Part shown: one piece after another, positions 1-64,000 of the stretch
How positions within the stretch are numbered: the first letter of the stretch is position 1
Layout of the letters: each line of letters opens with the position of its first letter
Assembly (NCBI GenBank): GCA_913043225.1
Contig: CAJWLU010000006.1
Location: forward strand, 45,465-109,464
Source of the DNA: an uncultured Acidobacteriota bacterium
Lineage (GTDB): Bacteria > Acidobacteriota > Vicinamibacteria > Vicinamibacterales > UBA8438
Reading direction: 5' to 3'
Length of the DNA stretch: 64,000 bases
Translations under genes and position numbers: made by a program
Notes under the pieces: model-generated
What the model was told of the DNA's origin: nothing
What the model saw: only the letters and a program-made list of their open reading frames with translations
The model's database searches: none

Positions 1-4
1 CAAT

Positions 5-1048
5 ATGGCAATGAGTGGACGGCACATGAGATGGAGCCTCGGCGCGATGGTGCTCGGCCTCGCGCTGGCGGCGGAGCCGGTCGCGGCGCAGATAGAGGGG
101 TATGCGGCGCCCCGGACGGCCTGGGGGACACCCGATATCGGGGGGGTGTGGAACAGTTCCACCGTGACTCCGTTGCAGCGACCCGAGGAGCAGGCCGACA
201 AGGAGTACCTTACCGAGGAGGAAGCGGCTGCGGTTGAGCAGCGTGTCGTCGAGGCCAACGCGCGTGCGAACGCCCCGAGCGAGGTCCGGACCGAGCCGTT
301 GCCGGTAGGTGGTAACGTCGGCGGCTATAACAGCTTCTGGCTCGATCGGGGTACCACCGTGGTGCCGACCCGCCGGACATCGCTGGTGGTCGATCCGCCG
401 AACGGGCGGTTGCCGGCGTTGACCCCAGCGTACGAGCGCCACGTGACGTCGCGGGAGCGGCAGCGGATTAAGGACATTCGCGAGGGTGCCGTGCCGGCCG
501 AGTCCTACGCCCAGTTCGATTATGGCGACCGGTGCATCTGGTACCGCGGGGTGCCATCGTTGCCTACGGCCTACAACAACAACTACCAGCTTGTGCAGAC
601 CGAGGACGTCATCGCCATTGTGCAGGAGCACATCCACGATGTGCGGTTCATCTTTTTGGACGATCGGCCGCGGGTCCACGGCATTGATCAGTTCGGCGGA
701 CATTCGCGCGGACACTGGGAAGGCGACACCCTCGTGGTGAAGACTTCCGGGTTCGGGGATCGAGCCTACCTGTTCAGTCCGGGGGGCGGGCCGCAGGGCG
801 GGACAAATTGGGATCTAAGCGGCCAGCACACGGTGGTGGAGCGGTTCACCCGCGTTGCACCGGATGTGCTGGATTACCAGTTCACTGTGGCCGACCCGCA
901 TACGTGGATCACGCCGTGGACCGGATCTTCTCCGTGGGCGAAGGGCGATCTCCCACTCTACGAGTACGCCTGTCATGAGGGTAACTACGGTATGGAGAAC
1001 ATCCTGGCCGGGTCGCGGATGGAGGAACTGGCCCAGGGTGGTCAGTAG
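5..1048 (+). CDS. Exported protein of unknown function, EYACHEGNYG-motif family, paralog P1
   Basis: 347-aa ORF with N-terminal signal peptide (LGLALAAEPVAAQ). Shares colinear blocks with the ORFs starting at 17179(+), 33252(+) and 58985(-): G.PD..G.W, TPL.RP, YN.FW.DRG, RTSL.VDPP.GR.P, DRC, YNNN, SRG.WEGDTLVV, ERFTR, YEYACHEGNYG..NIL.G.R. I recognise no named family. Confidence 0.8.
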   Translation: MAMSGRHMRWSLGAMVLGLALAAEPVAAQIEGYAAPRTAWGTPDIGGVWNSSTVTPLQRPEEQADKEYLTEEEAAAVEQRVVEANARANAPSEVRTEPLPVGGNVGGYNSFWLDRGTTVVPTRRTSLVVDPPNGRLPALTPAYERHVTSRERQRIKDIREGAVPAESYAQFDYGDRCIWYRGVPSLPTAYNNNYQLVQTEDVIAIVQEHIHDVRFIFLDDRPRVHGIDQFGGHSRGHWEGDTLVVKTSGFGDRAYLFSPGGGPQGGTNWDLSGQHTVVERFTRVAPDVLDYQFTVADPHTWITPWTGSSPWAKGDLPLYEYACHEGNYGMENILAGSRMEELAQGGQ

Positions 1049-2717
1049 AACGCTCAGCCTGCTTGTCGCGGCGGCCGTTTTAGCGCCGGCGTGTGTTCCG
1101 TCCAACGAGGGCGAGGTGCAGCCGGCGGGCCTGCCGTTCGATGTGGTCGAGGCCACCGTCCCTGCTATGCAGCGGGCGATGGAGGAGGGGCGGGTGACTT
1201 CCCGCCGGCTGGTCGAGCTGCACCTCCAGCGAATCGCTCTCTATGAGGAAGAGATCAACGCGCTCATTTCGGTGAACTCGCAGGCACTCGAGGAGGCCGA
1301 CGGGTTGGACGCTGAGCGGGCGGCGGGACACGTGCGTGGTCCGCTCCACGGCATCCCGGTTGCGCTCAAAGATAACGTCCATACCACCCATCTCCCGACA
1401 ACGGGAGGCACGCGCGCCTTTGCGGGATTCGTCCCGCCATATGAAGCGACGCTGACCAGCCATCTGCGGGAGGCGGGCGCGATCATCCTTGCCAAGACGG
1501 TGATGACCGAGCTGGCTAACTTCACCGCACCGGGTATGCCAGGGAACTACAGCGCGGTGGGTGGGTTCGGCCTCAATCCGTACGATGCCAGGCGGGATCC
1601 CCGGTCGGGGCGAGACGATGGTCGACCAGTGATGGGGACCGGAGGATCGAGCTCGGGGATCGGGACGGCGACGAGCTTCTGGGCTGCGAATGTTGGGACC
1701 GAGACGTCTGGCTCCATCCTTTCGCCGTCGAACGCCAACATGCTGGTCGGGGTGAAGCCGACCGTTGGTCGGATTAGCCGCTGGGGCGTTATCCCGATTA
1801 CGGCGGATCAGGACACGGCCGGGCCGATGGCGCGGACGGTTACCGATGCCGCCATTTTGCTTGGGGTGTTGGAGGGAGCCGCACCGGATCCACAGGACGA
1901 CGCGACGAAGCGTTGTGAACGTCCGCCAGACAACGACTACACGGCATTCCTGAGTGCGGACGTCTTGACGGGTGCGCGAGTTGGGATCCCGCGGGCGCTG
2001 TATTACGACGGGGTGTTGGTGCCGGGGCGGCAGGAGCGGCGCCGCGGGCGGCTCTCGAGCGCGGGGCGGGCACTGATGGCTGACGCTATCGAGGTGCTGG
2101 AGTCGGCAGGCGCGACGGTTGTTGACCCGGCCGACATTCCAAGCGTGATCGACCCCGATCCGTCGACCAATCTGCTTGTGTCTGGCCGGTCGAGCAGTGT
2201 GCTGTCCTATGGGATGAAGCGGGACTTCAATGCCTGGCTTGACTCGCTCGGGGACACCGCGCCGGTGAAGACGTTGACGGAGCTACGGGAATGGAATCTG
2301 ACCCATGAGGCATCCGGTACCCTGAGGTACGGACAGGGTCGCTTGGACGGGGCTGACAAACTCGACCTGGAGGCCGACCTTGCCGCATACGAAAGGGACC
2401 GGGCTCGGGACCTGTATTTGAATGGTGAGCACGGTATCGACGAGGTCATGCAGGAGTTGGATCTCGACGCGTTGCTGTTCCCAGGGTCTAGCGGAGCCAG
2501 TATTTCCGCGCGCGCTGGCTATCCGACGGTGATCGTGCCGTTCGGTTTCTTGGCCGACCCTCCGGAGCCACGCATGCCGGACGGTTTTCAGGCCAAGCCA
2601 CGACCGTTCGGGGTGAGCTTCGCCGGCATGGCGTGCAGCGAGCCGACGCTTTTGGGGCTAGCTTACGCTTTTGAACAGGTGACCCGGAGACGGGTGCCAC
2701 CGCCGGAGTTTCCGTAG
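1038..2717 (+). CDS. Amidase (amidase-signature family), predicted lipoprotein
   Basis: ORF 855-2717. Start placed at GTG 1038 because the text from there reads [19 protein letters not shown] (lipobox) and overlaps the P1 stop (1046-1048). Catalytic Lys context IPVALKDN. Gly/Ser-rich signature [26 protein letters not shown]. Confidence 0.88.
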
Positions 2718-2734
2718 CTGATCGGAGAGACGTC

Positions 2735-4453
2735 ATGAAGCATCGCAGGGTCCGTTACAGGGCACCGCTGGGCGCCGCTATGGTCTTGGTGATGACAGGC
2801 CTTGCGACACAGGCGACCGGGCAGGCCGTGGGAGTGTCGACCGAGTTGCTCCGGAGCGCGCCCTCCGGAGAGTGGCTGACCACCGGTCGCGACCAAGCCG
2901 AAACCCGGTTCAGCCCGCTGGATCAGGTCAACCTCGAGACCATCGACCGCCTCGGTCTTGGCTGGAGCTGGGTGATCCCGAAGGCAGGTGCTCGGCTCGA
3001 AGCGACCCCAGTGATCTCAGACGGGGTGATGTACGCGACCGGGCCCAAGAGCTACGTCTTTGCTCTCGATGCCCGTACGGGTGAGCTGCGCTGGCAGTGG
3101 GATCCTGGCGTTCCGGACGAATCAGAAGGCGGTCCGAGCGTCTGCTGCGGTGACGTCAACCGAGGGGTGGCCCTCTTCGAAGACAAGGTCTACGTCGGTC
3201 TGCTCGACGGTCGGCTGGTGGCGCTCGAACGGGAGACCGGGCTAGTGGCCTGGGCGGTGCAAACCACGCCCCCGGGCGACTACAGCATCACCGGCGCCCC
3301 GCGTATCGTGAAGGGCAACGTGGTGATTGGCAACGGCGGCGCTGAGTATGGTGTTCGTGGCTATGTCACCGCCTACAACGCCGAGACGGGCGAGGAGGTG
3401 TGGCGTTCCTATACCGTGCCTGGCAATCCTGCGGACGGCTTCGAAAACGAGGCGATGCGTGCGGCGGCCGAGACCTGGACGGGCGAGTGGTGGGTGGTTG
3501 GCGGTGGCGGCACGGTCTGGGACGGTATGGCTTGGGACCCGCAGGCGGACCTGCTCTACATCGGCACCGGGAACGGTGCACCGTGGAACCGCGATCATCG
3601 GAGTCCGGGCGGTGGGGACAACCTCTATCTCTCGTCGATCCTCGCGTTGAACCCTGACACCGGGGAGCCAGTGTGGCACTACCAGACAACGCCGGGCGAC
3701 GACTGGGACTACACGGCGACTCAGCCGATGATGTTGCTGGATCTCACCATCGCGGGCCAGGAGCGGAAAGTGATCATCCAAGCGCCAAAGAATGGCTTCT
3801 TCTATGTGGTTGATCGGCTGACGGGGGACCTCATTTCGGCCTCGGCCTTCGGCGATGACGTGACTTGGGCGGTGGGTGTAGATGTCGACACGGGCCGTCC
3901 CATTGAGACCCCCGAGGCACGTTATGGGCGTACCGGCGTCGGTGTCTTCCTGTCGCCCGGCCCGGGCGGGGCACACAACTGGCCGCCGATGTCATGGAAT
4001 CCAGGCACCGGCCTCGTCTATCTTCCGGCTCAAAACAGCACCTCCTACTACCAGATGACCGACGACTTCGACTATCAGCCTGGCCGATGGAATACCGGGT
4101 TGGCGCGCACGCGTCGTGCGGAACGTCCAGAGCGTCCGGAGCTGACCGGGCCACGCACCATGCTGGTGGCGGTCGAGCCGGTGACCAATACCGAAGCCTG
4201 GCGGGTGGAGACGAGCGGCGCGCATGGAGGCACGATGTCGACCGCCGGGAACCTCGTGTTTCACGGCTCGGGCGAGCGCCTGGTGGCCTACAACGCTGAA
4301 ACCGGGGATGAGGTGTGGGCGGCGACGGTAGGTGCGGGAACCGCGACGCCGGTGACCTACGAGCTCGACGGGATGCAGTATGTAACTATCGCCGCCGGGC
4401 GCCGCACGCCCAGGGTCTACACGTTTGTGTTGGACGGCGTGCCGGTGCGGTGA
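2735..4453 (+). CDS. PQQ-dependent dehydrogenase (quinoprotein alcohol-dehydrogenase-like), PQQ-1
   Basis: 572-aa ORF 17 nt after the amidase stop, with a signal peptide. Repeated propeller motifs ([65 protein letters not shown]). Vicinal Cys pair in [10 protein letters not shown] as in quinoprotein alcohol/methanol dehydrogenases. Confidence 0.9.
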
Positions 4454-4460
4454 GGACCGG

Positions 4461-5720
4461 ATGGGGATGAGGATGCAGGCGGGCGAGATCGACCGACGAA
4501 CGGCGCTTGCGATCATGGGCGCGACCGGGGCGGGGCTGATCGCGGGGCAGGGTTCAGCCTGGGCCCGGCAGGTGGGAATCGAACCGTTCGAGATCCAGGT
4601 GAGCGACCAGGCCCTGGACGACCTTCGGCAACGTCTGTCGGTGGCCCGCTGGCCGCCAGAGACGCCCGGGGCGCCGTGGCACTACGGAACCGACCGCGCT
4701 TACCTGGAAGAACTCGTCGCGTACTGGCGTGACGAGTACGACTGGCGCGGCCACGAGCGAGCGCTCAATGAGTTCGACCACTACATAACCGCCGTGGAAG
4801 GGCAGCGGCTGCACTTCGTGCATCAGCGTGCCGCCGACCCCGACAGCCTGCCGCTGCTAATGACTCACGGATGGCCCGGTACGGTCTGGGAGATGCTTCC
4901 GTCGGTGATGGCGTTGAACGAGCCGACGCAGCACGGCGGCGAAGCGACGGACGCCTTCCATGTCGTGGTGCCGTCGATCCCGGGGTTCGGCTTCTCTGGT
5001 GAGCCGGCTGAGGGGACGGACGTGGCGCGGACGGCTGAGCTGTGGATCGGGCTGATGGACTCGCTCGGCTACGCGCGGTTCGCCGCCTATGGCAGCGACT
5101 GGGGGGCCGGGGTGACCCGCTATCTCGGGGCACAGTTTCCCGACCGGCTGGTCGGTATCCACACGCCGGGTACGCCCGGCCGACAGCAGCGGGACCCGGC
5201 CACTGACGAGGAGCGTGACTACCTCCGTCGGAGCGAACTCTGGTCGGTTGACGAGACCGGATATCAGCGCATTCAGGGCACGAAACCGCAGACGCTGGCC
5301 TACGGGTTGACCGACTCACCGATCGGGTTGGCGGCGTGGATCACCGAGAAGCTCCGCAGCTGGAGCGACTGTGACGGTGCCGTCGAGCGCCGGTTCAGCA
5401 AGGATCAGATCCTGACGCTTGTCTCGATTTACTGGCACACGAATACGATCGGCACGAGCGTGCGCTACTACCATGCGAATGGACTGGGGAGCTCACGAGC
5501 GGGCAGCCGGCGTCGCGGTGGTCCGGTGCGGGTGCCCCAGGGGCTCGCGCAGTTCGAGGGTAATCCCTTCCGCAACCGAATGCCTCGGTCGTACACACGG
5601 GAGGTGAGTGACTCGATTCGGCACTACTCAATCTTCGATCGCGGCGGGCATTTTCCCGCCATAGAAGAGCCAGAACTGCTCGTGGGCGATCTACGTACCT
5701 TCTTCCGCCCGTTGCGTTAG
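4461..5720 (+). CDS. Epoxide hydrolase-type alpha/beta hydrolase with twin-arginine leader
   Basis: ORF 4425-5720. Start placed at ATG 4461 (GAGGA just upstream, 7 nt after the PQQ-1 stop). Leader IDRRTALAIMGATGAGLIAGQGSAWA. Epoxide-hydrolase N-terminal region (FEIQVSDQALDDLRQRL..ARWP), HGWPG oxyanion motif, Asp nucleophile context YGSDWGAG. Confidence 0.88.
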   Translation: MGMRMQAGEIDRRTALAIMGATGAGLIAGQGSAWARQVGIEPFEIQVSDQALDDLRQRLSVARWPPETPGAPWHYGTDRAYLEELVAYWRDEYDWRGHERALNEFDHYITAVEGQRLHFVHQRAADPDSLPLLMTHGWPGTVWEMLPSVMALNEPTQHGGEATDAFHVVVPSIPGFGFSGEPAEGTDVARTAELWIGLMDSLGYARFAAYGSDWGAGVTRYLGAQFPDRLVGIHTPGTPGRQQRDPATDEERDYLRRSELWSVDETGYQRIQGTKPQTLAYGLTDSPIGLAAWITEKLRSWSDCDGAVERRFSKDQILTLVSIYWHTNTIGTSVRYYHANGLGSSRAGSRRRGGPVRVPQGLAQFEGNPFRNRMPRSYTREVSDSIRHYSIFDRGGHFPAIEEPELLVGDLRTFFRPLR

Positions 5721-5974
5721 GGCTGTGTGGTGGATATTTCGCCGGCGGTCAGCGCCGGAATCAGTAGAAGGGGATCACGCTGGCTGGCAGCAGCTGGGCA
5801 CGGCGCAGGTAGGCGGCATCGGCAGCACGCTGATCAGTGCATCTCCCTGACGCATCACGAGTCGACGGTTCAGTCGGTCGTAGTCGGCCTCCTTCCTTGT
5901 TTTGCATCAGTTCCTACCTGCTGAGCCGGGCGGTCTGACCCGCCCGGCAGTCCAGACGATCCTCTCGTGACCGG

Positions 5975-5980
5975 TATAAT
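5975..5980 (+). promoter_or_regulatory. Candidate -10 box TATAAT (context CCGGTATAATC)
   Basis: Perfect TATAAT in a GC-rich 283-nt intergenic region, 23 nt upstream of ATG 6004. The same extended context recurs at 43625 and, with one change, at 42213. No convincing -35. Confidence 0.4.
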
Positions 5981-6003
5981 CACGCTCTCAGCTGGAGCTT
6001 GAT

Positions 6004-7050
6004 ATGTTTCGATGCCTGGTCGTGGCCTCGCTCGTTGTCGGTCTGTGCGGCGTCGCCGTGGCACAGCCGCGGGATTCCTATGAGTTGATCGAACCGTGGC
6101 CGCATCTGCCGGTGGAGATGAACGGTGGGGAATGGGGCGAGACCATCGGGGTCGATCGCGATGCCGACGGGAACATCTGGGTGTTTCACCGATGCTTCAA
6201 CGACGAGCCGTTCGGACTGGCCACGTGTGTCGGCCAGGAGGACAAGCCTCCGATTCTCAAGTTCAGCCCGAAGGGCGAACTTCTCGCTAGTTGGGGCGAA
6301 GGGATCTTCGCAGCTCCGCACGGTTTTCACATCGATCCTGAAGGGAACATTTGGGCCACTGAGGCGAACCAGCACGAGGAGGTGCTTGGCATCCCAGTGG
6401 GCAACCGGGGCCATCAAGTCTTCAAGTTCAGCCCGCGCGGCGAACTCCTGATGACGCTGGGCGAGGCTGGGGTCGCCGGGAACGGCCCGTACACGTTCAA
6501 CCGGCCGACCGACGTTGCGGTGGCGGCGAACGGCGATATCTTTGTCACCGACGGACACGGTCCGAATAACCGGGTTGTGAAGTACGACCGGACGGGGCAT
6601 TTCCTGATGAGTTGGGGCGGGCCTGGCGACAGCCCTGGTGAATTCGATCAGCCTCACACCCTTACACTTGATTCCCGTGGTCGGGTTTTTGTGGGCGATC
6701 GGTCGAACGGTCGGTTGCAGATCTTTGAGCCGGATGGCACGTTCGTGGCCGCGTGGTCGCAGTTTGGGCGGCCGAGCGGCATGTTTATCGACGAGAACGA
6801 TGTGCTTTATGTGACAGACTCCACCACGAACTCACGTAACAATCCGGGACGGAAGCGCGGTATCTACATCGGCAGTGCCGTGAGCGGAGAGGTAACTGCG
6901 TTCATTGCGGATCCGGATCTTGAAGCCCAGGACCGTAATGGCATTTCTGGCGCGTCGGGTATCACAGCCGATCTCGACGGGAACGTCTATGCGGCTGATG
7001 TTGGCCCGAAGCGCATCCGCAAGTATCAGCGAGAGGGACACGAACAATGA
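6004..7050 (+). CDS. NHL-repeat beta-propeller protein (peptidyl-alpha-hydroxyglycine lyase-like), exported
   Basis: 348-aa ORF with a signal peptide. Repeated blades of the NHL type (FNRPTDVAVAANGDIFVTD, FDQPHTLTLDSRGRVFVGD, RPSGMFIDENDVLYVTD, ASGITADLDGNVYAAD). Confidence 0.75.
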   Translation: MFRCLVVASLVVGLCGVAVAQPRDSYELIEPWPHLPVEMNGGEWGETIGVDRDADGNIWVFHRCFNDEPFGLATCVGQEDKPPILKFSPKGELLASWGEGIFAAPHGFHIDPEGNIWATEANQHEEVLGIPVGNRGHQVFKFSPRGELLMTLGEAGVAGNGPYTFNRPTDVAVAANGDIFVTDGHGPNNRVVKYDRTGHFLMSWGGPGDSPGEFDQPHTLTLDSRGRVFVGDRSNGRLQIFEPDGTFVAAWSQFGRPSGMFIDENDVLYVTDSTTNSRNNPGRKRGIYIGSAVSGEVTAFIADPDLEAQDRNGISGASGITADLDGNVYAADVGPKRIRKYQREGHEQ

Positions 7051-8660
7051 TGAGACGCACCTTTATTAGCGTCGTGCTCATCGCCCTGACCGCCGGGTCG
7101 GCCACGGCGCAGGAATTTCCTCCTGGGTTCGTCGATCCCGCGCCGCTGTTGGCGGCCGCCGAGGTCGAGATCAATGCGGCCGCCCTTCGTTGTATCAGCT
7201 TTTCGGGAAATGGCTACAACGGGGCTGTAGGGCAAACGTTCGAGAACGCGGTGAACATCGATTGGCCACGCATCGGGTCACTGAGCAACTACACCCGCGT
7301 GATCAACTGGAACACCGAGACCAGTATCGAAACGTTTGAGCGTGAGCCCGGCTTGAATCCAGCCTCGTGGAAGTACGGGCTGGGCTGGATCGGCGGTACC
7401 CCGACGCAGCAGGCGCGCCAGCAGACACACATCACGGTGGGCGGGCAGTCGTGGCACATTGACGGCGACGGCGAGCCGGTGGCGATTCCTCCAGAAATTG
7501 CGGAGGTCTACCGTCTCGATATGTGGCTGAACCCGCATGGTTTCCTTAAGGCAGCGCGGCTCCCGGGGGCCGATCCGGTGGCCTTCTGGCGCTGGGAGCA
7601 GATTGAGAAGGGCCGTGATGGCAATGTGGTGGCGCCGGTGAAGATGCACGTGGTGGCGATCACCATGTTCGGCAAGTACCGGGTCGACGCCACGATCAAC
7701 CCGGACAATCAGATCCAGCGGCTGAAGACCACGGTCAACGATCCCACGCTGGGCGATTTCAACATCGAGCACGAGTCGACCAATCAGGTCACGGTGAACG
7801 GCATCAAATGGCCGACCAACTGGCACTCGCACCAAGGGTGGGACGACAACTGGCAGTTCTTTCGGCAGAGCACTGGCCACAATGCGTATGGCGGTAGTTT
7901 CCCGGACATCGTGGCCAACACCTGCCCTGACCCGGTGACGGTGCCGCAGGCGGTTCGCGACGCAAGCTTCCCTGCGCCGGTGACGGTCGATGAGATGGCC
8001 GACGGGGTCTATCGGCTAGGTGGCGGTCCGGCCAACAGCTATATGGTCGAGTTCTCGGACTTCGTAGCGGTGTTTGAAGCGCCGGGCGACGAGCGACGCA
8101 GCCTGACCGTCATCGAGGAGGTCGTCAAGCTGGCGCCAGGCAAGCCTATCCGCTGGTTGATTTCGTCCCATCCGCACTTTGATCACATCGGTGGACTGCG
8201 CAGCTATTTGCACATCGGGTCGACCATCGTGACCCATATGTCGAATCTGGAATTCCTGAACACCGATGTCTTGACCTATGAGTCGAGGACGGTCGAGCCC
8301 GACATCGTCTCGCTATGGCCGCCAACCGAGCTATCGGAAGGCTACAACTACGAGGCGATTCAGGAGCGCTACACCATCACCGATGACGAGCGATTGCTGC
8401 ACGTCTACTATGTGCAGCCGTTGCAGCATGTAAGTGGAATGCTCATGGCATTCCTGCCCGAGGAAGGAATTGCATTCCAGGCTGACCTGTTCGATACGCA
8501 TGAGCCACCGAAGGCGGCCCAGCTGCCGGCGATGCGCAGCTTGAATACCCAGGTCGCACGGATGGGGCTCGACGTGGGGACTCTGGCCCCGGTGCATGGC
8601 GCACCGGTGCCGTGGAGTGAGTTTGTATCTGCACTACGGACGCTCGAGGCACAGAACTGA
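7047..8660 (+). CDS. Metallo-beta-lactamase-fold hydrolase with unrecognised N-terminal domain, exported
   Basis: 537-aa ORF. ATGA start/stop overlap with the upstream gene (7047-7050). Signal peptide VVLIALTAGSATAQ. C-terminal half carries ISSHPHFDHIGGL (HxHxDH). The N-terminal ~300 aa are not recognised. Confidence 0.8.
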   Translation: MMRRTFISVVLIALTAGSATAQEFPPGFVDPAPLLAAAEVEINAAALRCISFSGNGYNGAVGQTFENAVNIDWPRIGSLSNYTRVINWNTETSIETFEREPGLNPASWKYGLGWIGGTPTQQARQQTHITVGGQSWHIDGDGEPVAIPPEIAEVYRLDMWLNPHGFLKAARLPGADPVAFWRWEQIEKGRDGNVVAPVKMHVVAITMFGKYRVDATINPDNQIQRLKTTVNDPTLGDFNIEHESTNQVTVNGIKWPTNWHSHQGWDDNWQFFRQSTGHNAYGGSFPDIVANTCPDPVTVPQAVRDASFPAPVTVDEMADGVYRLGGGPANSYMVEFSDFVAVFEAPGDERRSLTVIEEVVKLAPGKPIRWLISSHPHFDHIGGLRSYLHIGSTIVTHMSNLEFLNTDVLTYESRTVEPDIVSLWPPTELSEGYNYEAIQERYTITDDERLLHVYYVQPLQHVSGMLMAFLPEEGIAFQADLFDTHEPPKAAQLPAMRSLNTQVARMGLDVGTLAPVHGAPVPWSEFVSALRTLEAQN

Positions 8661-8684
8661 TTGAATTGGAAGGGGAGGTCTCTA

Positions 8685-9782
8685 ATGAAGAAGCTGATAG
8701 CGCTGATTCCCGGGCTTGCGTTGGCTGCGTGCTCGTCGTCGCCCGAGGCCACCACGGCGCCCGATGAGGGCGCTGCTGGCGTGGTGATGCGGCCGGCGCC
8801 CGGCGTCGACATCGATCGGAGCGCTGCGCCAGGACAGGTGGTCGACCAGGATGGACGACCTGGTTGGTATCCGCATGAGGGTGCGCTGATGGAGTACAGC
8901 GTGGACATTCGGTTCGGGCAGGAGCCGCACACGATGCCTGACGGCTGGAGTTTTGGCAGGGTGTCGGCGGTAGCGACGGACTCGGGCGGTGACGTCTACG
9001 TATTCCATCGGGGTGATGTGGCAGATCCGATCGTGGTGTTCAACGCCGCGGGCACCTACCAGCGGTCATTTGGTGCGGACATGGACTTTGGCAACGAGCA
9101 TGGTCTTCGGATCGATCGGCACGACAACGTGTGGGTGACCGACAACGGGAACCACCGTGTGATGAAGCTCTCGAAAGAGGGCGAGGTGCTGATGAGCCTT
9201 GGCATCAAGGGCGAAGCTGGCACTACCGATGAGACATTCGACCGCCCGGCGGATATCGCCTTCGGACCGAACGACGAACTCTACGTGGCTGACGGTTACG
9301 GCAACAGTCGCGTCGTGAAGTACGACGCCGAAGGCAACTTTGTGACCACCTGGGGTACCCCTGGCTCTGGCCCCGGCGAGTTCGATCTCGTTCACTCCGT
9401 CGCGGTGGATTCGACTGGACGCGTGTATGCCAGCGACCGCGAAAACAATCGCATACAGATCTTTGATGCTGATGGCACGTTGCTCGACACTTGGAACCAC
9501 CTGGGCGCTACTCAGAACATCTTCATCACCCCGGACGATCAGGTATGGGTGATTACCCATCGCGACAACGTCGAGAACATCACTTACGACACCCTGGCCG
9601 GGCGCATCATGCACGTAGACATCAATACCGGTGAGATTATCGGAGCGATGGAAAGTCCGGGGCACTGGATTGACGTGGCCGAGACCGGCGACATCTTCAT
9701 CGGCAGCCTCACCGGCAATGTGTTCCGGTGGTACGAGGACTGGATGGAGACGGAGGAGGCGGCACAGGCTGAGCGACCGTAG
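8685..9782 (+). CDS. NHL-repeat beta-propeller lipoprotein
   Basis: ORF 8661-9782. ATG 8685 (GGGGAGG upstream) gives lipoprotein leader MKKLIALIPGLALAAC. NHL-type blades (FDRPADIAFGPNDELYVADG, FDLVHSVAVDSTGRVYASD, NNRIQIF). Confidence 0.78.
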   Translation: MKKLIALIPGLALAACSSSPEATTAPDEGAAGVVMRPAPGVDIDRSAAPGQVVDQDGRPGWYPHEGALMEYSVDIRFGQEPHTMPDGWSFGRVSAVATDSGGDVYVFHRGDVADPIVVFNAAGTYQRSFGADMDFGNEHGLRIDRHDNVWVTDNGNHRVMKLSKEGEVLMSLGIKGEAGTTDETFDRPADIAFGPNDELYVADGYGNSRVVKYDAEGNFVTTWGTPGSGPGEFDLVHSVAVDSTGRVYASDRENNRIQIFDADGTLLDTWNHLGATQNIFITPDDQVWVITHRDNVENITYDTLAGRIMHVDINTGEIIGAMESPGHWIDVAETGDIFIGSLTGNVFRWYEDWMETEEAAQAERP

Positions 9783-9975
9783 TGGACAATGGGAAGAGGC
9801 GCACTCGCGCTAGGCCGCCACGTGCGGGGACAGACCTGAGTTGGAGTTCGCTCTTTGGGCCGTTGGCGTAGTGGTGCTGCCCATGGGGCGCTTGTGGAGG
9901 GTTGGAGGATGACATGTTCAGGAACCTGCGTAGAGTTGAACTAACCCATCTATGCGATGGTGGAAAGGGGGCACG

Positions 9976-10593
9976 ATGAGGATTCGCGCACTTGCGGTGA
10001 TGCTGGTTATGACGGCTTGTGGCACGTCTGCTGCACACATGGCGCTGGCGCAAAACGCGATGGCCGAAGGTCTCCTCACAGACACGTGGGGTAATCCCCT
10101 TCAGGGTGTTGAGATAGAAGCCCGGCGGGCGGATGGCGGCGGCGCTCCGCGGACGGCTGAGACCGACGACGACGGCGAGTTCCGGATGATGGGTATGGAC
10201 TCTGCTACCTACGAGTTCACGTACCGGATCTTCGGGTATATTGGCGCCCGCCAGATCCGAGACGTCAGCCCAGGACGGAGGAGGGGGCGCCTGACTGCTA
10301 TCGAGCTCGAGCTTGACGGCAGTGGTCTATACCTTCAGGAAGAGCTCTCATTCGAAGCGGAGGGCGGAACGCCCAGCGTCACGCTCAAATCTGACGGCAT
10401 GTTCGAATTCGAAGACGCGGAAGGCGAGGGGGAAGGGAACTACTCTATCGAGGATCTGAGTGCCATTCTGATCGTGCGTGACTACGATGGCCCGGACGAC
10501 AAGTACTCGATCGCCGAGCCGGTCGTCGTAACGACCCCGGACAATTCGTTTTCGAGTCTTGCCTGGGGCGAGACGAGTCTCGCGAGGAACTAG
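9976..10593 (+). CDS. Small exported protein with carboxypeptidase-regulatory-like beta-sandwich segment
   Basis: ORF 9952-10593. ATG 9976 gives leader MRIRALAVMLVMTACG. GLLTDTWGNPLQGVEIEARR...TDDDGEFRMMGMDSATYEF resembles CarboxypepD_reg-type domains. The acidic C-terminal half is unrecognised. Confidence 0.5.
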   Translation: MRIRALAVMLVMTACGTSAAHMALAQNAMAEGLLTDTWGNPLQGVEIEARRADGGGAPRTAETDDDGEFRMMGMDSATYEFTYRIFGYIGARQIRDVSPGRRRGRLTAIELELDGSGLYLQEELSFEAEGGTPSVTLKSDGMFEFEDAEGEGEGNYSIEDLSAILIVRDYDGPDDKYSIAEPVVVTTPDNSFSSLAWGETSLARN

Positions 10594-10782
10594 GAGGCGC
10601 CAGCGCGCTGCACGATGGTGACAGGGTGTGCTGGGTAAGACGAAGTGACGGGCGCGTAGGCCGTGGCGCGGTTACTCGGGTGGCCCTATAACGAGGCCGA
10701 CCCCGAACGCCCACCTGTGTCGGCGAGAGTCGGAAAGATGGCCGATCTGTCTGGTGAAGCCTAGCTGTGGCGAGGGAGCAGC

Positions 10783-11241
10783 GTGAGCATCAAGAACGAG
10801 TTGCAGAACGAACTGGTGGATTCCCTGCGGGCGCAGGACCGCAATCGGGCCGACGTCGTGCGGCAGATCACAACCGAGGTGGCGCGGGCCATGAAGGCGC
10901 CCGGTTTCGAGGGAGACGAAGACGACGCCCTCTACCAGAAGACCATCGGGAGCTACGCCAAGAAGATGACTAAGGCGCTGGCCGACTATGACCGACTGGG
11001 TCAGTCAGATTCGGACCCCGCCGCGAAGCTGCGCTTCGAGGTGGACTATCTCGGGCGGTGGCTCCCGAAGGCGCTATCCGAGGAGGAGATTGTGGCGCTG
11101 GTGGACGAAGCTGTTCAGGCGGTCGGTGCCATGGATATGAAGGGCATGGGACAGGTCATGGGACACCTGAAGAAGGGCCATCCCGACCTGGACGGTGCGA
11201 TCGCCAGCCGGCTTGTCAAAGCCCGTCTGAGCGGCGGCTAG
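10783..11241 (+). CDS. GatB/YqeY-domain protein
   Basis: 152-aa ORF with GTG start and no signal peptide. The overall text and the C-terminal MGQVMGHLKKGHPDLDGAIASRLVKARL read like GatB/YqeY-domain proteins. Confidence 0.8.
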   Translation: MSIKNELQNELVDSLRAQDRNRADVVRQITTEVARAMKAPGFEGDEDDALYQKTIGSYAKKMTKALADYDRLGQSDSDPAAKLRFEVDYLGRWLPKALSEEEIVALVDEAVQAVGAMDMKGMGQVMGHLKKGHPDLDGAIASRLVKARLSGG

Positions 11242-11645
11242 TCGACGGAGAAGTGCTCCTTCGCCCGATAGAGCGCCACGGTTGGTACTAGGAAGACCGC
11301 GAAGGGGATAAGTCCCCCGAGTAACGATCCCTGCCGCGCTCCGAAGACCCCCATCGCGATGGCTACCTGCGCCGCGTACACCGCAGCCCAGGGCCACATC
11401 CACCGCTTCATCCTCCAGAAGCCGTAGGCGCCGGCCCCGTAGATGGCCCAGTGCAGTGGTTCGGTCGCCTTGGCCGCCCAGCCGGTGAGCATGAAGCCGA
11501 ACCATACCTCCTGGTCCTCGGCCACTGGTTTCAGAAAGATGTCGAAGGGCATGTAGACCAGCGTCATGAAGAGGCAGAAGGCAAAGAGCGGTTGCATCCA
11601 CCAGGGGCGCCGGCGCCACTGTGCCGCCAGATCCAGGGCTGCCAT
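11238..11645 (-). CDS. Small integral membrane protein, unknown function
   Basis: ORF 11238-11909(-). Start placed at ATG 11645 (AAAGGAG upstream). 135 aa with 3-4 Trp/Phe-rich hydrophobic helices. Its stop and the convergent YqeY stop share one CTAG tetranucleotide (11238-11241). Confidence 0.55.
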   Translation of the reverse strand: MAALDLAAQWRRRPWWMQPLFAFCLFMTLVYMPFDIFLKPVAEDQEVWFGFMLTGWAAKATEPLHWAIYGAGAYGFWRMKRWMWPWAAVYAAQVAIAMGVFGARQGSLLGGLIPFAVFLVPTVALYRAKEHFSVD

Positions 11646-11705
11646 CGATTGGCTCCTTTCTTCGCCAGCGTAGCCTACGGGCACCGAAGAGCGCCAGTCG
11701 ACGAC

Positions 11706-11711
11706 TATAAT
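11706..11711 (+). promoter_or_regulatory. Candidate -10 box TATAAT (context ACTATAATCGGC)
   Basis: Perfect TATAAT in the divergent intergenic region 11646-11755, 44 nt upstream of ATG 11756. Confidence 0.4.
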
Positions 11712-11755
11712 CGGCTCGTTCTCTCGTAGCAGCAAGATCGAAGGAGGTCGTCCGA

Positions 11756-12766
11756 ATGGGTCCCAAATTCTTCTCTCGAAGAGTCGCCCCACTGGTGCTG
11801 GCCGCGACATTTGGAGTGACGGTCTCCGCCTGGGTCCAACCGTCGGCCCAGGGGACGCTTCTGGTGTTACTGCGCGATTCGAGCCAGTTAGCCATCGTCG
11901 ACCCGACAACGGGTGAGACTCTGGCGAAGGTTCCGACTGGTCGCGACCCGCATGAGGTGACGGCGTCCGACGATGGACGACTGGCGTTTGTGGCCAGCAT
12001 GGTCGACGGGATCTCGGTGATCGATCTGGAGACCCGTGAGGAGGTCCGCCGAGTTGACCCTGGTCCCGGGAGCGAGACCCACGATCTGTTGTATCTCGAC
12101 GGTAAGGTCTATTTCACCATCGAGGGCTACAAGTCGATCGGGCGTTACGACCCGACGGAGGACACGATCGATTGGACCATCGGGATCGGCGAAGAGGGGG
12201 TGCACATGCTGGTGCACGACCCCAGAACAGGTAACCTGTTCACGCCAAACACTGGGTCGAATACGGTGACTATGATCGAGAATGCGACATCTGGACCGGC
12301 CGAGGCCAGAACCATCCATATCGATATTCCCGGGGAGACGCCGGAGGCGCTTGATCTGTCTCCGGATGGGAGCGAACTGTGGACCGCCACACGGGCGGAC
12401 GGCGGCGTCTCGGTAATCGATGTGGCTCGCCGCGAGGTGGTTGCCGATATGGACTTGGGGATGATTGACGCCAATCGGCTGCGCTTCACGCCAGACGGTC
12501 GGGTGCTGATCATTGACGGCGAGGCGGCCCAACTGCTGGTGATGGACTCGCGCTCGCGCGAGGTTGTCGAACGGGTCAGTCTGGGAGAGGTCGATACGGG
12601 TGACGGCGCCCTCCTGGTGGGACCCGACGGGCGCTATGCCTATGTCGGCCTTCGCGCGATCGATATGGTTGCGATTGTGAACCTTGAGACCTTGGAAGTC
12701 ACGATGGAACTGAGCTTCAGCGCTGGCGATGGTCCCGGTTGTATGTATTGGGTCAGACCGAGCTAG
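11756..12766 (+). CDS. YVTN/YncE-type beta-propeller protein, exported
   Basis: 336-aa ORF with a signal peptide. Repeats LAIVDPTTGETLAKVPTGRDPHEVTASDDGRLAFVA, ISVIDLETREEV and VSVIDVARREVV are typical of YVTN-family 7-bladed propellers. Confidence 0.7.
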   Translation: MGPKFFSRRVAPLVLAATFGVTVSAWVQPSAQGTLLVLLRDSSQLAIVDPTTGETLAKVPTGRDPHEVTASDDGRLAFVASMVDGISVIDLETREEVRRVDPGPGSETHDLLYLDGKVYFTIEGYKSIGRYDPTEDTIDWTIGIGEEGVHMLVHDPRTGNLFTPNTGSNTVTMIENATSGPAEARTIHIDIPGETPEALDLSPDGSELWTATRADGGVSVIDVARREVVADMDLGMIDANRLRFTPDGRVLIIDGEAAQLLVMDSRSREVVERVSLGEVDTGDGALLVGPDGRYAYVGLRAIDMVAIVNLETLEVTMELSFSAGDGPGCMYWVRPS

Positions 12767-12778
12767 GTGGGGAGCGCG

Positions 12779-14338
12779 ATGGCAAGGTTGAGGCGGGTGG
12801 GCCTAGCCTTCGCCACGGTCATCGCCTCGCTTGGTGGCTGCACGTCCCCGGAACGGCCATTGGTGCCGGTGGAGCCTCTTGAAGTCACCGAAGCCTCTAT
12901 CGCCGAATTGGGTGAGGCGATGGCGATGGGGCGGGTCACCTCTGAGGAACTGGTCGAGCGCTATCTTGCCCGAATCGGGGCTTACGACCAGCAAGGCCCG
13001 GCGCTGAATACCATCATCGCGTTGAATCCGGATGCGTCGGATGCGGCGCGTTCGTTGGATGAAGAACGGGCGGCGGGTAATGTCCGGGGCCCCCTACACG
13101 GCGTCCCCATCCTGATTAAAGACAACTACGACTTGGCAGGGATGCCCACGACGAACGGTTCAGTCGCATTGGCGGAACTGATGCCGCCAGATGACGGCTT
13201 CCAGGTGCGTCGGCTCAAGGAAGCCGGCGCAGTTATCCTGGGCAAGACGAATCTGCACGAGTTCGCGCGCGGCATCACGACGGTTGGCTCGAGAGCAGGG
13301 CAGACGCGGAACCCGTACGATACGGAGCGGAATCCCGGGGGGTCGAGCGGCGGAACGGGCGCGGCTGTAGCCGCCAGCTTTGCTGCAGTGGGCATGGGTA
13401 GCGATACCTGTGGGTCGATCCGGATTCCGTCCGCACACAACAACTTGACTGGCCTGCGCGGCACGCAGGGTCTATCTAGCCGAGACGGCGTGTTCCCACT
13501 GTCTCATACTCAGGATATCGCTGGACCTATGGCGCGGTCGGTCACGGACCTGGCCCTAGTGCTCGACGCGACAGTGGGGTCCGATCCAGCCGATCCGGCA
13601 ACGGCTGACGCTGACGCGAACATCCCAATTAGCTACGTGACCGGGCTCGACGCCGGAGCCTTGGCGTCGGCGCGGGTGGGGGTGCTTCGGGGCTACGTTC
13701 GCCAGGGCCCGGAAGATGATGCGGTGGGGGCGGTGTTTGATGGAGCTATGGAGGACCTGGCTCGTCTTGGTGCGGAGGTTGAAGTGGTCGCGATCGACGG
13801 CCTGGCGCAGTTGCTCGACAGCTATGTTGTTTTGAGCAGCGAGTTCAAATTCAGTGTGGAGGGGTATCTGGCCGCCGTCGAGGACGCTCCAGTTTCGACA
13901 CTGGACGCAATCATCGCGGATGGACGCTACGACGCCAGCATAGATGAGCGTCTGAACACCTCCAATGCCGTCACGACGCTTGACACGGCGGAGTATCTCG
14001 AGGCGTTTGCGCGTCGCGCGGAAACGGCCGCCCGGATCATTGCGGTGATGGATGAACGCGATCTGGATGCGTTGCTGTACCCGACCATGCGACAGGTGGC
14101 AGCGGAGATCGGTCGCCCGCAAGGCGGCGATAACTGTCGGATTAGCGCGAATACGGGTCTGCCAGCGCTAACCGTGCAGGCCGGGTTTACCGACGAAGGG
14201 ATGCCGGTCGGCCTGGAATGGCTGGGTCGTCCATGGTCGGAGTCCCGGTTGCTGGCCTTGGGCTATGCCTATGAGCAGGGTACTCGCCATAGGAGAGCGC
14301 CGGCGAGCACTCCTGTGCTGGGAGAGCGGGCGCAGTGA
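12779..14338 (+). CDS. Amidase (amidase-signature family), predicted lipoprotein
   Basis: ORF 12767-14338. ATG 12779 gives MARLRRVGLAFATVIASLGGC (lipobox). VPILIKDN catalytic Lys context and GGSSGGTGAAVAASFAAVGMGSDTCGSIRIPS signature. Confidence 0.88.
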   Translation: MARLRRVGLAFATVIASLGGCTSPERPLVPVEPLEVTEASIAELGEAMAMGRVTSEELVERYLARIGAYDQQGPALNTIIALNPDASDAARSLDEERAAGNVRGPLHGVPILIKDNYDLAGMPTTNGSVALAELMPPDDGFQVRRLKEAGAVILGKTNLHEFARGITTVGSRAGQTRNPYDTERNPGGSSGGTGAAVAASFAAVGMGSDTCGSIRIPSAHNNLTGLRGTQGLSSRDGVFPLSHTQDIAGPMARSVTDLALVLDATVGSDPADPATADADANIPISYVTGLDAGALASARVGVLRGYVRQGPEDDAVGAVFDGAMEDLARLGAEVEVVAIDGLAQLLDSYVVLSSEFKFSVEGYLAAVEDAPVSTLDAIIADGRYDASIDERLNTSNAVTTLDTAEYLEAFARRAETAARIIAVMDERDLDALLYPTMRQVAAEIGRPQGGDNCRISANTGLPALTVQAGFTDEGMPVGLEWLGRPWSESRLLALGYAYEQGTRHRRAPASTPVLGERAQ

Positions 14339-15246
14339 CGTCCCGGGTCTCAAAAGAGCGTGGCTGGAGCCGGGATGTTGCTGTCTGGAGTGGCATTGCC
14401 CTGCTGGTGGCCTGTGTTGTCGCCGTGGCACTCCCGGCCTCGACTGAGGCGCAGTCGAGGCCAGGAGACCTCGAAAGCCTCCTGACCCGTGCAGGAGCCC
14501 AACTCGAAGAGCACTATCAACGTGCCCAGCGGATCGTCTCGACCGAGAAGGTGTGGGTGCGGTCCTTCCACCGCAACATGCGGTCGAACGGGTCGCCCCG
14601 GCACATGGAGTTCGAGCATCGTGTGGAGTGGGACGCCGCGGGTGCCGGGCTACCGCCTACCGTGACGGTCTTCCGGGACCTTCTGCAGGTGGATGGGCGT
14701 TCGCCTACGGCGGATGATCGGGACGCTTGCCTGATGCCGGTGGAGGTCGACCAAGATCCCCTGGCGATGCTTCTTCCATATCGACAAAAGGAGTTTTCGT
14801 TTCGATTGGTCGGTGATGAACGGGTCGACGACCGCCAGACGACCCGGGTCGCCTACGAACCGCTCGAACAGGGGGACCCGAAGATTACTTGGGAGGACGA
14901 CTGTGTCTCGTTGGAACTCCCCGGACACTCGGCGGGCGAGCTCTGGATCGACCCCGAGACAGGCGACGTGGTCCGGTTGGACGAGCATCTGATGGGCCGT
15001 TTTGAGTTCAGAGAGCCGCCCGAGCGGGCCAGGGACATTCCCGCTCGTCTGACGCTCGAAAGGTCCGAACTCAGCATCCGATACAACCGGGTACGCTTTG
15101 AGGACCCACCAGAGACGCTCATGCTGCCGGAGGCGGTCGAGAGCAGTTGGACGTTGGTCGGGCCGAGCTTCGTGCCACGTTATGTGCGGCGGCAAGAGTT
15201 TTCGGACCATCGCCGGTTCGTGGGTGACGGTCGTATTGTGCGATAG
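14335..15246 (+). CDS. Hypothetical exported/anchored protein
   Basis: 303-aa ORF. GTG start overlaps the amidase TGA (GTGA, 14335-14338). One N-terminal hydrophobic segment (VAVWSGIALLVACVVAVALPASTEAQ). No family recognised. Confidence 0.6.
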   Translation: MTSRVSKERGWSRDVAVWSGIALLVACVVAVALPASTEAQSRPGDLESLLTRAGAQLEEHYQRAQRIVSTEKVWVRSFHRNMRSNGSPRHMEFEHRVEWDAAGAGLPPTVTVFRDLLQVDGRSPTADDRDACLMPVEVDQDPLAMLLPYRQKEFSFRLVGDERVDDRQTTRVAYEPLEQGDPKITWEDDCVSLELPGHSAGELWIDPETGDVVRLDEHLMGRFEFREPPERARDIPARLTLERSELSIRYNRVRFEDPPETLMLPEAVESSWTLVGPSFVPRYVRRQEFSDHRRFVGDGRIVR

Positions 15247-15256
15247 GCGTTCGAGA

Positions 15257-15268
15257 CTGATACCATCT
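15257..15268 (+). promoter_or_regulatory. Candidate extended -10 element CTGATACCATCT (TG-n-TACCAT)
   Basis: Lies in the 59-nt gap before the selenoprotein gene, 37 nt upstream of ATG 15306. The identical 12-mer occurs 42 nt upstream of ATG 49919. Fits the TGnTAnnnT pattern. Confidence 0.3.
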
Positions 15269-15305
15269 GACGGTTGAAAGTCGTGTGGTCACAGGGAGAT
15301 ACGCG

Positions 15306-16493
15306 ATGAAACGAGTGTTCATAGCCCTCGCCGCGGGGGTGTTGTTCTTCGTGGCAGGCGATGCACGGGCGCAGACCCAGCAGCCTGTCGAACCGGCGCA
15401 CGGTGTGCTCGATCCGGACGCCACCACTGACGATCTCGGGATCGACATCCCGATTCCGGTGTCATACCCCGCTCGGCGCTATCCCGCGTCGCACGATTTC
15501 CCAAGTGGACCCGGTATCGGCGAACGCCTACCTGAATTCTCGCTACCGAACCAACATGGGGAGTTGGTGGATTTCCACGCCGACCGTGGCGAATCAAAGT
15601 CGGTCGTGGTGTTCTACCGCTCGGCCGTATGGTGACCGTACTGCCGTACGCAGCTGGTCGAGCTGCAGGACAACTTGGAATTGTTTCAAGCGGAAGGCAT
15701 CAAGGTCTACGGCATCAGCTACGACACCTCCGAGCAGCTGCTCGCATTCGCGAGTGACTACGACGTGACCTACGACCTGTTGGCTGATGTCGACTCCGAG
15801 GTCATCAAGACATTCGGGATTCTAAATACCCTAATTGAACCGGATGACCCTGAGCAGAGTAGTGCGGGACGAGGCTTCTACGGCATGCCCTTCCCGGGTG
15901 TGTATGTCACAGACGGCAACGGCGTGGTGACCGAGAAGTTTTTTCATCGTCACTATGGCACCCGTGAGTCCGCCGGCGCGATCCGCGACTCGGCGCTCGG
16001 CGAGATCCTTGTTCGGCACGAAGTGCCCGTAGTGGAGCTAGCTAACGAGCAGGTCAAGATTTCGGCGTTCACGTCAGATCCGTCATTACAATTCGAGACG
16101 CAGACCATGGTCTACGTTCGATTCGAGCTGGAGGATGGATTGCACATGTACGGGCGTCCGCTTCCTGACGGCTACATTGCGTCGGAAGCGACCATCCCCG
16201 ATATTTCGGGCCTCCGGGTGGGCGAGGCGCGGTATCCACCCACGCATGAGCAAGAGTTTCCGCTCCTGGGCGTCACGTTGAATGTCTATGAGGGCGTTGT
16301 CGATGTGGCCATTCCGGTAACGCCGAACGCGGAGCGGTTCACGTCTCGGTTGTCGCAGGAGGTGGATATTCCGATTGAGGTGCTGTTCCAGGCCTGTAGC
16401 GACACCATCTGCTACACGCCGCGGACGGAAACATTGTCGGTGACCCTGCCGATCGAGCCTTTGCTGCGTTCGGGAGAATCAAGGAACCGGTGA
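15306..16493 (+). CDS. Exported thioredoxin-fold (AhpC/TSA-redoxin-like) + DsbD-N-terminal-like protein with in-frame UGA: predicted selenoprotein (U-x-x-C)
   Basis: ORF-track pieces 15285-15635 and 15675-16493 are in the same frame, interrupted only by TGA 15633-15635. ATG 15306 (GGGAGA upstream) gives signal peptide MKRVFIALAAGVLFFVAGDARAQ. The read-through text is SKSVVVFYRSAVW-[TGA]-PYCRTQLVELQDNLELFQAEGIKVYGISYDT. This is a W-C-x-x-C redox motif with TGA at the first Cys (codon 110 of 395). The C-terminal ~250 aa resemble the DsbD N-terminal domain (EVLFQACSDTICYTP). Confidence 0.75.
15646..15671 (+). other. Candidate bacterial SECIS hairpin
   Basis: Upper stem GCAGCT (15650-15655) pairs perfectly with AGCTGC (15661-15666). 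Apical loop GGTCG (15656-15660). Lower pairs C15649-G15668 (A15667 bulged), T15647-A15670 and G15646-C15671. The loop GGUC lies about 24-27 nt after the U of UGA. As I recall, the E. coli fdhF SECIS has the same loop sequence with G23/U24. Confidence 0.55.
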
Positions 16494-17077
16494 TGGTCGA
16501 GGACACGCTCGCACCGTATGTCATCGAGGAGGCCCGGTCGAGCCGTTCGCGATGTCGGACTTGCCGGAAGAAGATCGAGAAGGGAAAGCTGCGCCTCGGT
16601 ATTTTGCTGGAGGGCCCTTATGGCACCGGGTATCTCTGGCACCACCTGACCTGCGCGGCGAGACGAAGACTCGAGGACGTGGAGGCGGCCTACGCCCAGC
16701 CTGCGTTCGAGAAGGGCCTGAAGGTCCCGGCGCTTGAGAAGCTGCAGGCGCTACAGGAGAAGGCTGAGAAGGAGCGCGCCGACCGAAAGGAGTTGCCCTA
16801 CGTTGAGAAGGCGCCTACCGGACGGTCGAAGTGCAAGCGTTGCGGTGCAGGTATCGAGCAGGACAGTTTCCGCGTGGTGCTCGCCCGTGAGGTGGCCTTC
16901 GGTAGCCAGGTCCGGAGTGGCCCCATTAACGTGCATCCGAAATGTGTGGCCGAGGAACTCGACACCGAAGACTGTATGACCGAGGTAGAGGGCTTCGGCG
17001 AGGCGCTCCACGCGCACAGCGGCCTTGACGCCGCCACGGTCGACGCGGCTCTGGCCGAGATAGGTTCCCTGGGCTAG
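16493..17077 (+). CDS. Tandem PARP-type zinc-finger protein (no catalytic domain)
   Basis: ATG 16493 shares its A with the upstream TGA (16491-16493). Two C-x2-C-x(26-30)-H-x2-C units sit in zf-PARP-like text: YVIEEARSSRSRCRTCRKKIEKGKLRLGILLEGPYGTGYLWHHLTC and YVEKAPTGRSKCKRCGAGIEQDSFRVVLAREVAFGSQVRSGPINVHPKC. No signal peptide. Confidence 0.7.
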   Translation: MVEDTLAPYVIEEARSSRSRCRTCRKKIEKGKLRLGILLEGPYGTGYLWHHLTCAARRRLEDVEAAYAQPAFEKGLKVPALEKLQALQEKAEKERADRKELPYVEKAPTGRSKCKRCGAGIEQDSFRVVLAREVAFGSQVRSGPINVHPKCVAEELDTEDCMTEVEGFGEALHAHSGLDAATVDAALAEIGSLG

Positions 17078-17081
17078 ACGC

Positions 17082-17087
17082 TAGAAT
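17082..17087 (+). promoter_or_regulatory. Weak candidate -10 box TAGAAT
   Basis: In the 101-nt gap upstream of P2, 91 nt before ATG 17179. TAnnnT pattern only. Confidence 0.25.
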
Positions 17088-17178
17088 TTTAGGTGCCTTC
17101 GGCAAGGGATGGGTTTATCCGGCGGTAACCAAGAGTTGTCTCGATCGAGTGCCGACTAAGAAGCAAGGAGAGGATTCG

Positions 17179-18210
17179 ATGAGCAAGTGGCGCACGTCGA
17201 CCAGTGTCGTGGTCTTTACGTTGGCAATCGTGGTCGCGGGTCCGGTTCTCGCGCAGGAGGCATGGACTCTGCCGCGCACGGCAGACGGCGATCCCGAGAT
17301 CGGTGGGGTCTGGGACTTCCGTACGCTTACCCCGCTGCAGCGTCCTGGAGATGCGGCTGAGCAGCTGACTGATGAAGAGGCGGCGGCCATCGAGGAGCGT
17401 TCCCGCCAGGCGGCGATTGAGGCCGACCGGCCCAGCGAAATACGCACCGAACCACTGCCGGTCGGTGCGCCGGTGGGCGGCTATAACAACTTCTGGTTCG
17501 ACCGTGGTGCGGGTGTCGTCGATGACAACCGTACGTCGCTTATCGTTTCCCCGGCCAGCGGGCGCGTGCCGGCTCTGCAGCCGGGCGTCGAAATGGTACG
17601 GCTCTCGCTAGGCGAGGACATTCCGGGCGGACAGCCGGTGCGCGTCCGTGCGGCCGGCATCGGGGCCTCTCACTGGAAAGACCGCGGCCTGGCTGAGCGG
17701 TGCTTGCTGGGCTTTAATTCAGGGCCTCCCATCGTGCCGGCCGGTTACAACCAGAACTTTCAGGTGTTTCAGACCAAGGACCACGTGGTCATTCTGCACG
17801 AGATGGTGCACGACTCGCGGATCGTGCCGCTCGACCGGAGGCCGCACCTGCCCGAGAGCATTCGGCAGTGGATGGGTGATTCCCGGGGCTACTGGGACGG
17901 CGATACGCTGGTGGTGGAGTCGAAGAATTTTACGGACCAAACCTCGAGCTTCAGCCCGTCGGTGACCATGGCGGCCGGCGACGGTACCACGCTGAACCTG
18001 ACTGAACGGTTTACGCGGGTGGCAGACGATACGCTGCTGTATGAGTTTACCGTCGACGACCCACAGACGTTTACTGAGCCGATCGTGGCCCAGATTCCTG
18101 TGAAACGCGGCGATATGATGTTCGAGTACGCGTGTCACGAAGGCAATTATGGGCTGGATAACATCCTGCGCGGCGCCCGCGAAGCCGAGCTCGCGGCTGC
18201 CGGCCAGTAG
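17179..18210 (+). CDS. Exported protein of unknown function, EYACHEGNYG-motif family, paralog P2
   Basis: ORF 17149-18210. ATG 17179 is preceded by AAGGAGAGG. Signal peptide (VVVFTLAIVVAGPVLAQ). Same blocks as P1/P3/P4 and ends ...FEYACHEGNYGLDNILRGAREAELAAAGQ. Confidence 0.85.
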   Translation: MSKWRTSTSVVVFTLAIVVAGPVLAQEAWTLPRTADGDPEIGGVWDFRTLTPLQRPGDAAEQLTDEEAAAIEERSRQAAIEADRPSEIRTEPLPVGAPVGGYNNFWFDRGAGVVDDNRTSLIVSPASGRVPALQPGVEMVRLSLGEDIPGGQPVRVRAAGIGASHWKDRGLAERCLLGFNSGPPIVPAGYNQNFQVFQTKDHVVILHEMVHDSRIVPLDRRPHLPESIRQWMGDSRGYWDGDTLVVESKNFTDQTSSFSPSVTMAAGDGTTLNLTERFTRVADDTLLYEFTVDDPQTFTEPIVAQIPVKRGDMMFEYACHEGNYGLDNILRGAREAELAAAGQ

Positions 18211-18280
18211 GGAACGATTCAGCAGCTTGGGTGCCGCCAGACCGCCTTGGGGCGCGGCGGCGGCCACGTCTTCAGAAACC

Positions 18281-19390
18281 ATGGCTGGTGTCACACGTCG
18301 GAGCTTTGTGGGGCGAATGGGCGCGGGGGCGGTTGGTGCCGCAGCCGCAGGCCTCTTGCCAATGGCGAGACAGGTGCGTGTGCGGGCGCAGCCGCGACAG
18401 AACTGGCTCGACCTGACTCCAGAGCCGGCGCTCGAGCCGGCTCTGCCTATCATCGACCCACATCACCATCTGTGGGACCGCCCCGGCAACCGGTACATGC
18501 TTGAGGAGTTACTCGAGGATACTGGAACGCACAACGTGCGTCAGACGGTGTTCGTGGAGTGTTCGTCGATGTATCGCGCTGACGGTCCGGAAGAGCTCCG
18601 GGTGGTGGGCGAGACCGAGTTCGTGCAGGGCGTCGCTGCTAAGAGCGCGAGCGGTCAGTATGGCAACTCGCGGATGTGTACGGGCATCGTCAGCTCGGCG
18701 GATCTCTTGCTGGGCGACCGTGTTGCGTCAGTCCTCGAGGCACATCAGGCGGCGAGCCCACAGCGGTTTCGGGGCATTCGACACCGTGCGGCGTGGGCCG
18801 AGCCGCCGGTGGTGGGTCGGCGCACACCCGGACCAGAGCACCTGCTGCTCGACAGCGAATTCCGGCGCGGCTACGCCCATCTTCGAACGCATGGCCTGAC
18901 CTTCGAGGGCTGGCTCTACCACACCCACATCGCGGACCTCGCCGATCTGGCTGGAACGTTCCCCGATACAACCATCATCCTCAACCATCTGGGTGGTCCG
19001 ATCGGAATCGGTCCCTACGCTGGGCGTCAGGACGAGGTGTTCGACGTGTGGCGGTCAGCGTTGACCGAGCTTGCGAAGCACGAGAACGTGGTAGCGAAGG
19101 TGGGTGGCATCCAGATGGTAGTAAATGGCTACGGCTGGCACGAGCAGGAGCGGCCACCGTCGTCGGACGACTTGCTGGAGGCGAACCGGCGTTGGTACGA
19201 GCACACCATCGAAGCGTTTGGTCCGGGTCGCTGCATGTTCGAGAGCAACTTTCCTGTCGACAAGCTGTCCTGTTCCTATGTGGTGCTCTGGAACCAGTTC
19301 AAGAAGCTGACTCGGGGCTACTCGAGCGATGAGCGGGCGGCGATGTTCCACGACACCGCTCAGCGCGTGTATCGCCTCACGCAGCTGTAA
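18281..19390 (+). CDS. Amidohydrolase-2-type metal-dependent hydrolase with twin-arginine leader
   Basis: ORF 18149-19390. ATG 18281 gives MAGVTRRSFVGRMGAGAVGAAAAGLLP. IIDPHHHLW (H-x-H) at the start of the TIM-barrel core. Confidence 0.8.
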   Translation: MAGVTRRSFVGRMGAGAVGAAAAGLLPMARQVRVRAQPRQNWLDLTPEPALEPALPIIDPHHHLWDRPGNRYMLEELLEDTGTHNVRQTVFVECSSMYRADGPEELRVVGETEFVQGVAAKSASGQYGNSRMCTGIVSSADLLLGDRVASVLEAHQAASPQRFRGIRHRAAWAEPPVVGRRTPGPEHLLLDSEFRRGYAHLRTHGLTFEGWLYHTHIADLADLAGTFPDTTIILNHLGGPIGIGPYAGRQDEVFDVWRSALTELAKHENVVAKVGGIQMVVNGYGWHEQERPPSSDDLLEANRRWYEHTIEAFGPGRCMFESNFPVDKLSCSYVVLWNQFKKLTRGYSSDERAAMFHDTAQRVYRLTQL

Positions 19391-19399
19391 CCCTACCCG

Positions 19400-20431
19400 C
19401 TAGTCTGCGCTCAAGAACCGTTGCGCGGCAGCCGTCGCCAGCAGCCGTCGCCCCTGCTCGCGTCCCCGTTCGAACGTTCGCATCGTGACCTCTCGGTCGA
19501 AGCAGAGGAATCCCGCCTCGATCGGATGGTCCGGGTAAATCAGTAGTAGTCGGTTCTCTGCGATGTCCCTGGCCACGGCCGGTTCGTCGTTCAGGGAGCG
19601 GAGGCGCAGGCTGGTTTCCCACAGGTGGCCGGCAGGGTCACAACAGAAGACGACCGTGCGGTCGGTCGCGGCCCACGTTGCGACCTTGGTGAAGCGTGGC
19701 TGTTCGCCGAAGATGCCCATGGGCATCTTCAGAGAAAAGCCGCCGTCGACGAAGGTCGCGTCTTGATCAGCGGGGTAGAGGCCGGATGTGGTCAGGCGAT
19801 CTGGAGGGATGGCTGGGCCCATCGCTAGCGGGACCAGGCACGAGGCCTCGATCGCGTCATGGTAATTCTCGCGAGTGAGCGGCCGGACGAATTCGGTGGC
19901 TAGGTCGTCGGGTAGATGACTGGCGAAGACGACGGGTTCGAGCAGGTAGCGGGGCTGGTACTTCAACCAGCGTGGCAGTTTCCGGGTGGTGGCCATCGCA
20001 AACAGGCGGGCCAGGTCGGTGGAGCCTGGGCGGCGTCCGTCAGGACGCCGGACTCGCGTGGTGAACACCAGCAGGCGCCGGCTGGCGTGTTTATCGAAGA
20101 CTCGATTCACCTCGCCTGGTTCCATGACATAGCGGATAGAGGCATGGAGGTGCCGTCGGAACGCACTCGACGGCCATAGCTGGGTGACGTCGGGGGGGAG
20201 GGGGTAGCGGGTGGGAATGTCGTCAGAGCCCCAGGCGGTCCAGCCCTTGAGCACCGTTGCTTCGGTGCCGGTGGCCACGTCGGCCGCAGCGTACCCGCCG
20301 GCCGAGGCGCCCATCATGACCGAGGGGTAGCCGCCGTGCTGACGCGCCCAAGCCATTAACTCGTACAGCACGCCGCCCTGCCAGGCCCCACGGCCAGCTC
20401 CCCCCGAGTCGAGAATCCATCCGCACGCCAT
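19400..20431 (-). CDS. Patatin-like phospholipase
   Basis: 343-aa ORF with no signal peptide. Oxyanion motif DSGGAGRGAWQGG (GGxRG) and nucleophile elbow GASAGG (GxSxG). Confidence 0.75.
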   Translation of the reverse strand: MACGWILDSGGAGRGAWQGGVLYELMAWARQHGGYPSVMMGASAGGYAAADVATGTEATVLKGWTAWGSDDIPTRYPLPPDVTQLWPSSAFRRHLHASIRYVMEPGEVNRVFDKHASRRLLVFTTRVRRPDGRRPGSTDLARLFAMATTRKLPRWLKYQPRYLLEPVVFASHLPDDLATEFVRPLTRENYHDAIEASCLVPLAMGPAIPPDRLTTSGLYPADQDATFVDGGFSLKMPMGIFGEQPRFTKVATWAATDRTVVFCCDPAGHLWETSLRLRSLNDEPAVARDIAENRLLLIYPDHPIEAGFLCFDREVTMRTFERGREQGRRLLATAAAQRFLSAD

Positions 20432-20541
20432 ACTGATCGTCCGCTCCGGTGGGGGAGCCTATCACCCGTGGGGTGGACCGGGTATCATGGCGCACGCCAC
20501 GACGCGAACCGTGGCGGCAATTTCAGCACAGGAGAAGACAG

Positions 20542-21003
20542 ATGTACACCACTCGTACCATGCTCGCCACCGCACTTGTCGTGTTCGGACTGGCCGGCGC
20601 CGCCCAGGCTCAGGATATGCCGGCGTTCTGCGGCCCGTCGGGTCAGCTGCCGGACGATTTCTCGAAGAACGTGGCGGCGGATTCCCGCTGCTTCGAGATC
20701 CGGATGTATACGGCGAATGAAGCCGAGGGCGGCGACATCGACACGCTGCACCAGCGGTTCCGTGAAGGCGAAGTGGCGCTCTTCGAGAAGCACGGTGCCG
20801 AGATCGTCGCTGTCTGGCAGCGGATGGACGACCCAAACACCATGGTCTGGATGCTGGCGTATCGGGACCGCGCCCATCGTGACGAGGTCTTCGAAGGGTT
20901 TCGCAACGATCCGGACTGGCCCCCGTTGCGCGCCAAGTATGCCGTACCCCTGAGTATCGAAGCGTTCATGCTGAGCGCCTCCGACTATTCGAATCTCAAG
21001 TAG
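20542..21003 (+). CDS. NIPSNAP-like (dimeric alpha/beta-barrel) protein with signal peptide
   Basis: ORF 20449-21003. ATG 20542 is preceded by AGGAG. Leader ATALVVFGLAGAAQAQ. The core CFEIRMYTA..GDIDTLHQRF.EGEVALFEKHGAEIVAVWQ..PNTMVWMLAYRDRAHRDEVFEGF reads like NIPSNAP. Confidence 0.6.
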   Translation: MYTTRTMLATALVVFGLAGAAQAQDMPAFCGPSGQLPDDFSKNVAADSRCFEIRMYTANEAEGGDIDTLHQRFREGEVALFEKHGAEIVAVWQRMDDPNTMVWMLAYRDRAHRDEVFEGFRNDPDWPPLRAKYAVPLSIEAFMLSASDYSNLK

Positions 21004-21334
21004 TCGGCTTCGGGGGGAGACTTCCTCCTGCAGAAGGCGAGTCGGTCATGGCTCAGAGTGCTGCTGGTGGCCGTCGTTTCGTGCGATGGGCCTGTGCCAT
21101 CGACCGGTTCGCCCCCTGATTGACCGCTGGCCGAGGTGCGGCCTGACGTTGGCGTCCCGGCTCGCTCACTTCATGCCAGGCCGTCGACTGCGCGCGGGCA
21201 CGCGCCTTCAAGCACGGCCTGGGGGTGCCTTGTCGGCGTCTTTCTCAAGGCGAATGCTTGCACGAGGGGGTGGCCCAGTCGCCGAGCTTGTTCGTGGTCT
21301 TCGCCATCTCCATGTTCTAGCCAGGAAATAGCGG

Positions 21335-22774
21335 TTGTCCAAGCAAGGCGGATATTGGCTGCTGGCTGGGATCGCCGTGATGGCGGTTGTGACCGCGCTG
21401 CCATCCCCCTCCCCACTTCTGCACGAAGCTGAGTTGGTGCCCCTGACGGTGGAGGGGAAGGCCACCCTGGCGGTGCTTGCCTTTGCGGTGGTGCTTTGGG
21501 TGACCGAGGCGCTGCCCTTTCCGGTGACGGCGCTGTCGGTTATGGTCCTGCTCCCGGCCCTTGGGGTGTCCACTTTCTCCACCGTGGTCAGTCAGGGGTT
21601 CGGCCATTCGATAATCGTCTTCCTTATCGGCATCTTGATCTTGGCGGCAGGGTTCGGGCATTCGGGTCTCGGCGCTCGGCTGGTCCTCGGTGTGCTCAGG
21701 GTGGTCGGCACCAGCACCGACAGGGTGCTTCTGGGGTTTCTGTCTGTCGGCGCGGTCCTGTCGATGTGGTTGAACGACCTGGCCGCAGCGGCGCTGCTCT
21801 TGCCGCTAGGGGTCGGACTGCTCGAGGATGCTGGGCTCCGTCGACAGGAGAGCAACTTCGGGCGGGCGCTCATGATCGGGTGCGCGTTCGGTCCTCTGAT
21901 TGGCGGCGTGGCTACGCCGGCCGGCACTGGCGCCAACCAGGTGACTATGGCGTATCTGCGTGACATGGCCGGTGTGGAGCTGTCGTTCCTGGACTGGATG
22001 ACGTTCGGGTTGCCGGCCACCGTGTTGATGGTCCCGTGTGCTTGGAAACTGCTGCTCTGGGTGTTTCCGCCGGAGATTGCCCGCCTGCCGATTGAGGACA
22101 GCGCGCTAGTGCGTCGTCAGGAGGCGCTAGGAGGATTCTCGCCGGTGGAGTGGAAGACGCTGGTTGTTTTCGCTATGACCATCCTGGTCTGGCTGACGAC
22201 GCCCCTGCTAGCGGCCTGGACCGACGGGCGGATCAACCCGTCGATGCACGCCGTAGCCCTGGCCGGGGGGCTGGCCATGTTTCTGCCTGGCGTGAGAGTG
22301 CTGACCTGGAAGATGGCACAGCAGGAGATTCAGTGGGGCGGCATTCTCCTGGTTGCGGCTGGCTTGGCGCTTGGCTTGACGGTGTTCGAGACCGGCGCCG
22401 CCCGGTGGGTCGGGCTGGGCTTGCTCGTACCGATAGCTCTGGTCCCTGCGCTGGCGCAGCCGTTCGTCGTCGTGGTCGTGGTCTCTGCGATGCACTTGCT
22501 GTTTGCCAGCAACACCGTAACGGCCACCGTGGTCCTGCCCATCCTGATTGCCCTGGCGGGTGACCTGGGTCTGACGCCGCTCGCCATCGCCATCCCGGCT
22601 GGGTTCGCCTCGTCGCTGGCGTTCATCCTGGTGACCGAGAGTCCGGCCAACGTCGTGCTGTACAGCGCTGGCTACTTTTCGATCCGTGACATGGCCCGGG
22701 CTGGTGTCTGGATGACCTTGGCCGCGGCCGTCTGTGTCACCGTCGCGGTCACCGTGGTGGGGATGTTTCTGTAG
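21335..22774 (+). CDS. DASS/SLC13-type anion (di/tricarboxylate or sulfate) transporter
   Basis: 479-aa polytopic membrane ORF (TTG start, uncertain). VTEALPFPVTALSVMVLLP and the overall helix pattern are typical of DASS-family permeases. Confidence 0.7.
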   Translation: MSKQGGYWLLAGIAVMAVVTALPSPSPLLHEAELVPLTVEGKATLAVLAFAVVLWVTEALPFPVTALSVMVLLPALGVSTFSTVVSQGFGHSIIVFLIGILILAAGFGHSGLGARLVLGVLRVVGTSTDRVLLGFLSVGAVLSMWLNDLAAAALLLPLGVGLLEDAGLRRQESNFGRALMIGCAFGPLIGGVATPAGTGANQVTMAYLRDMAGVELSFLDWMTFGLPATVLMVPCAWKLLLWVFPPEIARLPIEDSALVRRQEALGGFSPVEWKTLVVFAMTILVWLTTPLLAAWTDGRINPSMHAVALAGGLAMFLPGVRVLTWKMAQQEIQWGGILLVAAGLALGLTVFETGAARWVGLGLLVPIALVPALAQPFVVVVVVSAMHLLFASNTVTATVVLPILIALAGDLGLTPLAIAIPAGFASSLAFILVTESPANVVLYSAGYFSIRDMARAGVWMTLAAAVCVTVAVTVVGMFL

Positions 22775-22792
22775 AGCTACAATTCCCGCTTC

Positions 22793-23185
22793 ATGACCGA
22801 CCCCAACCTGCAGATTGCGGTGCGCGCCCTGATGACCGAGTTTGTCGGACTCTATAACGAGGGTGACACCGATGGAATTGCCGCAGTCTACACCGATGAC
22901 GGCCACCGGTTCGATGCATTTGGCGGGCATGCGGATGGCAGAGAAGCGGTCCGGGTGATGTATCGCGAGGAGATCAATCGGCGAGGGCCGGAGCCGAGGA
23001 ATCCGCCTGGGCAAGAACTCGAGTTGGACATCAACATTGTCCTGCCGCTGTCGTCGTCCCAGGCGCTTGTCGACGGGCTGATCCGGTTCCGCGGGCGCCA
23101 TCGCCGGTTTACTGCGGTGGCTCGGCTCGATCCAGATCGTTGGCGCTTGCAACTCGGTCGGGTTCATCCCCCGGCCGGTGGCTAA
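22793..23185 (+). CDS. SnoaL/NTF2-like small protein
   Basis: 130-aa ORF. LMTEFVGLYNEGDTDGIAAVYTDDGHRFD.FGGHADGREAV resembles SnoaL-like/DUF4440 proteins. Confidence 0.55.
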   Translation: MTDPNLQIAVRALMTEFVGLYNEGDTDGIAAVYTDDGHRFDAFGGHADGREAVRVMYREEINRRGPEPRNPPGQELELDINIVLPLSSSQALVDGLIRFRGRHRRFTAVARLDPDRWRLQLGRVHPPAGG

Positions 23186-23194
23186 TGAGGGTGT

Positions 23195-23400
23195 TCACTG
23201 ACCGTCCGGACCGCGGATCTTCTCGCTCGGCAGCTCGAACAACCACGAGATCCTGAAGGCGAGCGGTAGGTCGGGTCGTGCCTCTGGGTCTCGATTGCGT
23301 TCACGGTCTGGCGAAATACTCCCAGCCGTTCGGCTAACGCTGTCTTCGACCAGTCGCGCTCGCCCGAAGCCCCTCCCCTCCGCGCTTTACGAGCGACCGC
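23195..23400 (-). pseudogene. Remnant of a small XRE-family HTH regulator (no start codon, 1-nt frameshift)
   Basis: One minus-strand frame reads ..ARKARRGEGASGERDWSKTALAERLGVFRQTVNAIETQRHDPT. A neighbouring frame continues ..DLPLAFRISWLFELPSEKIRGPDGQ* (stop 23195-23197). Together these match the sQ.eLA..lGVsRqTinaIE.g..dPSl.LA..Ia.lF pattern. No ATG/GTG/TTG lies upstream in frame back to the TAA at 23458-23460. Confidence 0.45.
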
Positions 23401-23429
23401 TTCGACAAGGGAAAGCGCAGAGCGCTCCG

Positions 23430-25178
23430 TCAGGGCAGTCGAAAGACGAAGAGCGTGTTACCGCGCGGTGGCTGCCTTATCTCGGGCGTTAGGCCACGGT
23501 GATTGACCCCGCCGCCGGTGGCGATGGCGACAAATTGGGCCCCGTCGTGCTCGTAGGAGACGGGGAAGCCGCCAGCGCTGGAATTCAGGATCTGCTCCCA
23601 GAGCACGTCGCCGGTCGAGACATCGAAGGCGCGGAACCGGCGCGCGTCATCGGTCACGAATACGAGCCCGCCTCCGGTGCTCAAGACGGAACCCCCGATG
23701 CCGGCGCGCTGGCGATGCACCCACCTGGGCTCGCCGGTCGCCAGATCCATCGCGGTGAACATGCCGACCTGTCCATTGGCCTCGGGCGCGATGGAGCGGT
23801 TGACGCGCGCAGATCCGTGGTGTCGTCCTGGTCGGTTGCGGAACTCGTTCAGCGTGAGGTCCATGCACACGTCATTGGTCGGGGCGAAGAGCGTGTTGCT
23901 GGCGGGGTTGTACGCGGTGGCCTGCCAGTTGATGCCGCCGATGAGGCTGGGACAGACAAAGACGGGCTCGCCCACCTGAGGGAACTTGAGCGCCTGGTTA
24001 AGGAGAACCCGCCGGCTCTCCGCGTCGATGTCCTCGACGACGTTCTGAGTATTGGTTGGCTGCGCCCAGAGAAACGCGCCGGTCGCGGCGTCGAGCGCCC
24101 ACACGATGCCGGTCTTGCCAGGAATCCCAGTGACGATCTTTCGACGATTCCCCGAGGTGATGCCGTTATTTCGCCACTCAACGTCGCCCGGTGAGACCTC
24201 GGTTTCGACCACGAGCCGGGCGAACGGATGGTCGAGGTCCCACTCGTCGTTCGGTATGTGCTGGAAGTACCAGGCAATCTCGCCCGTGTCGGCGTTTAGC
24301 GCCAGCGTCGAGTTGGTGTACAGCACGTCGCCGTCGCCGGTGCCGCGCTGCACCGAACCCCAAGGGATGGGGACGCCCACCCCGGTGTAGATCAGGTTCA
24401 GTTCTGGGTCGTAGCTCGGTGAGTTCCAGGGCGATCCGCCGCGGCGGTCCTCCTCGGGCACGTCGCCCCAGGTGTCGTAACCGAACTCGCCAGGGCCTGG
24501 AATGGTGTAGGTGCGCCAGTGTTCCTCGCCGGTGTCCGCGTTATGGGCGGAGACCCAGCAGCGGGTGTTGAGGTGATAGCAGCCGGACATGCCGATGACC
24601 ACCTGTCCCTTGATCACCATTGGTCCGCCGGAATAGTGCTGGCCGATCGTCCAGTCGCCGACTTGGACTTCCCATTCGACCTCGCCGCTCCGGGCGTTGA
24701 GCGCGAGTAGATGTGCGTCGTGGGTGCCGAGGAAGATCTTGTCGTCGTACAGCGCGCCGCTCCGGTTGGCGCAGGCCAGATTGGCCGGATGTTCGACTCG
24801 CTCCCGTCGGTATTCCCAGATGCGCGTGCCGTCGCGTAGGTCCAGCGCCTCGACGTAGTCGCAGGCTTGTACCAGAAACATCATCCCGTCGTGCACGAGG
24901 GGGGTGGTCTCTTGCAGCCCTTCGGCCATGGTCCAGGCCCACGCCAGCCGCAACGTGCCTACGTTCGAGGTGTTGATCTGAGTGAGCGGGCTGTGCCCCC
25001 AGTGGCCGTAGCTGCGGCGCCACATCAGCCAATCGCTGTCAGGCGGGTCGACCAGTTCCGCGTCGCTCACCGGCGTGTAGGCGAGGGCGATTGGCGATAA
25101 CTCCTCGGTTTGGGCTACGCCCGGGGTAGCGGTGGCCCCGACGAGCAGAACGCTGGTGACGAGAACTGCTGTTCGCAT
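23430..25178 (-). CDS. PQQ-dependent dehydrogenase, PQQ-2
   Basis: ORF 23430-25319(-). ATG 25178 gives signal peptide MRTAVLVTSVLLVGATATPGVAQ. Propeller repeats (ALDLRDGTRIWEY, ALNARSGEVEWEV, AHNADTGEEHW, ALNADTGEIAWYFQ, ALDAATGAFLW, AMDLATGEPRW, AFDVSTGDVLW). NDEWDLDHP active-site region. Paralogous to PQQ-7. Confidence 0.88.
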   Translation of the reverse strand: MRTAVLVTSVLLVGATATPGVAQTEELSPIALAYTPVSDAELVDPPDSDWLMWRRSYGHWGHSPLTQINTSNVGTLRLAWAWTMAEGLQETTPLVHDGMMFLVQACDYVEALDLRDGTRIWEYRRERVEHPANLACANRSGALYDDKIFLGTHDAHLLALNARSGEVEWEVQVGDWTIGQHYSGGPMVIKGQVVIGMSGCYHLNTRCWVSAHNADTGEEHWRTYTIPGPGEFGYDTWGDVPEEDRRGGSPWNSPSYDPELNLIYTGVGVPIPWGSVQRGTGDGDVLYTNSTLALNADTGEIAWYFQHIPNDEWDLDHPFARLVVETEVSPGDVEWRNNGITSGNRRKIVTGIPGKTGIVWALDAATGAFLWAQPTNTQNVVEDIDAESRRVLLNQALKFPQVGEPVFVCPSLIGGINWQATAYNPASNTLFAPTNDVCMDLTLNEFRNRPGRHHGSARVNRSIAPEANGQVGMFTAMDLATGEPRWVHRQRAGIGGSVLSTGGGLVFVTDDARRFRAFDVSTGDVLWEQILNSSAGGFPVSYEHDGAQFVAIATGGGVNHRGLTPEIRQPPRGNTLFVFRLP

Positions 25179-25309
25179 GGCATGAGGATACACCGGGTGG
25201 CGGCGACGGGAAGTGCTATCAGCGGCCGCTGTTGTCTCGGCGTGCGTACCGTGTCGGGCAGTCGGACGACCAGCTCGAGCTATTCCGCAAACGAGGCGCC
25301 GTGGGGACG

Positions 25310-25660
25310 CTAAACCCACTCAGGCGGAGGCGTGATCTCCTCGGACGGCGGCCGGCCAGCGGCTGGTCGACCCGAGCCTTCGAGTCGGCTGATCGCGCGG
25401 ACGCTCATGTCCTGGTCGCACTGAATCTGACACGACAGACGCACCCCGCTGATATTCCGCTCTTCGAACACCGCTTTTTCGGCCGTGGTCATCTTGCTGG
25501 GTTCGCCGTCGATGAATTCCACGCGACAGGTGGTGCACCGGGAGTTGCCGCCGCAGGCGTGCAGCACGTCCACTTCTGCATCCTGCTTCAGCGCCAGGAC
25601 GAGACGCTTGCCATCGGCTACGTTGACCGTGCCGTATCCTTCCACCGTGAGCTTGGGCAT
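25310..25660 (-). CDS. 2Fe-2S ferredoxin (fer2 domain), cytoplasmic
   Basis: 116-aa ORF with no signal peptide. Cys ligand pattern HACGGNSRCTTCRV ... LSCQ. Confidence 0.8.
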   Translation of the reverse strand: MPKLTVEGYGTVNVADGKRLVLALKQDAEVDVLHACGGNSRCTTCRVEFIDGEPSKMTTAEKAVFEERNISGVRLSCQIQCDQDMSVRAISRLEGSGRPAAGRPPSEEITPPPEWV

Positions 25661-25694
25661 CGGATTATTCTACGTCTCGGTCTGGAGGGAGCTG

Positions 25695-26447
25695 ATGCGG
25701 AAACTTGAGCTGATACTGGCAGGCCTCGTTCTCTTCCTGGTGGCGGGCTGCGCCGCAAGCCAGGTGGTGGAATGGGAGGTCGATGGAATTCAGCGTGAGG
25801 GTATTGTCTATGCACCCAAGGCTGCGACGGAACAGCCGACACCGCTCGTGCTGGCGTTTCACGGTTTCGGGGACATGGCCCTGAACTTCCAGCGTACCGA
25901 TATCCACGAGGCATGGCCGGAGGCGATCGTTGTCTACTTCCAGGGGCTGACCACGCGCCGAGGCATGCCTGGGTGGCAGTCATCGGCGAGTGCCGAGAAT
26001 CGCGACCTGAGAATGGTCGATATCGCCGTGGCGGCACTAAGGGAGACCTACCAGATCGACGACGCGCGGATTTACGCCACCGGGTTCTCGAATGGTGGCA
26101 TGTTCACGTACCTGCTGTGGGCGGAACGACCGGATCTGTTCGCCGCGTTCGCGCCGATTGCCGCCCGGTTGCGGCCAGGAGTCGAGCCCGCTGTTCCGAA
26201 ACCCCTCTTCCACGCTGCCGGGGAGGGCGACCGCGTAGTCGACTATCGGGCTCAGCTCGCGGCCATCGAGACGGCCATCGAGGTTAATGGTGTGGGGGAT
26301 CAATCCCGGTCGTGCGGCCAGGGCTGCACGCTCTACGGTTCGCAGTCCGGGGCTCCCGTTATGGCCTGGGTCTATCCGGCGGCGCACGTCTGGCCCACGA
26401 GCACGAGCGAACGTATCGCGGACTTCTTTAGAGGACACGCCAAGTAA
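25695..26447 (+). CDS. Esterase/PHB-depolymerase-like alpha/beta hydrolase, lipoprotein
   Basis: ORF 25485-26447. ATG 25695 (GGAGGGA upstream) gives MRKLELILAGLVLFLVAGC. LVLAFHGFGD and nucleophile elbow ATGFSNGGMF. Confidence 0.75.
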   Translation: MRKLELILAGLVLFLVAGCAASQVVEWEVDGIQREGIVYAPKAATEQPTPLVLAFHGFGDMALNFQRTDIHEAWPEAIVVYFQGLTTRRGMPGWQSSASAENRDLRMVDIAVAALRETYQIDDARIYATGFSNGGMFTYLLWAERPDLFAAFAPIAARLRPGVEPAVPKPLFHAAGEGDRVVDYRAQLAAIETAIEVNGVGDQSRSCGQGCTLYGSQSGAPVMAWVYPAAHVWPTSTSERIADFFRGHAK

Positions 26448-26470
26448 AAGCGCGCGCCCGTACATAGGTT

Positions 26471-26497
26471 GGGGGGCCTTCTGCGGGAAGGCCCCCC
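26471..26497. terminator. Strong hairpin between convergent genes (terminator-like, no U-tract)
   Basis: GGGGGGCCTTC (26471-26481) pairs perfectly with GAAGGCCCCCC (26487-26497), loop TGCGG. Flanks are GGTT upstream and AAAGAA downstream, so neither orientation has a classical U-tract. Confidence 0.45.
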
Positions 26498-26525
26498 AAA
26501 GAACAACCGCCGCCCGTCGGAAAGG

Positions 26526-28610
26526 CTAGTAACCCCCGCTGGCCGGTGCAGCCTCTGGGACGGCTACCGCGGCGATACCGTCAGCCAGTTGGACGATGAT
26601 GTACTGGTGCCCGTCGTGCACCCAGCTCGACATGCCGTAGCGCGTCACGCCCGGAATCTCGATGCCGCCGACCCGCTCGCCCGTCCGCTTGTCATAGGCG
26701 TAGAGCATCGGGGTGTTGTCGGCGCTCAAGCCCCCGGCAACCAGGAGCGTAGGTGTGACCACCATGGCCGCGTTCCCGCCACGGCCGCGGTTGATCTCAA
26801 TGTTCTCGAGCCCCTGGACCAGCGGGTGGTTCCGGATGGTGTCCTGCTGAGCCTCTGACGCATCGGAGGAGGGTACCGCCCACAGGTGGTCACCGGTGTT
26901 GAGGTCGATGGCCGTGATGCGACCCACTGGACCCTTCCAGATAGGAAGTCCGTCGATGGTGAACTGCTCGATGCTCCCGCGGACCGTCGTGGCCACCGCC
27001 GCGAAGTCGGTGTGCGTCGTGCCAGATTGTTCGAGCTCATCGAGTGGTGAGTCGACGCCAGGCATCACTTGAAGCCTGAAGCAACTGCTCTGCGAGCTGA
27101 CGAAGATCACCCCGTTCACCGGATCGGCGACTGCGGGGCCGGTGATGTTGGTGCCGCCGCCGCCGCCCGGACAGTTCCACGCTGGGCCAGCTGGATCGTC
27201 GGTGTGGGTGGGGGGATCGAACAGCCCGTTAAAGAGGTTGTTCTCCTCGGCCACCTGGCGCGCCATCTCCTTGATCTCGGGCGTGTAGTCGATCAGGTGA
27301 TCCTCGGTTCGTCCCTGCAGGTCATAGGGGGCAGGCTTGGTGGGGAAGGGCTGGGTTTCAGACAGCTTCTCTCCAGGAATTCTCGAGCTGGGAACCGGTC
27401 GCTCCTCGATCGGCCAGATCGGCTCGCCAGTCTCCCGGTCGAGAGCGTAGAGGAACGCCTGTTTGGTGGCCTGAAAGAGCCCCTTGATCTCACGACCGTC
27501 GACGGTTACGTCCATCAAGACCGGTGCGGTGGGAGTGTCGTAGTTCCAGATGTCGTGGTGCACCATCTGATAATGCCACTCCCGTTCACCGGTATCGGCA
27601 TTCAGCGCGATGATGCTCGTGCTGAATAGGTTGTCGCCAGGGTGATGTCCCCCGTAGTAGTCGATGGTGGGGCCGTTCGTTACGATGTAGACCAGCCCGA
27701 GCTCGGGGTCGGCTGCCATTGGAGCCCACGACGAGACGTCGCCGATCCACTGCCAAGCGTCGTTTTCCCAGGTATCGTGCCCGAACTCGCCGGGCCGCGG
27801 GACTACGTTGAACTTCCACTTGTGCTCGCCCGTCCGCACGTCGTAGCCGAGGATGTCTCCGGGGACGTTCTCGACGCGGGTCTGAAGGTAGCCCTGCTCG
27901 GCCGAGTTGCCCACGACGATGGTGTCGTTGACGACGATCGGCGGCGACGAAGCGGTGATGTAGCCGATTTCGATCGGGATGCCCTGGCCGGCGTCATAGG
28001 GGCGGTCCATGGCGAGCCACGGCCCCCAGTCGGCGATAAGGTCCTCGACCAAGTCGACCGTGCCGGTCTCGTTGAAGCCGTCGATCGGCACAGGACGACC
28101 CCAGTTCTCGAGCGGTTTTCCGGTCTCGACATCGAGGGCGTGGAGGAAGAACGCCGGGGAACTAATGAACACCACCCCGCGGCCATCGATCTCGGTGTAG
28201 GCGATGCCCTTGCCGTACCCCTTCCGCATGGAATAGTCGTGGCGAAATGTGTTGGGCTCGCGAAAGCTCCAGATCAGGTCCCCATTCTTCGGATCGATCG
28301 CCACAACGTGACGCCGGTCACCGGCGACCGTGATGAGCTTGCCGTCGATGTAGGATGGCGTAGCGCGCGGGGTGCTGGGGCCGAAGCTGGTCGCGCTCCA
28401 CTCCCACACGACCTCGAGGTCGTTGAAGTTGTCGGCCGTGATCTCGGTGGCCGGGGTGTATCGGGTATGCCAGGCGTCGCCGCCCAGATAGGTCCAGTTG
28501 CCATTCTCGGTGCCAGGCCCTTGAGCCAGCGCCGCACCGGGGAGGGCAAGTGCGCAGGCTAGCGCCGCCGCCAGCGCGAGCGGGGGCCTGCGTCGTTCGG
28601 TGGCTCTCAT
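26526..28610 (-). CDS. PQQ-dependent dehydrogenase (glucose-dehydrogenase-like, soluble), PQQ-3
   Basis: ORF 26526-28715(-). ATG 28610 gives MRATERRRPPLALAAALACALALPGAALAQ. Propeller repeats (AIDPKNGDLIW, ALDVETGKPL, GYDVRTGEHKW, ALNADTGEREWHYQ, ALDRETGEPIW, AIDLNTGDHLW, AYDKRTGERV). HHDIWNYDTP region. Confidence 0.88.
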   Translation of the reverse strand: MRATERRRPPLALAAALACALALPGAALAQGPGTENGNWTYLGGDAWHTRYTPATEITADNFNDLEVVWEWSATSFGPSTPRATPSYIDGKLITVAGDRRHVVAIDPKNGDLIWSFREPNTFRHDYSMRKGYGKGIAYTEIDGRGVVFISSPAFFLHALDVETGKPLENWGRPVPIDGFNETGTVDLVEDLIADWGPWLAMDRPYDAGQGIPIEIGYITASSPPIVVNDTIVVGNSAEQGYLQTRVENVPGDILGYDVRTGEHKWKFNVVPRPGEFGHDTWENDAWQWIGDVSSWAPMAADPELGLVYIVTNGPTIDYYGGHHPGDNLFSTSIIALNADTGEREWHYQMVHHDIWNYDTPTAPVLMDVTVDGREIKGLFQATKQAFLYALDRETGEPIWPIEERPVPSSRIPGEKLSETQPFPTKPAPYDLQGRTEDHLIDYTPEIKEMARQVAEENNLFNGLFDPPTHTDDPAGPAWNCPGGGGGTNITGPAVADPVNGVIFVSSQSSCFRLQVMPGVDSPLDELEQSGTTHTDFAAVATTVRGSIEQFTIDGLPIWKGPVGRITAIDLNTGDHLWAVPSSDASEAQQDTIRNHPLVQGLENIEINRGRGGNAAMVVTPTLLVAGGLSADNTPMLYAYDKRTGERVGGIEIPGVTRYGMSSWVHDGHQYIIVQLADGIAAVAVPEAAPASGGY

Positions 28611-28690
28611 ACGCCTTCTGCTCCTGGTAGTGTGTTCGGAACGCTCCGTCGACCATGTCATGGTAACAGCCAGCAGGGGCAGATGAGAAG

Positions 28691-29476
28691 GTGAGCACAG
28701 ACCCGCACCGCCCACACGACGCGTACTCCCGCGTGAACTACCGCCGTCTGTTTGCCTGGGAGCAGCGCATTACTCGCGAGGCGCCGCTCTTGCTAAGGCT
28801 GCTAGAGCAGGCACCAGACCGCTCGGTCCTGGACCTGGGCTGCGGCACTGGGGAGCATGTGGCGTTCTTTGCGGAGCAGGGAGCGCGTGCTGTGGGTCTC
28901 GATCTCTCGGACTCGATGATCTCGGTGGCACGTGGCTACGAGGAGGCGGGAAAGGGCCGCTTCGTGTTGGGCGACGCGACGGAAGCGCAGGCCCTGCTTG
29001 TCGACGATCCACCGTTTGGACTGGCGATTTGCCTGGGCAACATGTTGCCGCACCTCGAGGACGCGGATCTGGGCCGGTTCCTGCAGGCCACGCGGGCAAA
29101 GCTACTGCCTGGGGGCACAGTGATGATCCAGTTGCTCAACTATGAGCCGGTGCTCGACGGTGGGCGACGGGCGCTCCCGGTAAACGTCCGCTCGGGTGAC
29201 GACGGCAAGGAGATCGTGTTCGTGCGGGTGATGTCGAGGGGCGCGCCGGGTCGCGTACTGTTCTTCCCCTCGACGTTGGAGCTCGACCCTAAAGCGAAAG
29301 AGCCGCTCAGTGTGAGGTCGAGTAGACGGCTTGACCTTCGCGCCTGGACGAGGGATGACCTCGAGCCGGTACTAGACGAAGTTGGCTTCGACGCTAGCTT
29401 CGCCGGTGAGATAACGGGCGCGGAATTCGAGCCGAACCGTTCTGCGGACCTGGTCGTGATGGCTCGGCGTCGTTGA
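28691..29476 (+). CDS. Class I SAM-dependent methyltransferase
   Basis: 261-aa ORF (GTG start). Motif I VLDLGCGTGEH followed by AVGLDLS. Confidence 0.85.
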   Translation: MSTDPHRPHDAYSRVNYRRLFAWEQRITREAPLLLRLLEQAPDRSVLDLGCGTGEHVAFFAEQGARAVGLDLSDSMISVARGYEEAGKGRFVLGDATEAQALLVDDPPFGLAICLGNMLPHLEDADLGRFLQATRAKLLPGGTVMIQLLNYEPVLDGGRRALPVNVRSGDDGKEIVFVRVMSRGAPGRVLFFPSTLELDPKAKEPLSVRSSRRLDLRAWTRDDLEPVLDEVGFDASFAGEITGAEFEPNRSADLVVMARRR

Positions 29477-29480
29477 GAGA

Positions 29481-31214
29481 TCAGTTCGCGGCGAGGCAGT
29501 CACCGCCGTTGACCGGCTGCCAGCGGGGCCTGCCGAACTCGTCCGCGTGCAGGCGGCCACCCCGGGCTCGCAGCCAGTCGGCAGTTGCATCGCGCACCAG
29601 TGGCGCGGCTGAGAGGGTTTCCGCAGGTCCCGACAGGGTGCCGACACCCACCCGCCGACCGAAGAAATCCGTCGCGGCCACCGTCAGACGTGCGTCCGGG
29701 TGAATGGGCTCACCAGAAACGTGTGCCAGTGTTATGTCCGCGCCGTCCGGCGCACACGTCACCCGCACCAGCATCCCGGCCACGCTCGGAATACCGCTCC
29801 AAGAACGAGCCACCGAGAGTGCCAGGAGACCAGCGAGGTCGCGGCCGGTCAAAGATAAGGTCACCACGCGGTTGTCGAACGGGAACGCGTCGTAGAGGAG
29901 TCCCTGGGTGAGGGGGCCAGCGGGGAGACTGGCGCGCAGACCGCCACGACGGACCCCCAGTCCGACAGCCACATCGGCATCTGGCACGGCCGAGAGGAGC
30001 GCCTCGGCAAAGAGGTTGCCCAGCGGCGATTCGAAACCGTCAGTACGCCGGTCAAGTGGTGTGACCAGGGTCACACCCACCGGTGCGGTTCGCCACGTAT
30101 TCACCCTGTCGAGCTGTGGCCGCATTGCCGCAGCCACGTTGGGATCGGGCTGGAGGAGCTCACCCTCATAGGTTGAGCGCGCGACTCCTGCGGTTGCGCA
30201 GGCGCCCTGGCTGTCGACGAAGGCGCAGACCCCCTGGGGGGCAAAGATGTGGCTCTCGACTACGCCGGTTCCGGGCTGCACGAGTAAGTCGAGTCGTGCG
30301 AATGCGGCGCCACGCTGGAACGCTTGGACGATCGGGATGCCGGCCACTTCGTGACCGACCCCGGCATGCGTGTGTCCGGCTACGATGCCATCCACGAGGC
30401 CTGGAGGGAGCTGTCGCGCAAGGGTGAAGACCTCGGAATCGTCGCCACACGAAGTGAGATTTTGAGGATCGTCGAATCGCTCGCACCAACCGCCGGCATG
30501 GGAGAGTACGAGAACAATATCGGCGCCGCGTTCTCGAAGACGCCGTGCCTCGGCCTCCACCGCAGGGAGTAGCGGACGCGTGCTGAGCCCCTGCACGTTG
30601 GCCTGGATCGTCTGGCGAAGCCCGCCGTAAGTCATCACCCCGATGATGCCGATCTGAATGCCAGCGGTTTCAATCAGGGTCGAAGGCTGAACATTCGGCC
30701 AGGACACAGGTATGCCAGTGGCGTTGTCGATCACATTCGCCGCCAGGAAGGGGAAGCGGGCGCGGGCGGCAGCCGCTTTGAGGGCGCCCCGCATGTCTGT
30801 CGCTGCCGGACCGCTCGCGCCGTCGAGCGCGCCGTACTCGAAGTCGTGGTTTCCGACAGCGAGCGCGTGATAGCCCAGTGCGTTGTAGGCGTCGATGACG
30901 AGCGCACCTTCCGACAGGTTGGACTCGATCCCGCCCTGGAACGTGTCTCCGGCGTCGAGAAGTAGCACGGCGCCGCCGTCTTTGGCTCGAGCCGCGCGGA
31001 GATTGCGTAGGTATCCACCCAGGAGGGCGAGGCCGCCTCGACCATTCGCCGAGAAGACGCGTCCGTGCAGGTCGGTGGTGCCAACGATGGAAAGAACGAC
31101 CGCGCTGGGTGGTTGCGCAGGTTGAGCGTTAGCCGAGGCCTGGGCGCAAGCCCAGACCGCGAGCATAGAGAATAGGGCGCAACGGCCACCGGAGGTCCCG
31201 GCCCTCCGAGGCAT
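29481..31214 (-). CDS. 5'-nucleotidase / UshA-like metallophosphoesterase, exported
   Basis: 577-aa ORF with a signal peptide. Metallophosphatase motifs GTTDLHG, DAGDTFQG, GNHDFEYG, plus a C-terminal nucleotidase-type domain. Confidence 0.85.
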   Translation of the reverse strand: MPRRAGTSGGRCALFSMLAVWACAQASANAQPAQPPSAVVLSIVGTTDLHGRVFSANGRGGLALLGGYLRNLRAARAKDGGAVLLLDAGDTFQGGIESNLSEGALVIDAYNALGYHALAVGNHDFEYGALDGASGPAATDMRGALKAAAARARFPFLAANVIDNATGIPVSWPNVQPSTLIETAGIQIGIIGVMTYGGLRQTIQANVQGLSTRPLLPAVEAEARRLRERGADIVLVLSHAGGWCERFDDPQNLTSCGDDSEVFTLARQLPPGLVDGIVAGHTHAGVGHEVAGIPIVQAFQRGAAFARLDLLVQPGTGVVESHIFAPQGVCAFVDSQGACATAGVARSTYEGELLQPDPNVAAAMRPQLDRVNTWRTAPVGVTLVTPLDRRTDGFESPLGNLFAEALLSAVPDADVAVGLGVRRGGLRASLPAGPLTQGLLYDAFPFDNRVVTLSLTGRDLAGLLALSVARSWSGIPSVAGMLVRVTCAPDGADITLAHVSGEPIHPDARLTVAATDFFGRRVGVGTLSGPAETLSAAPLVRDATADWLRARGGRLHADEFGRPRWQPVNGGDCLAAN

Positions 31215-31295
31215 TGGTCCTACCAGGCGACGATAGAGCAGGCCCCGGGCAGCTTCTTGAGCCAGGCGCGAGGAATCATCGATAGCATGGGCCTC

Positions 31296-32159
31296 CTAGG
31301 CGAGCGCCTCCTCGAAGATCGCGAGCATTCGGGCCCAGGCCTGCTCGGCCAGCGCCTCGTCGTAGACACGGGAGTCGGGCGGACACCAGCCGTGCAGTGC
31401 GTCATAGACCTCGATTTCGGCTGGCACGCTGGCCGAGGCGAATGCGTCGCGCAGTACGTCCTTGGCCTCGGGCTCGTTCTCATCGTCGTTCGAGGCAATC
31501 GCGATCAGCAGATGTGCCTCCATCTGTGGGATCAGCAGGTGGGGGCTGTCCTCGCCATCGGTCACGAGACCGCCTCCGTGGAAGGACGCGCCAGCCCCGA
31601 CCCGGTCAGGCAGCGTGGCGGCGGTGCGCATGACAAACGGGCCGCCCATGCAATAGCCCATCGTGCCCATCTTGCGGTTCGAGTCGACCGAGGTCTGCTC
31701 GTCGAGCCATCCGACGAAGGCTCTGGCGTCGGTTACCTGGGTGTCTGGGTTTAGCGTGCCCATCAGTGGGCGGATAATGCCGCTGACTTCCGAGAAGTCG
31801 TTGGAACTAACTATGGGCGCTCGCTGCGACCGATAGTACTGGTTGACCACGAGCACGGAATAGCCCGATTCCGCGAGCCGTTTGGCCATCTGGCGTTTCG
31901 CCGGTCGGAGACCGAAGGCGTCGGGCCAAATCAGCACGCCCGGATGGGTCCCGCTTGCGGGATGCACAAAGTAGCTGTCGGCCACTCCGTCAGGGGTCGT
32001 GATGTCGATCTCATGCTCGGTGACCGCTTGGGCGTTGGCCGGGCTTGGAAGCAAGGCGGCGAGCCCGGCGACTGCCGATGCCGCGCCAAACTGTCGTCGT
32101 GTGATCCGCTGTCCGCTGAGAAAGTCCGCGTTTGCCGATTCGGTTCGTTCGTCACACAT
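31296..32159 (-). CDS. Dienelactone hydrolase family protein with twin-arginine leader
   Basis: 287-aa ORF. Leader QRITRRQFGAASAVAGLAALLPSPANAQ. PGVLIWPDAFG and nucleophile context MGYCMGG. Confidence 0.8.
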   Translation of the reverse strand: MCDERTESANADFLSGQRITRRQFGAASAVAGLAALLPSPANAQAVTEHEIDITTPDGVADSYFVHPASGTHPGVLIWPDAFGLRPAKRQMAKRLAESGYSVLVVNQYYRSQRAPIVSSNDFSEVSGIIRPLMGTLNPDTQVTDARAFVGWLDEQTSVDSNRKMGTMGYCMGGPFVMRTAATLPDRVGAGASFHGGGLVTDGEDSPHLLIPQMEAHLLIAIASNDDENEPEAKDVLRDAFASASVPAEIEVYDALHGWCPPDSRVYDEALAEQAWARMLAIFEEALA

Positions 32160-32209
32160 CAGGGACCTCCGAGTGAGCCACTGGATTACTGCGAGGCCTC
32201 CATCTTATG

Positions 32210-32920
32210 TCAGTCGGCCGGAGGGTGGGGTGCACGCTGATAGCGGAGCGCATTTCCCTCCTTTCCGCAGATGGTAAGGGCGCCGCCCTCGCGCAGGACG
32301 TAGGCTAGTTTCTGCGCCAGCCGGCGGGGCTGGGCGAGTGCCTCTCCTAGCTCGGCCGTTGTGAACTGCTCCGGAAGCGGAGAGCGGAGGAGTCCGAATA
32401 GGTCGTGGAGTGCACGGAAGCGGTGCCGGCTAACAATGCGGGTTAGCTCTCGCGATTCGACCCGCCAGCCGCCTCGACGCCGAGTCCGCTTCGGATCGTA
32501 TCTCCGGAGTTCGTCTAGTTCGACCATCACGACCTCGATCTCGAAATTGGGGTGAGCGAGCAGGTCGGGAATGTAGACGAGTTCTGAGGCGACGAGAGCT
32601 GGGTGACCGTGTTTGGGGGATCTGCGACAGGTGGGGGGACTGACCCCGTCCATCGAGAGCTTCACGATCCGGTAACGTGCCGCGATCGGATGCACGAGGA
32701 CGACGCGGTGTTGCTGGAGGAGCGCCCGCAGTTTTCGACGGATGGCGCTAAAGCCGGCCGTCTGGATTTCATACAGGACGCCGTCCGTGCCTCGGACGTC
32801 TGCCACGAAGTCGCCAGCGGGCACCTCGATCGCGCTATCGCCCGACCGCCCATACTGGTGTAAATACTCAAGCTTGAGTGCTTCGTGTAGCGGTCCCTCG
32901 TTCAGCGTTCCGATGGGCAT
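32210..32920 (-). CDS. Hypothetical protein, possible PD-(D/E)xK nuclease fold
   Basis: 236-aa ORF with no signal peptide. N-terminal GTLNEGPLHEALK, then DFVADV...VLYEIQTAGF (D...D-x(n)-E-x-Q pattern). The C-terminal third looks winged-helix-like. No family name recognised. Confidence 0.6.
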   Translation of the reverse strand: MPIGTLNEGPLHEALKLEYLHQYGRSGDSAIEVPAGDFVADVRGTDGVLYEIQTAGFSAIRRKLRALLQQHRVVLVHPIAARYRIVKLSMDGVSPPTCRRSPKHGHPALVASELVYIPDLLAHPNFEIEVVMVELDELRRYDPKRTRRRGGWRVESRELTRIVSRHRFRALHDLFGLLRSPLPEQFTTAELGEALAQPRRLAQKLAYVLREGGALTICGKEGNALRYQRAPHPPAD

Positions 32921-33251
32921 GCTGCGACCTTCAATAACGCCTCAGGTGCTGCTATGTGAGTCGACTGCCGCTCGCCACTCGCACGGTTCGGAGTCAAAGC
33001 GAGACGCGATCTCACCGATCTGGCCGCTATAGTAGCGGGAAGGTGAGCCTCTCAGGATGGCAGGAGAAGGGAGACCTCTGGGTTGTTTCGAGCTGCCAAA
33101 CCTGCTCTGCAAGCGCGGTCTCGCGGTTGCCGGCTGGAACTCAGCCACAGTGAGATTGTCGCATGGTGGCCCGGATACCGCTTGTCAGGGGGCGAGGGGA
33201 CGTCTAGTGTGGGGCATACAGGAATCAGCTCGGTCCGGAAGGAGCCTGAAG

Positions 33252-34241
33252 ATGCGTCAGCGAAGTCTTGCCGCAGTGTTCGTCCTGAGTGCGATCGTGA
33301 CACCGATGCTGATGTCGGCGCAGGACGCCGGGGGTGTACCGATGCGGACCGTGGACGGACATCCTGACATTTCCGGGATGTTTACCTTTCGGACCCTGAC
33401 GCCGTTCGAGCGTCCGGCGCAATTCGAGGGGCTAGAAACTTTAGGTGTCGAAGAAGCCGCTGCGTTCGAAGCATCGGAACGGACTCGTCAGAACCGCGAC
33501 CTATTCGATCCGGAGAGGGGCGCTCGCACCGCCGGGTACGCGCCACGGTCGGAAGGCGGGGTGCTCTCCTATAACGAGTTCTGGTACGAGCGCGGGGTCG
33601 AGTTAACGTCGGACAAGCGGACGTCGCTCATCGTTGACCCGCCGGACGGGCGGCGCCCTCCGAGGACTGCGGCCGGGCAGGCGGCGTTGGCTCGCCGCCG
33701 TGCGCACACCGAGGTCCACCGCTACGACTCGTATGAAAACCGTACGATGTCCGACCGGTGCCTCGGCACGTCGCTGGCGGGCCCCCCGATGCGATCGGGC
33801 GCCTACAACAACAACGCGATGATCTTCCAGACGGCTGACTATGTAGTCATCCAGAACGAGATGGCGAATCAGTCGCGCATCATCCCACTCGACGATCGGG
33901 TGAGGCCCCCATTTGCTCAGCTGAAGGGTCTGTCTCGCGGGCGGTGGGAAGGGGAGACTCTGGTTGTCGAGACGACGAACTTTCGGGCAGATAGTTCGGT
34001 GACTGGCCAGAACTTGCACTTGGTCGAGCGGTTGACCCGGCTCGACGCTGACACCGTGACCTACGAATACACCGTGACCGACCCCACGGTGTTTACGGCG
34101 CCCTATACCGTCATGATGCCGCTTCGACGGACCGACGGTCCGATCTTCGAATACGCCTGCCACGAGGGGAATATTGGGATGTACGGCATTCTGGCCGGAG
34201 CGCGTAATCTAGAGCGGCTTGGCCGCGAATTGCGCCCTTAA
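33252..34241 (+). CDS. Exported protein of unknown function, EYACHEGNYG-motif family, paralog P3
   Basis: ORF 33057-34241. ATG 33252 is preceded by GGAAGGAG. Signal peptide (AAVFVLSAIVTPMLMSAQ). Family blocks are present and it ends ..FEYACHEGNIGMYGILAGARNLERLGRELRP. Confidence 0.85.
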   Translation: MRQRSLAAVFVLSAIVTPMLMSAQDAGGVPMRTVDGHPDISGMFTFRTLTPFERPAQFEGLETLGVEEAAAFEASERTRQNRDLFDPERGARTAGYAPRSEGGVLSYNEFWYERGVELTSDKRTSLIVDPPDGRRPPRTAAGQAALARRRAHTEVHRYDSYENRTMSDRCLGTSLAGPPMRSGAYNNNAMIFQTADYVVIQNEMANQSRIIPLDDRVRPPFAQLKGLSRGRWEGETLVVETTNFRADSSVTGQNLHLVERLTRLDADTVTYEYTVTDPTVFTAPYTVMMPLRRTDGPIFEYACHEGNIGMYGILAGARNLERLGRELRP

Positions 34242-34288
34242 AGTCGAATTCAAATCGTAAGCTCCGTCGCTATCGCAAGGAGAAGTAG

Positions 34289-36352
34289 ATGCTGCCTCGT
34301 TCCCGCTACGTCGTCTTGGCCACATTGCTCGCGCTTGGTCTGGCCGGGGGCGTCGGCCTCCGGTCACAAGGGCCAACCGGCGGGTATCCCCGCAGCGACT
34401 GGCCTTTGGCCGGCGGAGACCGGTCGAGCACTCGGTATTCGGCCCTCACCGAGATCTCCACCGAGACGATCGAGCGTCTCGGAGGTGCCTGGGTGACGCG
34501 GTTTGAGGGGGGCGCGTCTTCACGTGCGACTCCGGTTGTTCAGGACGGCGTGCTGTACCTCACTGGCGGCGCGAACGTGTACGCGCTCGATGCGAGGAAT
34601 GGCGACCAGATCTGGCGCTGGCAGGCCCAGGACGGCAGCGGCATGGTGCCGTCGTGGCAGGGCGTCGGCTTGAGCGATGACCTGGTCTTCGTAGGGCTGC
34701 GGAGTGGCGAGGTGATGGCCCTTCGTAGGGATACGGGGGAGCAGGTCTGGAACGAACGGGTCGGTAGTGATCCGCATCAGGATGGCGAAGCTGTGACGTC
34801 GGCCCCGATGTATGCCCTGGGGCGAGTGTTCGTTGGGTTGGCCAACGGAGACACTGGGGGGCAGGGTCGGATCATTGCGCTCGACGCCGAAACTGGTCAG
34901 ACCCAGTGGACGTTCTTCATCGTTCCGCGCCCAGGCGAGTTCGGGCACGAGACCTGGCCGCAAGACTCGGACTCGTGGGAACTGGGTGGCGGTGGCGTGT
35001 GGCTGTTGGGTACCGTCGATCCGGAGCTGGGTCTGGTCTATTTCTCCACTGGTAACCCGGCCCCGATGTTCGGGGGTGAGATCCGCGAGGGCGACAACCT
35101 CTTTACCGCGTCGGTGCTGGCGTTGGACGTGGAGACGGGCGAACGGCGGTGGCATTACCAGGTGGTACGGCATGATGTCTGGGACGCAGACATCGCAACC
35201 CCGTTGCTGCTCTACGACCACGACACCGGGACCGGCGCACCGCGCAAGGCCGTGGCCGCCATGCGTGCCGATGGGATCCTGTTTCTTTTCGATCGAGAGA
35301 CCGGGGAGCCGTTGATCGAGATCGAGGAGCGCGAAGTCCCACAGGACGAGTACCAGAAGACGGCGCCAACCCAGCCGTTTCCGGTGGGCGTTGAGAGTAT
35401 TCTTCCCGACTGTTCGTACTGGCGCGACCGAGTGCCACCGCCCTTCGAACTCAGCTGCAGCAGCTACACCCCGCCGATGGTGAACGAACACACTATCGTG
35501 GCGCCGAATGTGCCTATTCCGCGGGTGCGGGTTACCCCGATGTCATTCAGTCCGCAGACCGGCTACATCTATGCTCAAGGCCGGGCCGTGGTCGGGCGCG
35601 CACGCCGGTTCGAAGATCCATTCCACTGGCGGCTCGACGACAACGAACTAACCCTGCCGGATCCGGTCGGGGTGCTGGCGGCGGTCGACACGCGCACCCA
35701 GGAAATTGTCTGGAAGCACGAAATGCCGGCGTCGTGGCTGGGCACGAGTGGTCCGCTGACCACGGCAGGAGGGTTGATGTTCAGAGCCTCGGCCGGCGGA
35801 CAGGTGGAGGCCTACGATGCTGCGAGTGGCGATCGGCTCTGGACCTTCCGGACGAGCCCGGAAGGGGCTATCGTGCGGCCGGGTCCGGCGAGCACCTATG
35901 AGGTCGACGACACGCAGTATCTGTTGATTCCGATGGGCGCTGAGCTGTGGGCGTTCGCGCTCGATGGCGAGATTCAGGCAAGGGGCGAGCCGATACTGGA
36001 TCCGTTCAACGGATATGAGCGGGCGCAGCCGCAGCCCACCCGGACCCGGCGGATCGAAACCGCGACGCTGGTCGAGGGAGTGCGAGGGATGGTGGGCGGC
36101 ACCCGCTATGGTTTCGACGAGCACCGGTTTAACCCAGTGCGCGCGCTTGTAACCCAGGGCACCCGCGTCCAGTTCATCAACAACGGCGAAGAGGCGCACA
36201 CCATCGCGGCGCGGGACGGGAGCTGGTCGACCGATGCCATCGAGAGCGCCGAGTGGGGCTATGCCACCTTCGACGAGGTAGGGACCTTCCTGTATCACTG
36301 CGCCGACCACCCGTGGGCGATTGGGCAGATCACGGTCGAGGCCGCAGAGTAG
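34289..36352 (+). CDS. PQQ-dependent dehydrogenase fused to C-terminal amicyanin-like cupredoxin domain, PQQ-4
   Basis: 687-aa ORF 47 nt after P3, with a signal peptide. Propeller repeats (ALDARNGDQIWRWQ, ALRRDTGEQVW, ALDAETGQTQW, ALDVETGERRWHYQ, LFDRETGEPL, AVDTRTQEIVW, AYDAASGDRLW). HDVWDADIATP region. The last ~100 aa read GTRVQFINNGEEAHTIAARDG...GTFLYHCADHPWAIGQITVE, a cupredoxin His...Cys-x2-His pattern. Confidence 0.9.
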   Translation: MLPRSRYVVLATLLALGLAGGVGLRSQGPTGGYPRSDWPLAGGDRSSTRYSALTEISTETIERLGGAWVTRFEGGASSRATPVVQDGVLYLTGGANVYALDARNGDQIWRWQAQDGSGMVPSWQGVGLSDDLVFVGLRSGEVMALRRDTGEQVWNERVGSDPHQDGEAVTSAPMYALGRVFVGLANGDTGGQGRIIALDAETGQTQWTFFIVPRPGEFGHETWPQDSDSWELGGGGVWLLGTVDPELGLVYFSTGNPAPMFGGEIREGDNLFTASVLALDVETGERRWHYQVVRHDVWDADIATPLLLYDHDTGTGAPRKAVAAMRADGILFLFDRETGEPLIEIEEREVPQDEYQKTAPTQPFPVGVESILPDCSYWRDRVPPPFELSCSSYTPPMVNEHTIVAPNVPIPRVRVTPMSFSPQTGYIYAQGRAVVGRARRFEDPFHWRLDDNELTLPDPVGVLAAVDTRTQEIVWKHEMPASWLGTSGPLTTAGGLMFRASAGGQVEAYDAASGDRLWTFRTSPEGAIVRPGPASTYEVDDTQYLLIPMGAELWAFALDGEIQARGEPILDPFNGYERAQPQPTRTRRIETATLVEGVRGMVGGTRYGFDEHRFNPVRALVTQGTRVQFINNGEEAHTIAARDGSWSTDAIESAEWGYATFDEVGTFLYHCADHPWAIGQITVEAAE

Positions 36353-36504
36353 TTGCGGCGCGGGGGCTACCCGGTGTCGACCGAGACGCCCGTGTAGAAC
36401 GCAGTGGTGCGGGAAGTGGCCGCCTGCGCCTCGGTGGCGTCGGTGCCAAAGGCGAGGGAGGCTCGCCCCCATCCCTCACTCGACCGAGCAATCAGTGCCT
36501 GGCC

Positions 36505-36999
36505 TTAGGGCGAGGCACTGAAGGCGTCCTCGTCGAGTCGCTCCTCACCGGCAAGATGACGGGACAGGCCGAGGAGCGCCAGCTCCCAGCCGACGCCGAG
36601 TGCGCCAGGTCCGTACTCGCTCCAGTGCGAAGAGGGTCGTGACGCGTGCGTGAGCGTCAGACGAGAGCCGGGCAAGTAATCGTCCAGGACGAGCTCGACC
36701 CAGCTGACGTCGTCCCCAAATTCCCAGGTCAGACCGAGTCGGGCCGACGGCTCGCACGAGACGATGTCGCCGCCGGCATTGCCCTCGAGCTGATAGCGGC
36801 CTCCCAGCGTCAGGGCACCCCGCACTGGGAGAAACCACTGGGCAATGCGGTCGGGCGTCGTCAGCACTTTCCAGAGCCTCTGCCGAGAGACCGGGAAGGT
36901 GCGGGTCAGGGTGACGTTGAGGGTCTGCTCGCCATGGCGGTGGCCGGAGGCCACGCGGCGGTCCACCGAGGCTTGGGGGTGAGCAGGGTTAAATCTCAT
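36505..36999 (-). CDS. SRPBCC/AHSA1-like protein (apparently truncated by a TAA; see findings)
   Basis: 164-aa ORF. TLTRTFPVSRQRLWKVLTTPDRIAQWF...VSCEPSARLGLTWEFGDDVSWVELVL reads like an SRPBCC domain. The frame stays open for 45 more codons after TAA 36505-36507. Confidence 0.75.
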   Translation of the reverse strand: MRFNPAHPQASVDRRVASGHRHGEQTLNVTLTRTFPVSRQRLWKVLTTPDRIAQWFLPVRGALTLGGRYQLEGNAGGDIVSCEPSARLGLTWEFGDDVSWVELVLDDYLPGSRLTLTHASRPSSHWSEYGPGALGVGWELALLGLSRHLAGEERLDEDAFSASP

Positions 37000-37023
37000 C
37001 CGGTGAGTATAGCCAGCGCGGCG

Positions 37024-37029
37024 TATAAT
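37024..37029 (+). promoter_or_regulatory. Candidate -10 box TATAAT (context GCGTATAATCGGC)
   Basis: Perfect TATAAT 35 nt upstream of ATG 37065 (PQQ-5), in the divergent gap 37000-37064. Confidence 0.4.
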
Positions 37030-37064
37030 CGGCCCCGATCTAAGCAGGCTAAGGTGGGGAAGCG

Positions 37065-38963
37065 ATGAAGCACAGTGCGGTCAGCATCATGCGGCATTTC
37101 CTGGCGGGTGTCGTACTCGTGACCCTCGCTGTATCAACGGTGTTGGCTCAGGACGACTGGCGGCATTGGGGGCGGGATTTGGGTAATCAACGGCATTCGC
37201 CGTTGACTCAGATCGACGCCGATAACGTCGATCAGCTTGAGCTAGCTTGGCGCTACGAGATGCCGCGGCCCGGCACGCCATCGCGGCCGGCGCAGTCGAC
37301 ACCGTTGATGGTCGACGGGGTCTTGTATCTCTCGTTCCCCTACTACCGGGTGGTCGCGGTGGTGCCAGAAACGGGCCAAGAACTGTGGGACTACACCGCG
37401 CCCGGACAGTGGGACTCGGCCGAGCACCAGCAGCACTGGACCGGAGGATCGATGCGGGGTCTGGCCTACTGGGATGGGCAGAATGGTATTGCGCCGCAGA
37501 TAGTGTTCGGAACCGAGGAAGGGGAGCTGATCTCACTGAACGCCGCCACTGGTATTCCCGGCGCCCACTTCGGGAACGACGGCTATGTAGATCTGAAGAC
37601 CGAGGACGTCATGAACGGCTTTCCGAATATGCACTACGGGATCGGTTCGGGCGTAGCCATCTACAAGCACCTGGTCTTCACCCCGGTTCACAACGCCGAC
37701 GAGACCGGCTCGAAGGGGCCAGCCGGCGACGTGCGCGCCTGGGATCTTCGGACTGGCGAACTGGTGTGGACGTTCCACACCGTGCCGCACCCCGGAGAGT
37801 TCGGCAACGACACCTGGCTGGATGGTTCGTGGGAGCGCGTCAGCGGAGCGAACACGTGGAGCTTCTTTACTATCGACGAGGAGCGCGGCATTCTCTATAT
37901 GCCTCTGGGGTCGGCGCTTAACGATTTCTATGGCATGGATCGGCCCGGCGACAACCTGTTCGCGAACTCCATCGTGGCAGTCGATGCGATGACAGGTGAA
38001 CGGCTGTGGCACTTCCAGGCCGTCCACCATGACCTGTGGGATCTCGACATGCCGGTGCCGCCGATCCTGTTCGATGTCGAACGGGATGGCGAGGCCATTC
38101 CTGCGGTCGGCGTGATGACGAAGTTTCCGGTGCTCTTCATCTTCAACCGAGTGACCGGCGAGCCAATCTACGAGATTGAGGAGCGTCCCGTCCCGGCGGG
38201 TAACATGCAGGGAGAGTATTACTCGCCGACCCAGCCCTTCCCGGTGAAGCCTCCGGTCTTCGGGCGGATCGATTTCACGATGGACGACATCGCCACGGTC
38301 ACCCCGGAGCACACCGCGGCGTGCCGCGAGCGACTGATGGCGTATGACGGTGGACGTAATCGGGGAGCCTACACGCCGCCATCGCTCGAGGGCGCGCTGG
38401 TGTTTCCGTCGACGGGCGGAGGAACCGAGTTTACCGGTGGGACGTTTGATCCGGAACTGGGCTACTACATCATCAATTATGCCGACACCGGCCACATCAG
38501 CACGCTGGAGCCGGTGGGTGTGAACTCGGATCGGCGAGGGTACGTGGGCCCGCCTGAGTCACGTCGGCGGTACTGGCACATCGTTGACCGGTTGAGCGTC
38601 GACGGCTGGCCCTGCTGGCAGCCACCCTGGTCGCAACTGGTGGCCGTCGATGTCAACAGCGGTGAGATCGCCTGGAAAATTCCGTTTGGTACCGTTGAGG
38701 GGGCGCCGCCCGGACTGCTCACTGGGGCTCCGAACTCCCAGAAGGGCGGCCCCACGTCGACCGCCGCAGGGATTTTCTTCATCGGCGGCGCCTCGGACCG
38801 GATGTTTCGCGCCTATGAAACCAAGACCGGGCGCGAGTTGTGGAGTGTCGAGACCGAGCAGATGATCAGCGGGTCGAATCCGATTGTCTACATGGGGGAG
38901 GACGGCAAGCAGTATGTGGCCGTGGCTGCGGGCACGACATTGTTGGCCTATGCCCTGCCGTGA
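37065..38963 (+). CDS. PQQ-dependent dehydrogenase (glucose/quinate-dehydrogenase-like, soluble), PQQ-5
   Basis: 632-aa ORF with a signal peptide. Propeller repeats (VVPETGQELWDY, SLNAATGIP, AWDLRTGELVW, AVDAMTGERLWHFQ, IFNRVTGEPIY, AVDVNSGEIAW, AYETKTGRELW). HHDLWDLDMP region. Confidence 0.88.
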   Translation: MKHSAVSIMRHFLAGVVLVTLAVSTVLAQDDWRHWGRDLGNQRHSPLTQIDADNVDQLELAWRYEMPRPGTPSRPAQSTPLMVDGVLYLSFPYYRVVAVVPETGQELWDYTAPGQWDSAEHQQHWTGGSMRGLAYWDGQNGIAPQIVFGTEEGELISLNAATGIPGAHFGNDGYVDLKTEDVMNGFPNMHYGIGSGVAIYKHLVFTPVHNADETGSKGPAGDVRAWDLRTGELVWTFHTVPHPGEFGNDTWLDGSWERVSGANTWSFFTIDEERGILYMPLGSALNDFYGMDRPGDNLFANSIVAVDAMTGERLWHFQAVHHDLWDLDMPVPPILFDVERDGEAIPAVGVMTKFPVLFIFNRVTGEPIYEIEERPVPAGNMQGEYYSPTQPFPVKPPVFGRIDFTMDDIATVTPEHTAACRERLMAYDGGRNRGAYTPPSLEGALVFPSTGGGTEFTGGTFDPELGYYIINYADTGHISTLEPVGVNSDRRGYVGPPESRRRYWHIVDRLSVDGWPCWQPPWSQLVAVDVNSGEIAWKIPFGTVEGAPPGLLTGAPNSQKGGPTSTAAGIFFIGGASDRMFRAYETKTGRELWSVETEQMISGSNPIVYMGEDGKQYVAVAAGTTLLAYALP

Positions 38964-38965
38964 GG

Positions 38966-39910
38966 ATGGCCATGCGAAGCCTTGCTGCTGTTCTCCTAGT
39001 CGGTGCGCTCGGCGTGACCTCTTGCGGTGGGTTTGTTCCGGAAGAGGTTGATAGCCTGCCAGAGGCGGCGGTCCCGGCTCGTCCGATGTTGCCGAGTGGT
39101 GAGGCGCTTCCCGCGCACTACGGGTCGGTGGGCGATCTGGCCGAACGGGGCGAGTTCTACGCTTCGGGTGGCGAAACCGAGCTGCGCGAGCACGACGGTA
39201 GTCACTACCATGGGTACGACGGCCCGCTTGTGTGGGCGGATGAGGGACCAGGGAGCGGGTCGCAGGGCCTGGTTTACGGTGTGGAAGACGGCGTCGTGGT
39301 CTCGGCGGGCTACCTCCTGGCGCAGGATGATCTAGCCGCGGGACGCAGCTTCCACGGCATGACCCTGCGCGAGATGGACCTGCCAGCTGTGCGGTCGATG
39401 ACTGTCGACCTGATTCCGGGCGACGGCTCAGCCGGCGGGCACTATCTGTTTTTGTGGCATTTTGCCGACAGCCCAGCTGGGGCACTCGACGTTGGGCAGC
39501 TTCCACCCCGTGGCGAGCTGTCAGATGGCTACACCGTGATTGCGTGCGATCACGTGCCAGATACCAGGTTCTGTCCCGGCATGGGCCGGCACTACACCGA
39601 TCTCTCGGTGACTACCGGAGGGCCGGCGTTCAGCCGTCAACCGTCCGACACGGGGACGGCCGGCGTAATCTTCGGCGAGGCGGCCGAGAAGCTGATCTTC
39701 ATCGAGTACGTGTTTGGTCAGGCGGATCTCATCCAGGGCATGTCGTGGCCGGCCATTCCGCTCGACGACCTATCGATCCCGCCAATCGATAATATCCATG
39801 TTCTGCATTTTGGCACGGACGATTCAAGAGAAGGTCGCTATACGGTGCACATGTACTTTCTGCCCGAAGAGGTGTACCTCGCCTGGGACACCGAGCCGGA
39901 GACCCTTTAG
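38966..39910 (+). CDS. Hypothetical lipoprotein
   Basis: ORF 38840-39910. ATG 38966 (3 nt after the PQQ-5 stop) gives MAMRSLAAVLLVGALGVTSCGG (lipobox). His-rich segments (HDGSHYHGYDG, GMGRHY, TVHMYF). No family recognised. Confidence 0.65.
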   Translation: MAMRSLAAVLLVGALGVTSCGGFVPEEVDSLPEAAVPARPMLPSGEALPAHYGSVGDLAERGEFYASGGETELREHDGSHYHGYDGPLVWADEGPGSGSQGLVYGVEDGVVVSAGYLLAQDDLAAGRSFHGMTLREMDLPAVRSMTVDLIPGDGSAGGHYLFLWHFADSPAGALDVGQLPPRGELSDGYTVIACDHVPDTRFCPGMGRHYTDLSVTTGGPAFSRQPSDTGTAGVIFGEAAEKLIFIEYVFGQADLIQGMSWPAIPLDDLSIPPIDNIHVLHFGTDDSREGRYTVHMYFLPEEVYLAWDTEPETL

Positions 39911-39928
39911 TGCACCGGCTTCTCCGCA

Positions 39929-39934
39929 TATAAT
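39929..39934 (+). promoter_or_regulatory. Candidate -10 box TATAAT
   Basis: Perfect TATAAT in the 95-nt gap, 71 nt upstream of ATG 40006. Confidence 0.35.
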
Positions 39935-40005
39935 GTCGCCCTGAGATGCGTCAACTTGTTGCTCGCAGCGGGTCTTCCGACTGCGACCATCATACGGAGG
40001 TCGAG

Positions 40006-41199
40006 ATGACCGGTTCATCGATTGGCCGTCTGTCATTGACTGCCCTGGCTGGCGTGTTCATCGCCGTGTCGGCGAGTGCACAGGCAGTGAAGAAGCTCGA
40101 CTCGTACGACGGCGTCGAAGTGCGACTGCTGCAAAGCAACAATGCAGGCACCGTCCAGCACATTATCGACCCCGAGATCAACGAGGTGGTCGGCATCATT
40201 CACGGCTGTCCGAATCCGCACAACGTCACGCTAGGCCCTGACAGCAAGCACTACTACTGCGCGAACGAACTCGAAGAGACGGTCGACGTGTTCGATACGA
40301 AGACCCTCGACCTGGTCACCCAGATTCCGCTGTCGGCACGGCCGAACAAGGTGGCGATCAATAAGAGGCATCGGAAGGCCTATGTGGCCATCGCCCGACG
40401 CTCGGCGAATCCTGGCCCCGGTGTCACGGTGGACCCGAACGGCCGCTTTCCATCGTTGGTGGACGTGATCGACATCGACACCCACGCGCTGGTCAAAAGC
40501 ATCGAAGTGTTCAGCGTCGTCCACAACGTGTTCGTCACGCCCGATGAGAATCACGTGGTGGCAGGCCTTCGGGGTTCGGTGGAGTCCGGGCAGCCCACTA
40601 TTCAGGTAATCGACCCAGTCACCGACACTGTGGTGCGCGGTCTTGAGCTGACCGGCTACGAGCAGTACGGCCGAACGCATCACGAGGTGCGGCCGATGGC
40701 ATTCCTCGCCAACGAGGACGGCTCGACCAAGTGGCTGTTCGCGCAGGCGACCGCCATCAATCGAATCTGGGTACTCGACTGGGAGACCGGCGAGAATGTC
40801 GACTTCCTGGTCCCGCCCGCGCTGCCGCTGTGGGAGAAGAACGCCGACGGCATCCAGACCGGTGACATGCACGGACTCGAGGTGCTGCCGGACAAGTCGG
40901 CTGTCTGGGCCTCGAGCCGGCTCGACAGTCGGATCTATGGGTGGAGCTTGCCCGACTTGAGCTTCATCGGGAGCGTGATCGTGGGACCGAGTGCAAACTG
41001 GATGACGGCCACACCAGACAGCAAGTACATGTATGTGGCGGTGTCGGGCGCAGACCACACACTCGCCATCGACCTCGCGAAGCAGCAGATCGTTGGCAAG
41101 ATCAAGGCTGGCGCGCGTCCCGCACGAATCGCTACAGCAGTACTGCCGCCGGATCGGGTGAACCCCCGCGGCACGGGCATGGCGGAGGAGAACGAATGA
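40006..41199 (+). CDS. YVTN-type beta-propeller protein, exported
   Basis: ORF 39946-41199. ATG 40006 is preceded by ACGGAGG. Signal peptide (LTALAGVFIAVSASAQA). Repeats VDVFDTKTLDLVTQIPLSARPNKVAIN, VDVIDIDTHALV, IQVIDPVTDTVV, LAIDLAKQQIV. Confidence 0.7.
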   Translation: MTGSSIGRLSLTALAGVFIAVSASAQAVKKLDSYDGVEVRLLQSNNAGTVQHIIDPEINEVVGIIHGCPNPHNVTLGPDSKHYYCANELEETVDVFDTKTLDLVTQIPLSARPNKVAINKRHRKAYVAIARRSANPGPGVTVDPNGRFPSLVDVIDIDTHALVKSIEVFSVVHNVFVTPDENHVVAGLRGSVESGQPTIQVIDPVTDTVVRGLELTGYEQYGRTHHEVRPMAFLANEDGSTKWLFAQATAINRIWVLDWETGENVDFLVPPALPLWEKNADGIQTGDMHGLEVLPDKSAVWASSRLDSRIYGWSLPDLSFIGSVIVGPSANWMTATPDSKYMYVAVSGADHTLAIDLAKQQIVGKIKAGARPARIATAVLPPDRVNPRGTGMAEENE

Positions 41200-42053
41200 C
41201 GACCCGGCGGGCGGCACACTCCGTGACACGGGCCGGACTTGGTCTTGCGCTCGGGATGGCAGCGGTGGGAGCCAGCCTCGTCGCGCGGCCGGCCGGGGCC
41301 CAGAACTTTCCGGTCTCCGGTGATGTAGACACCTACCGCGAGACGATAGAGGCTGTCTTCCTTGAGGACCGGGGCGGCACGACTGGGCGCTTTGCGTCGT
41401 GTGTGATGTGCCACACGTGGCAGACGAGTGTTCGCTTCAGTCTGGAGACACCGGAGAGCGCTGAGGGTTGGAGCAGCGAGCAGTCGCGGCGCAATCTTGA
41501 CGTGGTCGGCCAGCTGATTAACACGCAGGATCCGGCGAGCAGCCGGTTGCTTCTGAAGCCGCTCGCGAACGATGCGGGCGGTCTGCCGCACACGGGAGGC
41601 ACGTTCTGGGAGTCGACCGACGACCCGGAGTATGGACGGGTGCTTCAGTGGATCCAGAGCCTGCCGGATAATCAGTTTGTCCCCGAACCGGAGCCGGAAC
41701 TCGACTTCGAATTCTTCCGCGCCTGTGTGCAGCAGGTATTCGCGAACCCGCGTGATGGCCAGTTGCCGTGTAGCCGATGCCACTCTGGCGGTCTTATCGG
41801 ATTCGCGCCGGCGCCCGGACGTGGCGATACCTGGACTGAAGAGGAGGCACGGCGTGCCTACCAATTGATCACCCGCGTGATCACGCCGGGCAACCCGGAG
41901 CAGAGTCGGTTCATGATCAAGCCGCTCCATCCTGACGGCGGTGGCGCCTACACCCATAACGGGCCGCGGCGGTGGCAGAGTCAGGCCGACGCGGAATGGC
42001 AGATGCTGGCTAGCTGGGTGCGTGGCGAACGCTCCGGGTCAAGCTGTTCGTAG
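41196..42053 (+). CDS. Dihaem c-type cytochrome (Planctomycete-cytochrome-c-like repeats), exported
   Basis: ORF 40941-42053. ATG 41196 overlaps the upstream TGA (ATGA). Leader MTTRRAAHSVTRAGLGLALGMAAVGASLVARPAGAQ. Two CXXCH motifs (CVMCH, CSRCH). Each is followed by a similar S(S/Q)R(L/F)(L/M)(L/I)KPL...GG..H(T/N)GG-type segment. Confidence 0.75.
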   Translation: MTTRRAAHSVTRAGLGLALGMAAVGASLVARPAGAQNFPVSGDVDTYRETIEAVFLEDRGGTTGRFASCVMCHTWQTSVRFSLETPESAEGWSSEQSRRNLDVVGQLINTQDPASSRLLLKPLANDAGGLPHTGGTFWESTDDPEYGRVLQWIQSLPDNQFVPEPEPELDFEFFRACVQQVFANPRDGQLPCSRCHSGGLIGFAPAPGRGDTWTEEEARRAYQLITRVITPGNPEQSRFMIKPLHPDGGGAYTHNGPRRWQSQADAEWQMLASWVRGERSGSSCS

Positions 42054-42100
42054 AGAGGGCACACTCGGTATCGGGCAGGCCTGGCAGCTGTATTTGAGAA

Positions 42101-42137
42101 GGGGTTGCGTCCCGAGGAGGGCGCAGCCCCTTTTTTG
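42101..42137 (+). terminator. Rho-independent terminator
   Basis: GGGGTTGCGTCC (42101-42112) pairs with GGGCGCAGCCCC (42119-42130), 12 bp including two G-U pairs. Hexaloop CGAGGA, followed by TTTTTT (42131-42136). Lies 48 nt after the cytochrome c stop. Confidence 0.8.
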
Positions 42138-42215
42138 TGTCTGTCATGTGCCGGGCCGCGAATTCATGAGTCCTTCTGTGGCTGCTCAGTCTGGGTAACT
42201 CGTTGCGGTGCCCGG

Positions 42216-42221
42216 TATGAT
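42216..42221 (+). promoter_or_regulatory. Candidate -10 box TATGAT (context CCGGTATGATC)
   Basis: 35 nt upstream of ATG 42257. The context differs by one base from CCGGTATAATC at 5971 and 43625. Confidence 0.35.
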
Positions 42222-42256
42222 CTGCCGTATCGGTACTTCCTCCGACGGAGGTCGCA

Positions 42257-43417
42257 ATGGAATGGGTGCGGGTGGTAGCCCTGGCGGCGTGCACTCTGGT
42301 CGGTCAGACGGCGGTCGCCGGACAGCTTCCAGACGACGCGCATCCCGTGTCGCGGAACCGGTTGCCACCCCTCGAGCGGCAGGACCTCGACCCGAGCCGA
42401 CACGAAGCGTTTGATGCGGTCATGCGTGCCGAGGGCCCGTCGGCGTCGGCTGCGCTTCGACTGCACGGCTCGGGGACCGATCTCCGATTCTCGGGTCCGC
42501 TCGGCCGGCCGCTGACCGAGGTGGCCATTCTGATCACGGCGCGCGAGATCGATCAGCTCTACGAGTGGGCGATGCACGAGCTGGACGGGCTGGCGGTGGG
42601 TGTGGACGAGGTGCTGATCGACATCATTCGGCACCGCGAGCCGCTCGACGGTGTGGGCGGGTCCGAGGCGGTCATCATGGAGGTGGGCCGGGAGCTGCTC
42701 TCGACCCATACCCTGAGCGCCGACACCTACGCGCGGGCCCTGGCTCGCCTGGGGCAGACCAACCTGGTCGACCTGATCGTGCTCATCGGCAACTACGTAT
42801 CGACCGGTGCCACGCTGACCGCGTTCAACCAGCAGATGCCGATGGGGTGGCGGCAGTCGCTCCCGTTGCCGTTCGCGCTGCCTGATGACATTCACGCTGA
42901 TTCACGGAACCGGCTACCGCTCAGGCCGGGGCCCTACCGCACGTCGGTGAATGCGCTCTACGGACGGATGGCATCACCGGGCGGGATCGGCCCGGGGCAG
43001 ATCCGCGCGTACGGCGAGGGGCGGGGGACGCTGGAGGATCGCGTCGGGCGGCGGACGATGATGCTGGCGATTCTGGCCACGGCCCGGGCGCACGACTCGC
43101 AATACGACTGGACGATGCACGAACCGCTGGCGCGTGAGGCGGGGGTAGAGCCTACTCTGATCGAGGCCATGCGCCTGGGTGAACGGCCTGCAGGCCTGGC
43201 CGAGGCTGACGACGCGCTGCTGGCGTTCGCCGAAGAGCTCTTCGACGACAACAACGTCTCGGCCGAGACGTATCGGCGGATGGAGACGGCCCTGGGCGTG
43301 CCCGACCTTGTCGACCTGGTCGCCCTGATGGGCGCCCATGCCGCCGACGCCGCGGTGCTTGCGGCGTTCGATCAACGGCTTCCGGAGGGCGTTGAACCGC
43401 GCCTGCCGACTCCGTAG
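42257..43417 (+). CDS. Tandem carboxymuconolactone-decarboxylase (AhpD-like) family protein, exported
   Basis: 386-aa ORF with a signal peptide (VALAACTLVGQTAVAGQ). Two internal repeats, each with ..TAR(E/A).D(Q/S).Y(E/D)W.MHE.. and ..LVDL(I/V).L(I/M)G.. segments, reminiscent of CMD/AhpD-like four-helix units. Confidence 0.6.
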   Translation: MEWVRVVALAACTLVGQTAVAGQLPDDAHPVSRNRLPPLERQDLDPSRHEAFDAVMRAEGPSASAALRLHGSGTDLRFSGPLGRPLTEVAILITAREIDQLYEWAMHELDGLAVGVDEVLIDIIRHREPLDGVGGSEAVIMEVGRELLSTHTLSADTYARALARLGQTNLVDLIVLIGNYVSTGATLTAFNQQMPMGWRQSLPLPFALPDDIHADSRNRLPLRPGPYRTSVNALYGRMASPGGIGPGQIRAYGEGRGTLEDRVGRRTMMLAILATARAHDSQYDWTMHEPLAREAGVEPTLIEAMRLGERPAGLAEADDALLAFAEELFDDNNVSAETYRRMETALGVPDLVDLVALMGAHAADAAVLAAFDQRLPEGVEPRLPTP

Positions 43418-43628
43418 CTTTCCAACGCTCCTGCAACAGAGCTCGCCTGAGGGTGTATCGGGGCAACGTCCTCCCGTTCGAGCAGCCGTAGTTTCTTGGT
43501 GATCCGCTCGTGTGGACGACGTTGTATCGTCGGTCACAGCCCACCTAGCTGCTCCCGCCTCGCCAAGAAGCTGCCTCCTGGCCCTTCATGCTGGCTCCTC
43601 TTTGGCAGTCCGCTCTCGGGCTGCCCGG

Positions 43629-43634
43629 TATAAT
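43629..43634 (+). promoter_or_regulatory. Candidate -10 box TATAAT (context CCGGTATAATCGGC)
   Basis: 52 nt upstream of ATG 43687. TTGGCA at 43602-43607 is -35-like, but the 21-nt spacing is too long. Confidence 0.4.
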
Positions 43635-43686
43635 CGGCAAGCCCAGAAGGGTGCCGTATCTTCCAGATTCTGAGAGAGGTGGAGCA

Positions 43687-44625
43687 ATGACCCGTGTCAT
43701 CGCCAGCGCCGTGGCGTTCAGTCTCGTGCTGCTGGGATTCGCTGGAGCGAGCGCAGCGCAGGACGGCCCGCGCCTGAACAAGGTGATCGAGCTGTTCGAG
43801 AGCGACGAAGCCGCGTTCGGCATCCTCTCATTCGACTACTCGCTCAACAACGCCCGCGCAATGGCGACCTCGGGGCTCGACTTTGTCTTCATCGACATGG
43901 AGCATGCGCCGTTCGACGTAGAGCGCCTGCGGCTGTTTCTCCTGGGGATGACCAACAAGCGCTCGATCCAGCAGAAGGGCAACCTTCAGCCGGACGTGAT
44001 GCCGTTTGTCCGGATTCCGGCGGCCGGGGGGGCCGAGGAGCTGGTGGCGCAAGTCAAGCAGGTGCTCGACGTCGGGGTGTATGGAGTGTTCTTCCCGGCG
44101 GTTCATACGCGAGAGGACGCGCTGCTCGCGGTGCGGGCGACTCGGTATCCTCAGTACAACGACGCGCCCGACTACGAACCGGCGGGGTTGCGCGGCAGGA
44201 ATCCGTCGAACGCCGCATGGTACTGGGGTGCCGGCGACTATCACGCGAAGGCGGATGTATGGCCCCTCGACCCGCAGGGTGAGCTGCTGGCGATGATGTT
44301 CATCGAGTCGGCGGAGGGTGTCGAGAACATCGATGAGATCGTCACCGTGCCTGGCCTGGGCGGGATCTTCATCGGTCCGTCGGACCTGAGTACCTCGATG
44401 GGTTACACGAATGCAGCGGCGCCCGAGGTCGAGGCGGCCATCCAGCGTGTGCTCCAGGCCTGCCTGGACAACGATGTGCCGTGCGCGATCACAACCGGAG
44501 CGGGTTCGGTCGAACAGCGGATCAACGAGGGCTTCCGGTTTGTCACCGTCGGTGCGGACGGTGGTCTGAACACGGGCGCCAGCACCGCCTTGCAGCGTGG
44601 TCGGGAGGCCGCCGGGCGCGACTAG
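43687..44625 (+). CDS. HpcH/HpaI-family aldolase with signal peptide
   Basis: ORF 43588-44625. ATG 43687 gives MTRVIASAVAFSLVLLGFAGASAAQ. The core GLDFVFIDMEHAPFD ... VRIP ... VKQVLDVGVYGVFFP ... FIESAEGVENIDEI ... IFIGPSDLS is typical of HpcH/HpaI aldolase/citrate-lyase-beta folds. Confidence 0.75.
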   Translation: MTRVIASAVAFSLVLLGFAGASAAQDGPRLNKVIELFESDEAAFGILSFDYSLNNARAMATSGLDFVFIDMEHAPFDVERLRLFLLGMTNKRSIQQKGNLQPDVMPFVRIPAAGGAEELVAQVKQVLDVGVYGVFFPAVHTREDALLAVRATRYPQYNDAPDYEPAGLRGRNPSNAAWYWGAGDYHAKADVWPLDPQGELLAMMFIESAEGVENIDEIVTVPGLGGIFIGPSDLSTSMGYTNAAAPEVEAAIQRVLQACLDNDVPCAITTGAGSVEQRINEGFRFVTVGADGGLNTGASTALQRGREAAGRD

Positions 44626-44641
44626 GCCGGTTGACCGGACG

Positions 44642-45023
44642 ATGAGGACGAAGAAGAGAGGCCCGAACCGGCGCGATTTCTTGAAGACCTCGGTGGCGGC
44701 CGGGCTGGGCTCTGGCGCTATGGCCGGGGCGTGCGCACCGGTGGCGGAGACGGCGCACAGGAGGTCGTCTGGGACTATGAGGCCGAACACCACCGCTGGC
44801 CCGGGCTCGCTTCGACCGGGAGTGGGAAGGACGGTCGCTGGGTGCGTTGTCTACCTACACTCAGACCAGGATGCCCGAAGAAAACCCCGAGTCGCTCGCC
44901 GACCAGGAGGTGGCCGACGTCATCGCCTACATGCTGTCGGTGGGTGGCAAGCCGACGGGAAGCGAGGAGCTTCCGGCCGACGCCGCTAGCCTGAGCGGCA
45001 TCGTGTTCGCGACGAAGCCGTAG
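44642..45023 (+). pseudogene. Gene remnant: intact twin-arginine leader joined out of frame to the C-terminal end of a cytochrome c domain
   Basis: The frame from ATG 44642 reads MRTKKRGPNRRDFLKTSVAAGLGSGAMAGA, then Arg-rich nonsense. A different frame (44781-45023) reads ..PPLARARFDREWEGRSLGALSTYTQTRMPEENPESLADQEVADVIAYMLSVGGKPTGSEELPADAASL..*. This is the W.G.sl..L..yi...MP...p.sLsd.e..dviAYlL tail of class I-like cytochrome c domains. No CXXCH occurs in any frame. Confidence 0.4.
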
Positions 45024-45032
45024 CTCGCCGAG

Positions 45033-46304
45033 CTACCCGAGTCCACCCAGGAACTCGAGCAACAGCTCGCTCGTCACCTCGGCCTGCTCCTGCTGGACCC
45101 AGTGACCGGCGCCATCGACCAGATGGACCGCCCGCATGTCCGTACAGTTCCGCTCCTGCATCCGCTCGAACGCTCCTGGGCTCTGGTAGGTACCCCAGTC
45201 TGAGGCGCCGCTGATGAACATCGACGGCTGGTCGATGGTCCGCCCCGCATAGAGCTCGACCTCTTCACGGCCGACCCGGTTGCTGCCCATCCGGTAGCCG
45301 TTGAGCCCACCCTGGAACCCGGTCCGCCCGTATTCCTCGGCGTAGACTGCCAGGGCCGTTTCGGGCAGCCAGGTGTTGGCCGCGATGTGGGCGGCCGAGG
45401 GCATCTCGTTGGCCACCGTTTCGGCCATTCCCTGGTCGAGCTGCATGATGTAGTAGTTGGGCATCTTGGCCCACTCGCTCGCGGTGCGGGCGGCGAGTCG
45501 ATACGGCTTGTTGTCTTCCCAGTCGGCGCTCTTGAAGTGGTAGTAGCCGCGCATGAACGCGTGCACGCCCTGCGGCGCCCGCCACATGTTGTCGTTGGCT
45601 CCGCGTGTCGTGTAGTAGCGCTGATAGTGCTTCCGGGGCTGCGGCAAGGCGGCGAGGTCGTCGTAGATGCTCGAGCCACGCGCGCCGCCATCCTCGCGGG
45701 GCGGATCGTCGGCGGTGTCGAACGGCAGCGAAGGCGTGCCCCCAGTGGGCGCGCTCATCATCACGACGGCCGGGAAGACGTCTGGACGGGCGATGCCGCA
45801 CCAGGCCGCCAGCGGCGAGCCGGCGTCGTGGCCGATCACGGCAGCCAGGGAGCGGTGGCCGAACGCTAGCACCACGCCGAGCGCGTCGCGCACCTTGTTC
45901 AGCGTGCGAAAGGGCGCCAGGTCGGTGTCGTAGTCGGGGCTCCACCCCGTAGTGCGGCCATAGCCGCGCACGTCGGGCACCATGACGTGGTAGCCGGCCT
46001 CAGCGAGCGGGACCATCACGTTCCGCCAGCTGTAGGCCAGTTCGGGAAAGCCGTGGAGGAGGAGCAGTCCGGGCTGGTCTCGATTGCCGGCTTCGAGCAC
46101 GTGCACCCGCAAACCGTTGACGTTCTCGACGAAGCGTGACCGCACGCCGTCGGGCAGCCAGGACGAGGGATAGGGATCCAGGCGTACGCCTGGCCCGGTA
46201 GGCTGGGCGCCCGCTTCCCTGACCGCCAGGCCGGAGCCGAGGCTGGCCAGCGCGACGCCGGCGGACGACAGCTTCATTAGTTCGCGTCGTGAGAATTCGC
46301 TCAT
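45033..46304 (-). CDS. Epoxide-hydrolase/haloalkane-dehalogenase-type alpha/beta hydrolase, exported
   Basis: ORF 45033-46403(-). ATG 46304 (GAGG upstream) gives MSEFSRRELMKLSSAGVALASLGSGLAVREAGAQ. LLLLHGFPELAYSWRN (HGxP) and Asp nucleophile context VIGHDAGS. Confidence 0.85.
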   Translation of the reverse strand: MSEFSRRELMKLSSAGVALASLGSGLAVREAGAQPTGPGVRLDPYPSSWLPDGVRSRFVENVNGLRVHVLEAGNRDQPGLLLLHGFPELAYSWRNVMVPLAEAGYHVMVPDVRGYGRTTGWSPDYDTDLAPFRTLNKVRDALGVVLAFGHRSLAAVIGHDAGSPLAAWCGIARPDVFPAVVMMSAPTGGTPSLPFDTADDPPREDGGARGSSIYDDLAALPQPRKHYQRYYTTRGANDNMWRAPQGVHAFMRGYYHFKSADWEDNKPYRLAARTASEWAKMPNYYIMQLDQGMAETVANEMPSAAHIAANTWLPETALAVYAEEYGRTGFQGGLNGYRMGSNRVGREEVELYAGRTIDQPSMFISGASDWGTYQSPGAFERMQERNCTDMRAVHLVDGAGHWVQQEQAEVTSELLLEFLGGLG

Positions 46305-46314
46305 GGCAGTGCCT

Positions 46315-47538
46315 CTATGGCGCGGGCTCGATTCTGAGCACCGCGCCGTCCTGCATGTCGGTGGTGAGATAGAGGTAGCCGTCCGGGCCCTGCTTGACGT
46401 CACGGATCCGTTGACCGAGGGTGGCGAACAGCGTTTCTCGGCGGCGCTCCAGGTTGTTGGCGTTGAACTGGATGCGAGAAACCTGCCGTCCGATCAGGCC
46501 TCCCACAAACAGGTCGCCGGTCCACTCGGGAAACTGGTCGCCGGTATAGAAGGCCATGCCGGCGATGGCGATCGACGGGGTGTAGTAGAGAAACGGCTCC
46601 TCCATCCCCGGCGCCGACGTGGGTGGCTGCACCGTAGGGGGCGGGAGACCCGAGCGCGCCCCTTCCGGATCGCTCGAATACGCTCGCCCGTAGGTCACGA
46701 CCGGCCAGCCATAGTTCAGGCCCGGTCGGATGACGTTGACCTCGTCGCCACCCTGAGGGCCGTTCTCTGTCTCCCACAACTGCCCGGTCTCAGGGTGGAA
46801 GGCCATGCCGATGGCGTTTCGGATGCCCAGGACGTAGAGCTCTGGCAGATGGCCAGGTTCGTTCAAGAACGGGTTGTCGTCGGGAATCGACCCGTCGTCG
46901 TTCAGGCGAAGGAGTTTCCCGCCGTGGTGCTGCGGGTCCTGCGCCCAGCCGGTCTCGCCGGCCACGGTGCCGAACCCCGGGGCGCCGATCGCCACGAACA
47001 GCTTGTCGTCGGGGCCGAAGATGGCGCGGATGGCTGATGGTCCGTCGGTCCAGGACACGGACTCGAAGATCTGCTCGGTGTCGACCAGCCGATGCCCGTC
47101 GAGCCGCCCGCGGTGGATCACGGCCGTCTGGACCCTTGGGTCATCCGGCTTCGGCGTCCAGAAGCTGACGTAGACCAGGCCGTTGTCCTCGAAGCGTGGA
47201 TGGACCGTGACATCGACGCCAGCGGTGTCCCGTCGTTGGCTGGTGATGGGCGCCGGGAGGCCGATGATGGGGGTGGGGTCGAGCGCGTCGTTGCTGATAC
47301 GACGGAGCGCCGACGTATTCTGCTCGGTCACCAGCAGGTCGCCATCAGGCAGGAAAGCGAGCGCCCAGGGATAGGTGAGGCCCTTGATCGGAACGACCCG
47401 CACCGGGCCGGTCTGGGTCGCCACTATCTGCGGTTCGTCAGGGAGCGCCGGTTGCGCCAGGACGGAGGCGGCGAGAAGGAGTCCGCCGAACGACACGGCG
47501 GTCACGATGACGGTGCGAAGTCGGGACTGGGTGGCCAT
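46315..47538 (-). CDS. Soluble PQQ-dependent sugar (glucose/sorbosone) dehydrogenase, 6-bladed propeller type
   Basis: 407-aa ORF with a signal peptide. LTYPWALAFLPDGDLLVTEQ, HHGGKLLRLNDDGSIPDDNPF, GIRNAIGMAFHPETGQLWETENGPQGGDEVN and GLNYGWP are hallmarks I associate with GDH-B/sorbosone dehydrogenases. Confidence 0.85.
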   Translation of the reverse strand: MATQSRLRTVIVTAVSFGGLLLAASVLAQPALPDEPQIVATQTGPVRVVPIKGLTYPWALAFLPDGDLLVTEQNTSALRRISNDALDPTPIIGLPAPITSQRRDTAGVDVTVHPRFEDNGLVYVSFWTPKPDDPRVQTAVIHRGRLDGHRLVDTEQIFESVSWTDGPSAIRAIFGPDDKLFVAIGAPGFGTVAGETGWAQDPQHHGGKLLRLNDDGSIPDDNPFLNEPGHLPELYVLGIRNAIGMAFHPETGQLWETENGPQGGDEVNVIRPGLNYGWPVVTYGRAYSSDPEGARSGLPPPTVQPPTSAPGMEEPFLYYTPSIAIAGMAFYTGDQFPEWTGDLFVGGLIGRQVSRIQFNANNLERRRETLFATLGQRIRDVKQGPDGYLYLTTDMQDGAVLRIEPAP

Positions 47539-47548
47539 ATGCTCCTCG

Positions 47549-49831
47549 CTACTTCAGGGCCTCGAGTCGCGCCGGCACCGATTTGTGCCACGGCGTGCCG
47601 ACGAAAGGGTCGCGGTCTTCGGCGGCCGTCAACTCGTTTGGCGCCGCGCCCGCCTGTTGGCGGGTCCCGTCGTCCTGAGGATAGTCGACGCCGAGCCCGT
47701 TGGGCAGAGCCAGCTGGCCCACCTGCATCCGGTCCGAGCTCTCGACCCGCACCTCGACCGTACCCCGTCGGGTCACGAGCCGCGCCACACCGCCGTCGTC
47801 GAGGCCAAGTCGGGTCAGATCGTCCGGGTGTACGCGCAAGGCACCCTCGGCGTCTCGACCACGCCAGGCGGGATTCCGGTTGATCGTGTTGGCTGTGAAG
47901 GCACGCCGCTCGCCGGCGGCCAGGACGAACGGGAAGCCGTCGTCCCGGGACGGCGGCGCTTCCGAATGGAGGCGGTTCAGCTCGACGAGCAGCTCCGGAA
48001 TCACCGCCTGGATCTTCCCGTCAGGCGTGCCGAGGCGTTCCCAACTGACCGCGTGGTCGTCGCGGGTAAAGACGAAGCCGGATGGGCTCGTCAGGATGGC
48101 CTCGAACAGCGCCTCGCCCAGCGCGAAGGCGTCCTTCCCCTTGATGCCGGCTCGTCGAATCGAGTCGGGGTACTTCCGGGCGCACTCGTGCGCGAGCGGC
48201 CAGAGGAGCGCGGCCGAGTCGAGTCCCTCGGGGAGCGTCTCGCCCAGCGTGCGGTAGAGCAGCGCCGGCGCCAGCCAGCGCATGTCAGGGCGCTCCGCGG
48301 CGGCGCTCTGGAACAGCTCCGCGAACGCGGGACGCCCGCCGGCCTGCAGCGCGTCTCGCAACCCGGCCACGAGCTCGGTCGGTATCGCATTCATCGCCTC
48401 GGCCAGCCGGGCATGGATCTCGGCTTCGGGAAGGACTGACTCGGGTGCCGGAAACAGCGGATGGCGCAGATGAAACGAATTGTCGGGCAACTCCGAGGTG
48501 AAGAAGGTGGCCTCCGCCTTCTCATACTGGGTGGCGGTCGGCAGCACGTACTCGGCCTCGCGCGCCGTCTCGGTCATGGCGACGTCGATGACCACGGTGA
48601 ACTCGAGGGCCCGAAGCGCTTCGCGCATTTTCTGGCTGTCGGCCAGCGAATGCGCCGGGTTGGCGCTCTCGACAATCATCGCGCGGTAACGGTCCGGGTG
48701 GTCGGTGAGAATCTCTTCGGGGATGACGTTGCAGGGGACCAGACCCGAGATGATTGGTGCCCCGGCCACCGGCGTAGTGCGGGCGGAACGTCCACCGGCC
48801 AGCGCACGGATGTGGCTGGGCACGACCTGCGAGCCCTGCTTCCCGAAGCTGCCGGTCACAATCCAGAGCAGCCGATGCAGATAGCTGACGAGGGTGGAGT
48901 GCCGGTTCATCTGCACGCCCAGGTCCTCGAACAACGCCAGCCGGTCAGCGCCGGCCATCACTCGCGCCGCGCGCCGGACCAGCGCCTTGTCCAGGCCGCA
49001 GCGCTGGCAGGCGTCGGCGATGGACACGCGTTCGAGGGCCGGACGGACCGCATCGAACCCGATGGTGTGCTCGGTAAGCCAGTGCTCGTCGACGAGCCGC
49101 TCGTCGAGGATCACCCCCAGCAGCGCCTGGAGCAGCCAGGCGTCGGTGCCCGGTCGCACGGCCAGGTGGATGTCGGCCAGCTCGGCGGTCTCGGTGCGAA
49201 CCGGGTCGATCACGATCATCTGGCGCTCGGGGTCGCGGGCGATCTCCTTGAGCACGGCGCGGGCACGGGCGATGCTGTGTGACTGCCACGGGTTCTTGCC
49301 CAGGAACACCGCCACGTCACAGCGCTCGAAGTCGCCCCGGGCGTGGGCGCCGAACATTTCGTGGCTGACCCAGAACTCGCCGGTCTTCTCCTGAGCCAAG
49401 GCGTTCGAGCGATAGCGAACGCCTAGCGCCCCGCGGGTCGTGGTGGCGTAGCCACCCGGGAAGTGGTTGCCCTGTCCGCCGCCGCCGTAATAGAGAATCG
49501 ACGTGCCGCTGTGGGTGTCACGCACCGCCTGGAGTCGGTCGGCCACCTCGCGGATGGCCGTCTCCCAGCCCACCGGCTCGAAATCACCATCGGCGCGGCG
49601 CCGCATCGGAGAGAGCAGCCGGTCGCGGTTGTTCTGGTAGTGGTCGAGCGTGCCCGCCTTCTGACACAGGTACCCCCGTGACGAGGGGTGCGCGCGATCG
49701 CCGCGAATGCGCTCGAGCACGCGGCCGTCGTCGCCCCCGAGCTGCACCTCGACCCCGCAATTACATTCACAGAGGATGCAGGCGGTTGGTTTCCAGTCGC
49801 TCACGAGAGGGTCTCCCGGGTCGCGTGACAA
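47549..49831 (-). CDS. Molybdopterin (bis-MGD) oxidoreductase catalytic subunit, cytoplasmic
   Basis: 760-aa ORF with no signal peptide. N-terminal 4Fe-4S cluster motif ACILCECNCGV...YLCQKAG. Length and layout are typical of MopB-superfamily enzymes. No in-frame TGA. Confidence 0.85.
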   Translation of the reverse strand: MSRDPGDPLVSDWKPTACILCECNCGVEVQLGGDDGRVLERIRGDRAHPSSRGYLCQKAGTLDHYQNNRDRLLSPMRRRADGDFEPVGWETAIREVADRLQAVRDTHSGTSILYYGGGGQGNHFPGGYATTTRGALGVRYRSNALAQEKTGEFWVSHEMFGAHARGDFERCDVAVFLGKNPWQSHSIARARAVLKEIARDPERQMIVIDPVRTETAELADIHLAVRPGTDAWLLQALLGVILDERLVDEHWLTEHTIGFDAVRPALERVSIADACQRCGLDKALVRRAARVMAGADRLALFEDLGVQMNRHSTLVSYLHRLLWIVTGSFGKQGSQVVPSHIRALAGGRSARTTPVAGAPIISGLVPCNVIPEEILTDHPDRYRAMIVESANPAHSLADSQKMREALRALEFTVVIDVAMTETAREAEYVLPTATQYEKAEATFFTSELPDNSFHLRHPLFPAPESVLPEAEIHARLAEAMNAIPTELVAGLRDALQAGGRPAFAELFQSAAAERPDMRWLAPALLYRTLGETLPEGLDSAALLWPLAHECARKYPDSIRRAGIKGKDAFALGEALFEAILTSPSGFVFTRDDHAVSWERLGTPDGKIQAVIPELLVELNRLHSEAPPSRDDGFPFVLAAGERRAFTANTINRNPAWRGRDAEGALRVHPDDLTRLGLDDGGVARLVTRRGTVEVRVESSDRMQVGQLALPNGLGVDYPQDDGTRQQAGAAPNELTAAEDRDPFVGTPWHKSVPARLEALK

Positions 49832-49864
49832 AGAGGCACGCCGGCCGAGAGTATCACCACCCGC

Positions 49865-49876
49865 CTGATACCATCT
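49865..49876 (+). promoter_or_regulatory. Candidate extended -10 element CTGATACCATCT, partly within a 7-bp hairpin
   Basis: Same 12-mer as at 15257, 42 nt upstream of ATG 49919. CCATCTC (49871-49877) pairs with GAGATGG (49884-49890). Confidence 0.3.
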
Positions 49877-49918
49877 CCCAAACGAGATGGCCCGGACGGG
49901 CTACAGAAAGGTTGACCC

Positions 49919-51538
49919 ATGGCGAAGGCGCGTTCATTGACGGCAGTCACTCTCGGCGGGGCGATCGTGGTCGCCGCATGCGGTTCCGAGCCGGCGTCGG
50001 CGCCGGAACTGGTCATTGAGGCAGGACAGGTCACCGTGGCTCAAGGCCTGGCGGACGGCGTGCCGTCCGACCGGGATCCCAACGTCTGGGTGTATCGTGG
50101 ACTGCCGTTCGCTGCGCCGCCGGTGGGCGATCTGCGCTGGCGTCCGCCAGAGCCGTCGTCGGAATGGACCGGGGTCCGCGATGCCTCGGCCGCCGGGGCC
50201 TCCTGCATCCAGGTGAACGCCCAGGCGTCGAACGCCGCGTTCTATGACGCAGGGGTGGAGGAGACGTCCGAAGACTGCTTGTATCTGAACGTCTGGACAG
50301 CGGCCTCGTCGGGAGATGCGTTGCCGGTGCTCGTGTGGATTCATGGGGGTGGTCTGAGGATCGGGAACGGGGCGGACAGTTCCTATGACGGGGCCGCGCT
50401 GGCGGGGCGTGGGGCGGTCGTGGTGACCATCAACTACCGGATGGGCGCGCTCGGGTATCTGGCGCATCCCTTGCTCAGCGAAGAGTCGGCGCACGGGGCG
50501 TCGGGGAACTACGGGGTTCTTGACCAGATCGCTGCGTTGCGGTGGATTCAGGACAACATCGCGGCGTTCGGGGGGGATCCGAACCGGGTAACCATCTTCG
50601 GTGAGTCGGCCGGTGCCTGGAGCGTGAACTACGTGACCGCATCGCCGCTGGCGGCGGGCCTGGTGCATGGAGCGATCGGACAGAGCGGAGGCAACTTCGG
50701 CCCGGCCGGTTCCATACCGAAGGCGACCGCCGAAGCGGCTGGGGGGCGTTTCGTCGAGGCGCTCCTCGGAGAGGGCACCGAGGTCACCTTGGCGGCGATG
50801 CGGGCCGCGAGCGCGGAGGAGGTGCTGGGTGTGCCGATGCCTCTGAGCCGCGCCACGGTTGACGGCTGGGTGTTTCCGGCGTCGATCTACGAGATCTTCG
50901 CGGCGGGAAACCAGATGGACATCCCCGTCATTGTCGGTTCGAACGCTGACGAAGGAACGATGTTCACGCCGCCCGAGGTTGAGCCGGAGGCGTATCGCGC
51001 CGGGCTCGGAGGGCAGTTCGGCGATCTTGGCGACGAGTTTCTTGCAACCTATCCGGCCGGAGACACCGATGAGGCATGGGCGAGCCAGGTCGGGCTCTTC
51101 ACCGACACGACTTTCGGCTGGGAGATGCGAACCTGGGCGCGCATGATGGCGACGGTGCCGTCAGACGCCTACCTGTACTTCTTCAGCCGGAAGCCGCCGA
51201 CCGCCGAAGGCGATCCCTTTGCCCACTACGGGGCGTATCACACGGCGGAGATACCGTACGTCTTCGACAATTTCGGGGTGAGCGAGTCGCCGCACGCGGA
51301 CCGTGCGTGGGACGACACGGACCGCGAGCTATCGAATGTGCTGGCGTCCTACTGGGTGAACTTCGCGGCCACCGGGGATCCCAACGGTGAAGGACTCCCC
51401 GAGTGGCCTGCGTTCGATGCGAATGCCGACGAGGCGCTCGAGATCGGCGACACCATCCAGGTCCGCGCCGGCGTCAGGAAGGCGCGTCTCGACCTCGTAG
51501 ACAAGCACTACGCCGTTTTACGTGCTGCGGCACCCTGA
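49919..51538 (+). CDS. Type-B carboxylesterase/lipase, lipoprotein
   Basis: 539-aa ORF. Leader MAKARSLTAVTLGGAIVVAAC. EDCLYLNVWT, VWIHGGGL and nucleophile elbow FGESAGA. Confidence 0.88.
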   Translation: MAKARSLTAVTLGGAIVVAACGSEPASAPELVIEAGQVTVAQGLADGVPSDRDPNVWVYRGLPFAAPPVGDLRWRPPEPSSEWTGVRDASAAGASCIQVNAQASNAAFYDAGVEETSEDCLYLNVWTAASSGDALPVLVWIHGGGLRIGNGADSSYDGAALAGRGAVVVTINYRMGALGYLAHPLLSEESAHGASGNYGVLDQIAALRWIQDNIAAFGGDPNRVTIFGESAGAWSVNYVTASPLAAGLVHGAIGQSGGNFGPAGSIPKATAEAAGGRFVEALLGEGTEVTLAAMRAASAEEVLGVPMPLSRATVDGWVFPASIYEIFAAGNQMDIPVIVGSNADEGTMFTPPEVEPEAYRAGLGGQFGDLGDEFLATYPAGDTDEAWASQVGLFTDTTFGWEMRTWARMMATVPSDAYLYFFSRKPPTAEGDPFAHYGAYHTAEIPYVFDNFGVSESPHADRAWDDTDRELSNVLASYWVNFAATGDPNGEGLPEWPAFDANADEALEIGDTIQVRAGVRKARLDLVDKHYAVLRAAAP

Positions 51539-51606
51539 CCCCCGCCTGGCACCGGTCTCCGATGAACGAGCAGGCTAGGAACGCACCGGCCTGCCGGGCG
51601 CGCACG

Positions 51607-51664
51607 GCCAAACCTACAGAGCGAGGTTTGGCTTAAGCCAACGCATTGATTCGCTGGCGTTGGC
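51607..51664. terminator. Two consecutive perfect hairpins between convergent genes
   Basis: GCCAAACCT (51607-51615) pairs with AGGTTTGGC (51624-51632). GCCAACGC (51637-51644) pairs with GCGTTGGC (51657-51664). A G8 run (51672-51679) and a GGGC-cgaa-GCCC mini-hairpin follow. No clear U-tracts. Confidence 0.45.
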
Positions 51665-51695
51665 ACGCCGCGGGGGGGGTGGGCCGAAGCCCCAT

Positions 51696-52646
51696 CTAAT
51701 CTAGGAGCCCGCTCACGTCGTAGGCGCCGAGCGAGCTCTGGAACAGGTGCGGCACGATCACGTGCCCGCGCTCGCTGTCGTAGGCGTGGTCGGCAGCCAC
51801 GCTGTCGCCAAAGTTCATGATCACGCGAACGTCGCCGGCGCCGCTGACGTGCACGACCTCTCCCGCCATGACGTTGGTCAGGATGTAGCCGCCCTGGCCG
51901 TCGAGCTCAATCCCGTCGATGGTGCCGATCGGCTCGTTCGACAACACCGTCTTCTCGCCGCTGGCGAGATCGAGCGCGAACAGCTGACCTGGCGCGCTGT
52001 CGGGAGCGGCCGCCTGCCGCATCGAGCCCACCAGCAGCCGGTCGCCGTCAACCAGCACACCGTTCGGCGCTTCAACCACGTCGCCTTCGGCGAACACCGA
52101 GGCCTCGCCATCGGCGATGGCGTAGATCTTGAGGCCGTTGCTGTCTGACACGTAGACGGTGCCGTCAGGTCCGGTGGCGACGTCGTTCAGGAACTCGGCG
52201 CCTTCGACGGCGATCCGCGAGGTGACCTCAGCGGTTTCGATGTCGATGCCGATGACCTCATCCAGGTCGGCCACCCAGAGCGTCCCATCGTGCGCTCGAA
52301 GGCCCTTGGGGGCATTGAAGCCCGTAGCCCACATGGCGTCGACGACCTCGCCCTCGGGGGTTAGACGCGCAATATGCCCGTTGCCGTCACGGCCGCCGGG
52401 CTCGCCGTCGATTAGCGACACAAAGAGCGCACCGGACTCCCCGTGGAGATAGGCGCTTTCTGGCTGGGCCATTCCCTCGTCAAGGAACCACATCGGGGTG
52501 GCTGGCGCGGCGGTTAGCGCCTCAGCCTCGGAGGCTTCAGGCGCGGGAGTCGGCTCGGCTTCCTCCACGGGAGTAGCGGAGCAGGCCAGAGAGAAGGTGG
52601 CTAGCAGGGTGAGAGCAGGAAAATGGAGCGTGCGATTTCGATTCAT
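51696..52646 (-). CDS. SMP-30/gluconolactonase/LRE-like beta-propeller lipoprotein
   Basis: ORF 51696-52886(-). ATG 52646 gives MNRNRTLHFPALTLLATFSLAC. Blades such as FNAPKGLRAHDGTLWVADL, FLNDVATGPDGTVYVSDS, APNGVLVDGDRLLVG. Confidence 0.6.
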   Translation of the reverse strand: MNRNRTLHFPALTLLATFSLACSATPVEEAEPTPAPEASEAEALTAAPATPMWFLDEGMAQPESAYLHGESGALFVSLIDGEPGGRDGNGHIARLTPEGEVVDAMWATGFNAPKGLRAHDGTLWVADLDEVIGIDIETAEVTSRIAVEGAEFLNDVATGPDGTVYVSDSNGLKIYAIADGEASVFAEGDVVEAPNGVLVDGDRLLVGSMRQAAAPDSAPGQLFALDLASGEKTVLSNEPIGTIDGIELDGQGGYILTNVMAGEVVHVSGAGDVRVIMNFGDSVAADHAYDSERGHVIVPHLFQSSLGAYDVSGLLD

Positions 52647-52659
52647 TATTGTATTGTAG

Positions 52660-52680
52660 TGAGACTGAGTCTCAGTCTCA
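52660..52680. promoter_or_regulatory. Perfect 21-bp palindrome (10-bp arms), candidate operator
   Basis: TGAGACTGAG-T-CTCAGTCTCA, checked base by base. It lies in the most AT-rich stretch of the window, between a minus-strand TATAAT (52683-52688) and ATG 52646. Confidence 0.5.
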
Positions 52681-52682
52681 AT

Positions 52683-52688
52683 ATTATA
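52683..52688 (-). promoter_or_regulatory. Candidate -10 box TATAAT (minus strand)
   Basis: The minus strand reads GTTATAAT-AT-[palindrome]-CTACAATACAATA-ATG. The hexamer overlaps the TAA stop of the upstream gene (52684-52686) and lies 36 nt before ATG 52646. Confidence 0.45.
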
Positions 52689-53931
52689 ACCCTTTAGGAA
52701 TCCAGTAATGCGTCGTCCCGGCGTCGACCACCTTGCGACCGCCGGCGGCGAAGATGGCTTGCTCTGAAACGGCGATGATCCGGTCGATGATCTCGTTGAT
52801 CGGGGTCTGCACCGGGATCTCGTCCCGGGAGAAGTTGACGTAGGAGTTGTTGAACGGCGTGTCCCAGGTGCCCGGGCCCAGGTCATGCGTGAACCGGTGC
52901 GGGATGGTGGAGCCGCCCTTGAGCACGCCGATGAGACCGGCCACCGTCGCTGCCTGGTTGTCGCAGTCGTAGCCGGCGGAGACCGCGATGCCGACGGAGC
53001 GCTCGAAGTCGCCCTCGCCGTACAGGATGGCCATGATGCCCGTCAGGCCGTTGTTGAGCGAGGACACGACCGAGACCGGCGCCTCGTAATCCCCCTTTGT
53101 GTAGCGGTAGTACTTGTCGTGAATCAGCTGGCGGGTGTCACGCCAGTCCGGATTCTCCTGCCACCAGCGGAGCACGTCGTGCATCCCTTCGGTGAAGGGG
53201 CTATCGACGGGGAGCACGTCGAGTGCCATGCGGACCAGCGCCTCGGTGTCCTGCTCGTAGAACGCCGCGCTGTACATCAGGCCGTAGGCGATGGTCGGGT
53301 GCGTGCCCCAGTCGTCGTTGGTGATCCGCGCGCCCCACTCGGCCTGTTCAGCCGCCTTGGTCGGCATTGCGGGGTAGAACACGCTCCAGATCTCGTTGAC
53401 GAGCTGCGGGTCGATCTGAAACCAGTTCTCATTGTTCTCCTTAGCCCCGGTCGCTGGTGGTACCAGACCTTCGTCCATCAGGGTGCGGGCGGTCCGGTTC
53501 GCCACCCAGATGCGGCGGTTGATATGGCGCATCCAGGCCTGCCCGATCTCCTCGTAGGTGATGTCGAGTCCATGTTCTTCGACCGCATGCAGCGTGACGA
53601 ACTCGATATCGGTGTCGTCGTCCGACCAAGCGCCGCCAAACGTCCCGGCGAAAAGGTGCGTGTTCCCCCGCAGGTCGTTCCCGTTGATCTCGAGGTCGCC
53701 GCTGTTGGCGGTGGTGTAGTACCGGTCGACGAGGACAGGAATCGGTTCCTCGACATACAGGTTCTCGAAAGGGAAACCCAGATAGTTGCCGACGAGCTGG
53801 CCGTGCCAGAAGCCTTCGATCTTCTCGCGGAACTCGTCGGTGGAGATGACGTGGTGGTCGTCCTGTGCGGCGGCGGGTACCGCGGCAAGGAGGCTGGGCA
53901 GTAGGACAAGGCCGAGGCAACGGGCGTGCAT
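52684..53931 (-). CDS. ADP-ribosylglycohydrolase-family protein with signal peptide
   Basis: ORF 52684-53958(-). ATG 53931 is preceded by AGGAG. Leader MHARCLGLVLLPSLLAAVPAAAQ. GAWSDDDTDIEF and SAGYDCDNQAATVAGLIGVLKG are typical of the ARH/DraG fold. Confidence 0.75.
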   Translation of the reverse strand: MHARCLGLVLLPSLLAAVPAAAQDDHHVISTDEFREKIEGFWHGQLVGNYLGFPFENLYVEEPIPVLVDRYYTTANSGDLEINGNDLRGNTHLFAGTFGGAWSDDDTDIEFVTLHAVEEHGLDITYEEIGQAWMRHINRRIWVANRTARTLMDEGLVPPATGAKENNENWFQIDPQLVNEIWSVFYPAMPTKAAEQAEWGARITNDDWGTHPTIAYGLMYSAAFYEQDTEALVRMALDVLPVDSPFTEGMHDVLRWWQENPDWRDTRQLIHDKYYRYTKGDYEAPVSVVSSLNNGLTGIMAILYGEGDFERSVGIAVSAGYDCDNQAATVAGLIGVLKGGSTIPHRFTHDLGPGTWDTPFNNSYVNFSRDEIPVQTPINEIIDRIIAVSEQAIFAAGGRKVVDAGTTHYWIPKGL

Positions 53932-53991
53932 CTGGGACTCCTGCTGATGGTCGAGCAAAACGGTGATTGTATGTCGAACGGGGGGGCGCGG

Positions 53992-54837
53992 TCAGCCGCG
54001 GCGGCCCGCCAGGACGCGCAGCACCGTGGCGGCCAGGATAAGGAAGGAGCCGGCCAGTGACCACGGATCTGGCTGCTCGCCATGGAACAGCCAGGCCCAG
54101 AATGCGCTGGCGACCGGTTCCAGCAGCAGGAGCAGCGACGCCTCGAGCGCTGGCACGCTGCGCATGCCGCGGGTCATCAGGATGTAGGCCACGCCGATCT
54201 GGAAGACGCCGAGATACGCCATCAACCCCCAGTCGAACCAGTCAGTCTCCGCCACGGGAAATGCAAGCGGGAGGCACAGGATCGCCGCGATCAAATTGCC
54301 AGCGACGACAGCCTTGGCTCCGGCCAGGGGTGACGCAGCGTTTGCGCCCAGCCAGCGGAGTCCGAGGATAGTCAGGGCCCAGCTTAGCCCGGCGACGGCC
54401 CCCAGAAGGTTGCCTAGGCGCGGGTCGGTGGCAGTGGCCGTAGGGGGAGCCGCGCCGACGAAGAACAGCGCCATTCCGGCTGCCATTGCGAGGATGAGCC
54501 AGGCGTCCGAGCGCCGGAGCGGCTCCTTCAGAAGCCAGGGCCCGAAGACCAGCAGATACATCGGCGCCGTCGACTGGAGAAAGATTGTGTTAGCCGCCGT
54601 GGTCAGCTTGTTGGCTAGGACGAAGAGGGTGAGCGTCGAGGCGTAGGCAGCCCCGACGAGGAGCGTGCGTGGCGCCCAGATGCGACGGGCGCCAGAAACG
54701 GTCACCCAGAGGAAGGCGGCCGCGATGAGCGACCGGAAAGCCGTCACCTGCCAGCTGGTCAACGCGGTGGCCTTGATGATTGTTCCTCCTGTGGAGAACA
54801 GGAGGGCGGCGACCAGGATGCTCAGGCGAGGCGACAC
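53992..54837 (-). CDS. DMT-superfamily (EamA-like) transporter
   Basis: 281-aa ORF (GTG start), about 10 hydrophobic helices in two similar halves. Confidence 0.75.
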   Translation of the reverse strand: MSPRLSILVAALLFSTGGTIIKATALTSWQVTAFRSLIAAAFLWVTVSGARRIWAPRTLLVGAAYASTLTLFVLANKLTTAANTIFLQSTAPMYLLVFGPWLLKEPLRRSDAWLILAMAAGMALFFVGAAPPTATATDPRLGNLLGAVAGLSWALTILGLRWLGANAASPLAGAKAVVAGNLIAAILCLPLAFPVAETDWFDWGLMAYLGVFQIGVAYILMTRGMRSVPALEASLLLLLEPVASAFWAWLFHGEQPDPWSLAGSFLILAATVLRVLAGRRG

Positions 54838-54842
54838 GTGCG

Positions 54843-54848
54843 TATAAT
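54843..54848 (+). promoter_or_regulatory. Candidate -10 box TATAAT (context GCGTATAATCGCC)
   Basis: 31 nt upstream of GTG 54880, in the 42-nt divergent gap. Confidence 0.4.
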
Positions 54849-54879
54849 CGCCTGAAACGGTAATCGAGACGGAGGGGCT

Positions 54880-55380
54880 GTGACCGAGAAGCAGGCGATG
54901 ATCGGAGCCGTGGTGGGAGTCGCCCTGGTGGGTGGCATCGGGGGGTGGATGTTCACCGCCCCGTATCTCGGTAATACCGGACTCTCGCGGACGCCGGGTG
55001 TAATCATCGGGGGGACTGAGACGCCGGCTCCTGACGACTTCACTCCGCTCAACGATCTAGAGGGGCCGGTCATGATGAAGCTGGCTGGCTTTCCCCCCTT
55101 CGTCGTCTACCTGTCTTACGTCGGCACCCCGGAGATGGTGATCACGGCGACTCGTCCCGACGGTGGCTACTGGGCTGAGCGGGTGCGTACGGGCAGCGGC
55201 GACGGCTGGCTGCGTTTCGCCGGCGAAACCTATCCGATGCGGGCCACGGAGGTTATCGGCGACGCCCGGATCCCCTATCTTGAACAGTGGTCCGGTCGTT
55301 CCGGGATGCCTATGGACACACCGGTGGGCGGCCCGGATCCGCTCCGCGACTGGGAAGTCTTCCTGTGGCGAGCGCGCTAA
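54880..55380 (+). CDS. Hypothetical membrane-anchored protein
   Basis: 166-aa ORF (GTG start, GGAGGGG upstream). One N-terminal helix (AMIGAVVGVALVGGIGGWMF). No family recognised. Confidence 0.55.
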   Translation: MTEKQAMIGAVVGVALVGGIGGWMFTAPYLGNTGLSRTPGVIIGGTETPAPDDFTPLNDLEGPVMMKLAGFPPFVVYLSYVGTPEMVITATRPDGGYWAERVRTGSGDGWLRFAGETYPMRATEVIGDARIPYLEQWSGRSGMPMDTPVGGPDPLRDWEVFLWRAR

Positions 55381-55402
55381 CGCTTTCGGAGGCCTGCTCA
55401 AA

Positions 55403-55700
55403 CTAGTGCTGGCGTGCCTCTGCCCGAACTCTAGCCAGGCTGCTGTAGAGGCCGTAATTCCCCTCGTCGTACGCATACTCGAAGGTCGCGCGCCAACGAT
55501 GTGCGCCCGTCTACACCTGTAGACACGTCCATCAACGACTGTGGGTGTAGGCCCATATTGGCTGAGGCGTCCTGGTAGCTTTTCGTCCAGGTGTGATCTT
55601 GCGTGGTCTGTTGTGATCCTCGGATGGGCACTCCGACTGGTACCTCCCGCAAGAATGGCACGGGTGCGCTCGTTGCAGTGTGCCTAAAGAATCCCCGTGG
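55403..55700 (-). pseudogene. Decayed C-terminal fragment of a fifth EYACHEGNYG-family gene
   Basis: Minus strand 55483-55403 reads FEYAYDEGNYGLYSSLARVRAEARQH*. Compare the P4 end FEYACHEGNYGLYNILAGAQAEARQQ*. An in-frame TAG (55511-55513) lies 9 codons upstream. A different frame further upstream reads ..TTQDHTWTKSYQDASANMG.., matching P1 TVADPHTWITPWTGSSPW. Confidence 0.6.
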
Positions 55701-55743
55701 TTTGGGTCTGGCCCGCATGGCGTGGTCGCGGTCACGCCGGCTG

Positions 55744-57771
55744 CTATTCGACGACCAGTTGACCGATGGTCCACGGGTGCTCGGTGCAGACGTACTCGTG
55801 CTCGCCTGCCGTCTCGATGACGACGGAACCGGAAGCGCCTGCCGCGATAGGCCCGGTCGTCCACGAGCCATCGCGCGCCGAGATGGTGTGGGTCAGATCG
55901 GTCGGGTTGGTCCAGGTGACGGTCGCTCCCCTAGCCACCGACGCTCGCATCGGCGTCAATCCGTATGGATCGTGCCATTCATCGTTGCGGCCTGTGTTCT
56001 GGTTGCTCTGTGTGGTCAGCCGCTTTAGCTCGATGCTGTTCGTAGCGTCGACAGGGCCCTGGTGTGGGAAGACGGTGAACGGAGGCTCCTGGGCCGGGCG
56101 TGGCCCAATCGTCCCGTCGAGTCTGAATGCCCACACCGAGCGGTTCATCGTGAGCGCGACATACTGTACGCCGTCGATCTGGTAGGTGGTGACCGGTCCG
56201 CCTCCGTGGCCGTTCGAGCCGAAGATCCCGGTCTGCCCGGTCTGGAACTGCCACAGCAGATCGCCGGTCCGCTGATCATAGGCGCCCAGGTTTCCGTCAG
56301 GCTCGGTGTGGAACATAAGGCCGCTGGCCGTCGTCATGGCGCCGCTGCTATTGCAGTCCGAGTAAGGGACGCGGTGCTCCCAGGCCAGCGTGTTCGTACG
56401 ACTGTCGAGCGCCACGTGCAGACCATGCTGGGTCAGTCCAGGCGCGCGGACGGTGGTATTGGTGAAGAACCATCCGTTCTCGGGCCGCTTGATCCAGCGG
56501 GGATACACGCAGGCCATCCCGTAGAAGTAGCCGGTCACGGGACTGTAGGACATCGGGGCGAACCGCATGGTCATGTAGGGAATGAACATATTCGGCAGCT
56601 CGGGCGGGATCGGGTCGTAGTAGCAGCCGGCGCGGAATCCGTCTGGGATCATGTCCGGATCTACGCACTCCTGACCGACCTTGTCCGCCCCGACTGGGAA
56701 CGGCTGGGTGGGTGAGGTGTTCAGGAAAGAGTTTTGAGGGACCGGCCTCTCTTCGATGGGGAAGATCGGCTCGCCGGTCTTCGCGTCGAACATGAAGAGG
56801 TAGCCATCGGTGCGCATCGCCGCGAGGGCTCGTGTTGTTTCTCCCTCCACCATCGCGTCGTAGACGATTAGCGGGGTTGCCATGTCGTGCTCCCACATGT
56901 CGTGGTGCACGAGCTGCTGATGCCACCGGTACTCGCCCGTCTGCAGGTCGAGCGCGATGACCGAAGAGGTGAACAGGTTATCGCCCGGGCGCAGCTCGCC
57001 GCCCCACATCGGCACTGCGTTTCCGGACCCGACGTAGAACATGCCCAGATCCGCGTCGACCGTCGGGGTCATCCACACCCCGCCGCCTCCAAATCTCCAG
57101 ACATCGCTGTCTACCGGCCAGCTGTCAGCCCCAAGCTCTCCCGGCTCGGGAACGACCTCGAACGTCCAGCGTCTCTCTCCGGTGCGGGCATCGACCGCAG
57201 CAATACGTCCACGCAGATAGCTGTCGCCGTTCGCCATGCCGGTGATAACCAGGCCGTCGGCATACGTGGACGGTGACGAGATCCACTGACCCCACTGTCC
57301 GTCCACTCCGACGAGGTGTTCCCACGCGAGCTCGCCGGTCTCTTGGTCGAGCGCGATCAGTCGGGAGTCGTTAAGGCCCGCAAACACCAGCCCGGCCCCG
57401 AGCGCGACACCTTTGTTCATCCGCCCGATCGGCGCTTCGTGACGCCACCGTTCTTCCCCTGTGGTCGCGTCCAGTGCCCGGATGCTGCTTCCGGTTTGGA
57501 GAAATACCAGACCGTTCCGCATGACCAGCGCCGACCGCGACGCCTCGCCCCGGTCCAGGTCAGCCACCCAAGCACCTCGGAGCCGATCGACATTCTCGGT
57601 TGTGATTTGGGTCAGGGTCGAATGCCGAGTCTGGCCGAAGTGTCCACCAGGCAAAGGCCACTCTTCCGCCGGATAGGCCTGCCAGTTCTCGTTCTGGGCG
57701 GTTGCCCCCCCAGCTGCGGCGAGACAGAGCACGAGAAGCACCAGGGACAGTCGTTGAAATGTCATGGTCAC
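55744..57771 (-). CDS. PQQ-dependent dehydrogenase fused to C-terminal amicyanin-like cupredoxin domain, PQQ-6
   Basis: 675-aa ORF, starting at GTG 57771 or at ATG 57765 (preceded by GAGG). Signal peptide (LSLVLLVLCLAAAGGATAQ). Clearly paralogous to PQQ-4 by eye. C-terminus GATVTWTNPTDLTHTISARDG...GEHEYVCTEHPWTIGQLVVE*. Confidence 0.9.
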   Translation of the reverse strand: MTMTFQRLSLVLLVLCLAAAGGATAQNENWQAYPAEEWPLPGGHFGQTRHSTLTQITTENVDRLRGAWVADLDRGEASRSALVMRNGLVFLQTGSSIRALDATTGEERWRHEAPIGRMNKGVALGAGLVFAGLNDSRLIALDQETGELAWEHLVGVDGQWGQWISSPSTYADGLVITGMANGDSYLRGRIAAVDARTGERRWTFEVVPEPGELGADSWPVDSDVWRFGGGGVWMTPTVDADLGMFYVGSGNAVPMWGGELRPGDNLFTSSVIALDLQTGEYRWHQQLVHHDMWEHDMATPLIVYDAMVEGETTRALAAMRTDGYLFMFDAKTGEPIFPIEERPVPQNSFLNTSPTQPFPVGADKVGQECVDPDMIPDGFRAGCYYDPIPPELPNMFIPYMTMRFAPMSYSPVTGYFYGMACVYPRWIKRPENGWFFTNTTVRAPGLTQHGLHVALDSRTNTLAWEHRVPYSDCNSSGAMTTASGLMFHTEPDGNLGAYDQRTGDLLWQFQTGQTGIFGSNGHGGGPVTTYQIDGVQYVALTMNRSVWAFRLDGTIGPRPAQEPPFTVFPHQGPVDATNSIELKRLTTQSNQNTGRNDEWHDPYGLTPMRASVARGATVTWTNPTDLTHTISARDGSWTTGPIAAGASGSVVIETAGEHEYVCTEHPWTIGQLVVE

Positions 57772-57777
57772 CTCGCG

Positions 57778-57807
57778 AGACTATCGACCGTTCGCGACCG
57801 ATGTCAA
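57778..57807 (-). promoter_or_regulatory. Candidate promoter TTGACA-18 nt-TAGTCT
   Basis: The minus strand reads TTGACA (57807-57802), an 18-nt spacer, then TAGTCT (57783-57778). The -10 ends only 6-12 nt before the candidate start codons, implying a leaderless or very short leader. This conflicts with the GAGG Shine-Dalgarno-like sequence. Confidence 0.3.
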
Positions 57808-58010
57808 CGTGAGCACTCGCTAACTCGCCGACCAACTTATCCGGTCGGTTCGGATGGAGGGCTCCAGTAACGGCGTGACGACCTGCTCATGCGGGTGGAC
57901 GGCCGGCATCAGCGGTCGAGCGGGAACCGCCCGCTACCTCCCGCTGGGCTTCTACCTAAACGTCGCTGATTGGGATGCAGCGGCCTGGCGGGCGCGGCGC
58001 GGCGCGGCGA

Positions 58011-58985
58011 CTATTGCTGCCGCGCTTCGGCTTGGGCCCCAGCGAGGATGTTGTAGAGCCCGTAGTTTCCCTCATGGCAGGCGTATTCGAACAGCGTGTC
58101 TTCGGTCCGCGCCATCGTCATCTCCGCGCTCCACGGCTGGGTGAAGGCGGTGGGGTCGTTCACGGTGAACTCGTAGCGCAGTATTCCATCGTCAGGCCGG
58201 GTGAACCGCTCGATTAGGTGCATGTTGGGCCCGAGCGCTTCTAGACGCTCCATGTTCGGGGCCGGGTGCGCGGTGCCGATGTCGCGGAAATTGCGGGTCT
58301 CGACCACGAGGGTCTCGCCTTCCCACCGGCCGCGTGAGTCGCCGCGCCATTGCTGGATGTGCGGGGGGATGGGGTCGCGACCGTCGAGGGGAATCACCCG
58401 GACGTCGTTCACCATCTCGTTCATTACGACCACATAACCCGGGGCTTGGAAGATGTGGACGAGGTTGTTGTAGGCGCCAGGAATCATCGGCGGGCCAGAG
58501 TTAAAGCCCAGGATGCAGCGCTCGTCGATGTCACGGTCTTCGGGGCCCGCGTTGCGCTCGCGCGCCGCGGCGCGGGCCGCCCTGCGAGCTCGGCCCTCCG
58601 CGGTGTAGTCGGGGAGCTGCCCATTGGGCGGGTCGACGATGAGTGACGTGCGTCGCGTCCCGACTACCGCGCTACCTCGATCGAACCAGAACTGGTTGTA
58701 GGCGCCGGGATCGCCGGGTCGCGGGGCCACCTCGACCTGGGCGGCTGCGGCGCGCTGGGCCTCGAACTCGGCGGCTTGTTCGGCGGAGAGAAAGGCCTGA
58801 TCCCCTAGCGCAGCCGGTCGCAGGAGCGGGGTGACGGTGCCGAAGTCCCAGATGCCCTGGAGGTTGGGAGTGCCGTCCGACAGTCGGGGAGACGTGCCTT
58901 GGCCAGCGACGGGTGACGGTGTCAACTGGGCGGCGACGACAACGATGGCGAAAAGCGTAGCGGCGCGGGCACGATGCAGATTCAT
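58011..58985 (-). CDS. Exported protein of unknown function, EYACHEGNYG-motif family, paralog P4
   Basis: ORF 58011-59087(-). ATG 58985 is preceded by GGGAGGG. Signal peptide (AATLFAIVVVAAQLTPSPVAGQ). Family blocks are present and it ends ..FEYACHEGNYGLYNILAGAQAEARQQ. Confidence 0.85.
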   Translation of the reverse strand: MNLHRARAATLFAIVVVAAQLTPSPVAGQGTSPRLSDGTPNLQGIWDFGTVTPLLRPAALGDQAFLSAEQAAEFEAQRAAAAQVEVAPRPGDPGAYNQFWFDRGSAVVGTRRTSLIVDPPNGQLPDYTAEGRARRAARAAARERNAGPEDRDIDERCILGFNSGPPMIPGAYNNLVHIFQAPGYVVVMNEMVNDVRVIPLDGRDPIPPHIQQWRGDSRGRWEGETLVVETRNFRDIGTAHPAPNMERLEALGPNMHLIERFTRPDDGILRYEFTVNDPTAFTQPWSAEMTMARTEDTLFEYACHEGNYGLYNILAGAQAEARQQ

Positions 58986-59295
58986 CTGGCGAGTCCCTCC
59001 CTTTGAGCCTGTCCATACTAGCTGATCGTCCGGCAGAGCTCCCGAGATGTCCGGTGTGCGCAGTAGCGACGTGGTCGGCTTCTTCATCTCCAGCCGTTGC
59101 GTGAAGCAGCCAGGGGAATCTGAGGGAATTTGTGGGCCTGTAATTGAATGTCGGAAACGTCCTGAACCGTGGCAGCTTCATTGATTGCAGCGGGGCATGA
59201 CTTGCTCTTCGTTCAGTTGAGAGACGTCTTATCGTCTCGTCGGAGCACGCTACGCCTGCAGGTCAAGCTGTGAGAAAGTATGCAGCAAAGCAGCT

Positions 59296-61170
59296 ATGGT
59301 CAGAACCAGTTCTCGCTCGAGACGTGATTTCATGGAGAATGCTGCCCTGCTTGTCGGGGCAGCGGCAGCCAGCGGTTGTTCGCCACAAGAACCGCGACCG
59401 GCCGCGGTCGGCGTGACTGTCGGCGGGTCTGGGCAGCGCGCGACGCCCACCATCCATCCGCATCACAACGACCGCACAAAAGGGTGGTTGCGGTTTCTGT
59501 GGGAGAAGGCCACCACGCCTGACGACTGGAGTTATCGGGGGGACGAAGAACTGCCTTGGGGCATCACTATGGATGCGGCCTCGCAGCGCAGCACGCCGGA
59601 CTTCACCGTTGGTGGTAATGGGCCCCATCCCTGGTGGGACCAGTACAGCGCACTGCCGTACTTGAGCTACCCGCGCTTCGACCTGAGCGATTCGAGCTAT
59701 CCGTTGCTGTTGATGGCCGACCAAACGCCCGCGTGGCGTGAGGTCTATACGCGGATCCTTGATGAATTGGCGACCCGACATACGGCCTATTGGGCCGCCA
59801 TCGATTGGAACAGCTTTATCGGAACGAGTCCGGATCGAGGGAACTATCCGGACGGGATGATGGCCGGATGGCCGGAGCGTCTTCGTGGCAACTACGACCA
59901 CCCCGGTTGGACGGCGAACGGCGTGGAGCCGTGGGGGCTCCAGCCGGACCCGATTGGTGCCGACGGCAACCTATTCTTTCGAGGCTGGTTGAATCTGGTG
60001 CTGGGCATCTATAAGTACGTCTCAGGTGACGACAAGTGGGAGCGCCCTTGGCATATCGCGGGATTCGAGGGGCAACAGTTCGAGTGGACGCAGCCGAGGG
60101 TGGTCGAGCATCTGCAACGTCAGTACACCGAGCGACCAGAGGGCCCGCAGTGCGAGAACACCAAAATCTGGCCGGTGTGTAACAGCGCCGCCGGGCTGGG
60201 AATCTACCTATCGGACCAGCTCGGGGTGACCCGCGCACACGGAGCGTTCGAGAACTGGATCGAGTTCGCGAAAGACAACTACATGGGGTTCAACGAGCGA
60301 AACGAGCTCGAGTGGATAACGGCGTTCTACGATCCGTTGGAGAACTTCAAGCTGAACGGTCCACCTGGGGGGAGTGGCATGCTGGCGTTCTACCTCCTTC
60401 CGCAGTCGCGCGAGATCGGCACCCAGGTCTACGACGCGGCGGCCAACGCCCTGGGCTGGCGCGATCCGCGGCGGGAGATTGGTCCTGACCCGCTGGGATT
60501 GGTCGTTGCAAAGGCGCTGGGTGACCACACGGCGGCGGCCCGGTTGAGCGCCGCGGCGGAGCGCGACAACGAGCCACTGTGGTTTGGTGACGACGGGGAC
60601 CGCTTTGGCTGGGGATTTGGCCTGAACGAACCCTGGCCCCGTGGCCAGGGCACGGCCCGGATGATGGTGTCGGAGATCCAGGAAGGGAGTTGGCTCGACG
60701 CGTTCGAGTGCAAGCACCTGGACAAATACAACGCCCCGACGGTCGAAGGCGTGGAGTATCCGATCGTGGGGGTCGATCAGGCCTGGAACGATCCTGAGAG
60801 CGGGGTACTTCATGTCGGCACCTATGCAGCCGACCGCTCGCGTCGTGGCCAGGACACGAGCTGGACGGTAACGAACCTGCCGAACGCCAGCGATGCGGTC
60901 GTGCTTCAGAACGGCTCGGAGCTGCCGGCAGAAGTCGTTGACTCCGACCGGATTCGCATCCGGACCACGGTCGGCGATTACCGGTACCAGATTTTCACAG
61001 GGTATCGCGGGCAGGCATCGGGGGTGGCGCAGCGAGAGGCGCGCGAAGAGGCGGCCGGTGGCGCCATGTTTGCGACGCCTAGCCGGACCGCCGCCGAGAA
61101 CGCTCAGGCCGCCGAAGCGGTGATGCTGAGTGGATCGGCGAGCTGCCCCTGTTGCGGCGGTTCAGCCTAG
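59296..61170 (+). CDS. Large hypothetical protein with combined twin-arginine leader and lipobox
   Basis: 624-aa ORF. Leader MVRTSSRSRRDFMENAALLVGAAAASGC. Trp/Tyr-rich body. C-terminal tail SGSASCPCCGGSA. No family recognised. Confidence 0.7.
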   Translation: MVRTSSRSRRDFMENAALLVGAAAASGCSPQEPRPAAVGVTVGGSGQRATPTIHPHHNDRTKGWLRFLWEKATTPDDWSYRGDEELPWGITMDAASQRSTPDFTVGGNGPHPWWDQYSALPYLSYPRFDLSDSSYPLLLMADQTPAWREVYTRILDELATRHTAYWAAIDWNSFIGTSPDRGNYPDGMMAGWPERLRGNYDHPGWTANGVEPWGLQPDPIGADGNLFFRGWLNLVLGIYKYVSGDDKWERPWHIAGFEGQQFEWTQPRVVEHLQRQYTERPEGPQCENTKIWPVCNSAAGLGIYLSDQLGVTRAHGAFENWIEFAKDNYMGFNERNELEWITAFYDPLENFKLNGPPGGSGMLAFYLLPQSREIGTQVYDAAANALGWRDPRREIGPDPLGLVVAKALGDHTAAARLSAAAERDNEPLWFGDDGDRFGWGFGLNEPWPRGQGTARMMVSEIQEGSWLDAFECKHLDKYNAPTVEGVEYPIVGVDQAWNDPESGVLHVGTYAADRSRRGQDTSWTVTNLPNASDAVVLQNGSELPAEVVDSDRIRIRTTVGDYRYQIFTGYRGQASGVAQREAREEAAGGAMFATPSRTAAENAQAAEAVMLSGSASCPCCGGSA

Positions 61171-61278
61171 GGCCGGAGTCTGAGCGAGGCTCTGACGAAA
61201 ACCGAGCGAGGCCGTCCGTAGAGGGTGCTGGGTTGCCTTGCGCCCGGGCACCGAGGTGCTCCGCGGCAGGCTCACGAT

Positions 61279-63012
61279 CTAATCGGGCAACGCGAAGACG
61301 AAGAGATTACTCCGGTCGCTCGTGCTGGCCACCACATACTGTTTTCCGTCGACGGAGTAGGTGATCGGGAAGCCGAGTACGGGTGAACCGAGGTTGATTT
61401 CCCAGAGCACGTCGCCGTTGGTCTGATCGAGTGCCTTGAAACGCCCGTTGGCGTCGCCCGCAAACACCAACCCACCGGCGGTGGCCACCACCGCCTGTGT
61501 CCCAGCCTCCTGTTCATACAGCCATGCGGCCTCGCCCGTTTCGGCTGAAATGGCCCAGATGCTTCCTCGGTCGGTCTTGCCCGGCGCTAGCTGGAATCGC
61601 GCTGCGAGCTGATAGAGGGAGAGACGATTCGGATCGGAGTCGGTGGCGAGGACGCGCGCGCACATATTCTGCATCGGCACGTACATCGTATTGGTCTCTG
61701 GGCTGTAGGAGCCGGCTGGCCAGTTCTTGCCTCCGCCCCATCCCGGGCACGAGAGGATCTCCTGGCCCATGCGGGTGAAGGTGACCTCGGCGTTGGGTGT
61801 GACCGCGCCGGTGGCGCCATCGATGTCGGTGATGACGTTCTGCGTGATCGTAGGCGTCGCCCAGAGGAACTCACCGGTTTCGCGGTCAAGGGTGTAGACC
61901 ACGCCGGTCTTCCCGGGAATGCCGGTGACGACCCTTCTGACCTCTCCGGCTTGCAGTCTTGGGTTGATCCAGGCGACGGCTTCAGGGTCGGGTGCCACGG
62001 CTGTGTCCACCAGCATGCGCTCGTAAGGATGATCCAGATCCCAGTGGTCGTTCAGATGCTGGTAGTACCAGCGGATCTCGCCGGTATCGCCCTCGAGTGC
62101 CAGCGTCGAATTGTGGTAGAGGTGCGTGTTTTCCACTCCGCCGAGCATGAATTTCGGGGCCGGAGAGGTTACCGAGGTCCCCACATACACGAGGTCCAAC
62201 TCATGGTCATAGCTTGGCACCATCCAGGAGCCGACGTGGAGCCGCCGCTCGTAGGGCACGCCGCCCCAGGTCTCGTCGCCCGGCTCGCCAGGTGCCGGGA
62301 TCAGACGTCGCCGCCACAGTTCTTCACCAGTGGCAGCGTCATGGGCCACGATGGCGCAGGTTTCCGGACCGCCATTAGGCCGGCAGCTGCGTCCTGAGAT
62401 CACCCGCCCACCGGCGATAATCGGGCCAGCGGTGTGTCGGGTCGGATTGACGTCGTAATCGAAAATCTCGGTTTCCCACGCCAGCTCGCCGGTAACCGCG
62501 TCGACCGCGTAGACATAGCCGTCGTTGCCAGTGTCGATGATGGTGCGGCCATAGATGGCGATGTTTCGATTCACCGACACAAGCCGGGCGCCGCCTAGGA
62601 CATCGGGCGCGTCGTCTGGGATGGGACGGTGATACTCCCACTTGAGGTCGCCGGTGCGGGCGTCAATCGCCTGAAGAATATCGTTCGGGTTCGGGAAGTA
62701 GAGCGTGCCGTCGTAGGCGATCGGTGTCCCTTCCTGTCCACCGTCCCGCAGCGGACGCGTCCACACCAGGCGGAGGTCGTCGACGTTGTTGCGGTTGATC
62801 TCGTCGAGCGGACTAAAGCCCCAGGAATTGGTGGTGCGTCGCCAGGTGAGCCAGTCGCTGGGCGCCGGGTCGTTCAGCACGGCGTCAGTTACCGGGACGA
62901 AGTCGTCGCTGGGCTGTGCCCACGCCGGGTGGACCAGGGTTGAACCAAGAAGGACAGCGGCGACGCCGAGAGAACTTCGACGCGTGCGAGTGCGGGTGAG
63001 CAGCCCCGTCAT
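61279..63012 (-). CDS. PQQ-dependent dehydrogenase, PQQ-7
   Basis: 577-aa ORF. Leader TRTRTRRSSLGVAAVLLGSTLVHPAWAQ. Propeller repeats (AIDARTGDLKWEY, AVDAVTGELAWE, AHDAATGEELW, ALEGDTGEIRWYYQ, TLDRETGEFLW, AISAETGEAAW, ALDQTNGDVLW). DHWDLDHP region. Paralogous to PQQ-2. Confidence 0.88.
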   Translation of the reverse strand: MTGLLTRTRTRRSSLGVAAVLLGSTLVHPAWAQPSDDFVPVTDAVLNDPAPSDWLTWRRTTNSWGFSPLDEINRNNVDDLRLVWTRPLRDGGQEGTPIAYDGTLYFPNPNDILQAIDARTGDLKWEYHRPIPDDAPDVLGGARLVSVNRNIAIYGRTIIDTGNDGYVYAVDAVTGELAWETEIFDYDVNPTRHTAGPIIAGGRVISGRSCRPNGGPETCAIVAHDAATGEELWRRRLIPAPGEPGDETWGGVPYERRLHVGSWMVPSYDHELDLVYVGTSVTSPAPKFMLGGVENTHLYHNSTLALEGDTGEIRWYYQHLNDHWDLDHPYERMLVDTAVAPDPEAVAWINPRLQAGEVRRVVTGIPGKTGVVYTLDRETGEFLWATPTITQNVITDIDGATGAVTPNAEVTFTRMGQEILSCPGWGGGKNWPAGSYSPETNTMYVPMQNMCARVLATDSDPNRLSLYQLAARFQLAPGKTDRGSIWAISAETGEAAWLYEQEAGTQAVVATAGGLVFAGDANGRFKALDQTNGDVLWEINLGSPVLGFPITYSVDGKQYVVASTSDRSNLFVFALPD

Positions 63013-63027
63013 TGAAAGAACCTCCAG

Positions 63028-64000
63028 TTAGGACCCGGCGACGATGCGATAGAGCTTCGACGCGGTCCTGATGAATAGACTGCCGTGAGCGATAGCTGGC
63101 GTGGCCATCGTGAACTCCTCGAGCGAGTTCACGCCTAGTACCTCGAACTCGGTCCCCGGCTTGATGACGTAGGTGTCACCGCCCTCGCTGAGCGCGAAGA
63201 TCTTGTCCCCGTAGACCCAGGGCGAGGCGGTAAAGGCCGCCCCCACCGCAATCCGCACACGGTCGTAGACCTCGGCGCCGGTCGTGGCATCGTGCGCGGT
63301 AAAGAAGCCCCGGTCGTGCACTGTGTAGTAGATACCGTCGTGAATGACTGGTGAGGGGTGGTAGGGCGCCGCCTGCGGGTGCGACCAGGCGATGAACTCG
63401 TTCGACGTTTCGCCGTCGGCCAGACTGATGTCGCCACTGGCACCAGGGCGGATGGCATAGATCGGCCGATGCTGGTCGCCGACGTAGCCGGAACCGAGAT
63501 AGAGCAGTCCGCCGTGGCTGAACGGCATAGGGATGGTGATGGAGGACAGGCCCTCCAAATCCCATAGCATGCTGCCGTCAAGGCTGTAGGAGCGGACCCT
63601 TCCCGCGCCGGTGGTGACGAGCTCGGTGCGGCCATCGTGTTCCCAGATATACGGCGTCGACCAGTTCGAGCCTTCATCGCGCTCGACCCGCCAGACCTCG
63701 GCGCCTGTTTCTGCACTGAGCGCCATGAGATAGGACTGATCTTCACTGTCGTGTACGAGATAGACACGGCCATCGTGGAGAACGGGCGAGGCGCCAGTAC
63801 CCCAGCCGTTGACCATCTGGGCCGACTCGACCTCGCGCGACCACAGCACGTCTCCGTTGAGGTCGAGACAGTAGAGGCCGACATTGCCAAAGTAGACGTA
63901 GAACCGCTCGCCGTCGGTGACCGGCGTTTCCGAGGCGAACGTGTTCTTCAGATGGTGTGAGGTGACAGGGATGCCAGAGCGCACGTTGCGCTCCCATTGA
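63028..64000 (-). CDS. PQQ-like/BamB-like beta-propeller repeat protein, 5' end outside the window
   Basis: The minus-strand frame is open from 63028 to the window edge, with no stop between 63984 and 64000. Repeats GNVGLYCLDLNGDVLW, YLMALSAETGAEVWR, FFTAHDATTGAEVY. Lies 15 nt upstream of PQQ-7 on the same strand. Confidence 0.7.
   Translation of the reverse strand, partial: QWERNVRSGIPVTSHHLKNTFASETPVTDGERFYVYFGNVGLYCLDLNGDVLWSREVESAQMVNGWGTGASPVLHDGRVYLVHDSEDQSYLMALSAETGAEVWRVERDEGSNWSTPYIWEHDGRTELVTTGAGRVRSYSLDGSMLWDLEGLSSITIPMPFSHGGLLYLGSGYVGDQHRPIYAIRPGASGDISLADGETSNEFIAWSHPQAAPYHPSPVIHDGIYYTVHDRGFFTAHDATTGAEVYDRVRIAVGAAFTASPWVYGDKIFALSEGGDTYVIKPGTEFEVLGVNSLEEFTMATPAIAHGSLFIRTASKLYRIVAGS

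Follow-up and report, generated by a model that had tools for sequence, protein, structure and literature searches.

Exported bacterial proteins of a large family without a name: a predicted FABP-like barrel and a variable gene context

The four P genes carried by a 64-kb stretch of DNA (the window, i.e., the whole stretch analysed) are true paralogs. They belong to a very large family of bacterial exported proteins that has no name. The location of P1 ahead of an amidase–PQQ dehydrogenase–epoxide hydrolase string and of P2 ahead of an amidohydrolase is a local gene order and does not represent a conserved operon. As to function, it is tentatively proposed that P proteins could be stand-alone periplasmic small-molecule-binding barrels, possibly catalytic, which diversified by paralogy.

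Searches of the window by tblastn, with P1 and P2 as queries, detected four intact paralogs sharing 37–47% sequence identity, and a family profile also detected one C-terminal remnant. Full-length copies were matched with E-values of 1e-50 to 1e-88, and both searches confirm the copy number given by an earlier reading of the sequence alone:

5..1048, plus strand: P1, exported P-family paralog of 347 aa with Sec signal peptide, DRC and EYACHEGN (family profile E 5.5e-132)
17179..18210, plus strand: P2, exported P-family paralog of 343 aa, the protein used for modelling
33255..34241, plus strand: P3 paralog, start placed at the ATG after GGAAGGAG (mechanical ORF from 33057)
55406..55510, minus strand: fifth P copy, a degenerate C-terminal remnant (FEYAYDEGNYGL...; family profile E 4e-5)
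58011..58961, minus strand: P4 paralog, start placed at the ATG after AAAGGGAGGG (mechanical ORF runs to 59087)

The tblastn matches of P3 and P4 extend over approximately 33228–34226 (plus strand) and 58014–58952 (minus strand), respectively. The remnant reads FEYAYDEGNYGLYSSLARVRAEARQH followed by a stop, with the Cys replaced by Tyr and the His by Asp. A Shine-Dalgarno-like AAGGAG precedes the ATG of P2, and no upstream DNA motif common to P2, P3 and P4 was found.

Neither single sequences nor profiles of 19 and 141 members matched any entry in Pfam-A 2025, NCBIfam 20.0 or the PDB sequences, for the 141 members even at E ≤ 10, in agreement with the sequence-only reading, which had described the family as unknown and exported; the latter is supported by the signal peptides. 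Members typically contain about 320 residues and are Sec-exported, as judged from predicted signal peptides. The family comprises 23,313 representatives (clusters) at 50% identity (E ≤ 1e-3) and at least 8000 clusters at 90% identity, mainly from Vicinamibacterales and other Acidobacteriota, and also from Pseudohongiella and Porticoccaceae. The sole name attached to its database entries is 'hypothetical protein', which is also the annotation of the distant Novosphingobium homologs, the only ones detected in a plasmid collection, and literature searches on the taxa and PQQ context of the family, as well as on DUF6152 (see below), returned nothing relevant. More than 20,000 clusters, with several to many copies per genome and neither a name nor a model in Pfam, NCBIfam or PDB, constitute a sizeable annotation blind spot. 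It touches Acidobacteriota that are abundant in soil and ocean, and also gammaproteobacteria, e.g., Pseudohongiella and Porticoccaceae. The family merits a domain definition, consisting of an N-terminal arm, a FABP-like barrel and the EYACHEGN motif, and cultured Novosphingobium strains containing distant homologs offer an entry point for genetics.

The AlphaFold2 model of P2, calculated with a 141-sequence alignment, has a pLDDT of 88.7 and a pTM of 0.85 and supersedes an earlier, unusable run with 19 close sequences (pLDDT 50). It shows a signal peptide (residues 1–25), an N-terminal arm (approximately 30–190), a β-barrel of ten predicted strands (193–310) and a C-terminal helix (321–342). 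The top PDB matches retrieved by Foldseek are FABP, CRABP, CRBP and SAHS proteins, while lipocalins and nitrophorins rank lower (E-values from 6e-4, probability 1.0, about 125 aligned columns, TM approximately 0.5 per target). The FABP-like match is moderate, with 8–15% identity over about one third of P2, and the C-terminal barrel is predicted to be of the FABP/lipocalin (calycin) fold type. The N-terminal arm of about 160 residues has no structural match in the PDB, and the model has none among viral structures. The structure prediction that the sequence-only reading had proposed yields a FABP/lipocalin-like barrel, which fits its suggestion of a capture of poorly soluble compounds. Its alternative, a newly folded enzyme, finds no support in the C-terminal half, as that half has a known fold type. 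The two conserved motifs of P2 flank the barrel:

17701..17703, plus strand: Cys175 codon, (E/D)RC motif; this Cys is invariant in 141/141 members
18124..18147, plus strand: EYACHEGN motif, residues 316–323, after the final strand of the barrel and ahead of the C-terminal helix

In P2 numbering, Cys175 is present in 100%, Cys319 in 96% and His320 in 94% of 141 diverse members, and 121 of the 141 contain exactly two Cys. The residue at position 320 is Q, N, S or A in five members. Distant Novosphingobium homologs (hhalign probability 99.3%) retain both Cys and lack the His, which favours a disulfide over a Cys/His-dependent metal or haem site and weakens the earlier suggestion of a metal or redox function. 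We infer that Cys175 and Cys319 most likely form a disulfide joining both ends of the barrel. The EYACHEGN segment has the lowest confidence within the folded part of the model (pLDDT 74–78), which could indicate a missing cofactor or partner.

Each P protein would consist, on the favoured reading, of the conserved arm, a ten-stranded FABP/lipocalin-type barrel and the C-terminal helix, with the two invariant Cys, one just before the barrel (RC) and one just after it (EYACHEGN), stapling the barrel ends. It would work alone in the periplasm as a carrier of organic compounds that are amphipathic or of low solubility, and could also have catalytic activity. All ligands would share a chemical group, recognised by the invariant polar centre (R174, E208, R214, E276, R277, Y288, E316, E321 and N323), while specificity would come from the subfamily-specific residues surrounding this centre, in line with the distribution of orthogroup-separating positions given below. 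Diversification by paralogy would have occurred within gene islands dense in periplasmic catabolic enzymes; the enzymes of these islands include PQQ dehydrogenases, NHL propellers, metallo-β-lactamase-fold proteins, amidohydrolases and esterases. Whether P proteins carry, modify or hand over substrates bears on how organic compounds are processed outside the cytoplasm.

In a less probable explanation, P proteins would be a superfamily of calycin-fold enzymes, e.g., hydrolases, lyases or isomerases acting on diverse periplasmic substrates, with the invariant Arg/Glu/Tyr/Cys/His cluster as active site and paralogs that differ in substrate specificity. The polar residues are near-invariant over 141 representatives whose pairwise identity does not exceed about 50%. 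Diverse members share approximately 40% identity and a high density of invariant charged residues. Passive carriers, lipocalins among them, rarely show such strong conservation, which would better suit an enzyme or a conserved interface between proteins. Subfamily-specific changes occur beside the RC motif and in the barrel strands: the positions separating P1-type from P2-type orthogroups are 20 of 60 in the linker around Cys175, 23 of 122 in the barrel, 10 of 101 in the arm and 1 of 31 in the C-terminus, and are concentrated in the linker and the barrel. Arrays of paralogs amid catabolic enzymes are likewise typical of enzyme superfamilies. However, profile searches revealed no similarity to known enzyme families, the best Foldseek matches are non-catalytic carriers, His320 is dispensable in the distant homologs and in 5/141 members, and a disulfide is the simpler explanation for a pair of Cys in an exported protein.

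A broader and rather unlikely proposal invokes either catalysis or a bound cofactor. P proteins would then represent a new, widespread periplasmic enzyme or cofactor-bearing class, whose scaffold is a FABP-like barrel stapled by a disulfide and whose centre is an invariant E-x-x-C-(H)-E. They would work with the PQQ dehydrogenases, whose arsenal is expanded in marine and soil Vicinamibacterales and Pseudohongiella. If true, they would be the partner for electrons or cofactors that these dehydrogenases lack, or would catalyse a new step by which dissolved organic matter is degraded, and may act as hetero-pairs of paralogs (a P3-like gene followed by a P1-like gene is a conserved tandem) or together with DUF6152.

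Downstream of the P copies in the window lie the following genes:

1038..2717, plus strand: amidase (PF01425) with a GTG start at 1038, possible lipoprotein
2735..4453, plus strand: PQQ-1, PQQ dehydrogenase with signal peptide; its WDYTA motif lacks an Asp at the lanthanide-ligand position
4461..5720, plus strand: epoxide hydrolase (EHN and alpha/beta hydrolase) with twin-arginine leader
18281..19390, plus strand: Amidohydro_2 (PF04909) enzyme with twin-arginine leader
34289..36352, plus strand: PQQ-2, PQQ dehydrogenase carrying an amicyanin-like cupredoxin domain at its C-terminus, 47 nt past P3
55744..57771, minus strand: PQQ-4, PQQ dehydrogenase–cupredoxin fusion, 239 nt downstream of P4

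The overlap and gaps noted earlier for the P1 and P2 strings are exact. The GTG of the amidase at 1038 and the stop of P1 at 1048 produce an 11-nt overlap, the amidase (end 2717) is separated from PQQ-1 by 17 nt, PQQ-1 (end 4453) from the epoxide hydrolase by 7 nt, and P2 (end 18210) from the Amidohydro_2 gene by 70 nt. Among the export signals claimed for these enzymes, the twin-arginine leaders of the two hydrolases, reading EIDRRTALAIMG and GVTRRSFVG, are present, while the assignment of the amidase as a lipoprotein is only plausible because its 'lipobox' LAPAC is non-canonical. The statement that each of the four P genes opens its string is not established. P3 and P4 are the only copies at divergent junctions. 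P1 begins at base 5, where the edge of the window cuts off its upstream side, and P2 lies 101 nt behind same-strand genes within a plus-strand run covering most of 5–19390.

This arrangement, in which the P1/amidase overlap suggests co-translation and the gaps are short, could point to a dedicated accessory, i.e., a chaperone, substrate presenter or maturation factor co-translated with the exported enzymes just downstream. ORFs for PQQ dehydrogenases are, moreover, densest beside P genes (9 in the first kb vs 1–4 per kb further out) and occur within 6 kb of P in 21 of 82 loci, and in one further locus (L096) a P3 ortholog still adjoins an ortholog of PQQ-2 (69% identity), though in divergent orientation. 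Such a role is nevertheless improbable. In seven distinct contexts of P1 orthologs (73–78% identity) and P2 orthologs (65–81% identity), an amidase or Amidohydro_2 gene never follows (0/7), and the P gene is last in its string, alone, or behind another P paralog. The idea that P genes head strings of exported enzymes was therefore not borne out, and the preference for the first position in other genomes, named beforehand as a test, was not seen, since P1-like and P2-like genes are usually last or behind another P copy. An Amidohydro_2 gene within 5 kb of a P gene occurs only in the window itself. The neighbours are scattered over many families, with 69 downstream ORFs matching 67 Pfam families, 72 upstream ORFs matching 64, and no family appearing more than three times, which supports the earlier view of P as independent of any single enzyme class. 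The commonest neighbour is another P copy, followed by PQQ dehydrogenases and, for one subgroup, DUF6152; more than one P copy is found in 33 of 87 loci (82 distinct contexts), with six in a row in one of them (L025). PQQ-4 and PQQ-2 share 42.6% identity, and the P3–PQQ-2 and P4–PQQ-4 pairs may stem from one ancient duplication of a module, which would not count as independent associations. A Rosetta-stone lead, the N-terminal part of protein P0124 with a CXXCH and a terpene-cyclase-like region, was rejected, as this part is unrelated to the Ldi-like protein of the window and does not recur near P genes.

Equally doubtful is a redox, metal or cofactor protein, in which Cys175, Cys319 and His320 would bind haem, copper or another metal, or the Arg-rich barrel would bind PQQ. 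Haem could be held by a split or single-Cys c-type attachment (...ACH...), and P would serve as electron acceptor or cofactor chaperone for the nearby PQQ dehydrogenases. The adjacent Cys-His pair, as in CXXCH, the haem-binding nitrophorins among the weaker fold matches and the lower model confidence of the motif region are in line with this, as is the lack of a c-type cytochrome gene near the five PQQ dehydrogenases of the window, in which the sole CXXCH ORF lies at 40941–42053. The DUF6152 protein paired with one P subgroup is small and exported (...AQAHHSF), and its mature form may begin with His-His if cleavage occurs after AQA. On the other hand, CXXCH is absent from P1–P4 and from the motif (E-Y-A-C-H) in all members examined, and the substitutions and loss of His320 described above argue against a ligand role. 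PQQ-2 and PQQ-4 contain their own cupredoxin acceptor domain, and a cofactor chaperone would hardly be expected in up to six tandem paralogs or so often beside hydrolases. PQQ-1, which has WDYTA and no Asp at the lanthanide-ligand position, is therefore probably of the Ca-type rather than the lanthanide-type. A link to lanthanides was rejected, as neither PQQ-1 nor any of the other PQQ dehydrogenases contains the DYD motif.

The proposed stand-alone barrel invites comparison with the calycin superfamily (FABP, CRABP, CRBP, tardigrade SAHS and lipocalins), which it resembles in its C-terminal third. Calycins are defined by a closed, antiparallel up-and-down barrel of eight to ten strands, and the P2 model has a predicted up-and-down barrel of ten. 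Conserved Arg and Tyr on late strands of P may resemble the carboxylate clamp of FABPs, which provides a lead. In contrast to these proteins, P is exported, about 2.5 times longer, and characterised by two invariant Cys, the EYACHEGN motif and a conserved N-terminal arm that matches nothing in the PDB. There is no sequence similarity (8–15% identity), none of the 141 members matches the Pfam models Lipocalin, Lipocalin_2 to Lipocalin_9 or FABP even at E ≤ 10, and sequence conservation within P greatly exceeds that of lipocalins. Lipocalin_5 (PF13924) is likewise an exported bacterial β-barrel domain. A fusion of a P domain with Lipocalin_5 exists in one database protein (P0189), and in loci L001–L004 a Lipocalin_5 protein is encoded 2.5 kb from a P2-like gene. 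Homology between P and this neighbour was rejected (hhalign probability 0.2%), and Lipocalin_5 was not found as a recurrent neighbour of P genes.

Known partners of PQQ dehydrogenases include MxaJ/XoxJ-type proteins, cytochrome cL/c550 and amicyanin-type cupredoxins. P shares with them its export and its higher density beside PQQ dehydrogenases than further away, but contains no SBP, cytochrome c or cupredoxin domain. MxaJ/XoxJ proteins have an SBP_bac_3-type fold with a Pfam match, whereas P has a predicted barrel and no Venus flytrap; c-type cytochromes carry CXXCH or a close variant, which P lacks, its His being lost in distant homologs. Operon partners keep their gene order among orthologs, while the adjacency of P varies in order and orientation, as seen in the seven ortholog contexts, and numerous copies have hydrolases or further P genes as neighbours instead. 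The Bug/TctC proteins are hugely expanded 'orphan' families of periplasmic binding proteins with the Venus-flytrap SBP fold. P has a different fold, no sequence relation to them and no associated transporter identified, yet by analogy it may be likened to these proteins in its length of about 320 aa, its export, its many paralogs per genome and their scattering among catabolic genes.

Four intact copies of the P family, an unnamed family of exported proteins, are present in the window together with the remnant of a fifth. This count, proposed in an earlier sequence-only reading, is borne out by tblastn and by a profile of 141 family members.

P1: 5-1048, plus strand, full-length paralog (window searched by tblastn with P1 and P2)
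P2: 17179-18210, plus strand, full-length paralog (same search)
P3: about 33228-34226, plus strand, full-length paralog (same search)
P4: 58014-58952, minus strand, full-length paralog (same search)
Remnant: 55406-55510, minus strand, 27 residues just 3' of PQQ-4 (141-member profile)

P1 to P4 share 37-47% identity (tblastn E-values in the window of 1e-50 to 1e-88), and the profile finds each with E<=1e-125. In the remnant (FEYAYDEGNYGL...), the cysteine and the histidine of the motif are mutated. For P3 and P4, translation most likely begins at 33255 and 58961, because Shine-Dalgarno-like sequences precede these ATGs and homolog signal peptides align there. The spacings first read from the sequence proved exact: P1 overlaps the following amidase gene by 11 nt, with GTG at 1038 as the amidase start, and gaps of 17, 7 and 70 nt separate the amidase from the PQQ-dependent dehydrogenase PQQ-1, PQQ-1 from an epoxide hydrolase, and P2 from the amidohydrolase Amidohydro_2, respectively. 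Both hydrolases carry the RR motifs of their proposed TAT leaders. The amidase, described as a lipoprotein, is present after P1; its lipobox is non-canonical.

Pfam-A, NCBIfam and PDB sequences contain no match to single sequences or profiles of the family, nor to any of 141 diverse members scanned at E<=10, in agreement with the claim of an unknown family, and all source names read 'hypothetical protein'. At 90% identity there are at least 8000 clusters for P1 and at least 8000 for P2; at 50% identity, 23,313 representatives have E<=1e-3 and 11,662 have E<=1e-10. The hosts are mostly Vicinamibacterales and Bryobacterales (Acidobacteriota), with further members in gammaproteobacteria, e.g. Pseudohongiella and Porticoccaceae, and in Tara Oceans data. 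Plasmids of cultured Novosphingobium encode homologs that are distant yet certain (hhalign probability 99.3%). The P family is genuine, is very large and has no curated entry.

An AlphaFold model of P2 was usable with the 141-sequence alignment (pLDDT 88.7, pTM 0.85) but not with a shallow one. It predicts the following layout (P2 numbering).

Residues 1-25: signal peptide
Residues 30-190: N-terminal arm, well predicted, mostly non-regular, with a single long helix (65-82)
Residues 193-310: ten beta-strands
Residues 316-323: EYACHEGN segment
Residues 321-342: C-terminal helix

Fifteen residues are 91-100% conserved among the 141 members: R174, C175, Q198, E208, R214, E276, R277, Y288, D294, E316, C319, H320, E321, N323 and R334. 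When 116 P2-type and 53 P1-type orthologs were compared, group-specific positions were found in the linker around Cys175 (20/60), the barrel (23/122), the N-terminal arm (10/101) and the C-terminus (1/31). This pattern would be expected of a constant centre ringed by specificity-determining residues. The predicted FABP-like barrel, together with the conservation pattern, points to small-molecule handling, and the earlier suggestion that the family binds poorly soluble compounds survives as a predicted role. Tentatively, we see the P protein as a carrier or capture factor whose ligands would be amphipathic compounds and whose anchor would be polar and invariant. Catalysis by the P protein, although rather unlikely, is the main rival, because a passive carrier would not usually be so highly conserved.

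The number of cysteines is exactly two in 121 of the 141 sequences. The Novosphingobium homologs keep both (contexts ...C..GxP and EYNCLEN, WESPC or YEAVCE) and have lost the motif histidine, which is also replaced in 5/141 members. Since distant homologs retain the cysteines and lose the histidine, a structural disulfide joining the pre-barrel to the post-barrel segment is the preferred assignment, and a Cys/His metal or haem site is not favoured.

The called-gene contexts of close P1-like (73-78% identity) and P2-like (65-81%) orthologs provided the decisive test of the claim that P heads hydrolase strings. In none of these contexts does an amidase or Amidohydro_2 gene lie downstream of the ortholog. 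The P2-like gene closes the string in three contexts, after NHL, PQQ, metallo-beta-lactamase-fold, Amidohydro_1 or P genes, and in a fourth only a truncated kinase gene lies downstream, before a convergent PQQ gene. In two contexts a P3-type paralog (69% identity to the P3 of the window) precedes the P1-like gene, and what comes next is a convergent PQQ gene in one and a Phenol_MetA_deg protein in the other; in a third context the P1-like gene is isolated. Within the window, the first position is firm for P3 and P4, which lie at divergent junctions, and not for P1, whose upstream side is the window edge, or P2, which same-strand genes precede with a 101-nt gap. The P3-type/P1-type tandem recurs (L096 5931-8062, L097 5931-8062, L100 5878-8059) in otherwise differing surroundings, which hints at subfamily hetero-pairing; an upstream partner of window P1 could be out of view. 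P2-type orthologs in L005, L088 and L092 are directly preceded by NHL, MBL, Amidohydro_1 and PQQ genes, and the window has an NHL propeller, metallo-beta-lactamase-fold, NHL propeller trio at 6004-9782 (plus strand), suggesting a loosely conserved neighbourhood. Directly 5' of P2, 16490-17077 (plus strand) encodes a protein of 195 aa in which PARP-type zinc fingers (PF00645, E 1e-20), probably unusual in bacteria, occur twice; it is preceded by an AhpC/TSA::DsbD_N fusion gene (15675-16493, plus strand).

Contexts were sampled at 82 non-redundant loci of other genomes (87 fetched, five of which are repeats of two contexts). Of the 87 fetched loci, 33 have two or more P copies; the extreme is a Vicinamibacterales locus (L025 5971-12940) with six paralogs in a one-strand row. 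Among 116 full-length copies outside the window, the next gene is another P copy for 17 and some other ORF for 69, and for 30 the following 350 nt contain no ORF on the same strand. The 69 ORFs match 67 Pfam families, each at most three times (most commonly Beta-lactamase, DUF6152, PETase-like, esterase and PQQ), and 72 upstream same-strand ORFs match 64 families, including NHL, PQQ, GSDH, TonB-dependent receptor, GDSL lipase and metallo-beta-lactamase-fold. This spread upholds the view that the family is general and tied to no single enzyme class; the rule of first position is lost, so that the claim of a general periplasmic accessory heading hydrolase strings has partial support only. The data do not fit an operon-specific accessory, and fit stand-alone exported proteins that diversify by paralogy in islands of periplasmic catabolic enzymes.

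In a subgroup of P genes, the gene for DUF6152, a small exported protein, comes immediately after P, with a short gap or 4-nt overlap. Five loci provide six such pairs, and N. humi another (4-nt overlap).

Locations of the P-DUF6152 arrangement
L066 4762-5385
L066 7570-7965
L030 7441-7884
L045 8319-9620
L085 5306-5809
L026 7000-7491
L093 6480-6863

As the sequence reads ...AQAHHSF, His-His may form the N-terminus of the mature protein; NPH is conserved, and DUF6152 may be a metal-binding partner of P. A literature search on DUF6152 turned up nothing. Two database proteins contain fused P domains: P0124 (714 aa), after an N-terminal domain with CXXCH and squalene-hopene-cyclase-like repeats, and P0189 (440 aa), before a Lipocalin_5 domain. 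Such fusions are rare, with a single instance each, and could be gene-calling artefacts.

PQQ dehydrogenase ORFs lie within 6 kb of P in 21/82 loci (9 in the first kb, 1-4 per kb beyond), a modest signal with neither order nor strand fixed. The window has five, of four divergent types within 64 kb.

PQQ-1: 2735-4453, motif without lanthanide-type Asp
PQQ-2: 34289-36352, plus strand, downstream of P3, C-terminal cupredoxin domain (~100 aa)
Further PQQ dehydrogenase: 37065-38963
PQQ-4: 55744-57771, minus strand, downstream of P4, C-terminal cupredoxin domain (~100 aa)
PQQ-5: 61279-63012

No c-type cytochrome gene lies beside them, the sole CXXCH ORF being 40941-42053. Between P4 and PQQ-5, divergently from P4, 59296-61170 (plus strand) encodes a protein of 624 aa in which a linalool dehydratase/isomerase-like (Ldi) domain is weakly matched (E 3e-10). 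PQQ-2 and PQQ-4 (42.6% identical) are mutually the closest PQQ paralogs in the window, and P4 is the closest paralog of P3 (44%), but matches P2 equally; the P3-PQQ-2 and P4-PQQ-4 modules may thus go back to a single duplication instead of having become associated twice independently. In L096, a P3 ortholog adjoins, divergently, a PQQ-2 ortholog (69.5% identity) that also has the cupredoxin domain. This domain (...YHC(A/T)(D/E)HPW.IGQ...) best matches that of Cu nitrite reductase in the PDB (E 2e-9), followed by amicyanins at about 3e-4, and PQQ-2 and PQQ-4 look like PQQ-DH::cupredoxin fusions with a built-in electron acceptor. That P is a cofactor or redox protein, as in the redox or metal-handling role via Cys/His once proposed, or a dedicated partner of neighbouring enzymes, is in either case improbable, given the dispensable histidine, the absence of CXXCH, these built-in cupredoxin domains, the PQQ-1 motif and a gene order that varies among genomes.

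The carrier reading draws on a known fold. In Foldseek searches against the PDB, the barrel was the sole matched region of the P2 model, and the N-terminal arm had no structural match. The best matches (E from 6e-4, probability 1.0, ~125 aligned columns, TM ~0.5 per target) were FABP, CRABP, CRBP and tardigrade SAHS proteins, whereas nitrophorins and lipocalins scored more weakly. The C-terminal half of P2 is thus, as modelled, a calycin, a known fold type in a new family context; what is new is the arm together with the motif.

Follow-up and report, generated by a model that had tools for sequence, protein, structure and literature searches.

Here, we identified in an uncultured Acidobacteriota bacterium two genes whose products join an N-terminal PQQ-type dehydrogenase propeller to a C-terminal cupredoxin domain, and which represent a real, uncharacterised variant of quinoprotein dehydrogenases. 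They belong to a family of thousands of ~690-aa proteins, found mostly in Acidobacteria, and the Tara MAG GCA_002722915.1 holds a protein identical to one of the two, fusion a below. The original prediction knew of no characterised example; likewise, our literature search found no paper describing a PQQ-cupredoxin fusion family. With regard to mechanism, we consider it reasonably probable that these proteins are periplasmic or exported 8-bladed quinoprotein dehydrogenases of the methanol/ethanol-dehydrogenase superfamily that carry a tethered single-copper cupredoxin at the C-terminus. The features discussed below are located as follows in the window, that is, the whole 64,000-nucleotide stretch of DNA analysed.

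5-1048, plus strand: P1, P-family paralogue by homology, followed by an amidase gene (context)
17179-18210, plus strand: P2, P-family paralogue by homology, followed by an Amidohydro_2 enzyme gene (context)
33252-34241, plus strand: P3, ORF of 329 aa, starting at the Met where homologues begin
34289-36352, plus strand: fusion a, ORF of 687 aa, exported PQQ-type dehydrogenase with C-terminal cupredoxin domain
34394-35968, plus strand: propeller domain of fusion a, aa ~36-560, from alignments to 1kb0 and PedH (6zcv/6zcw)
34850-34852 (D188), 35054-35056 (N256), 35183-35185 (D299) and 35189-35191 (D301), plus strand: putative metal/PQQ-site codons of fusion a, alignment-based (W238 too)
36104-36349, plus strand: cupredoxin domain of fusion a, aa ~606-687, from the tail profile against PDB and the AF2 model
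36197-36199 (H637), 36299-36301 (C671) and 36308-36310 (H674), plus strand: candidate copper-ligand codons of fusion a, from conservation in tails
36317-36319, plus strand: A677 codon of fusion a, at the axial-Met position in the alignment to amicyanin
55744-57771, minus strand: fusion b, ORF of 675 aa, paralogue of fusion a
~55747-55989, minus strand: cupredoxin domain of fusion b, ligand candidates H628, C662 and H665, with Thr668 at the axial position
58011-58985, minus strand: P4, ORF of 324 aa, P-family paralogue

The ORFs of P3 and fusion a, the intergenic gap of 47 nt and the signal-like N-termini of both proteins (MRQRSLAAVFVLSAIVTPMLMSAQ in P3) agreed with the gene boundaries first proposed for this pair. 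P3 contains FEYACHEGNIGMYGILAGAR, followed by 11 further residues (NLERLGRELRP), and the tail strings GTRVQFINNGEEAHTIAARDG and GTFLYHCADHPWAIGQITVE were found in fusion a. A second pair had been noticed at 55744-58985, and we indeed found P4 upstream of fusion b on the minus strand, with a gap of 239 nt that contains a sigma-70-like site (57807-57780) within chance expectation. Identity was 44% between P3 and P4 and 43% between the two fusions. Besides P3 and P4, the window contains P1 and P2, which had gone unmentioned.

The proposal that the N-terminal part of the fusions is an 8-bladed PQQ dehydrogenase was borne out by both sequence and structure comparisons. PF01011 matched fusion a with E=2.7e-81, and both fusions passed the threshold of this Pfam family (274.5 and 273.6 bits; cutoff 26.7). 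Fusion a matched 1kb0 in PDB (E=1.7e-62), and a propeller profile matched 1kb0 (3.7e-78) and PedH (8.3e-78). When the AF2 model of fusion a (pLDDT 76) was used as a Foldseek query, the best matches were 1kv9, 1kb0 and 6zcv (E~1e-33 to 1e-35), and the whole model yielded propeller matches only. The propeller is closest to type II quinohaemoprotein ADHs and to the lanthanide-dependent PedH. Scores against TIGR03075 (methanol/ethanol family, NCBIfam) were 313.9 bits for copy a and 275.9 bits for copy b, both below the cutoff of 480, so that by the score rule the fusions are divergent relatives of this family and not members of it. The top NCBIfam model for copy a was TIGR04528 ('acido-empty-quinoprotein group A'), with 326 bits far below its cutoff of 650. 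The divergence of the propeller, the score below the TIGR03075 cutoff and the identity of the top model all count against our preferred reading.

In 1kb0 and PedH, PQQ/metal-site residues are found opposite T170, W238, N256, D299 and D301 of fusion a. In an alignment of 33 family members (A1), D188, W238, N256 and D301 were invariant, and T170 and D299 nearly so. Within the metal-ligand/base set of 1kb0 (E185, N263, D308), copy a keeps N256 and D299 but has the invariant Asp188 for the Glu; in copy b, Glu294 occupies the place of the catalytic Asp (motif W-E-H-D). The W-D299-A-D301 motif of copy a aligns with W-D-F-D of PedH and shows the D-x-D pattern, an extra Asp two residues past the catalytic Asp that is accepted as a lanthanide marker (PMC11996626). 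On this basis, the metal of the fusion a site is probably a lanthanide. The vicinal Cys-Cys ring is absent, as neither fusion contains CC, and C116-C117 of 1kb0 and the CC of PedH align with S-W of a conserved MVPSWQG. In addition, Glu70 and Arg122 of 1kb0 align with Arg79 and Gln124 of fusion a, and a Pfam survey of the ORFs detected no pqq biosynthesis genes within the window. The missing ring, the replaced Glu, the Arg79/Gln124 pair, the Glu of copy b and a window free of pqq genes should be listed among the points that count against the preferred reading.

Several of these observations are also what would be expected if the propeller were 'empty' or bound something other than PQQ, serving as a binding or scaffold module or housing another cofactor, with the cupredoxin as the sole redox centre or merely structural: the TIGR04528 match, the loss of the Cys-Cys ring together with the substitution of several PQQ-contact residues, the Glu for catalytic Asp in copy b and the lack of pqq genes in the window. 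However, the TIGR04528 score reaches only half its cutoff, and it is difficult to see why D188, W238, N256 and D301 would be completely conserved, and T170 and D299 nearly so, if there were no metal/PQQ site. Moreover, PQQ can be imported, high-affinity uptake being widespread according to one report (PMC12124388), and marine Acidobacteria MAGs are reported to carry up to 70 Ln-PQQ-DH genes (PMC11996626). A propeller devoid of PQQ is unlikely.

The C-terminal ~80 aa of the fusions are a cupredoxin homologue, in the position taken by cytochrome c in type II quinohaemoprotein ADHs. A profile of the tails matched the NirK-tethered C-terminal cupredoxin of 9cck_A (1.9e-13), amicyanin (1e-8) and 5fc9 (2.5e-8) in PDB, and residues 606-687 of the AF2 model of fusion a are all-beta, with 7-8 strands and pLDDT 87-95. 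No CxxCH haem motif is present in either fusion. The idea that a blue-copper-like domain occupies the place of the haem domain was supported. Checks of the tail against family models were divided: some family members have a precomputed PF13473 match, whereas the two tails as single sequences remained below the Pfam cutoffs (PF00127, 17.8 bits, E=0.004 for fusion a, cutoff 21.2; PF13473, 16.6 and 14.1 bits, cutoff 27), and these single-sequence scores count against the preferred reading. Outside the fusions, the tails come closest to multi-repeat cupredoxin proteins, whose sites have the canonical H..C..H..M form, and an HT(V/I)xAxDGSW motif is common to both groups.

The His...Cys-x2-His equatorial set of type-1 copper proteins is present in the fusions. 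His637, Cys671 and His674 were invariant in alignment A1, and across distinct tails sharing 42-100% identity they were conserved at ~98% (62/63, 61/62 and 61/62, respectively). The axial Met/Gln is missing, the residue at this position being Ala in 52, Ser in 5, Thr in 3 and Met in 2 distinct tails. Opposite Met98 of amicyanin stand Ala677 of copy a (HPWAIG) and Thr668 of copy b (HPWTIG), so that the position-for-position correspondence with amicyanin that had been proposed holds for His, Cys and His and fails at the fourth ligand. Gln680 was ruled out as a substitute axial ligand because most members have Glu there. With the axial Met not kept, the copper site is probably an 'open' type-1 site, like that of the Nitrosopumilus purple cupredoxin; an Ala, Ser or Thr in place of the Met would be expected to leave a 'perturbed' type-1 copper that is three-coordinate or capped by water. 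The change at this position could also point to a different chemistry and not to simple electron transfer, which counts against the preferred reading.

Such chemistry might go as far as catalysis at the copper, in which electrons from PQQH2 would turn over O2, NO or nitrite at the open axial position and the protein would act as an oxidase in its own right or as a dehydrogenase linked to NO or nitrite. The systematic exchange of the axial Met for small residues would be in line with this, and so would Nmar_1307 (5fc9), with its HPW[non-Met]xG loop, perturbed type-1 copper with axial water (PMC12109610) and reported oxidation of NO to nitrite, which is its proposed role (PMC6790972). In PDB, the tail is most closely related to a domain attached to a nitrite reductase, and no conserved external acceptor gene lies near the fusions. 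On the other hand, 9cck and the multi-repeat relatives, which presumably transfer electrons, keep the canonical Met; PQQ-cupredoxin-cytochrome c triple fusions suggest a place within an electron-transfer chain; and neither a second copper site nor further catalytic residues can be discerned. Catalytic copper is quite improbable, and equally improbable is a new lanthanide/PQQ/copper 'quinocuproprotein' class built on it, one that would reduce O2, NO or nitrite directly at an open type-1-like copper, work without a respiratory partner and be abundant in deep-ocean Acidobacteria with their dozens of PQQ enzymes.

The analysis directly shows the domain homologies, the conserved residues, the broad distribution of the fusion and the absence of a fixed gene partner. 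In the preferred reading, that of a dehydrogenase with a tethered copper electron carrier, we infer that the protein binds PQQ, a lanthanide and copper, and likewise which way electrons flow and what is oxidised. An alcohol, aldehyde or sugar-type substrate would be oxidised at the PQQ/metal site, with D188, N256, D299 and D301 as candidate residues and, given D-x-D, probably a lanthanide as the metal. The fused copper centre (His637, Cys671, His674), standing where type II ADHs have their haem c domain, would then re-oxidise PQQH2 in two one-electron steps. Reduced copper would pass electrons to a soluble periplasmic carrier and on to the respiratory chain, a carrier role that in some relatives probably falls to a third, fused cytochrome c domain, as in the triple fusions L150 and P0357. 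Neither a cytochrome c gene nor any other conserved neighbour was found beside the fusions in the surveyed gene neighbourhoods, which fits a self-contained first electron-transfer step. It had been taken as established that PQQ alcohol dehydrogenases donate to separate or fused cytochromes c; this premise is incomplete, in that, according to a review, the type II PQQ alcohol dehydrogenase of bacteria naturally donates to the blue-copper protein azurin (PMC8348568). For enzymes of this class, a copper acceptor is therefore less unusual than was previously implied.

The original prediction also paired P with the PQQ-cupredoxin enzyme in a dedicated cassette of two genes, in which P would serve in cofactor or copper delivery, in substrate binding or as the next redox partner. 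Each of the only two fusions in the window is indeed directly preceded by one of the four P genes found there, and the arrangement is retained at L081, a close orthologue locus (90% and 91% identity), and at L158, where the pair shows 99-100% identity to P4 and fusion b. P was also found before a fusion at a few divergent loci (L103 and L154; fragments in L114 and L150). However, among the 54 fusion genes for which 1.1 kb or more of upstream DNA was available, P lay directly upstream in only 5, two of them orthologues of the window's own pairs, and P was missing before fusion orthologues of 65-82% identity. From the opposite side, none of the 119 P genes with a callable downstream neighbour (80 genome loci) was directly followed by a fusion; the next gene was another P gene in 28 cases and a plain PQQ gene in one, and the downstream partners of P were heterogeneous (Amidohydro_1 in 6 of 41, DUF6152 in 3 of 41 and many singletons). 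Within the window, P1 and P2 precede the amidase and the Amidohydro_2 enzyme instead. Since P4 is as near to P2 (44.2% identity) as to P3 (43.9%), duplication of the pair as a unit is not indicated. The neighbourhood survey has largely refuted the cassette, as the adjacency said to mark a 'conserved upstream partner' is not conserved in other genomes, an outcome that the original prediction itself had named as refuting it, and P is very unlikely to be a dedicated partner of the fusion.

P is a large, uncharacterised, multi-copy exported family with at least 7976 homologues. P3 shows the motifs YNxFWxxRG and EYACHEGN and the conserved residues Cys170 and Cys303; apart from this Cys pair and the CH dipeptide, no redox or metal-binding motif could be recognised in P, which further argues against the cassette. 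The original statement that P has no known function still stands: P3 and P4 had no Pfam match even at E<=10 and no NCBIfam match, and the P-family profile found nothing better than E=1.9 in PDB. The AF2 model of P3 had a pLDDT of 60, and Foldseek detected in its C-terminal beta region a weak likeness to FABP/calycin barrels (E=5e-4, TM 0.53 by target, at that pLDDT). P genes often occur in tandem arrays or upstream of amidohydrolases; they merely share 'islands' of exported catabolic enzymes with the fusions and are a separate matter. It follows from the negative pairing result that P should be studied as an independent exported family and not as an enzyme accessory.

Quinoprotein dehydrogenases are the textbook case of electron transfer to haem, either in a separate cytochrome c or, in ADHs of types II and III, in a fused one. 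A third architecture would be added by a large natural family whose fused domain is a cupredoxin, and an unusual one at that, its site having no axial Met. A single polypeptide would then link the use of lanthanide, PQQ and copper and would offer bioelectrochemists a haem-free, self-wired dehydrogenase scaffold. In ecological terms, the family belongs to marine Acidobacteria, known for up to ~70 lanthanide-type PQQ dehydrogenases per genome (PMC11996626), and the route of these enzymes into respiration bears on the oxidation of dissolved organic matter by such bacteria and on their trace-metal demand, with lanthanides and copper rather than iron.

Among known systems, the type II quinohaemoprotein ADHs (ADH IIB/IIG; 1kb0, 1kv9 and 1yiq) are the best sequence and fold match for the propeller. 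Both groups share a plan in which a signal peptide precedes the 8-bladed PQQ propeller and a linker leads on to a small one-electron redox domain at the C-terminus, and the physiological acceptor reported for the type II enzymes, azurin, is likewise a cupredoxin. In contrast, their C-terminal domain is a cytochrome c with CxxCH, they are of the Ca type with D-x-T where fusion a has D-x-D, and they have the Cys116-Cys117 ring that the fusions lack. The lanthanide PQQ ADHs (PedH 6zcv/6zcw; XoxF 6dam and 4mae) match the fold and share D-x-D with fusion a, whereas they consist of a single domain and rely on a separate cytochrome; they also keep the Cys-Cys ring and a Glu metal ligand, for which fusion a has Asp188, and fusion b has E-x-D.

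The tail is homologous to amicyanin, the acceptor of TTQ methylamine dehydrogenase (1aac and others); the WINxxxxxH and YxCxxHP segments can be aligned between the two, with His53, Cys92 and His95 of amicyanin among the matched positions. The amicyanin equivalog TIGR02657 (NCBIfam) gave 16.7 bits for copy a and 26.1 bits (8.6e-6) for copy b, far below its cutoff of 110.2. The axial Met98 is replaced in the fusions, and the best-matching amicyanin chain in PDB, 2idq, also has Ala there (HPFARG). Amicyanin is a free-standing protein whose gene lies in mau clusters, and the Pfam survey of ORFs showed no mau genes and nothing pointing to a methylamine dehydrogenase cluster in the window. Nmar_1307 of Nitrosopumilus maritimus shares with the tails the HPW-x-x-G loop without axial Met (HPWRVG), but it is free-standing and archaeal and has Arg at the axial position where fusion a has Ala. 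The closest solved relative of the tail is the tethered cupredoxin of the copper nitrite reductase 9cck (residues 338-408), which has the motifs HTV..D..F/W..G and C.xHPW in common with it. Although its partner is NirK and not a quinoprotein, its axial Met is kept (HPWMKG) and electrons presumably flow into NirK, not out, 9cck provides a precedent for the fusion of this cupredoxin subtype to an enzyme with which it exchanges electrons.

The ORF calls bore out the original description of two gene pairs in the window, coordinates included. Each pair consists of a gene for a P-family protein (P3 or P4) and a gene for a protein with a PQQ dehydrogenase-type propeller and a C-terminal cupredoxin domain, or tail (fusion a or fusion b):

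33252-34241, plus strand, P3, ORF of 329 aa
34289-36352, plus strand, fusion a, ORF of 687 aa
58011-58985, minus strand, P4, ORF
55744-57771, minus strand, fusion b, ORF of 675 aa

The spacing is 47 nt between P3 and fusion a and 239 nt between P4 and fusion b. P3 and P4 share 44% identity, and the two fusions share 43% over their full length including the tails. P3 begins with a signal-peptide-like sequence, MRQRSLAAVFVLSAIVTPMLMSAQ, and carries FEYACHEGNIGMYGILAGAR close to its C-terminus with 11 residues beyond it; the N-terminus of fusion a is also signal-like. Promoter and terminator scans around both pairs gave nothing informative. A protein identical to fusion a is on record from the Tara Oceans MAG GCA_002722915.1 (PBMW01000018.1) and from a JGI marine metagenome, and close relatives of both P3 and fusion a come from Acidobacteria/Vicinamibacterales MAGs.

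The propeller proposed for both long proteins was recovered by Pfam, in which fusion a and fusion b match PF01011 (PQQ dehydrogenase propeller) with E~1e-81. The nearest solved relative of this domain is the quinohaemoprotein alcohol dehydrogenase (ADH) 1kb0 (1.7e-62 with a single sequence, 3.7e-78 with a family profile), and the lanthanide-dependent PedH (6zcv/6zcw) is also among the best. An AlphaFold2 model of the fusion, based on a 33-sequence family alignment, had a mean pLDDT of 76 and a pTM of 0.78, and its top Foldseek matches were 1kv9, 1kb0 and 6zcv (E 1e-33 to 1e-35). The whole-model match list contained propellers only and is silent on the tail.

Alignment of fusion a to 1kb0 and PedH revealed that several active-site residues are kept, including the PQQ-stacking Trp (W238), Thr170, the Asn metal ligand (N256) and the catalytic Asp (D299). 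Two residues past D299 lies an invariant Asp (D301), so that W-D-A-D of fusion a is aligned with W-D-F-D of PedH; this D-x-D motif is a marker of lanthanide dependence (PMC11996626). Other positions differ from those of characterised enzymes: the Glu metal ligand of 1kb0 (E185) is an invariant Asp (D188) in the fusion family, Glu70 and Arg122 of 1kb0 correspond to Arg79 and Gln124 in fusion a, and the vicinal Cys-Cys ring of characterised PQQ ADHs is absent, with a conserved MVPSWQG in its place. Fusion b has Glu294-His-Asp296 (W-E-H-D, encoded at 56884-56892), with Glu at the catalytic Asp position; two of the surveyed loci, L155 and L157, encode close relatives of the same subfamily. The NCBIfam methanol/ethanol subfamily model scored 314 bits for fusion a and 276 bits for fusion b, both below its curated cutoff of 480, and the best NCBIfam match of fusion a was an 'acido-empty-quinoprotein' model at half its cutoff. 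A propeller that is 'empty' or not a quinoprotein would be compatible with this last match and with the altered positions; set beside the kept Trp, Thr, Asn and Asp residues, we consider it unlikely. The fusions are therefore described here as divergent relatives of PQQ ADHs and not as proven quinoproteins, and they probably use a lanthanide, judging from their active-site residues.

When the last ~120 residues were scanned alone, matches to PF00127 (E=0.004) and PF13473 (E=0.008 and 0.05) were all below gathering thresholds, as were the NCBIfam amicyanin and halocyanin matches of the fusions; several family members have a precomputed PF13473 match. A profile built from 22 family tails and searched against PDB sequences was decisive in placing the tail, at the sequence level, among cupredoxin homologues. 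It matched the C-terminal cupredoxin domain of a copper nitrite reductase (9cck_A residues 338-408, domain E 1.9e-13), the Nitrosopumilus 'blue copper domain protein' 5fc9 (2.5e-8), amicyanins (~1e-8) and plastocyanins (1e-6 to 1e-3). In the AlphaFold2 model, residues ~606-687 form an all-beta domain of 7-8 strands with a pLDDT of 87-95.

When the tail was run exhaustively by phmmer against 1.84 billion representatives, 4542 proteins were returned at E<=1e-3, and the top matches were proteins with 3-12 tandem copies of the same domain type. The tail and the repeats of four such proteins (P0246, P0250, P0277 and P0307) have an HT(V/I)xAxDGSW motif in common, and nearly all of these repeats have a canonical H...C-x2-H-x2-M copper site. 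In many of the sequences P0241-P0390 from this search, the tandem cupredoxin domains are joined by Pro/Thr/Ala-rich linkers, and P0246 and P0307 have a hydrophobic C-terminal end, perhaps a membrane anchor; these proteins look like long copper 'wires'.

The amicyanin likeness claimed for the tail held for the His, Cys and His ligands and failed for the axial Met. All 33 sequences of the family alignment keep His637, Cys671 and His674, and in an unbiased tblastn survey of 63 tails they occurred in 62/63, 61/62 and 61/62 distinct tails, respectively. The position of amicyanin Met98 is occupied by Ala in copy a and by Thr in copy b; over the distinct tails surveyed it is Ala in 52, Ser in 5, Thr in 3 and Met in 2. 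Two replacements for this ligand were ruled out: Gln680 as a stellacyanin-like axial ligand, as this position is Glu in 47/62 tails, and Asp643 or Trp646 as compensating ligands, as the DGSW motif is also present in canonical Met-containing repeats. Known structures with a similar loop include 2idq, the best PDB amicyanin match, which reads HPFARG and has Ala at the Met98 position like fusion a, and the natural cupredoxin 5fc9, which reads HPWRVG. The latter is a 'purple cupredoxin' with a perturbed type-1 copper and an axial water (PMC12109610). Given the replaced Met, the unsuited Gln680 and the axial water of the Met-less 5fc9, it is most likely that the family has a three-residue, water-accessible, type-1-like copper site.

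One rival view would make such an open site a catalytic centre for O2, NO or nitrite, and NO oxidation has been reported for the purple cupredoxin 5fc9 (PMC6790972). On the other side stands a triple fusion, in which the PQQ propeller and a cupredoxin domain (HPWS, no axial Met) are followed by a C-terminal CxxCH cytochrome c domain. It was found in L150, a soil metagenome contig (Ga0126371_10030403), and in P0357, a representative fragment. The cytochrome c domain after the cupredoxin suggests that, at least in some relatives, the copper domain is one link of an electron-transfer chain, and a catalytic role of the copper site appears quite improbable to us.

The fusion is widespread, with 5989 relatives returned by a word-indexed search. 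The best 120 of them are mostly 684-706 aa long (range 667-745) and 65-96% identical, and their fullest label is 'PQQ-binding-like beta-propeller repeat protein'. In 79 metagenome loci the fusion genes are often tandemly duplicated. They were inspected for a shared neighbour, for instance a copper chaperone, a cytochrome c or another cupredoxin, and genes of the last two kinds were not seen beside the fusions at all. What recurred was FtsH in 6 loci and a GSDH-like multidomain protein in 9, each confined to subsets of related contigs.

The P protein had been proposed as a conserved upstream partner of the fusion, and this was contradicted by the survey of P homologues. We examined 80 loci in species-representative genomes (Vicinamibacterales, Bryobacterales, Pseudohongiella and other Gammaproteobacteria), in which 124 P genes were called, 119 of them with a callable downstream neighbour. 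None of the 119 was directly followed by a fusion, one had a plain PQQ gene close downstream, and in 28 cases the next gene was a further P gene, the tandem arrays reaching about 6 copies. Other genes close downstream were Amidohydro_1 (6/41), DUF6152 (3/41) and singletons. Seen from the other gene, based on tblastn coordinates, 54 fusion genes had 1.1 kb or more of sequence upstream, and only 5 of them were directly preceded by a P gene; two of these five (L081 and L158) are orthologues of the window, and fusion orthologues at 65-82% identity are without a P gene. Nor is there support for a joint duplication of the two genes, since P4 is equally close to P2, a further paralogue in the window (44.2%), and to P3 (43.9%). 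With 4 P genes and 8 PQQ genes among the ~51 genes of the window, our reading is that the adjacency is local and occasional, reflecting no conserved functional pairing, and that both gene types are dense in islands. A dedicated two-component cassette, for which the two pairs in the window would speak, is very improbable in view of the lack of conserved adjacency across genomes, an outcome that the original prediction had itself named as refuting.

P3 has at least 7976 relatives, among which no informative name was found. Neither P3 nor P4 had a Pfam match even at E<=10 or an NCBIfam match, and a P-family profile gave no usable match among PDB sequences. Many polar residues are invariant in the family, as are two cysteines (C170 and C303). 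The better-modelled C-terminal part of P3 (residues ~185-295, eight strands) had weak Foldseek matches to FABP/calycin-type barrels (E=5e-4); no fold was assigned because these matches were weak and the AlphaFold2 model, from a 26-sequence alignment, was poor (pLDDT 60). Within the window, one P paralogue lies upstream of an amidase gene, one upstream of an Amidohydro_2 enzyme gene, and the other two, P3 and P4, upstream of fusion a and fusion b. In Vicinamibacterales and Bryobacterales genomes, P genes form tandem arrays with between 3 and about 6 copies (L043, L074, L075, L055, L058 and L064), and the family is also found in Pseudohongiella and other Gammaproteobacteria MAGs. Expanded PQQ dehydrogenase repertoires have been reported for these same two host groups.

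The window is an island of exported catabolic enzymes that is dense in quinoproteins. It contains eight PQQ-type propellers, a soluble GSDH-type dehydrogenase, amidases, esterases and others; genes for pqq biosynthesis and cytochromes c were not found within it. The propellers other than the fusions, and the GSDH-type enzyme, are as follows:

2735-4453, PQQ-type propeller
23430-25319, PQQ-type propeller
26526-28715, PQQ-type propeller
37065-38963, PQQ-type propeller
61279-63012, PQQ-type propeller
63028-63984 (partial), PQQ-type propeller
46315-47538, soluble GSDH-type dehydrogenase

Those at 23430, 37065 and 61279 have W-D-L-D (lanthanide-type D-x-D) and no Cys-Cys, and the 2735 gene alone among these propellers has the CC pair together with a Ca-type W-D-Y-T. 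This density agrees with a published account of a few marine Acidobacteria MAGs with as many as 70 lanthanide-type PQQ dehydrogenases (PMC11996626).

Several other genes of the window deserve mention. A 195-aa bacterial protein (16490-17077) has two PARP-type zinc-finger matches (PF00645, E=1e-20), and an ADP-ribosylglycohydrolase-family protein (52684-53958) has a hydrophobic signal-like N-terminus. Between P4 and another PQQ dehydrogenase lies a gene (59296-61170) for a 624-aa protein with a twin-arginine-like N-terminus, SRRDFMENAALLVGAAAASG, the C-terminal end CPCCGGSA and a weak linalool dehydratase/isomerase match (PF18566, E=3e-10). A single long ORF with a TTG start (15675-16493) has an AhpC/TSA-like part together with a DsbD N-terminal domain and may be a merger of two genes. 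The gene divergent from P3, at 32210-32920 (minus strand), is matched to DUF8091 (PF26351) by the source contig's precomputed annotation and had no match in our own Pfam scan.

For the fusion protein, we regard it as moderately likely that the whole chain runs from a periplasmic dehydrogenase, probably lanthanide- and PQQ-dependent, through the tethered copper domain, which would re-oxidise the reduced cofactor, to a soluble carrier that this domain would then reduce. Open-access full texts, two recent surveys of lanthanide PQQ enzymes included, yielded no account of a PQQ dehydrogenase with a fused cupredoxin. Within that literature, neither this combination nor a copper site that systematically lacks the Met has been described. 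The domains themselves are familiar, and a fused one-electron acceptor is already a known design principle. The cassette part of the original prediction fails, an acceptor with copper has a precedent in this enzyme class, and the cofactors are all assigned by inference. Their plan would be that of a type II quinohaemoprotein with copper replacing the haem, which is plausible because a review names azurin as the natural acceptor of type II ADH (PMC8348568) and the same cupredoxin subtype is tethered to NirK (9cck).

What the first reader, a model, noticed from the sequence alone, without database searches (positions are those of the whole stretch)
36050..36352. The fused cupredoxin modules keep His-Cys-His but have Ala or Thr where amicyanin has the axial Met
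Seen:
- PQQ-4 ends YHC(36299-36301)ADH(36308-36310)PWA(36317-36319)IGQITVEAAE.
- PQQ-6 ends YVC(55786-55788)TEHPWT(55768-55770)IGQLVVE.
- Aligned without gaps to amicyanin C92-T-P-H95-P-F-M98-R-G-K-V-V-V-E (from memory), the Cys and His ligands and the upstream His (AHTI / THTI versus PHNV) are conserved.
- The Met98 position is Ala in PQQ-4 and Thr in PQQ-6.

Established: type-1 copper sites lacking the axial Met (Leu/Phe in fungal laccases and ceruloplasmin) are three-coordinate and usually have a raised redox potential.

Inference: these domains may be high-potential or otherwise atypical copper centres. Alternatively, a Gln three residues later (IGQ) could act as the axial ligand, as in stellacyanin-like sites.
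Basis: partly seen in the sequence, partly recalled or inferred. Interest (0 to 1): 0.65.

Follow-up and report, generated by a model that had tools for sequence, protein, structure and literature searches.

The report
PQQ dehydrogenases with Met-less copper domain
Two periplasmic PQQ alcohol-dehydrogenase-like enzymes of a marine Acidobacterium carry a built-in amicyanin-like blue-copper domain. It sits where related enzymes carry a cytochrome c. Across the whole enzyme family its copper site keeps His-Cys-His but has a small Ala, Ser or Thr where the usual axial methionine would be.

Summary
PQQ-4 (34289..36352 +) and PQQ-6 (55744..57771 -) each end in a ~90-residue cupredoxin domain. The AF2 model has pLDDT 90, and the closest structures are the Nmar_1354 pendant cupredoxin 9CCK, amicyanin and the purple cupredoxin 5FC9.

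HMMER and a gap-free profile-profile alignment place Ala677 and Thr668 in the axial-Met column.

This is a family trait, not a quirk of these two genes:
- Among 233 PQQ-cupredoxin fusions, His/Cys/His are kept in about 95%.
- The axial column is Ala 120, Ser 73, Thr 30, Val 5, Met 3, despite at least 24 substitution events there.
- Related non-fused domains with the same C-x2-H loop mostly keep Met (461 of 593).

That residue is always Glu or Gln, but it lies three residues down a continuous beta-strand. It is also kept in relatives that have lost the copper ligands.

"High potential" cannot be claimed. Small or polar axial residues are known to admit water, which does not raise the potential.

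Best reading: the domain is a built-in one-electron acceptor. It replaces the cytochrome c domain of type II quinohemoprotein alcohol dehydrogenases and has a trigonal or water-capped type-1 copper. I rate it a new variant of known kinds, uncharacterised experimentally.

The parts
34289..36352 (+). [quoted passage not shown]
   Evidence: ORF listed. Pfam PQQ PF01011 E 2.7e-81. Best PDB relatives are quinohemoprotein ADH 1kb0 and PedH 6zcv. Full-length AF2 model: pLDDT 88.8, pTM 0.89.
34289..34372 (+). Probable signal peptide of PQQ-4 (residues ~1-28, MLPRSRYVVLATLLALGLAGGVGLRSQG)
   Evidence: The sequence is. AF2 shows helix 5-19 followed by a low-confidence stretch 20-30. The role is inferred; no signal-peptide predictor was run.
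35183..35191 (+). Asp299-Ala300-Asp301 of the HDVWDAD motif: the catalytic Asp plus the extra Asp at +2 that marks lanthanide-type PQQ dehydrogenases
   Evidence: It aligns to WDYT of 1kb0 and WDFD of PedH. D301 is invariant in the 59-sequence full-length alignment. The lanthanide reading is an inference.
36089..36340 (+). Cupredoxin domain of PQQ-4 (residues 601-684)
   Evidence: hmmsearch envelope 601-684. AF2 domain model pLDDT 89.9. Foldseek hits: 9cck_A rmsd 1.0 A, amicyanins, 5fc9. Pfam PF00127 reaches only 18.8 bits, below the 21.2 cut-off.
36197..36199 (+). His637, N-terminal copper ligand (AHTI)
   Evidence: It aligns with the ligand His of 9cck, 5fc9 and amicyanin. The column is invariant in A1 and is His in 225 of 233 fusions.
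36299..36301 (+). Cys671, copper thiolate ligand
   Evidence: The column is invariant in A1 and is Cys in 222 of 233 fusions.
36308..36310 (+). His674, C-terminal copper ligand (C-x2-H, amicyanin-type short loop)
   Evidence: The column is invariant in A1 and is His in 225 of 233 fusions.
36317..36319 (+). Ala677 (codon GCG) in the axial-Met column
   Evidence: The column is Ala 120, Ser 73, Thr 30, Val 5, Met 3 among 233 fusions.
36326..36328 (+). Gln680, the Glu/Gln-only position three residues after the axial column
   Evidence: Glu 122, Gln 110, Val 1 among 233 fusions. It lies inside the continuous strand 674-684. It aligns with Thr of Met-type domains.
55744..57771 (-). [quoted passage not shown]
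   Evidence: ORF listed. Pfam PQQ E 5.1e-81. P0121 is a 100% identical database entry.
55747..56013 (-). Cupredoxin domain of PQQ-6 (residues ~587-675)
   Evidence: hmmsearch E 8e-38 with the family profile and 2.4e-17 with the Met-type profile. NCBIfam amicyanin model 26.1 bits, far below the 110.2 cut-off.
55888..55890 (-). His628, N-terminal copper ligand (THTI)
55786..55788 (-). Cys662, copper thiolate ligand
55777..55779 (-). His665, C-terminal copper ligand
55768..55770 (-). Thr668 (codon ACC) in the axial-Met column
   Evidence: The closest relatives of PQQ-6 carry Thr or Ser here.
55759..55761 (-). Gln671, Glu/Gln-only position

Best explanation
PQQ-4 and PQQ-6 are periplasmic quinoprotein dehydrogenases. 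The roughly 90-residue C-terminal cupredoxin is the enzyme's own one-electron acceptor. It occupies the position, and most likely does the job, of the cytochrome c domain of type II quinohemoprotein alcohol dehydrogenases.

Copper is held by His637/Cys671/His674 in PQQ-4 and by His628/Cys662/His665 in PQQ-6, on the shortest (amicyanin-type) C-x2-H ligand loop. The side chain in the axial column (Ala677 or Thr668) is too short to reach the metal. The site is therefore trigonal His2Cys, with either an empty axial pocket or, more likely, a water in it. That would make it a perturbed type-1 centre like amicyanin M98A or the Nitrosopumilus purple cupredoxin.

Proposed electron path: substrate to PQQ, then to Cu(II) in two one-electron steps, then to an external periplasmic carrier. 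In some relatives the last step goes to a further fused cytochrome c.

What is shown and what is inferred:
- Shown: domain identity, fold, ligand conservation, a small axial residue under selection, and the position of the domain in the architecture.
- Inferred: copper occupancy, axial water, direction of electron flow, redox potential, and the cofactor metal of the propeller.
For: Fold and homology:
- AF2 domain model pLDDT 89.9.
- Foldseek top hits: 9cck_A (rmsd 1.0 A over 70 columns), amicyanins, 5fc9.
- phmmer finds the same proteins.
- hhalign against 80 Met-type domains gives probability 99.8% over 81 gap-free columns, with S/A/T opposite Met.

The site is under selection:
- His, Cys and His are three of eight invariant columns.
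- They are kept in 225, 222 and 225 of 233 fusions that are only about 45% identical overall.
- Ligand losses tend to come together. Examples are both His to Arg in four sequences, and all three ligands lost in P0203.

The axial column is held small:
- At least 24 parsimony changes occur there on an NJ tree, yet 223 of 233 sequences carry Ala, Ser or Thr.
- Non-fused relatives with the same loop carry Met in 461 of 593 cases.
- Near-identical Ala and Met forms coexist...YHCTEHPWAIGEITVEP versus ...YHCTEHPWMIGEITVEP, and 9 Met versus 61 Ala copies in Vicinamibacterales genomes. The scaffold is therefore a normal type-1 scaffold.

Precedent for copper binding:
- Amicyanin M98A was crystallised as the Cu(II) form (2idq).
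- The 9CCK pendant domain, which also has H-T after the first His, is metalated (PMC11761707).

Electron-relay role:
- The propeller is closest to quinohemoprotein ADHs 1kb0, 1kv9 and 1yiq, whose cytochrome c domain lies at the same C-terminal position.
- PQQ-4 and PQQ-6 contain no CxxCH motif.
- Relatives with PQQ-cupredoxin-cytochrome c order exist: P0167, P0209, P0228, P0231.

Axial water:
- Water in the axial position has been observed when the axial side chain does not coordinate or is small: M298L-SLAC, Ssl1 M295A/V/I, and the purple cupredoxin (PMC12109610).
Against: - No experiment or coordinate-level model shows copper, water or the geometry. The tools return no atomic coordinates, so the distance and orientation between the copper site and PQQ were not measured.
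- The Pfam cupredoxin models score below their gathering thresholds.
- About 5% of fusions have lost one or more ligands, in at least 8 independent events. One tri-domain relative keeps the domain with no ligands at all. The domain can therefore persist without a copper site.
- No cytochrome c or free cupredoxin that could take the electrons lies next to either gene.
- The propeller scores below the NCBIfam cut-offs. It partly resembles the 'acido-empty-quinoprotein' family, so PQQ occupancy is itself assumed.
- A pTM of 0.89 says little about domain docking, because the propeller dominates the score.
Confidence: 0.6

Rival explanations
1. Stellacyanin-like or nitrosocyanin-like site. The Gln or Glu three residues after the axial column (IGQ/IGE) supplies an oxygen ligand, so the copper is four-coordinate and low-potential rather than open.
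For: - The position is Glu or Gln in 232 of 233 fusions. It switches between the two at least 15 times and takes almost nothing else.
- Related Met-type domains mostly have Thr there.
- The Glx therefore appears together with the loss of Met.
Against: - In both AF2 models His674 to Glu684 is one continuous beta-strand. Residue +3 then points to the opposite face from the axial residue and lies about 10 A further from the copper end. This is an inference from secondary structure; no coordinates were available.
- The alignment to 9CCK (rmsd 1.0 A), amicyanin and Met-type profiles has no gaps, so there is no longer loop to bring the residue back.
- The Glx is retained in relatives with no copper ligands left: P0203 (Q/G/D), the RCR forms and the HSE forms.
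- In stellacyanin the Gln sits in the Met column itself (established knowledge).
Confidence: 0.1
2. Vestigial or purely structural domain. The cupredoxin fold serves as a cap, spacer or docking module, and the His-Cys-His triad binds no redox-active copper in vivo.
For: - At least 8 independent losses of ligands occur among 230 fusions.
- P0203 keeps the domain between the propeller and the cytochrome c with all ligands gone.
- Pfam scores are below threshold.
- The DGSW and Glx positions are conserved even more strongly than the ligands.
Against: - The ligands are kept in about 95% of sequences at about 45% overall identity, and they are among the eight invariant columns of the filtered alignment.
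- Losses are clustered rather than scattered.
- The axial column is restricted to small residues when the triad is intact. It drifts to Val, Leu, Ile or Met in several ligand-less forms.
- Met-bearing sister sequences have a complete canonical type-1 site.
Confidence: 0.15
3. Reactive open-site copper. The missing axial ligand leaves a coordination position for a small molecule such as O2, NO or nitrite. The domain would then be a catalytic or sensing centre fed by PQQ, rather than a simple relay.
For: - The closest natural precedent for a Met-less amicyanin-type loop is the purple cupredoxin 5fc9 (CSFHPWRVG), which has an axial water.
- Selection for a small residue persists across at least 24 substitution events.
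- No dedicated acceptor gene lies next to the fusions.
Against: - No evidence of reactivity.
- Tri-domain relatives pass on to a cytochrome c, which fits a relay.
- Ala and Met forms interchange between near-identical sequences, which is hard to reconcile with an essential open site.
Confidence: 0.08

Closest known systems
Type II quinohemoprotein alcohol dehydrogenases (C. testosteroni QH-ADH 1kb0; P. putida ADH IIB 1kv9 and ADH IIG 1yiq)
   Same: - They are the best sequence and fold relatives of the propeller.
- They are soluble periplasmic enzymes.
- A linker is followed by a small C-terminal one-electron redox domain on the same polypeptide.
   Different: - The appended domain here is a cupredoxin, not a cytochrome c. 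There is no CxxCH motif.
- The vicinal Cys-Cys of the active site is absent.
- The Thr at +2 from the catalytic Asp is replaced by Asp.
- The score is below the TIGR03075 cut-off.
Amicyanin (P. denitrificans and P. versutus) and its M98A mutant (PDB 2idq)
   Same: - Same fold and the same shortest ligand loop, C-x2-H-x2-[axial].
- HP[FW] comes before the axial residue and x-G after it.
- M98A shows that such a site still binds Cu(II).
- Amicyanin also takes electrons from a quinoprotein (the TTQ enzyme methylamine dehydrogenase; established knowledge).
   Different: - Amicyanin is a free protein with Met98.
- It belongs to the mau system.
- The NCBIfam amicyanin model scores 17-26 bits against a cut-off of 110.
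- Here Ala or Thr is natural and family-wide.
Purple cupredoxin of Nitrosopumilus maritimus (PDB 5fc9)
   Same: - A natural amicyanin-type loop (CSFHPWRVG) with no Met in the axial column.
- His2Cys ligation with an axial water, giving a perturbed type-1 site.
   Different: - It is a stand-alone archaeal protein.
- The axial column holds Arg, not a small residue.
- About 24% identity.
Pendant C-terminal cupredoxin of the N. maritimus multicopper oxidase Nmar_1354 (PDB 9CCK)
   Same: - The closest solved structure: phmmer E 5.5e-10, rmsd 1.0 A, 31% identity.
- It is also a C-terminal T1 domain tethered by a linker to a redox enzyme.
- It has H-T after the first ligand and an HPW motif.
- It is metalated (PMC11761707).
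   Different: - It keeps a weak axial Met (HPWMKG).
- Its host enzyme is a two-domain multicopper oxidase, not a quinoprotein.
Type-1 sites of fungal laccases, ceruloplasmin and Fet3p (axial Leu or Phe)
   Same: Trigonal His2Cys copper without an axial ligand (established knowledge; PMC12109610).
   Different: - Those sites use bulky hydrophobic residues that exclude water and raise the potential.
- Here the residue is small or hydroxylated.
- The loop type and the protein context also differ.

Membership tests
Cupredoxin / type-1 blue copper domain (Pfam PF00127, PF13473) | Greek-key beta-sandwich cupredoxin fold | tested here: met
   AF2 pLDDT 89.9. Foldseek probability 1.00 to 9cck, amicyanin, 5fc9 and plastocyanins.
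Cupredoxin / type-1 blue copper domain (Pfam PF00127, PF13473) | His ... Cys-xn-His ligand triad in the canonical columns | tested here: met
   H637/C671/H674 in PQQ-4 and H628/C662/H665 in PQQ-6.
Cupredoxin / type-1 blue copper domain (Pfam PF00127, PF13473) | Axial Met (or Gln) in the column two to four residues after the second His | tested here: not met
   Ala677 and Thr668. The family column is Ala 120, Ser 73, Thr 30, Val 5, Met 3.
Cupredoxin / type-1 blue copper domain (Pfam PF00127, PF13473) | Score above the curated Pfam gathering threshold | tested here: not met
   PF00127 scores 18.8 and 18.6 bits against 21.2. PF13473 scores 17.3 and 14.8 bits against 27. Some homologues do pass in the precomputed annotation.
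Cupredoxin / type-1 blue copper domain (Pfam PF00127, PF13473) | Binds one copper with intense Cys-to-Cu charge transfer | not testable with these tools
   Needs metal analysis, UV-vis and EPR.
Amicyanin (NCBIfam TIGR02657, equivalog) | Score above the equivalog cut-off, and partnership with TTQ methylamine dehydrogenase | tested here: not met
   16.7 and 26.1 bits against a cut-off of 110.2. The domain is fused to a PQQ propeller, and no mau genes were seen among the window ORFs that were scanned.
Type II quinohemoprotein alcohol dehydrogenase | Eight-bladed PQQ propeller of the methanol/ethanol family | tested here: inconclusive
   Best PDB hits are 1kb0, 1kv9 and 1yiq, and PF01011 gives E 1e-81. 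But TIGR03075 scores 314 and 276 bits against a cut-off of 480.
Type II quinohemoprotein alcohol dehydrogenase | C-terminal cytochrome c domain with CxxCH | tested here: not met
   No CxxCH motif in either ORF. The C-terminal domain is a cupredoxin.
Type II quinohemoprotein alcohol dehydrogenase | Vicinal Cys-Cys disulfide over PQQ | tested here: not met
   The 1kb0 segment 'fkgccdvvnrgv' aligns to 'sgmvpsw....qgv' in PQQ-4.
Stellacyanin-type (Gln-axial) type-1 site | Gln in the axial (Met) column of the ligand loop | tested here: not met
   The axial column is Ala or Thr. The Gln is three residues later on the strand, and it is Glu in 122 of 233 relatives.
Open-site 'purple' cupredoxin (N. 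maritimus, 5fc9) | His2Cys site on a C-x2-H loop with a non-ligating residue in the Met column | tested here: met
   Alignment CSFHPWRVG versus CADHPWAIG. Fold match with TM 0.70.
Open-site 'purple' cupredoxin (N. maritimus, 5fc9) | Axial water on copper and purple or perturbed type-1 spectra | not testable with these tools
   Needs a structure or spectroscopy.
Lanthanide-dependent PQQ dehydrogenases (XoxF / PedH type) | Extra Asp two residues after the catalytic Asp (D-x-D) | tested here: met
   PQQ-4 has WDAD, aligned to PedH WDFD. D301 is invariant in the family alignment. PQQ-6 has WEHD instead.
Lanthanide-dependent PQQ dehydrogenases (XoxF / PedH type) | Lanthanide requirement for activity | not testable with these tools
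   Needs enzymology.

The most novel reading that the evidence does not exclude
These proteins would define a large, uncharacterised class of 'quinocuproprotein' dehydrogenases, abundant in Vicinamibacterales and other environmental bacteria. In them, a naturally three-coordinate or water-capped type-1 copper is deliberately kept open by selection for Ala, Ser or Thr. That would tune the potential to PQQ, or let the copper react directly with a small molecule (O2, NO or nitrite), making the enzyme oxidase-like rather than dependent on a cytochrome chain.
Probability: 0.1. Interest if true: 0.8.

Novelty: new variant of a known kind. Interest (0 to 1): 0.55.

Why it matters
For copper bioinorganic chemistry, this family offers hundreds of natural versions of the classic axial-ligand mutagenesis experiment on the amicyanin scaffold. 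Ala, Ser, Thr, Val and Met all occur, sometimes on nearly identical backgrounds. Evolutionary evidence indicates that the small residue is selected.

For quinoprotein enzymology, it points to a third way of wiring PQQ to the respiratory chain, alongside free cytochrome c or azurin and a fused cytochrome c. Acidobacteria that encode many such enzymes use it.

Both points can be tested directly by expressing one protein or its 90-residue domain.

Tried and rejected
- **Gln as axial ligand.** Rejected as the leading reading. The grounds are strand position, the Glu/Gln alternation, and retention of the residue in ligand-less relatives.
- **'DGSW' after the first His as a special feature.** Rejected. 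It matches the generic 'dgsFDSG' consensus of Met-type relatives.
- **The upstream no-Pfam gene as an obligate partner.** Both fusions in the window are preceded by a paralogue (33057..34241 and 58011..59087). Only 26 of 68 related loci have one within the flanks, often on the other strand, so a strict partnership is not supported.
- **Conserved neighbours that could accept electrons.** None found. No cytochrome c or free cupredoxin lies next to the fusions in the window or in three inspected contigs.
- **Profile search of 1.84 billion representatives.** The top 150 hits were all tandem-repeat cupredoxin proteins. That was useful as a Met-type contrast set but gave no single-domain relatives.
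- **Literature.** Four searches for a described PQQ-cupredoxin fusion found none in the held library. The original 5fc9 paper could not be retrieved, and no amicyanin M98A paper was found.
- **Two regular-expression scans of the loci** failed because of wrong spacing and were redone.
- **Atomic geometry** of the copper site and the PQQ-to-Cu distance could not be examined, because the structure tools return no coordinates.
Full report
**1. Observation**

The two ORFs exist as described.
- PQQ-4 is window 34289..36352 (+), 687 aa. PQQ-6 is 55744..57771 (-), 675 aa.
- The DNA at 36290..36352 translates to LYHCADHPWAIGQITVEAAE*. The DNA at 55797..55744 (minus strand) translates to EYVCTEHPWTIGQLVVE*.
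- The amicyanin loop recalled from memory is also right. HMMER aligns YFCTPHPFMRGKVIVE (P. versutus amicyanin) and YHCTPHPFARGKVVVE (P. denitrificans M98A mutant, 2idq) to the PQQ-4 tail without gaps, and it aligns the upstream His as well.

**2. What the tails are**

Pfam sees only the PQQ propeller in the whole proteins. When the tails are scanned alone, PF00127 and PF13473 score just below threshold. Three lines of evidence establish a cupredoxin.
- phmmer against PDB sequences finds the C-terminal cupredoxin of the N. maritimus multicopper oxidase 9CCK (E 5.5e-10), the purple cupredoxin 5fc9, and many amicyanins and plastocyanins.
- An AF2 model of the tail, built on 57 diverse homologous tails, has pLDDT 89.9 and the expected strands. 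These include a tight Cys77-x2-His80 hairpin that leads into a continuous last strand 80-90.
- Foldseek returns 9cck_A (rmsd 1.0 A over 70 columns), amicyanins including M98A, M98Q, M98L and M98K, and 5fc9.

A profile built from Met-type domains detects only these two ORFs in the six-frame translation of the window (E 5e-18 and 2e-17).

**3. Is Ala or Thr really in the axial column?**

Yes. I ran a profile-profile alignment (hhalign) of the 57-tail alignment against 80 Met-bearing domains taken from tandem-cupredoxin proteins.
- It is gap-free over 81 columns, with probability 99.8%.
- The consensus C~dHPWsiGqliVe lies over C~~HP~M~GtV~V~.
- The small residue therefore corresponds to Met, and the Gln/Glu corresponds to Thr (Lys101 in amicyanin).
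- The 'DGSW' after the first His is the family's version of the generic 'dgsFDSG' motif and is not special.

**4. It is a family trait under selection**

The 240 closest database relatives of the two proteins are 45-100% identical, almost all are about 680 aa, and 233 carry the domain.

| Column | Residues among 233 fusions |
|---|---|
| First His | His 225 |
| Cys | Cys 222 |
| Second His | His 225 |
| Axial | Ala 120, Ser 73, Thr 30, Val 5, Met 3, Leu 1, Ile 1 |
| Axial +3 | Glu 122, Gln 110, Val 1 |

- On a neighbour-joining tree of the propeller parts, the axial column changes at least 24 times. It nevertheless stays within Ala, Ser or Thr in 223 of 233 sequences.
- The Glu/Gln position switches at least 15 times. 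Ligand loss occurs at least 8 times.
- In contrast, related domains outside the fusions that share the same [YFWHL]-x-C-x2-H motif carry Met in 461 of 593 cases.
- Met forms do occur inside the Ala clade on almost identical backgrounds (FVYHCTEHPWMIGEITVEP versus FVYHCTEHPWAIGEITVEP).
- In GTDB genomes of Vicinamibacterales, 9 of 70 intact copies carry Met and 61 carry Ala.
- Ligand losses are often joint. Four sequences have both His replaced by Arg. Others have Cys to Asp with both His kept, or Ser/Glu replacements. In several of these the axial residue becomes Val, Leu or Ile.

Together these patterns argue that the triad works as one metal site, and that the small axial residue is selected while that site is intact. 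These are counts on related sequences from one distance tree, so they are indicative and not a formal test.

**5. The Gln alternative**

The residue is strikingly constrained to Glu or Gln, which remains unexplained. It is unlikely to ligate copper, for four reasons.
- It is three residues down a continuous beta-strand from the axial column, in both the domain model and the full-length model. It therefore faces the other side and lies further from the copper end. This is an inference from secondary structure.
- There is no loop insertion relative to 9CCK or amicyanin.
- In 9CCK the Met in the aligned column is the weak axial ligand (PMC11761707).
- The Glx persists in relatives that have lost the ligands, including P0203 (Gln/Gly/Asp in place of His/Cys/His).

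**6. Context and likely mechanism**

*The propeller.*
- It is most similar to type II quinohemoprotein ADHs (1kb0, 1kv9, 1yiq) and to the lanthanide enzyme PedH.
- Those quinohemoproteins carry a cytochrome c domain after a linker at the C-terminus. Here a roughly 25-30-residue linker, which includes a low-confidence stretch, is followed by the cupredoxin. Neither ORF has a CxxCH motif.

*Architecture of relatives.*
- Relatives with the order PQQ-cupredoxin-cytochrome c exist. P0167, P0209, P0228 and P0231 have an intact triad and Val or Ser in the axial column.
- No solved structure has a PQQ-cupredoxin architecture.

*Cellular location.* Both proteins begin with a signal-peptide-like hydrophobic helix.

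*Most economical reading.*
- The cupredoxin is the built-in acceptor of electrons from reduced PQQ and passes them on to a periplasmic carrier.
- Because Ala or Thr cannot reach the metal, the copper should be trigonal His2Cys with an empty or water-filled axial pocket.
- Amicyanin M98A still binds Cu(II) (2idq). Axial water is documented for M298L-SLAC, Ssl1 M295A/V/I and the purple cupredoxin. In M298L-SLAC the potential fell by 12 mV, to 354 mV, rather than rising (PMC12109610).

**7. Caveats**

- Nothing here shows copper, water or electron flow.
- The structure tools gave no coordinates, so the PQQ-to-Cu geometry is unknown.
- The pTM of 0.89 is dominated by the propeller.
- The propeller lacks the vicinal Cys-Cys. 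It scores below the cut-offs of both TIGR03075 and the 'acido-empty-quinoprotein' model TIGR04528, so PQQ occupancy is assumed. Aquatic Vicinamibacteria are reported to encode the PQQ importer PqqU (PMC12124388).
- No acceptor gene lies next to the fusions.

**8. Origin**

The best genomic matches are all MAGs of Vicinamibacterales or Vicinamibacteraceae (Acidobacteriota). The top match is 91% identical and comes from a MAG labelled ERR599097_bin.40. Several genomes hold two or more fusions, sometimes in tandem.

**9. Novelty**

- Type-1 sites without axial Met are known. So are redox domains fused to PQQ dehydrogenases, and pendant cupredoxins on other enzymes.
- Automated pipelines already label fragments of these proteins 'plastocyanin'. 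They label the full proteins 'alcohol dehydrogenase (cytochrome c)' or 'quinohemoprotein ethanol dehydrogenase'.
- I found no paper describing a PQQ-cupredoxin fusion or its Met-less site in the searchable library. One paper only hypothesises free blue copper proteins as acceptors for marine archaeal PQQ dehydrogenases (PMC7300363).
- I therefore rate this a new variant of known kinds. It is well supported at the sequence level, mechanistically plausible and experimentally untested.

Noticed in passing
window 5..1048 (+), 17149..18210 (+), 33057..34241 (+), 58011..59087 (-): Four paralogues (38-42% identical) of a secreted protein of roughly 350-390 aa with no Pfam or NCBIfam hit, ending ...FEYACHEGN.G.Y.ILAGA. 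Two of them sit directly upstream of the two PQQ-cupredoxin genes. Copies also occur near fusion homologues elsewhere (five in locus L003), but only 26 of 68 related loci have one within the flanks.
   Followed up: partly
window 35171..35191 (PQQ-4 HDVWDAD); 56884..56904 (PQQ-6 HDMWEHD): PQQ-4 has the D-x-D motif typical of lanthanide-dependent PQQ dehydrogenases. The second Asp (D301) is invariant in 59 family members. PQQ-6 and most of the wider family have Glu in place of the catalytic Asp (W-E-x-D). The vicinal Cys-Cys of methanol/ethanol dehydrogenases is absent, and the Ca/Ln-binding Glu is replaced by Asp (ANGD).
   Followed up: partly
proteins P0167, P0203, P0209, P0228, P0231 (relatives, not in the window): Three-module relatives with the order PQQ propeller - cupredoxin - cytochrome c (CxxCH). 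Four keep His-Cys-His with Val or Ser in the axial column. P0203 has lost all three ligands (Gln/Gly/Asp) but keeps the domain and the IGQ motif.
   Followed up: partly
proteins P0166, P0169, P0183, P0185; P0224, P0230, P0233, P0237; P0206, P0220, P0227, P0239: Recurrent altered sites in the fused cupredoxin. One group has both His replaced by Arg with Cys kept. A second has Cys replaced by Asp with both His kept, reminiscent of the engineered type-2 azurin C112D. A third has Ser/Glu replacements with a His appearing one residue after the axial column.
   Followed up: no
window 36326..36328 and 55759..55761; the same column in the relatives: The residue three positions after the axial column is Glu or Gln in 232 of 233 fusions, with at least 15 switches between the two, whereas Met-type relatives mostly have Thr. 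The reason is unexplained. A cross-strand partner, such as the nearly invariant Arg of the 'P-x-R' strand, or the domain interface is possible.
   Followed up: partly
proteins P0241-P0390 (profile search hits): Proteins with 3 to 12 tandem copies of closely related cupredoxin domains, up to 3670 aa. Most repeats have C-x2-H-x2-M. P0248 has twelve YYC[IT]PHG[GAS]P.G repeats with Pro in the Met column.
   Followed up: no
window 40941..42053 (+): An ORF with two CxxCH motifs (at about 41400 and 41769). It has only a weak sub-threshold hit to Cytochrome_CBB3 and is overlapped by a long ORF on the other strand. It could be a dihaem cytochrome about 5 kb downstream of PQQ-4 and PQQ-5.
   Followed up: partly
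whole window: The window (64% G+C) is an island of secreted catabolic enzymes. Eight PQQ-propeller ORFs are present: 2735..4453, 23430..25319, 26526..28715, 34289..36352, 37065..38963, 55744..57771, 61279..63012 and the shorter 63028..63984. Also present are a soluble glucose/sorbosone dehydrogenase, two amidases, esterases, an epoxide hydrolase, a molybdopterin oxidoreductase and NHL/SGL propellers. Only two of the PQQ genes carry the cupredoxin.
   Followed up: partly
loci L016 and L017 (about 7900 and 10049), versus L014, L029, L033 and L034: Some Vicinamibacterales genomes carry two fusions within a few kb of each other. In L016 and L017 both copies have axial Met. In other genomes both have Ala. 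This is a natural Met/Ala comparison set.
   Followed up: no
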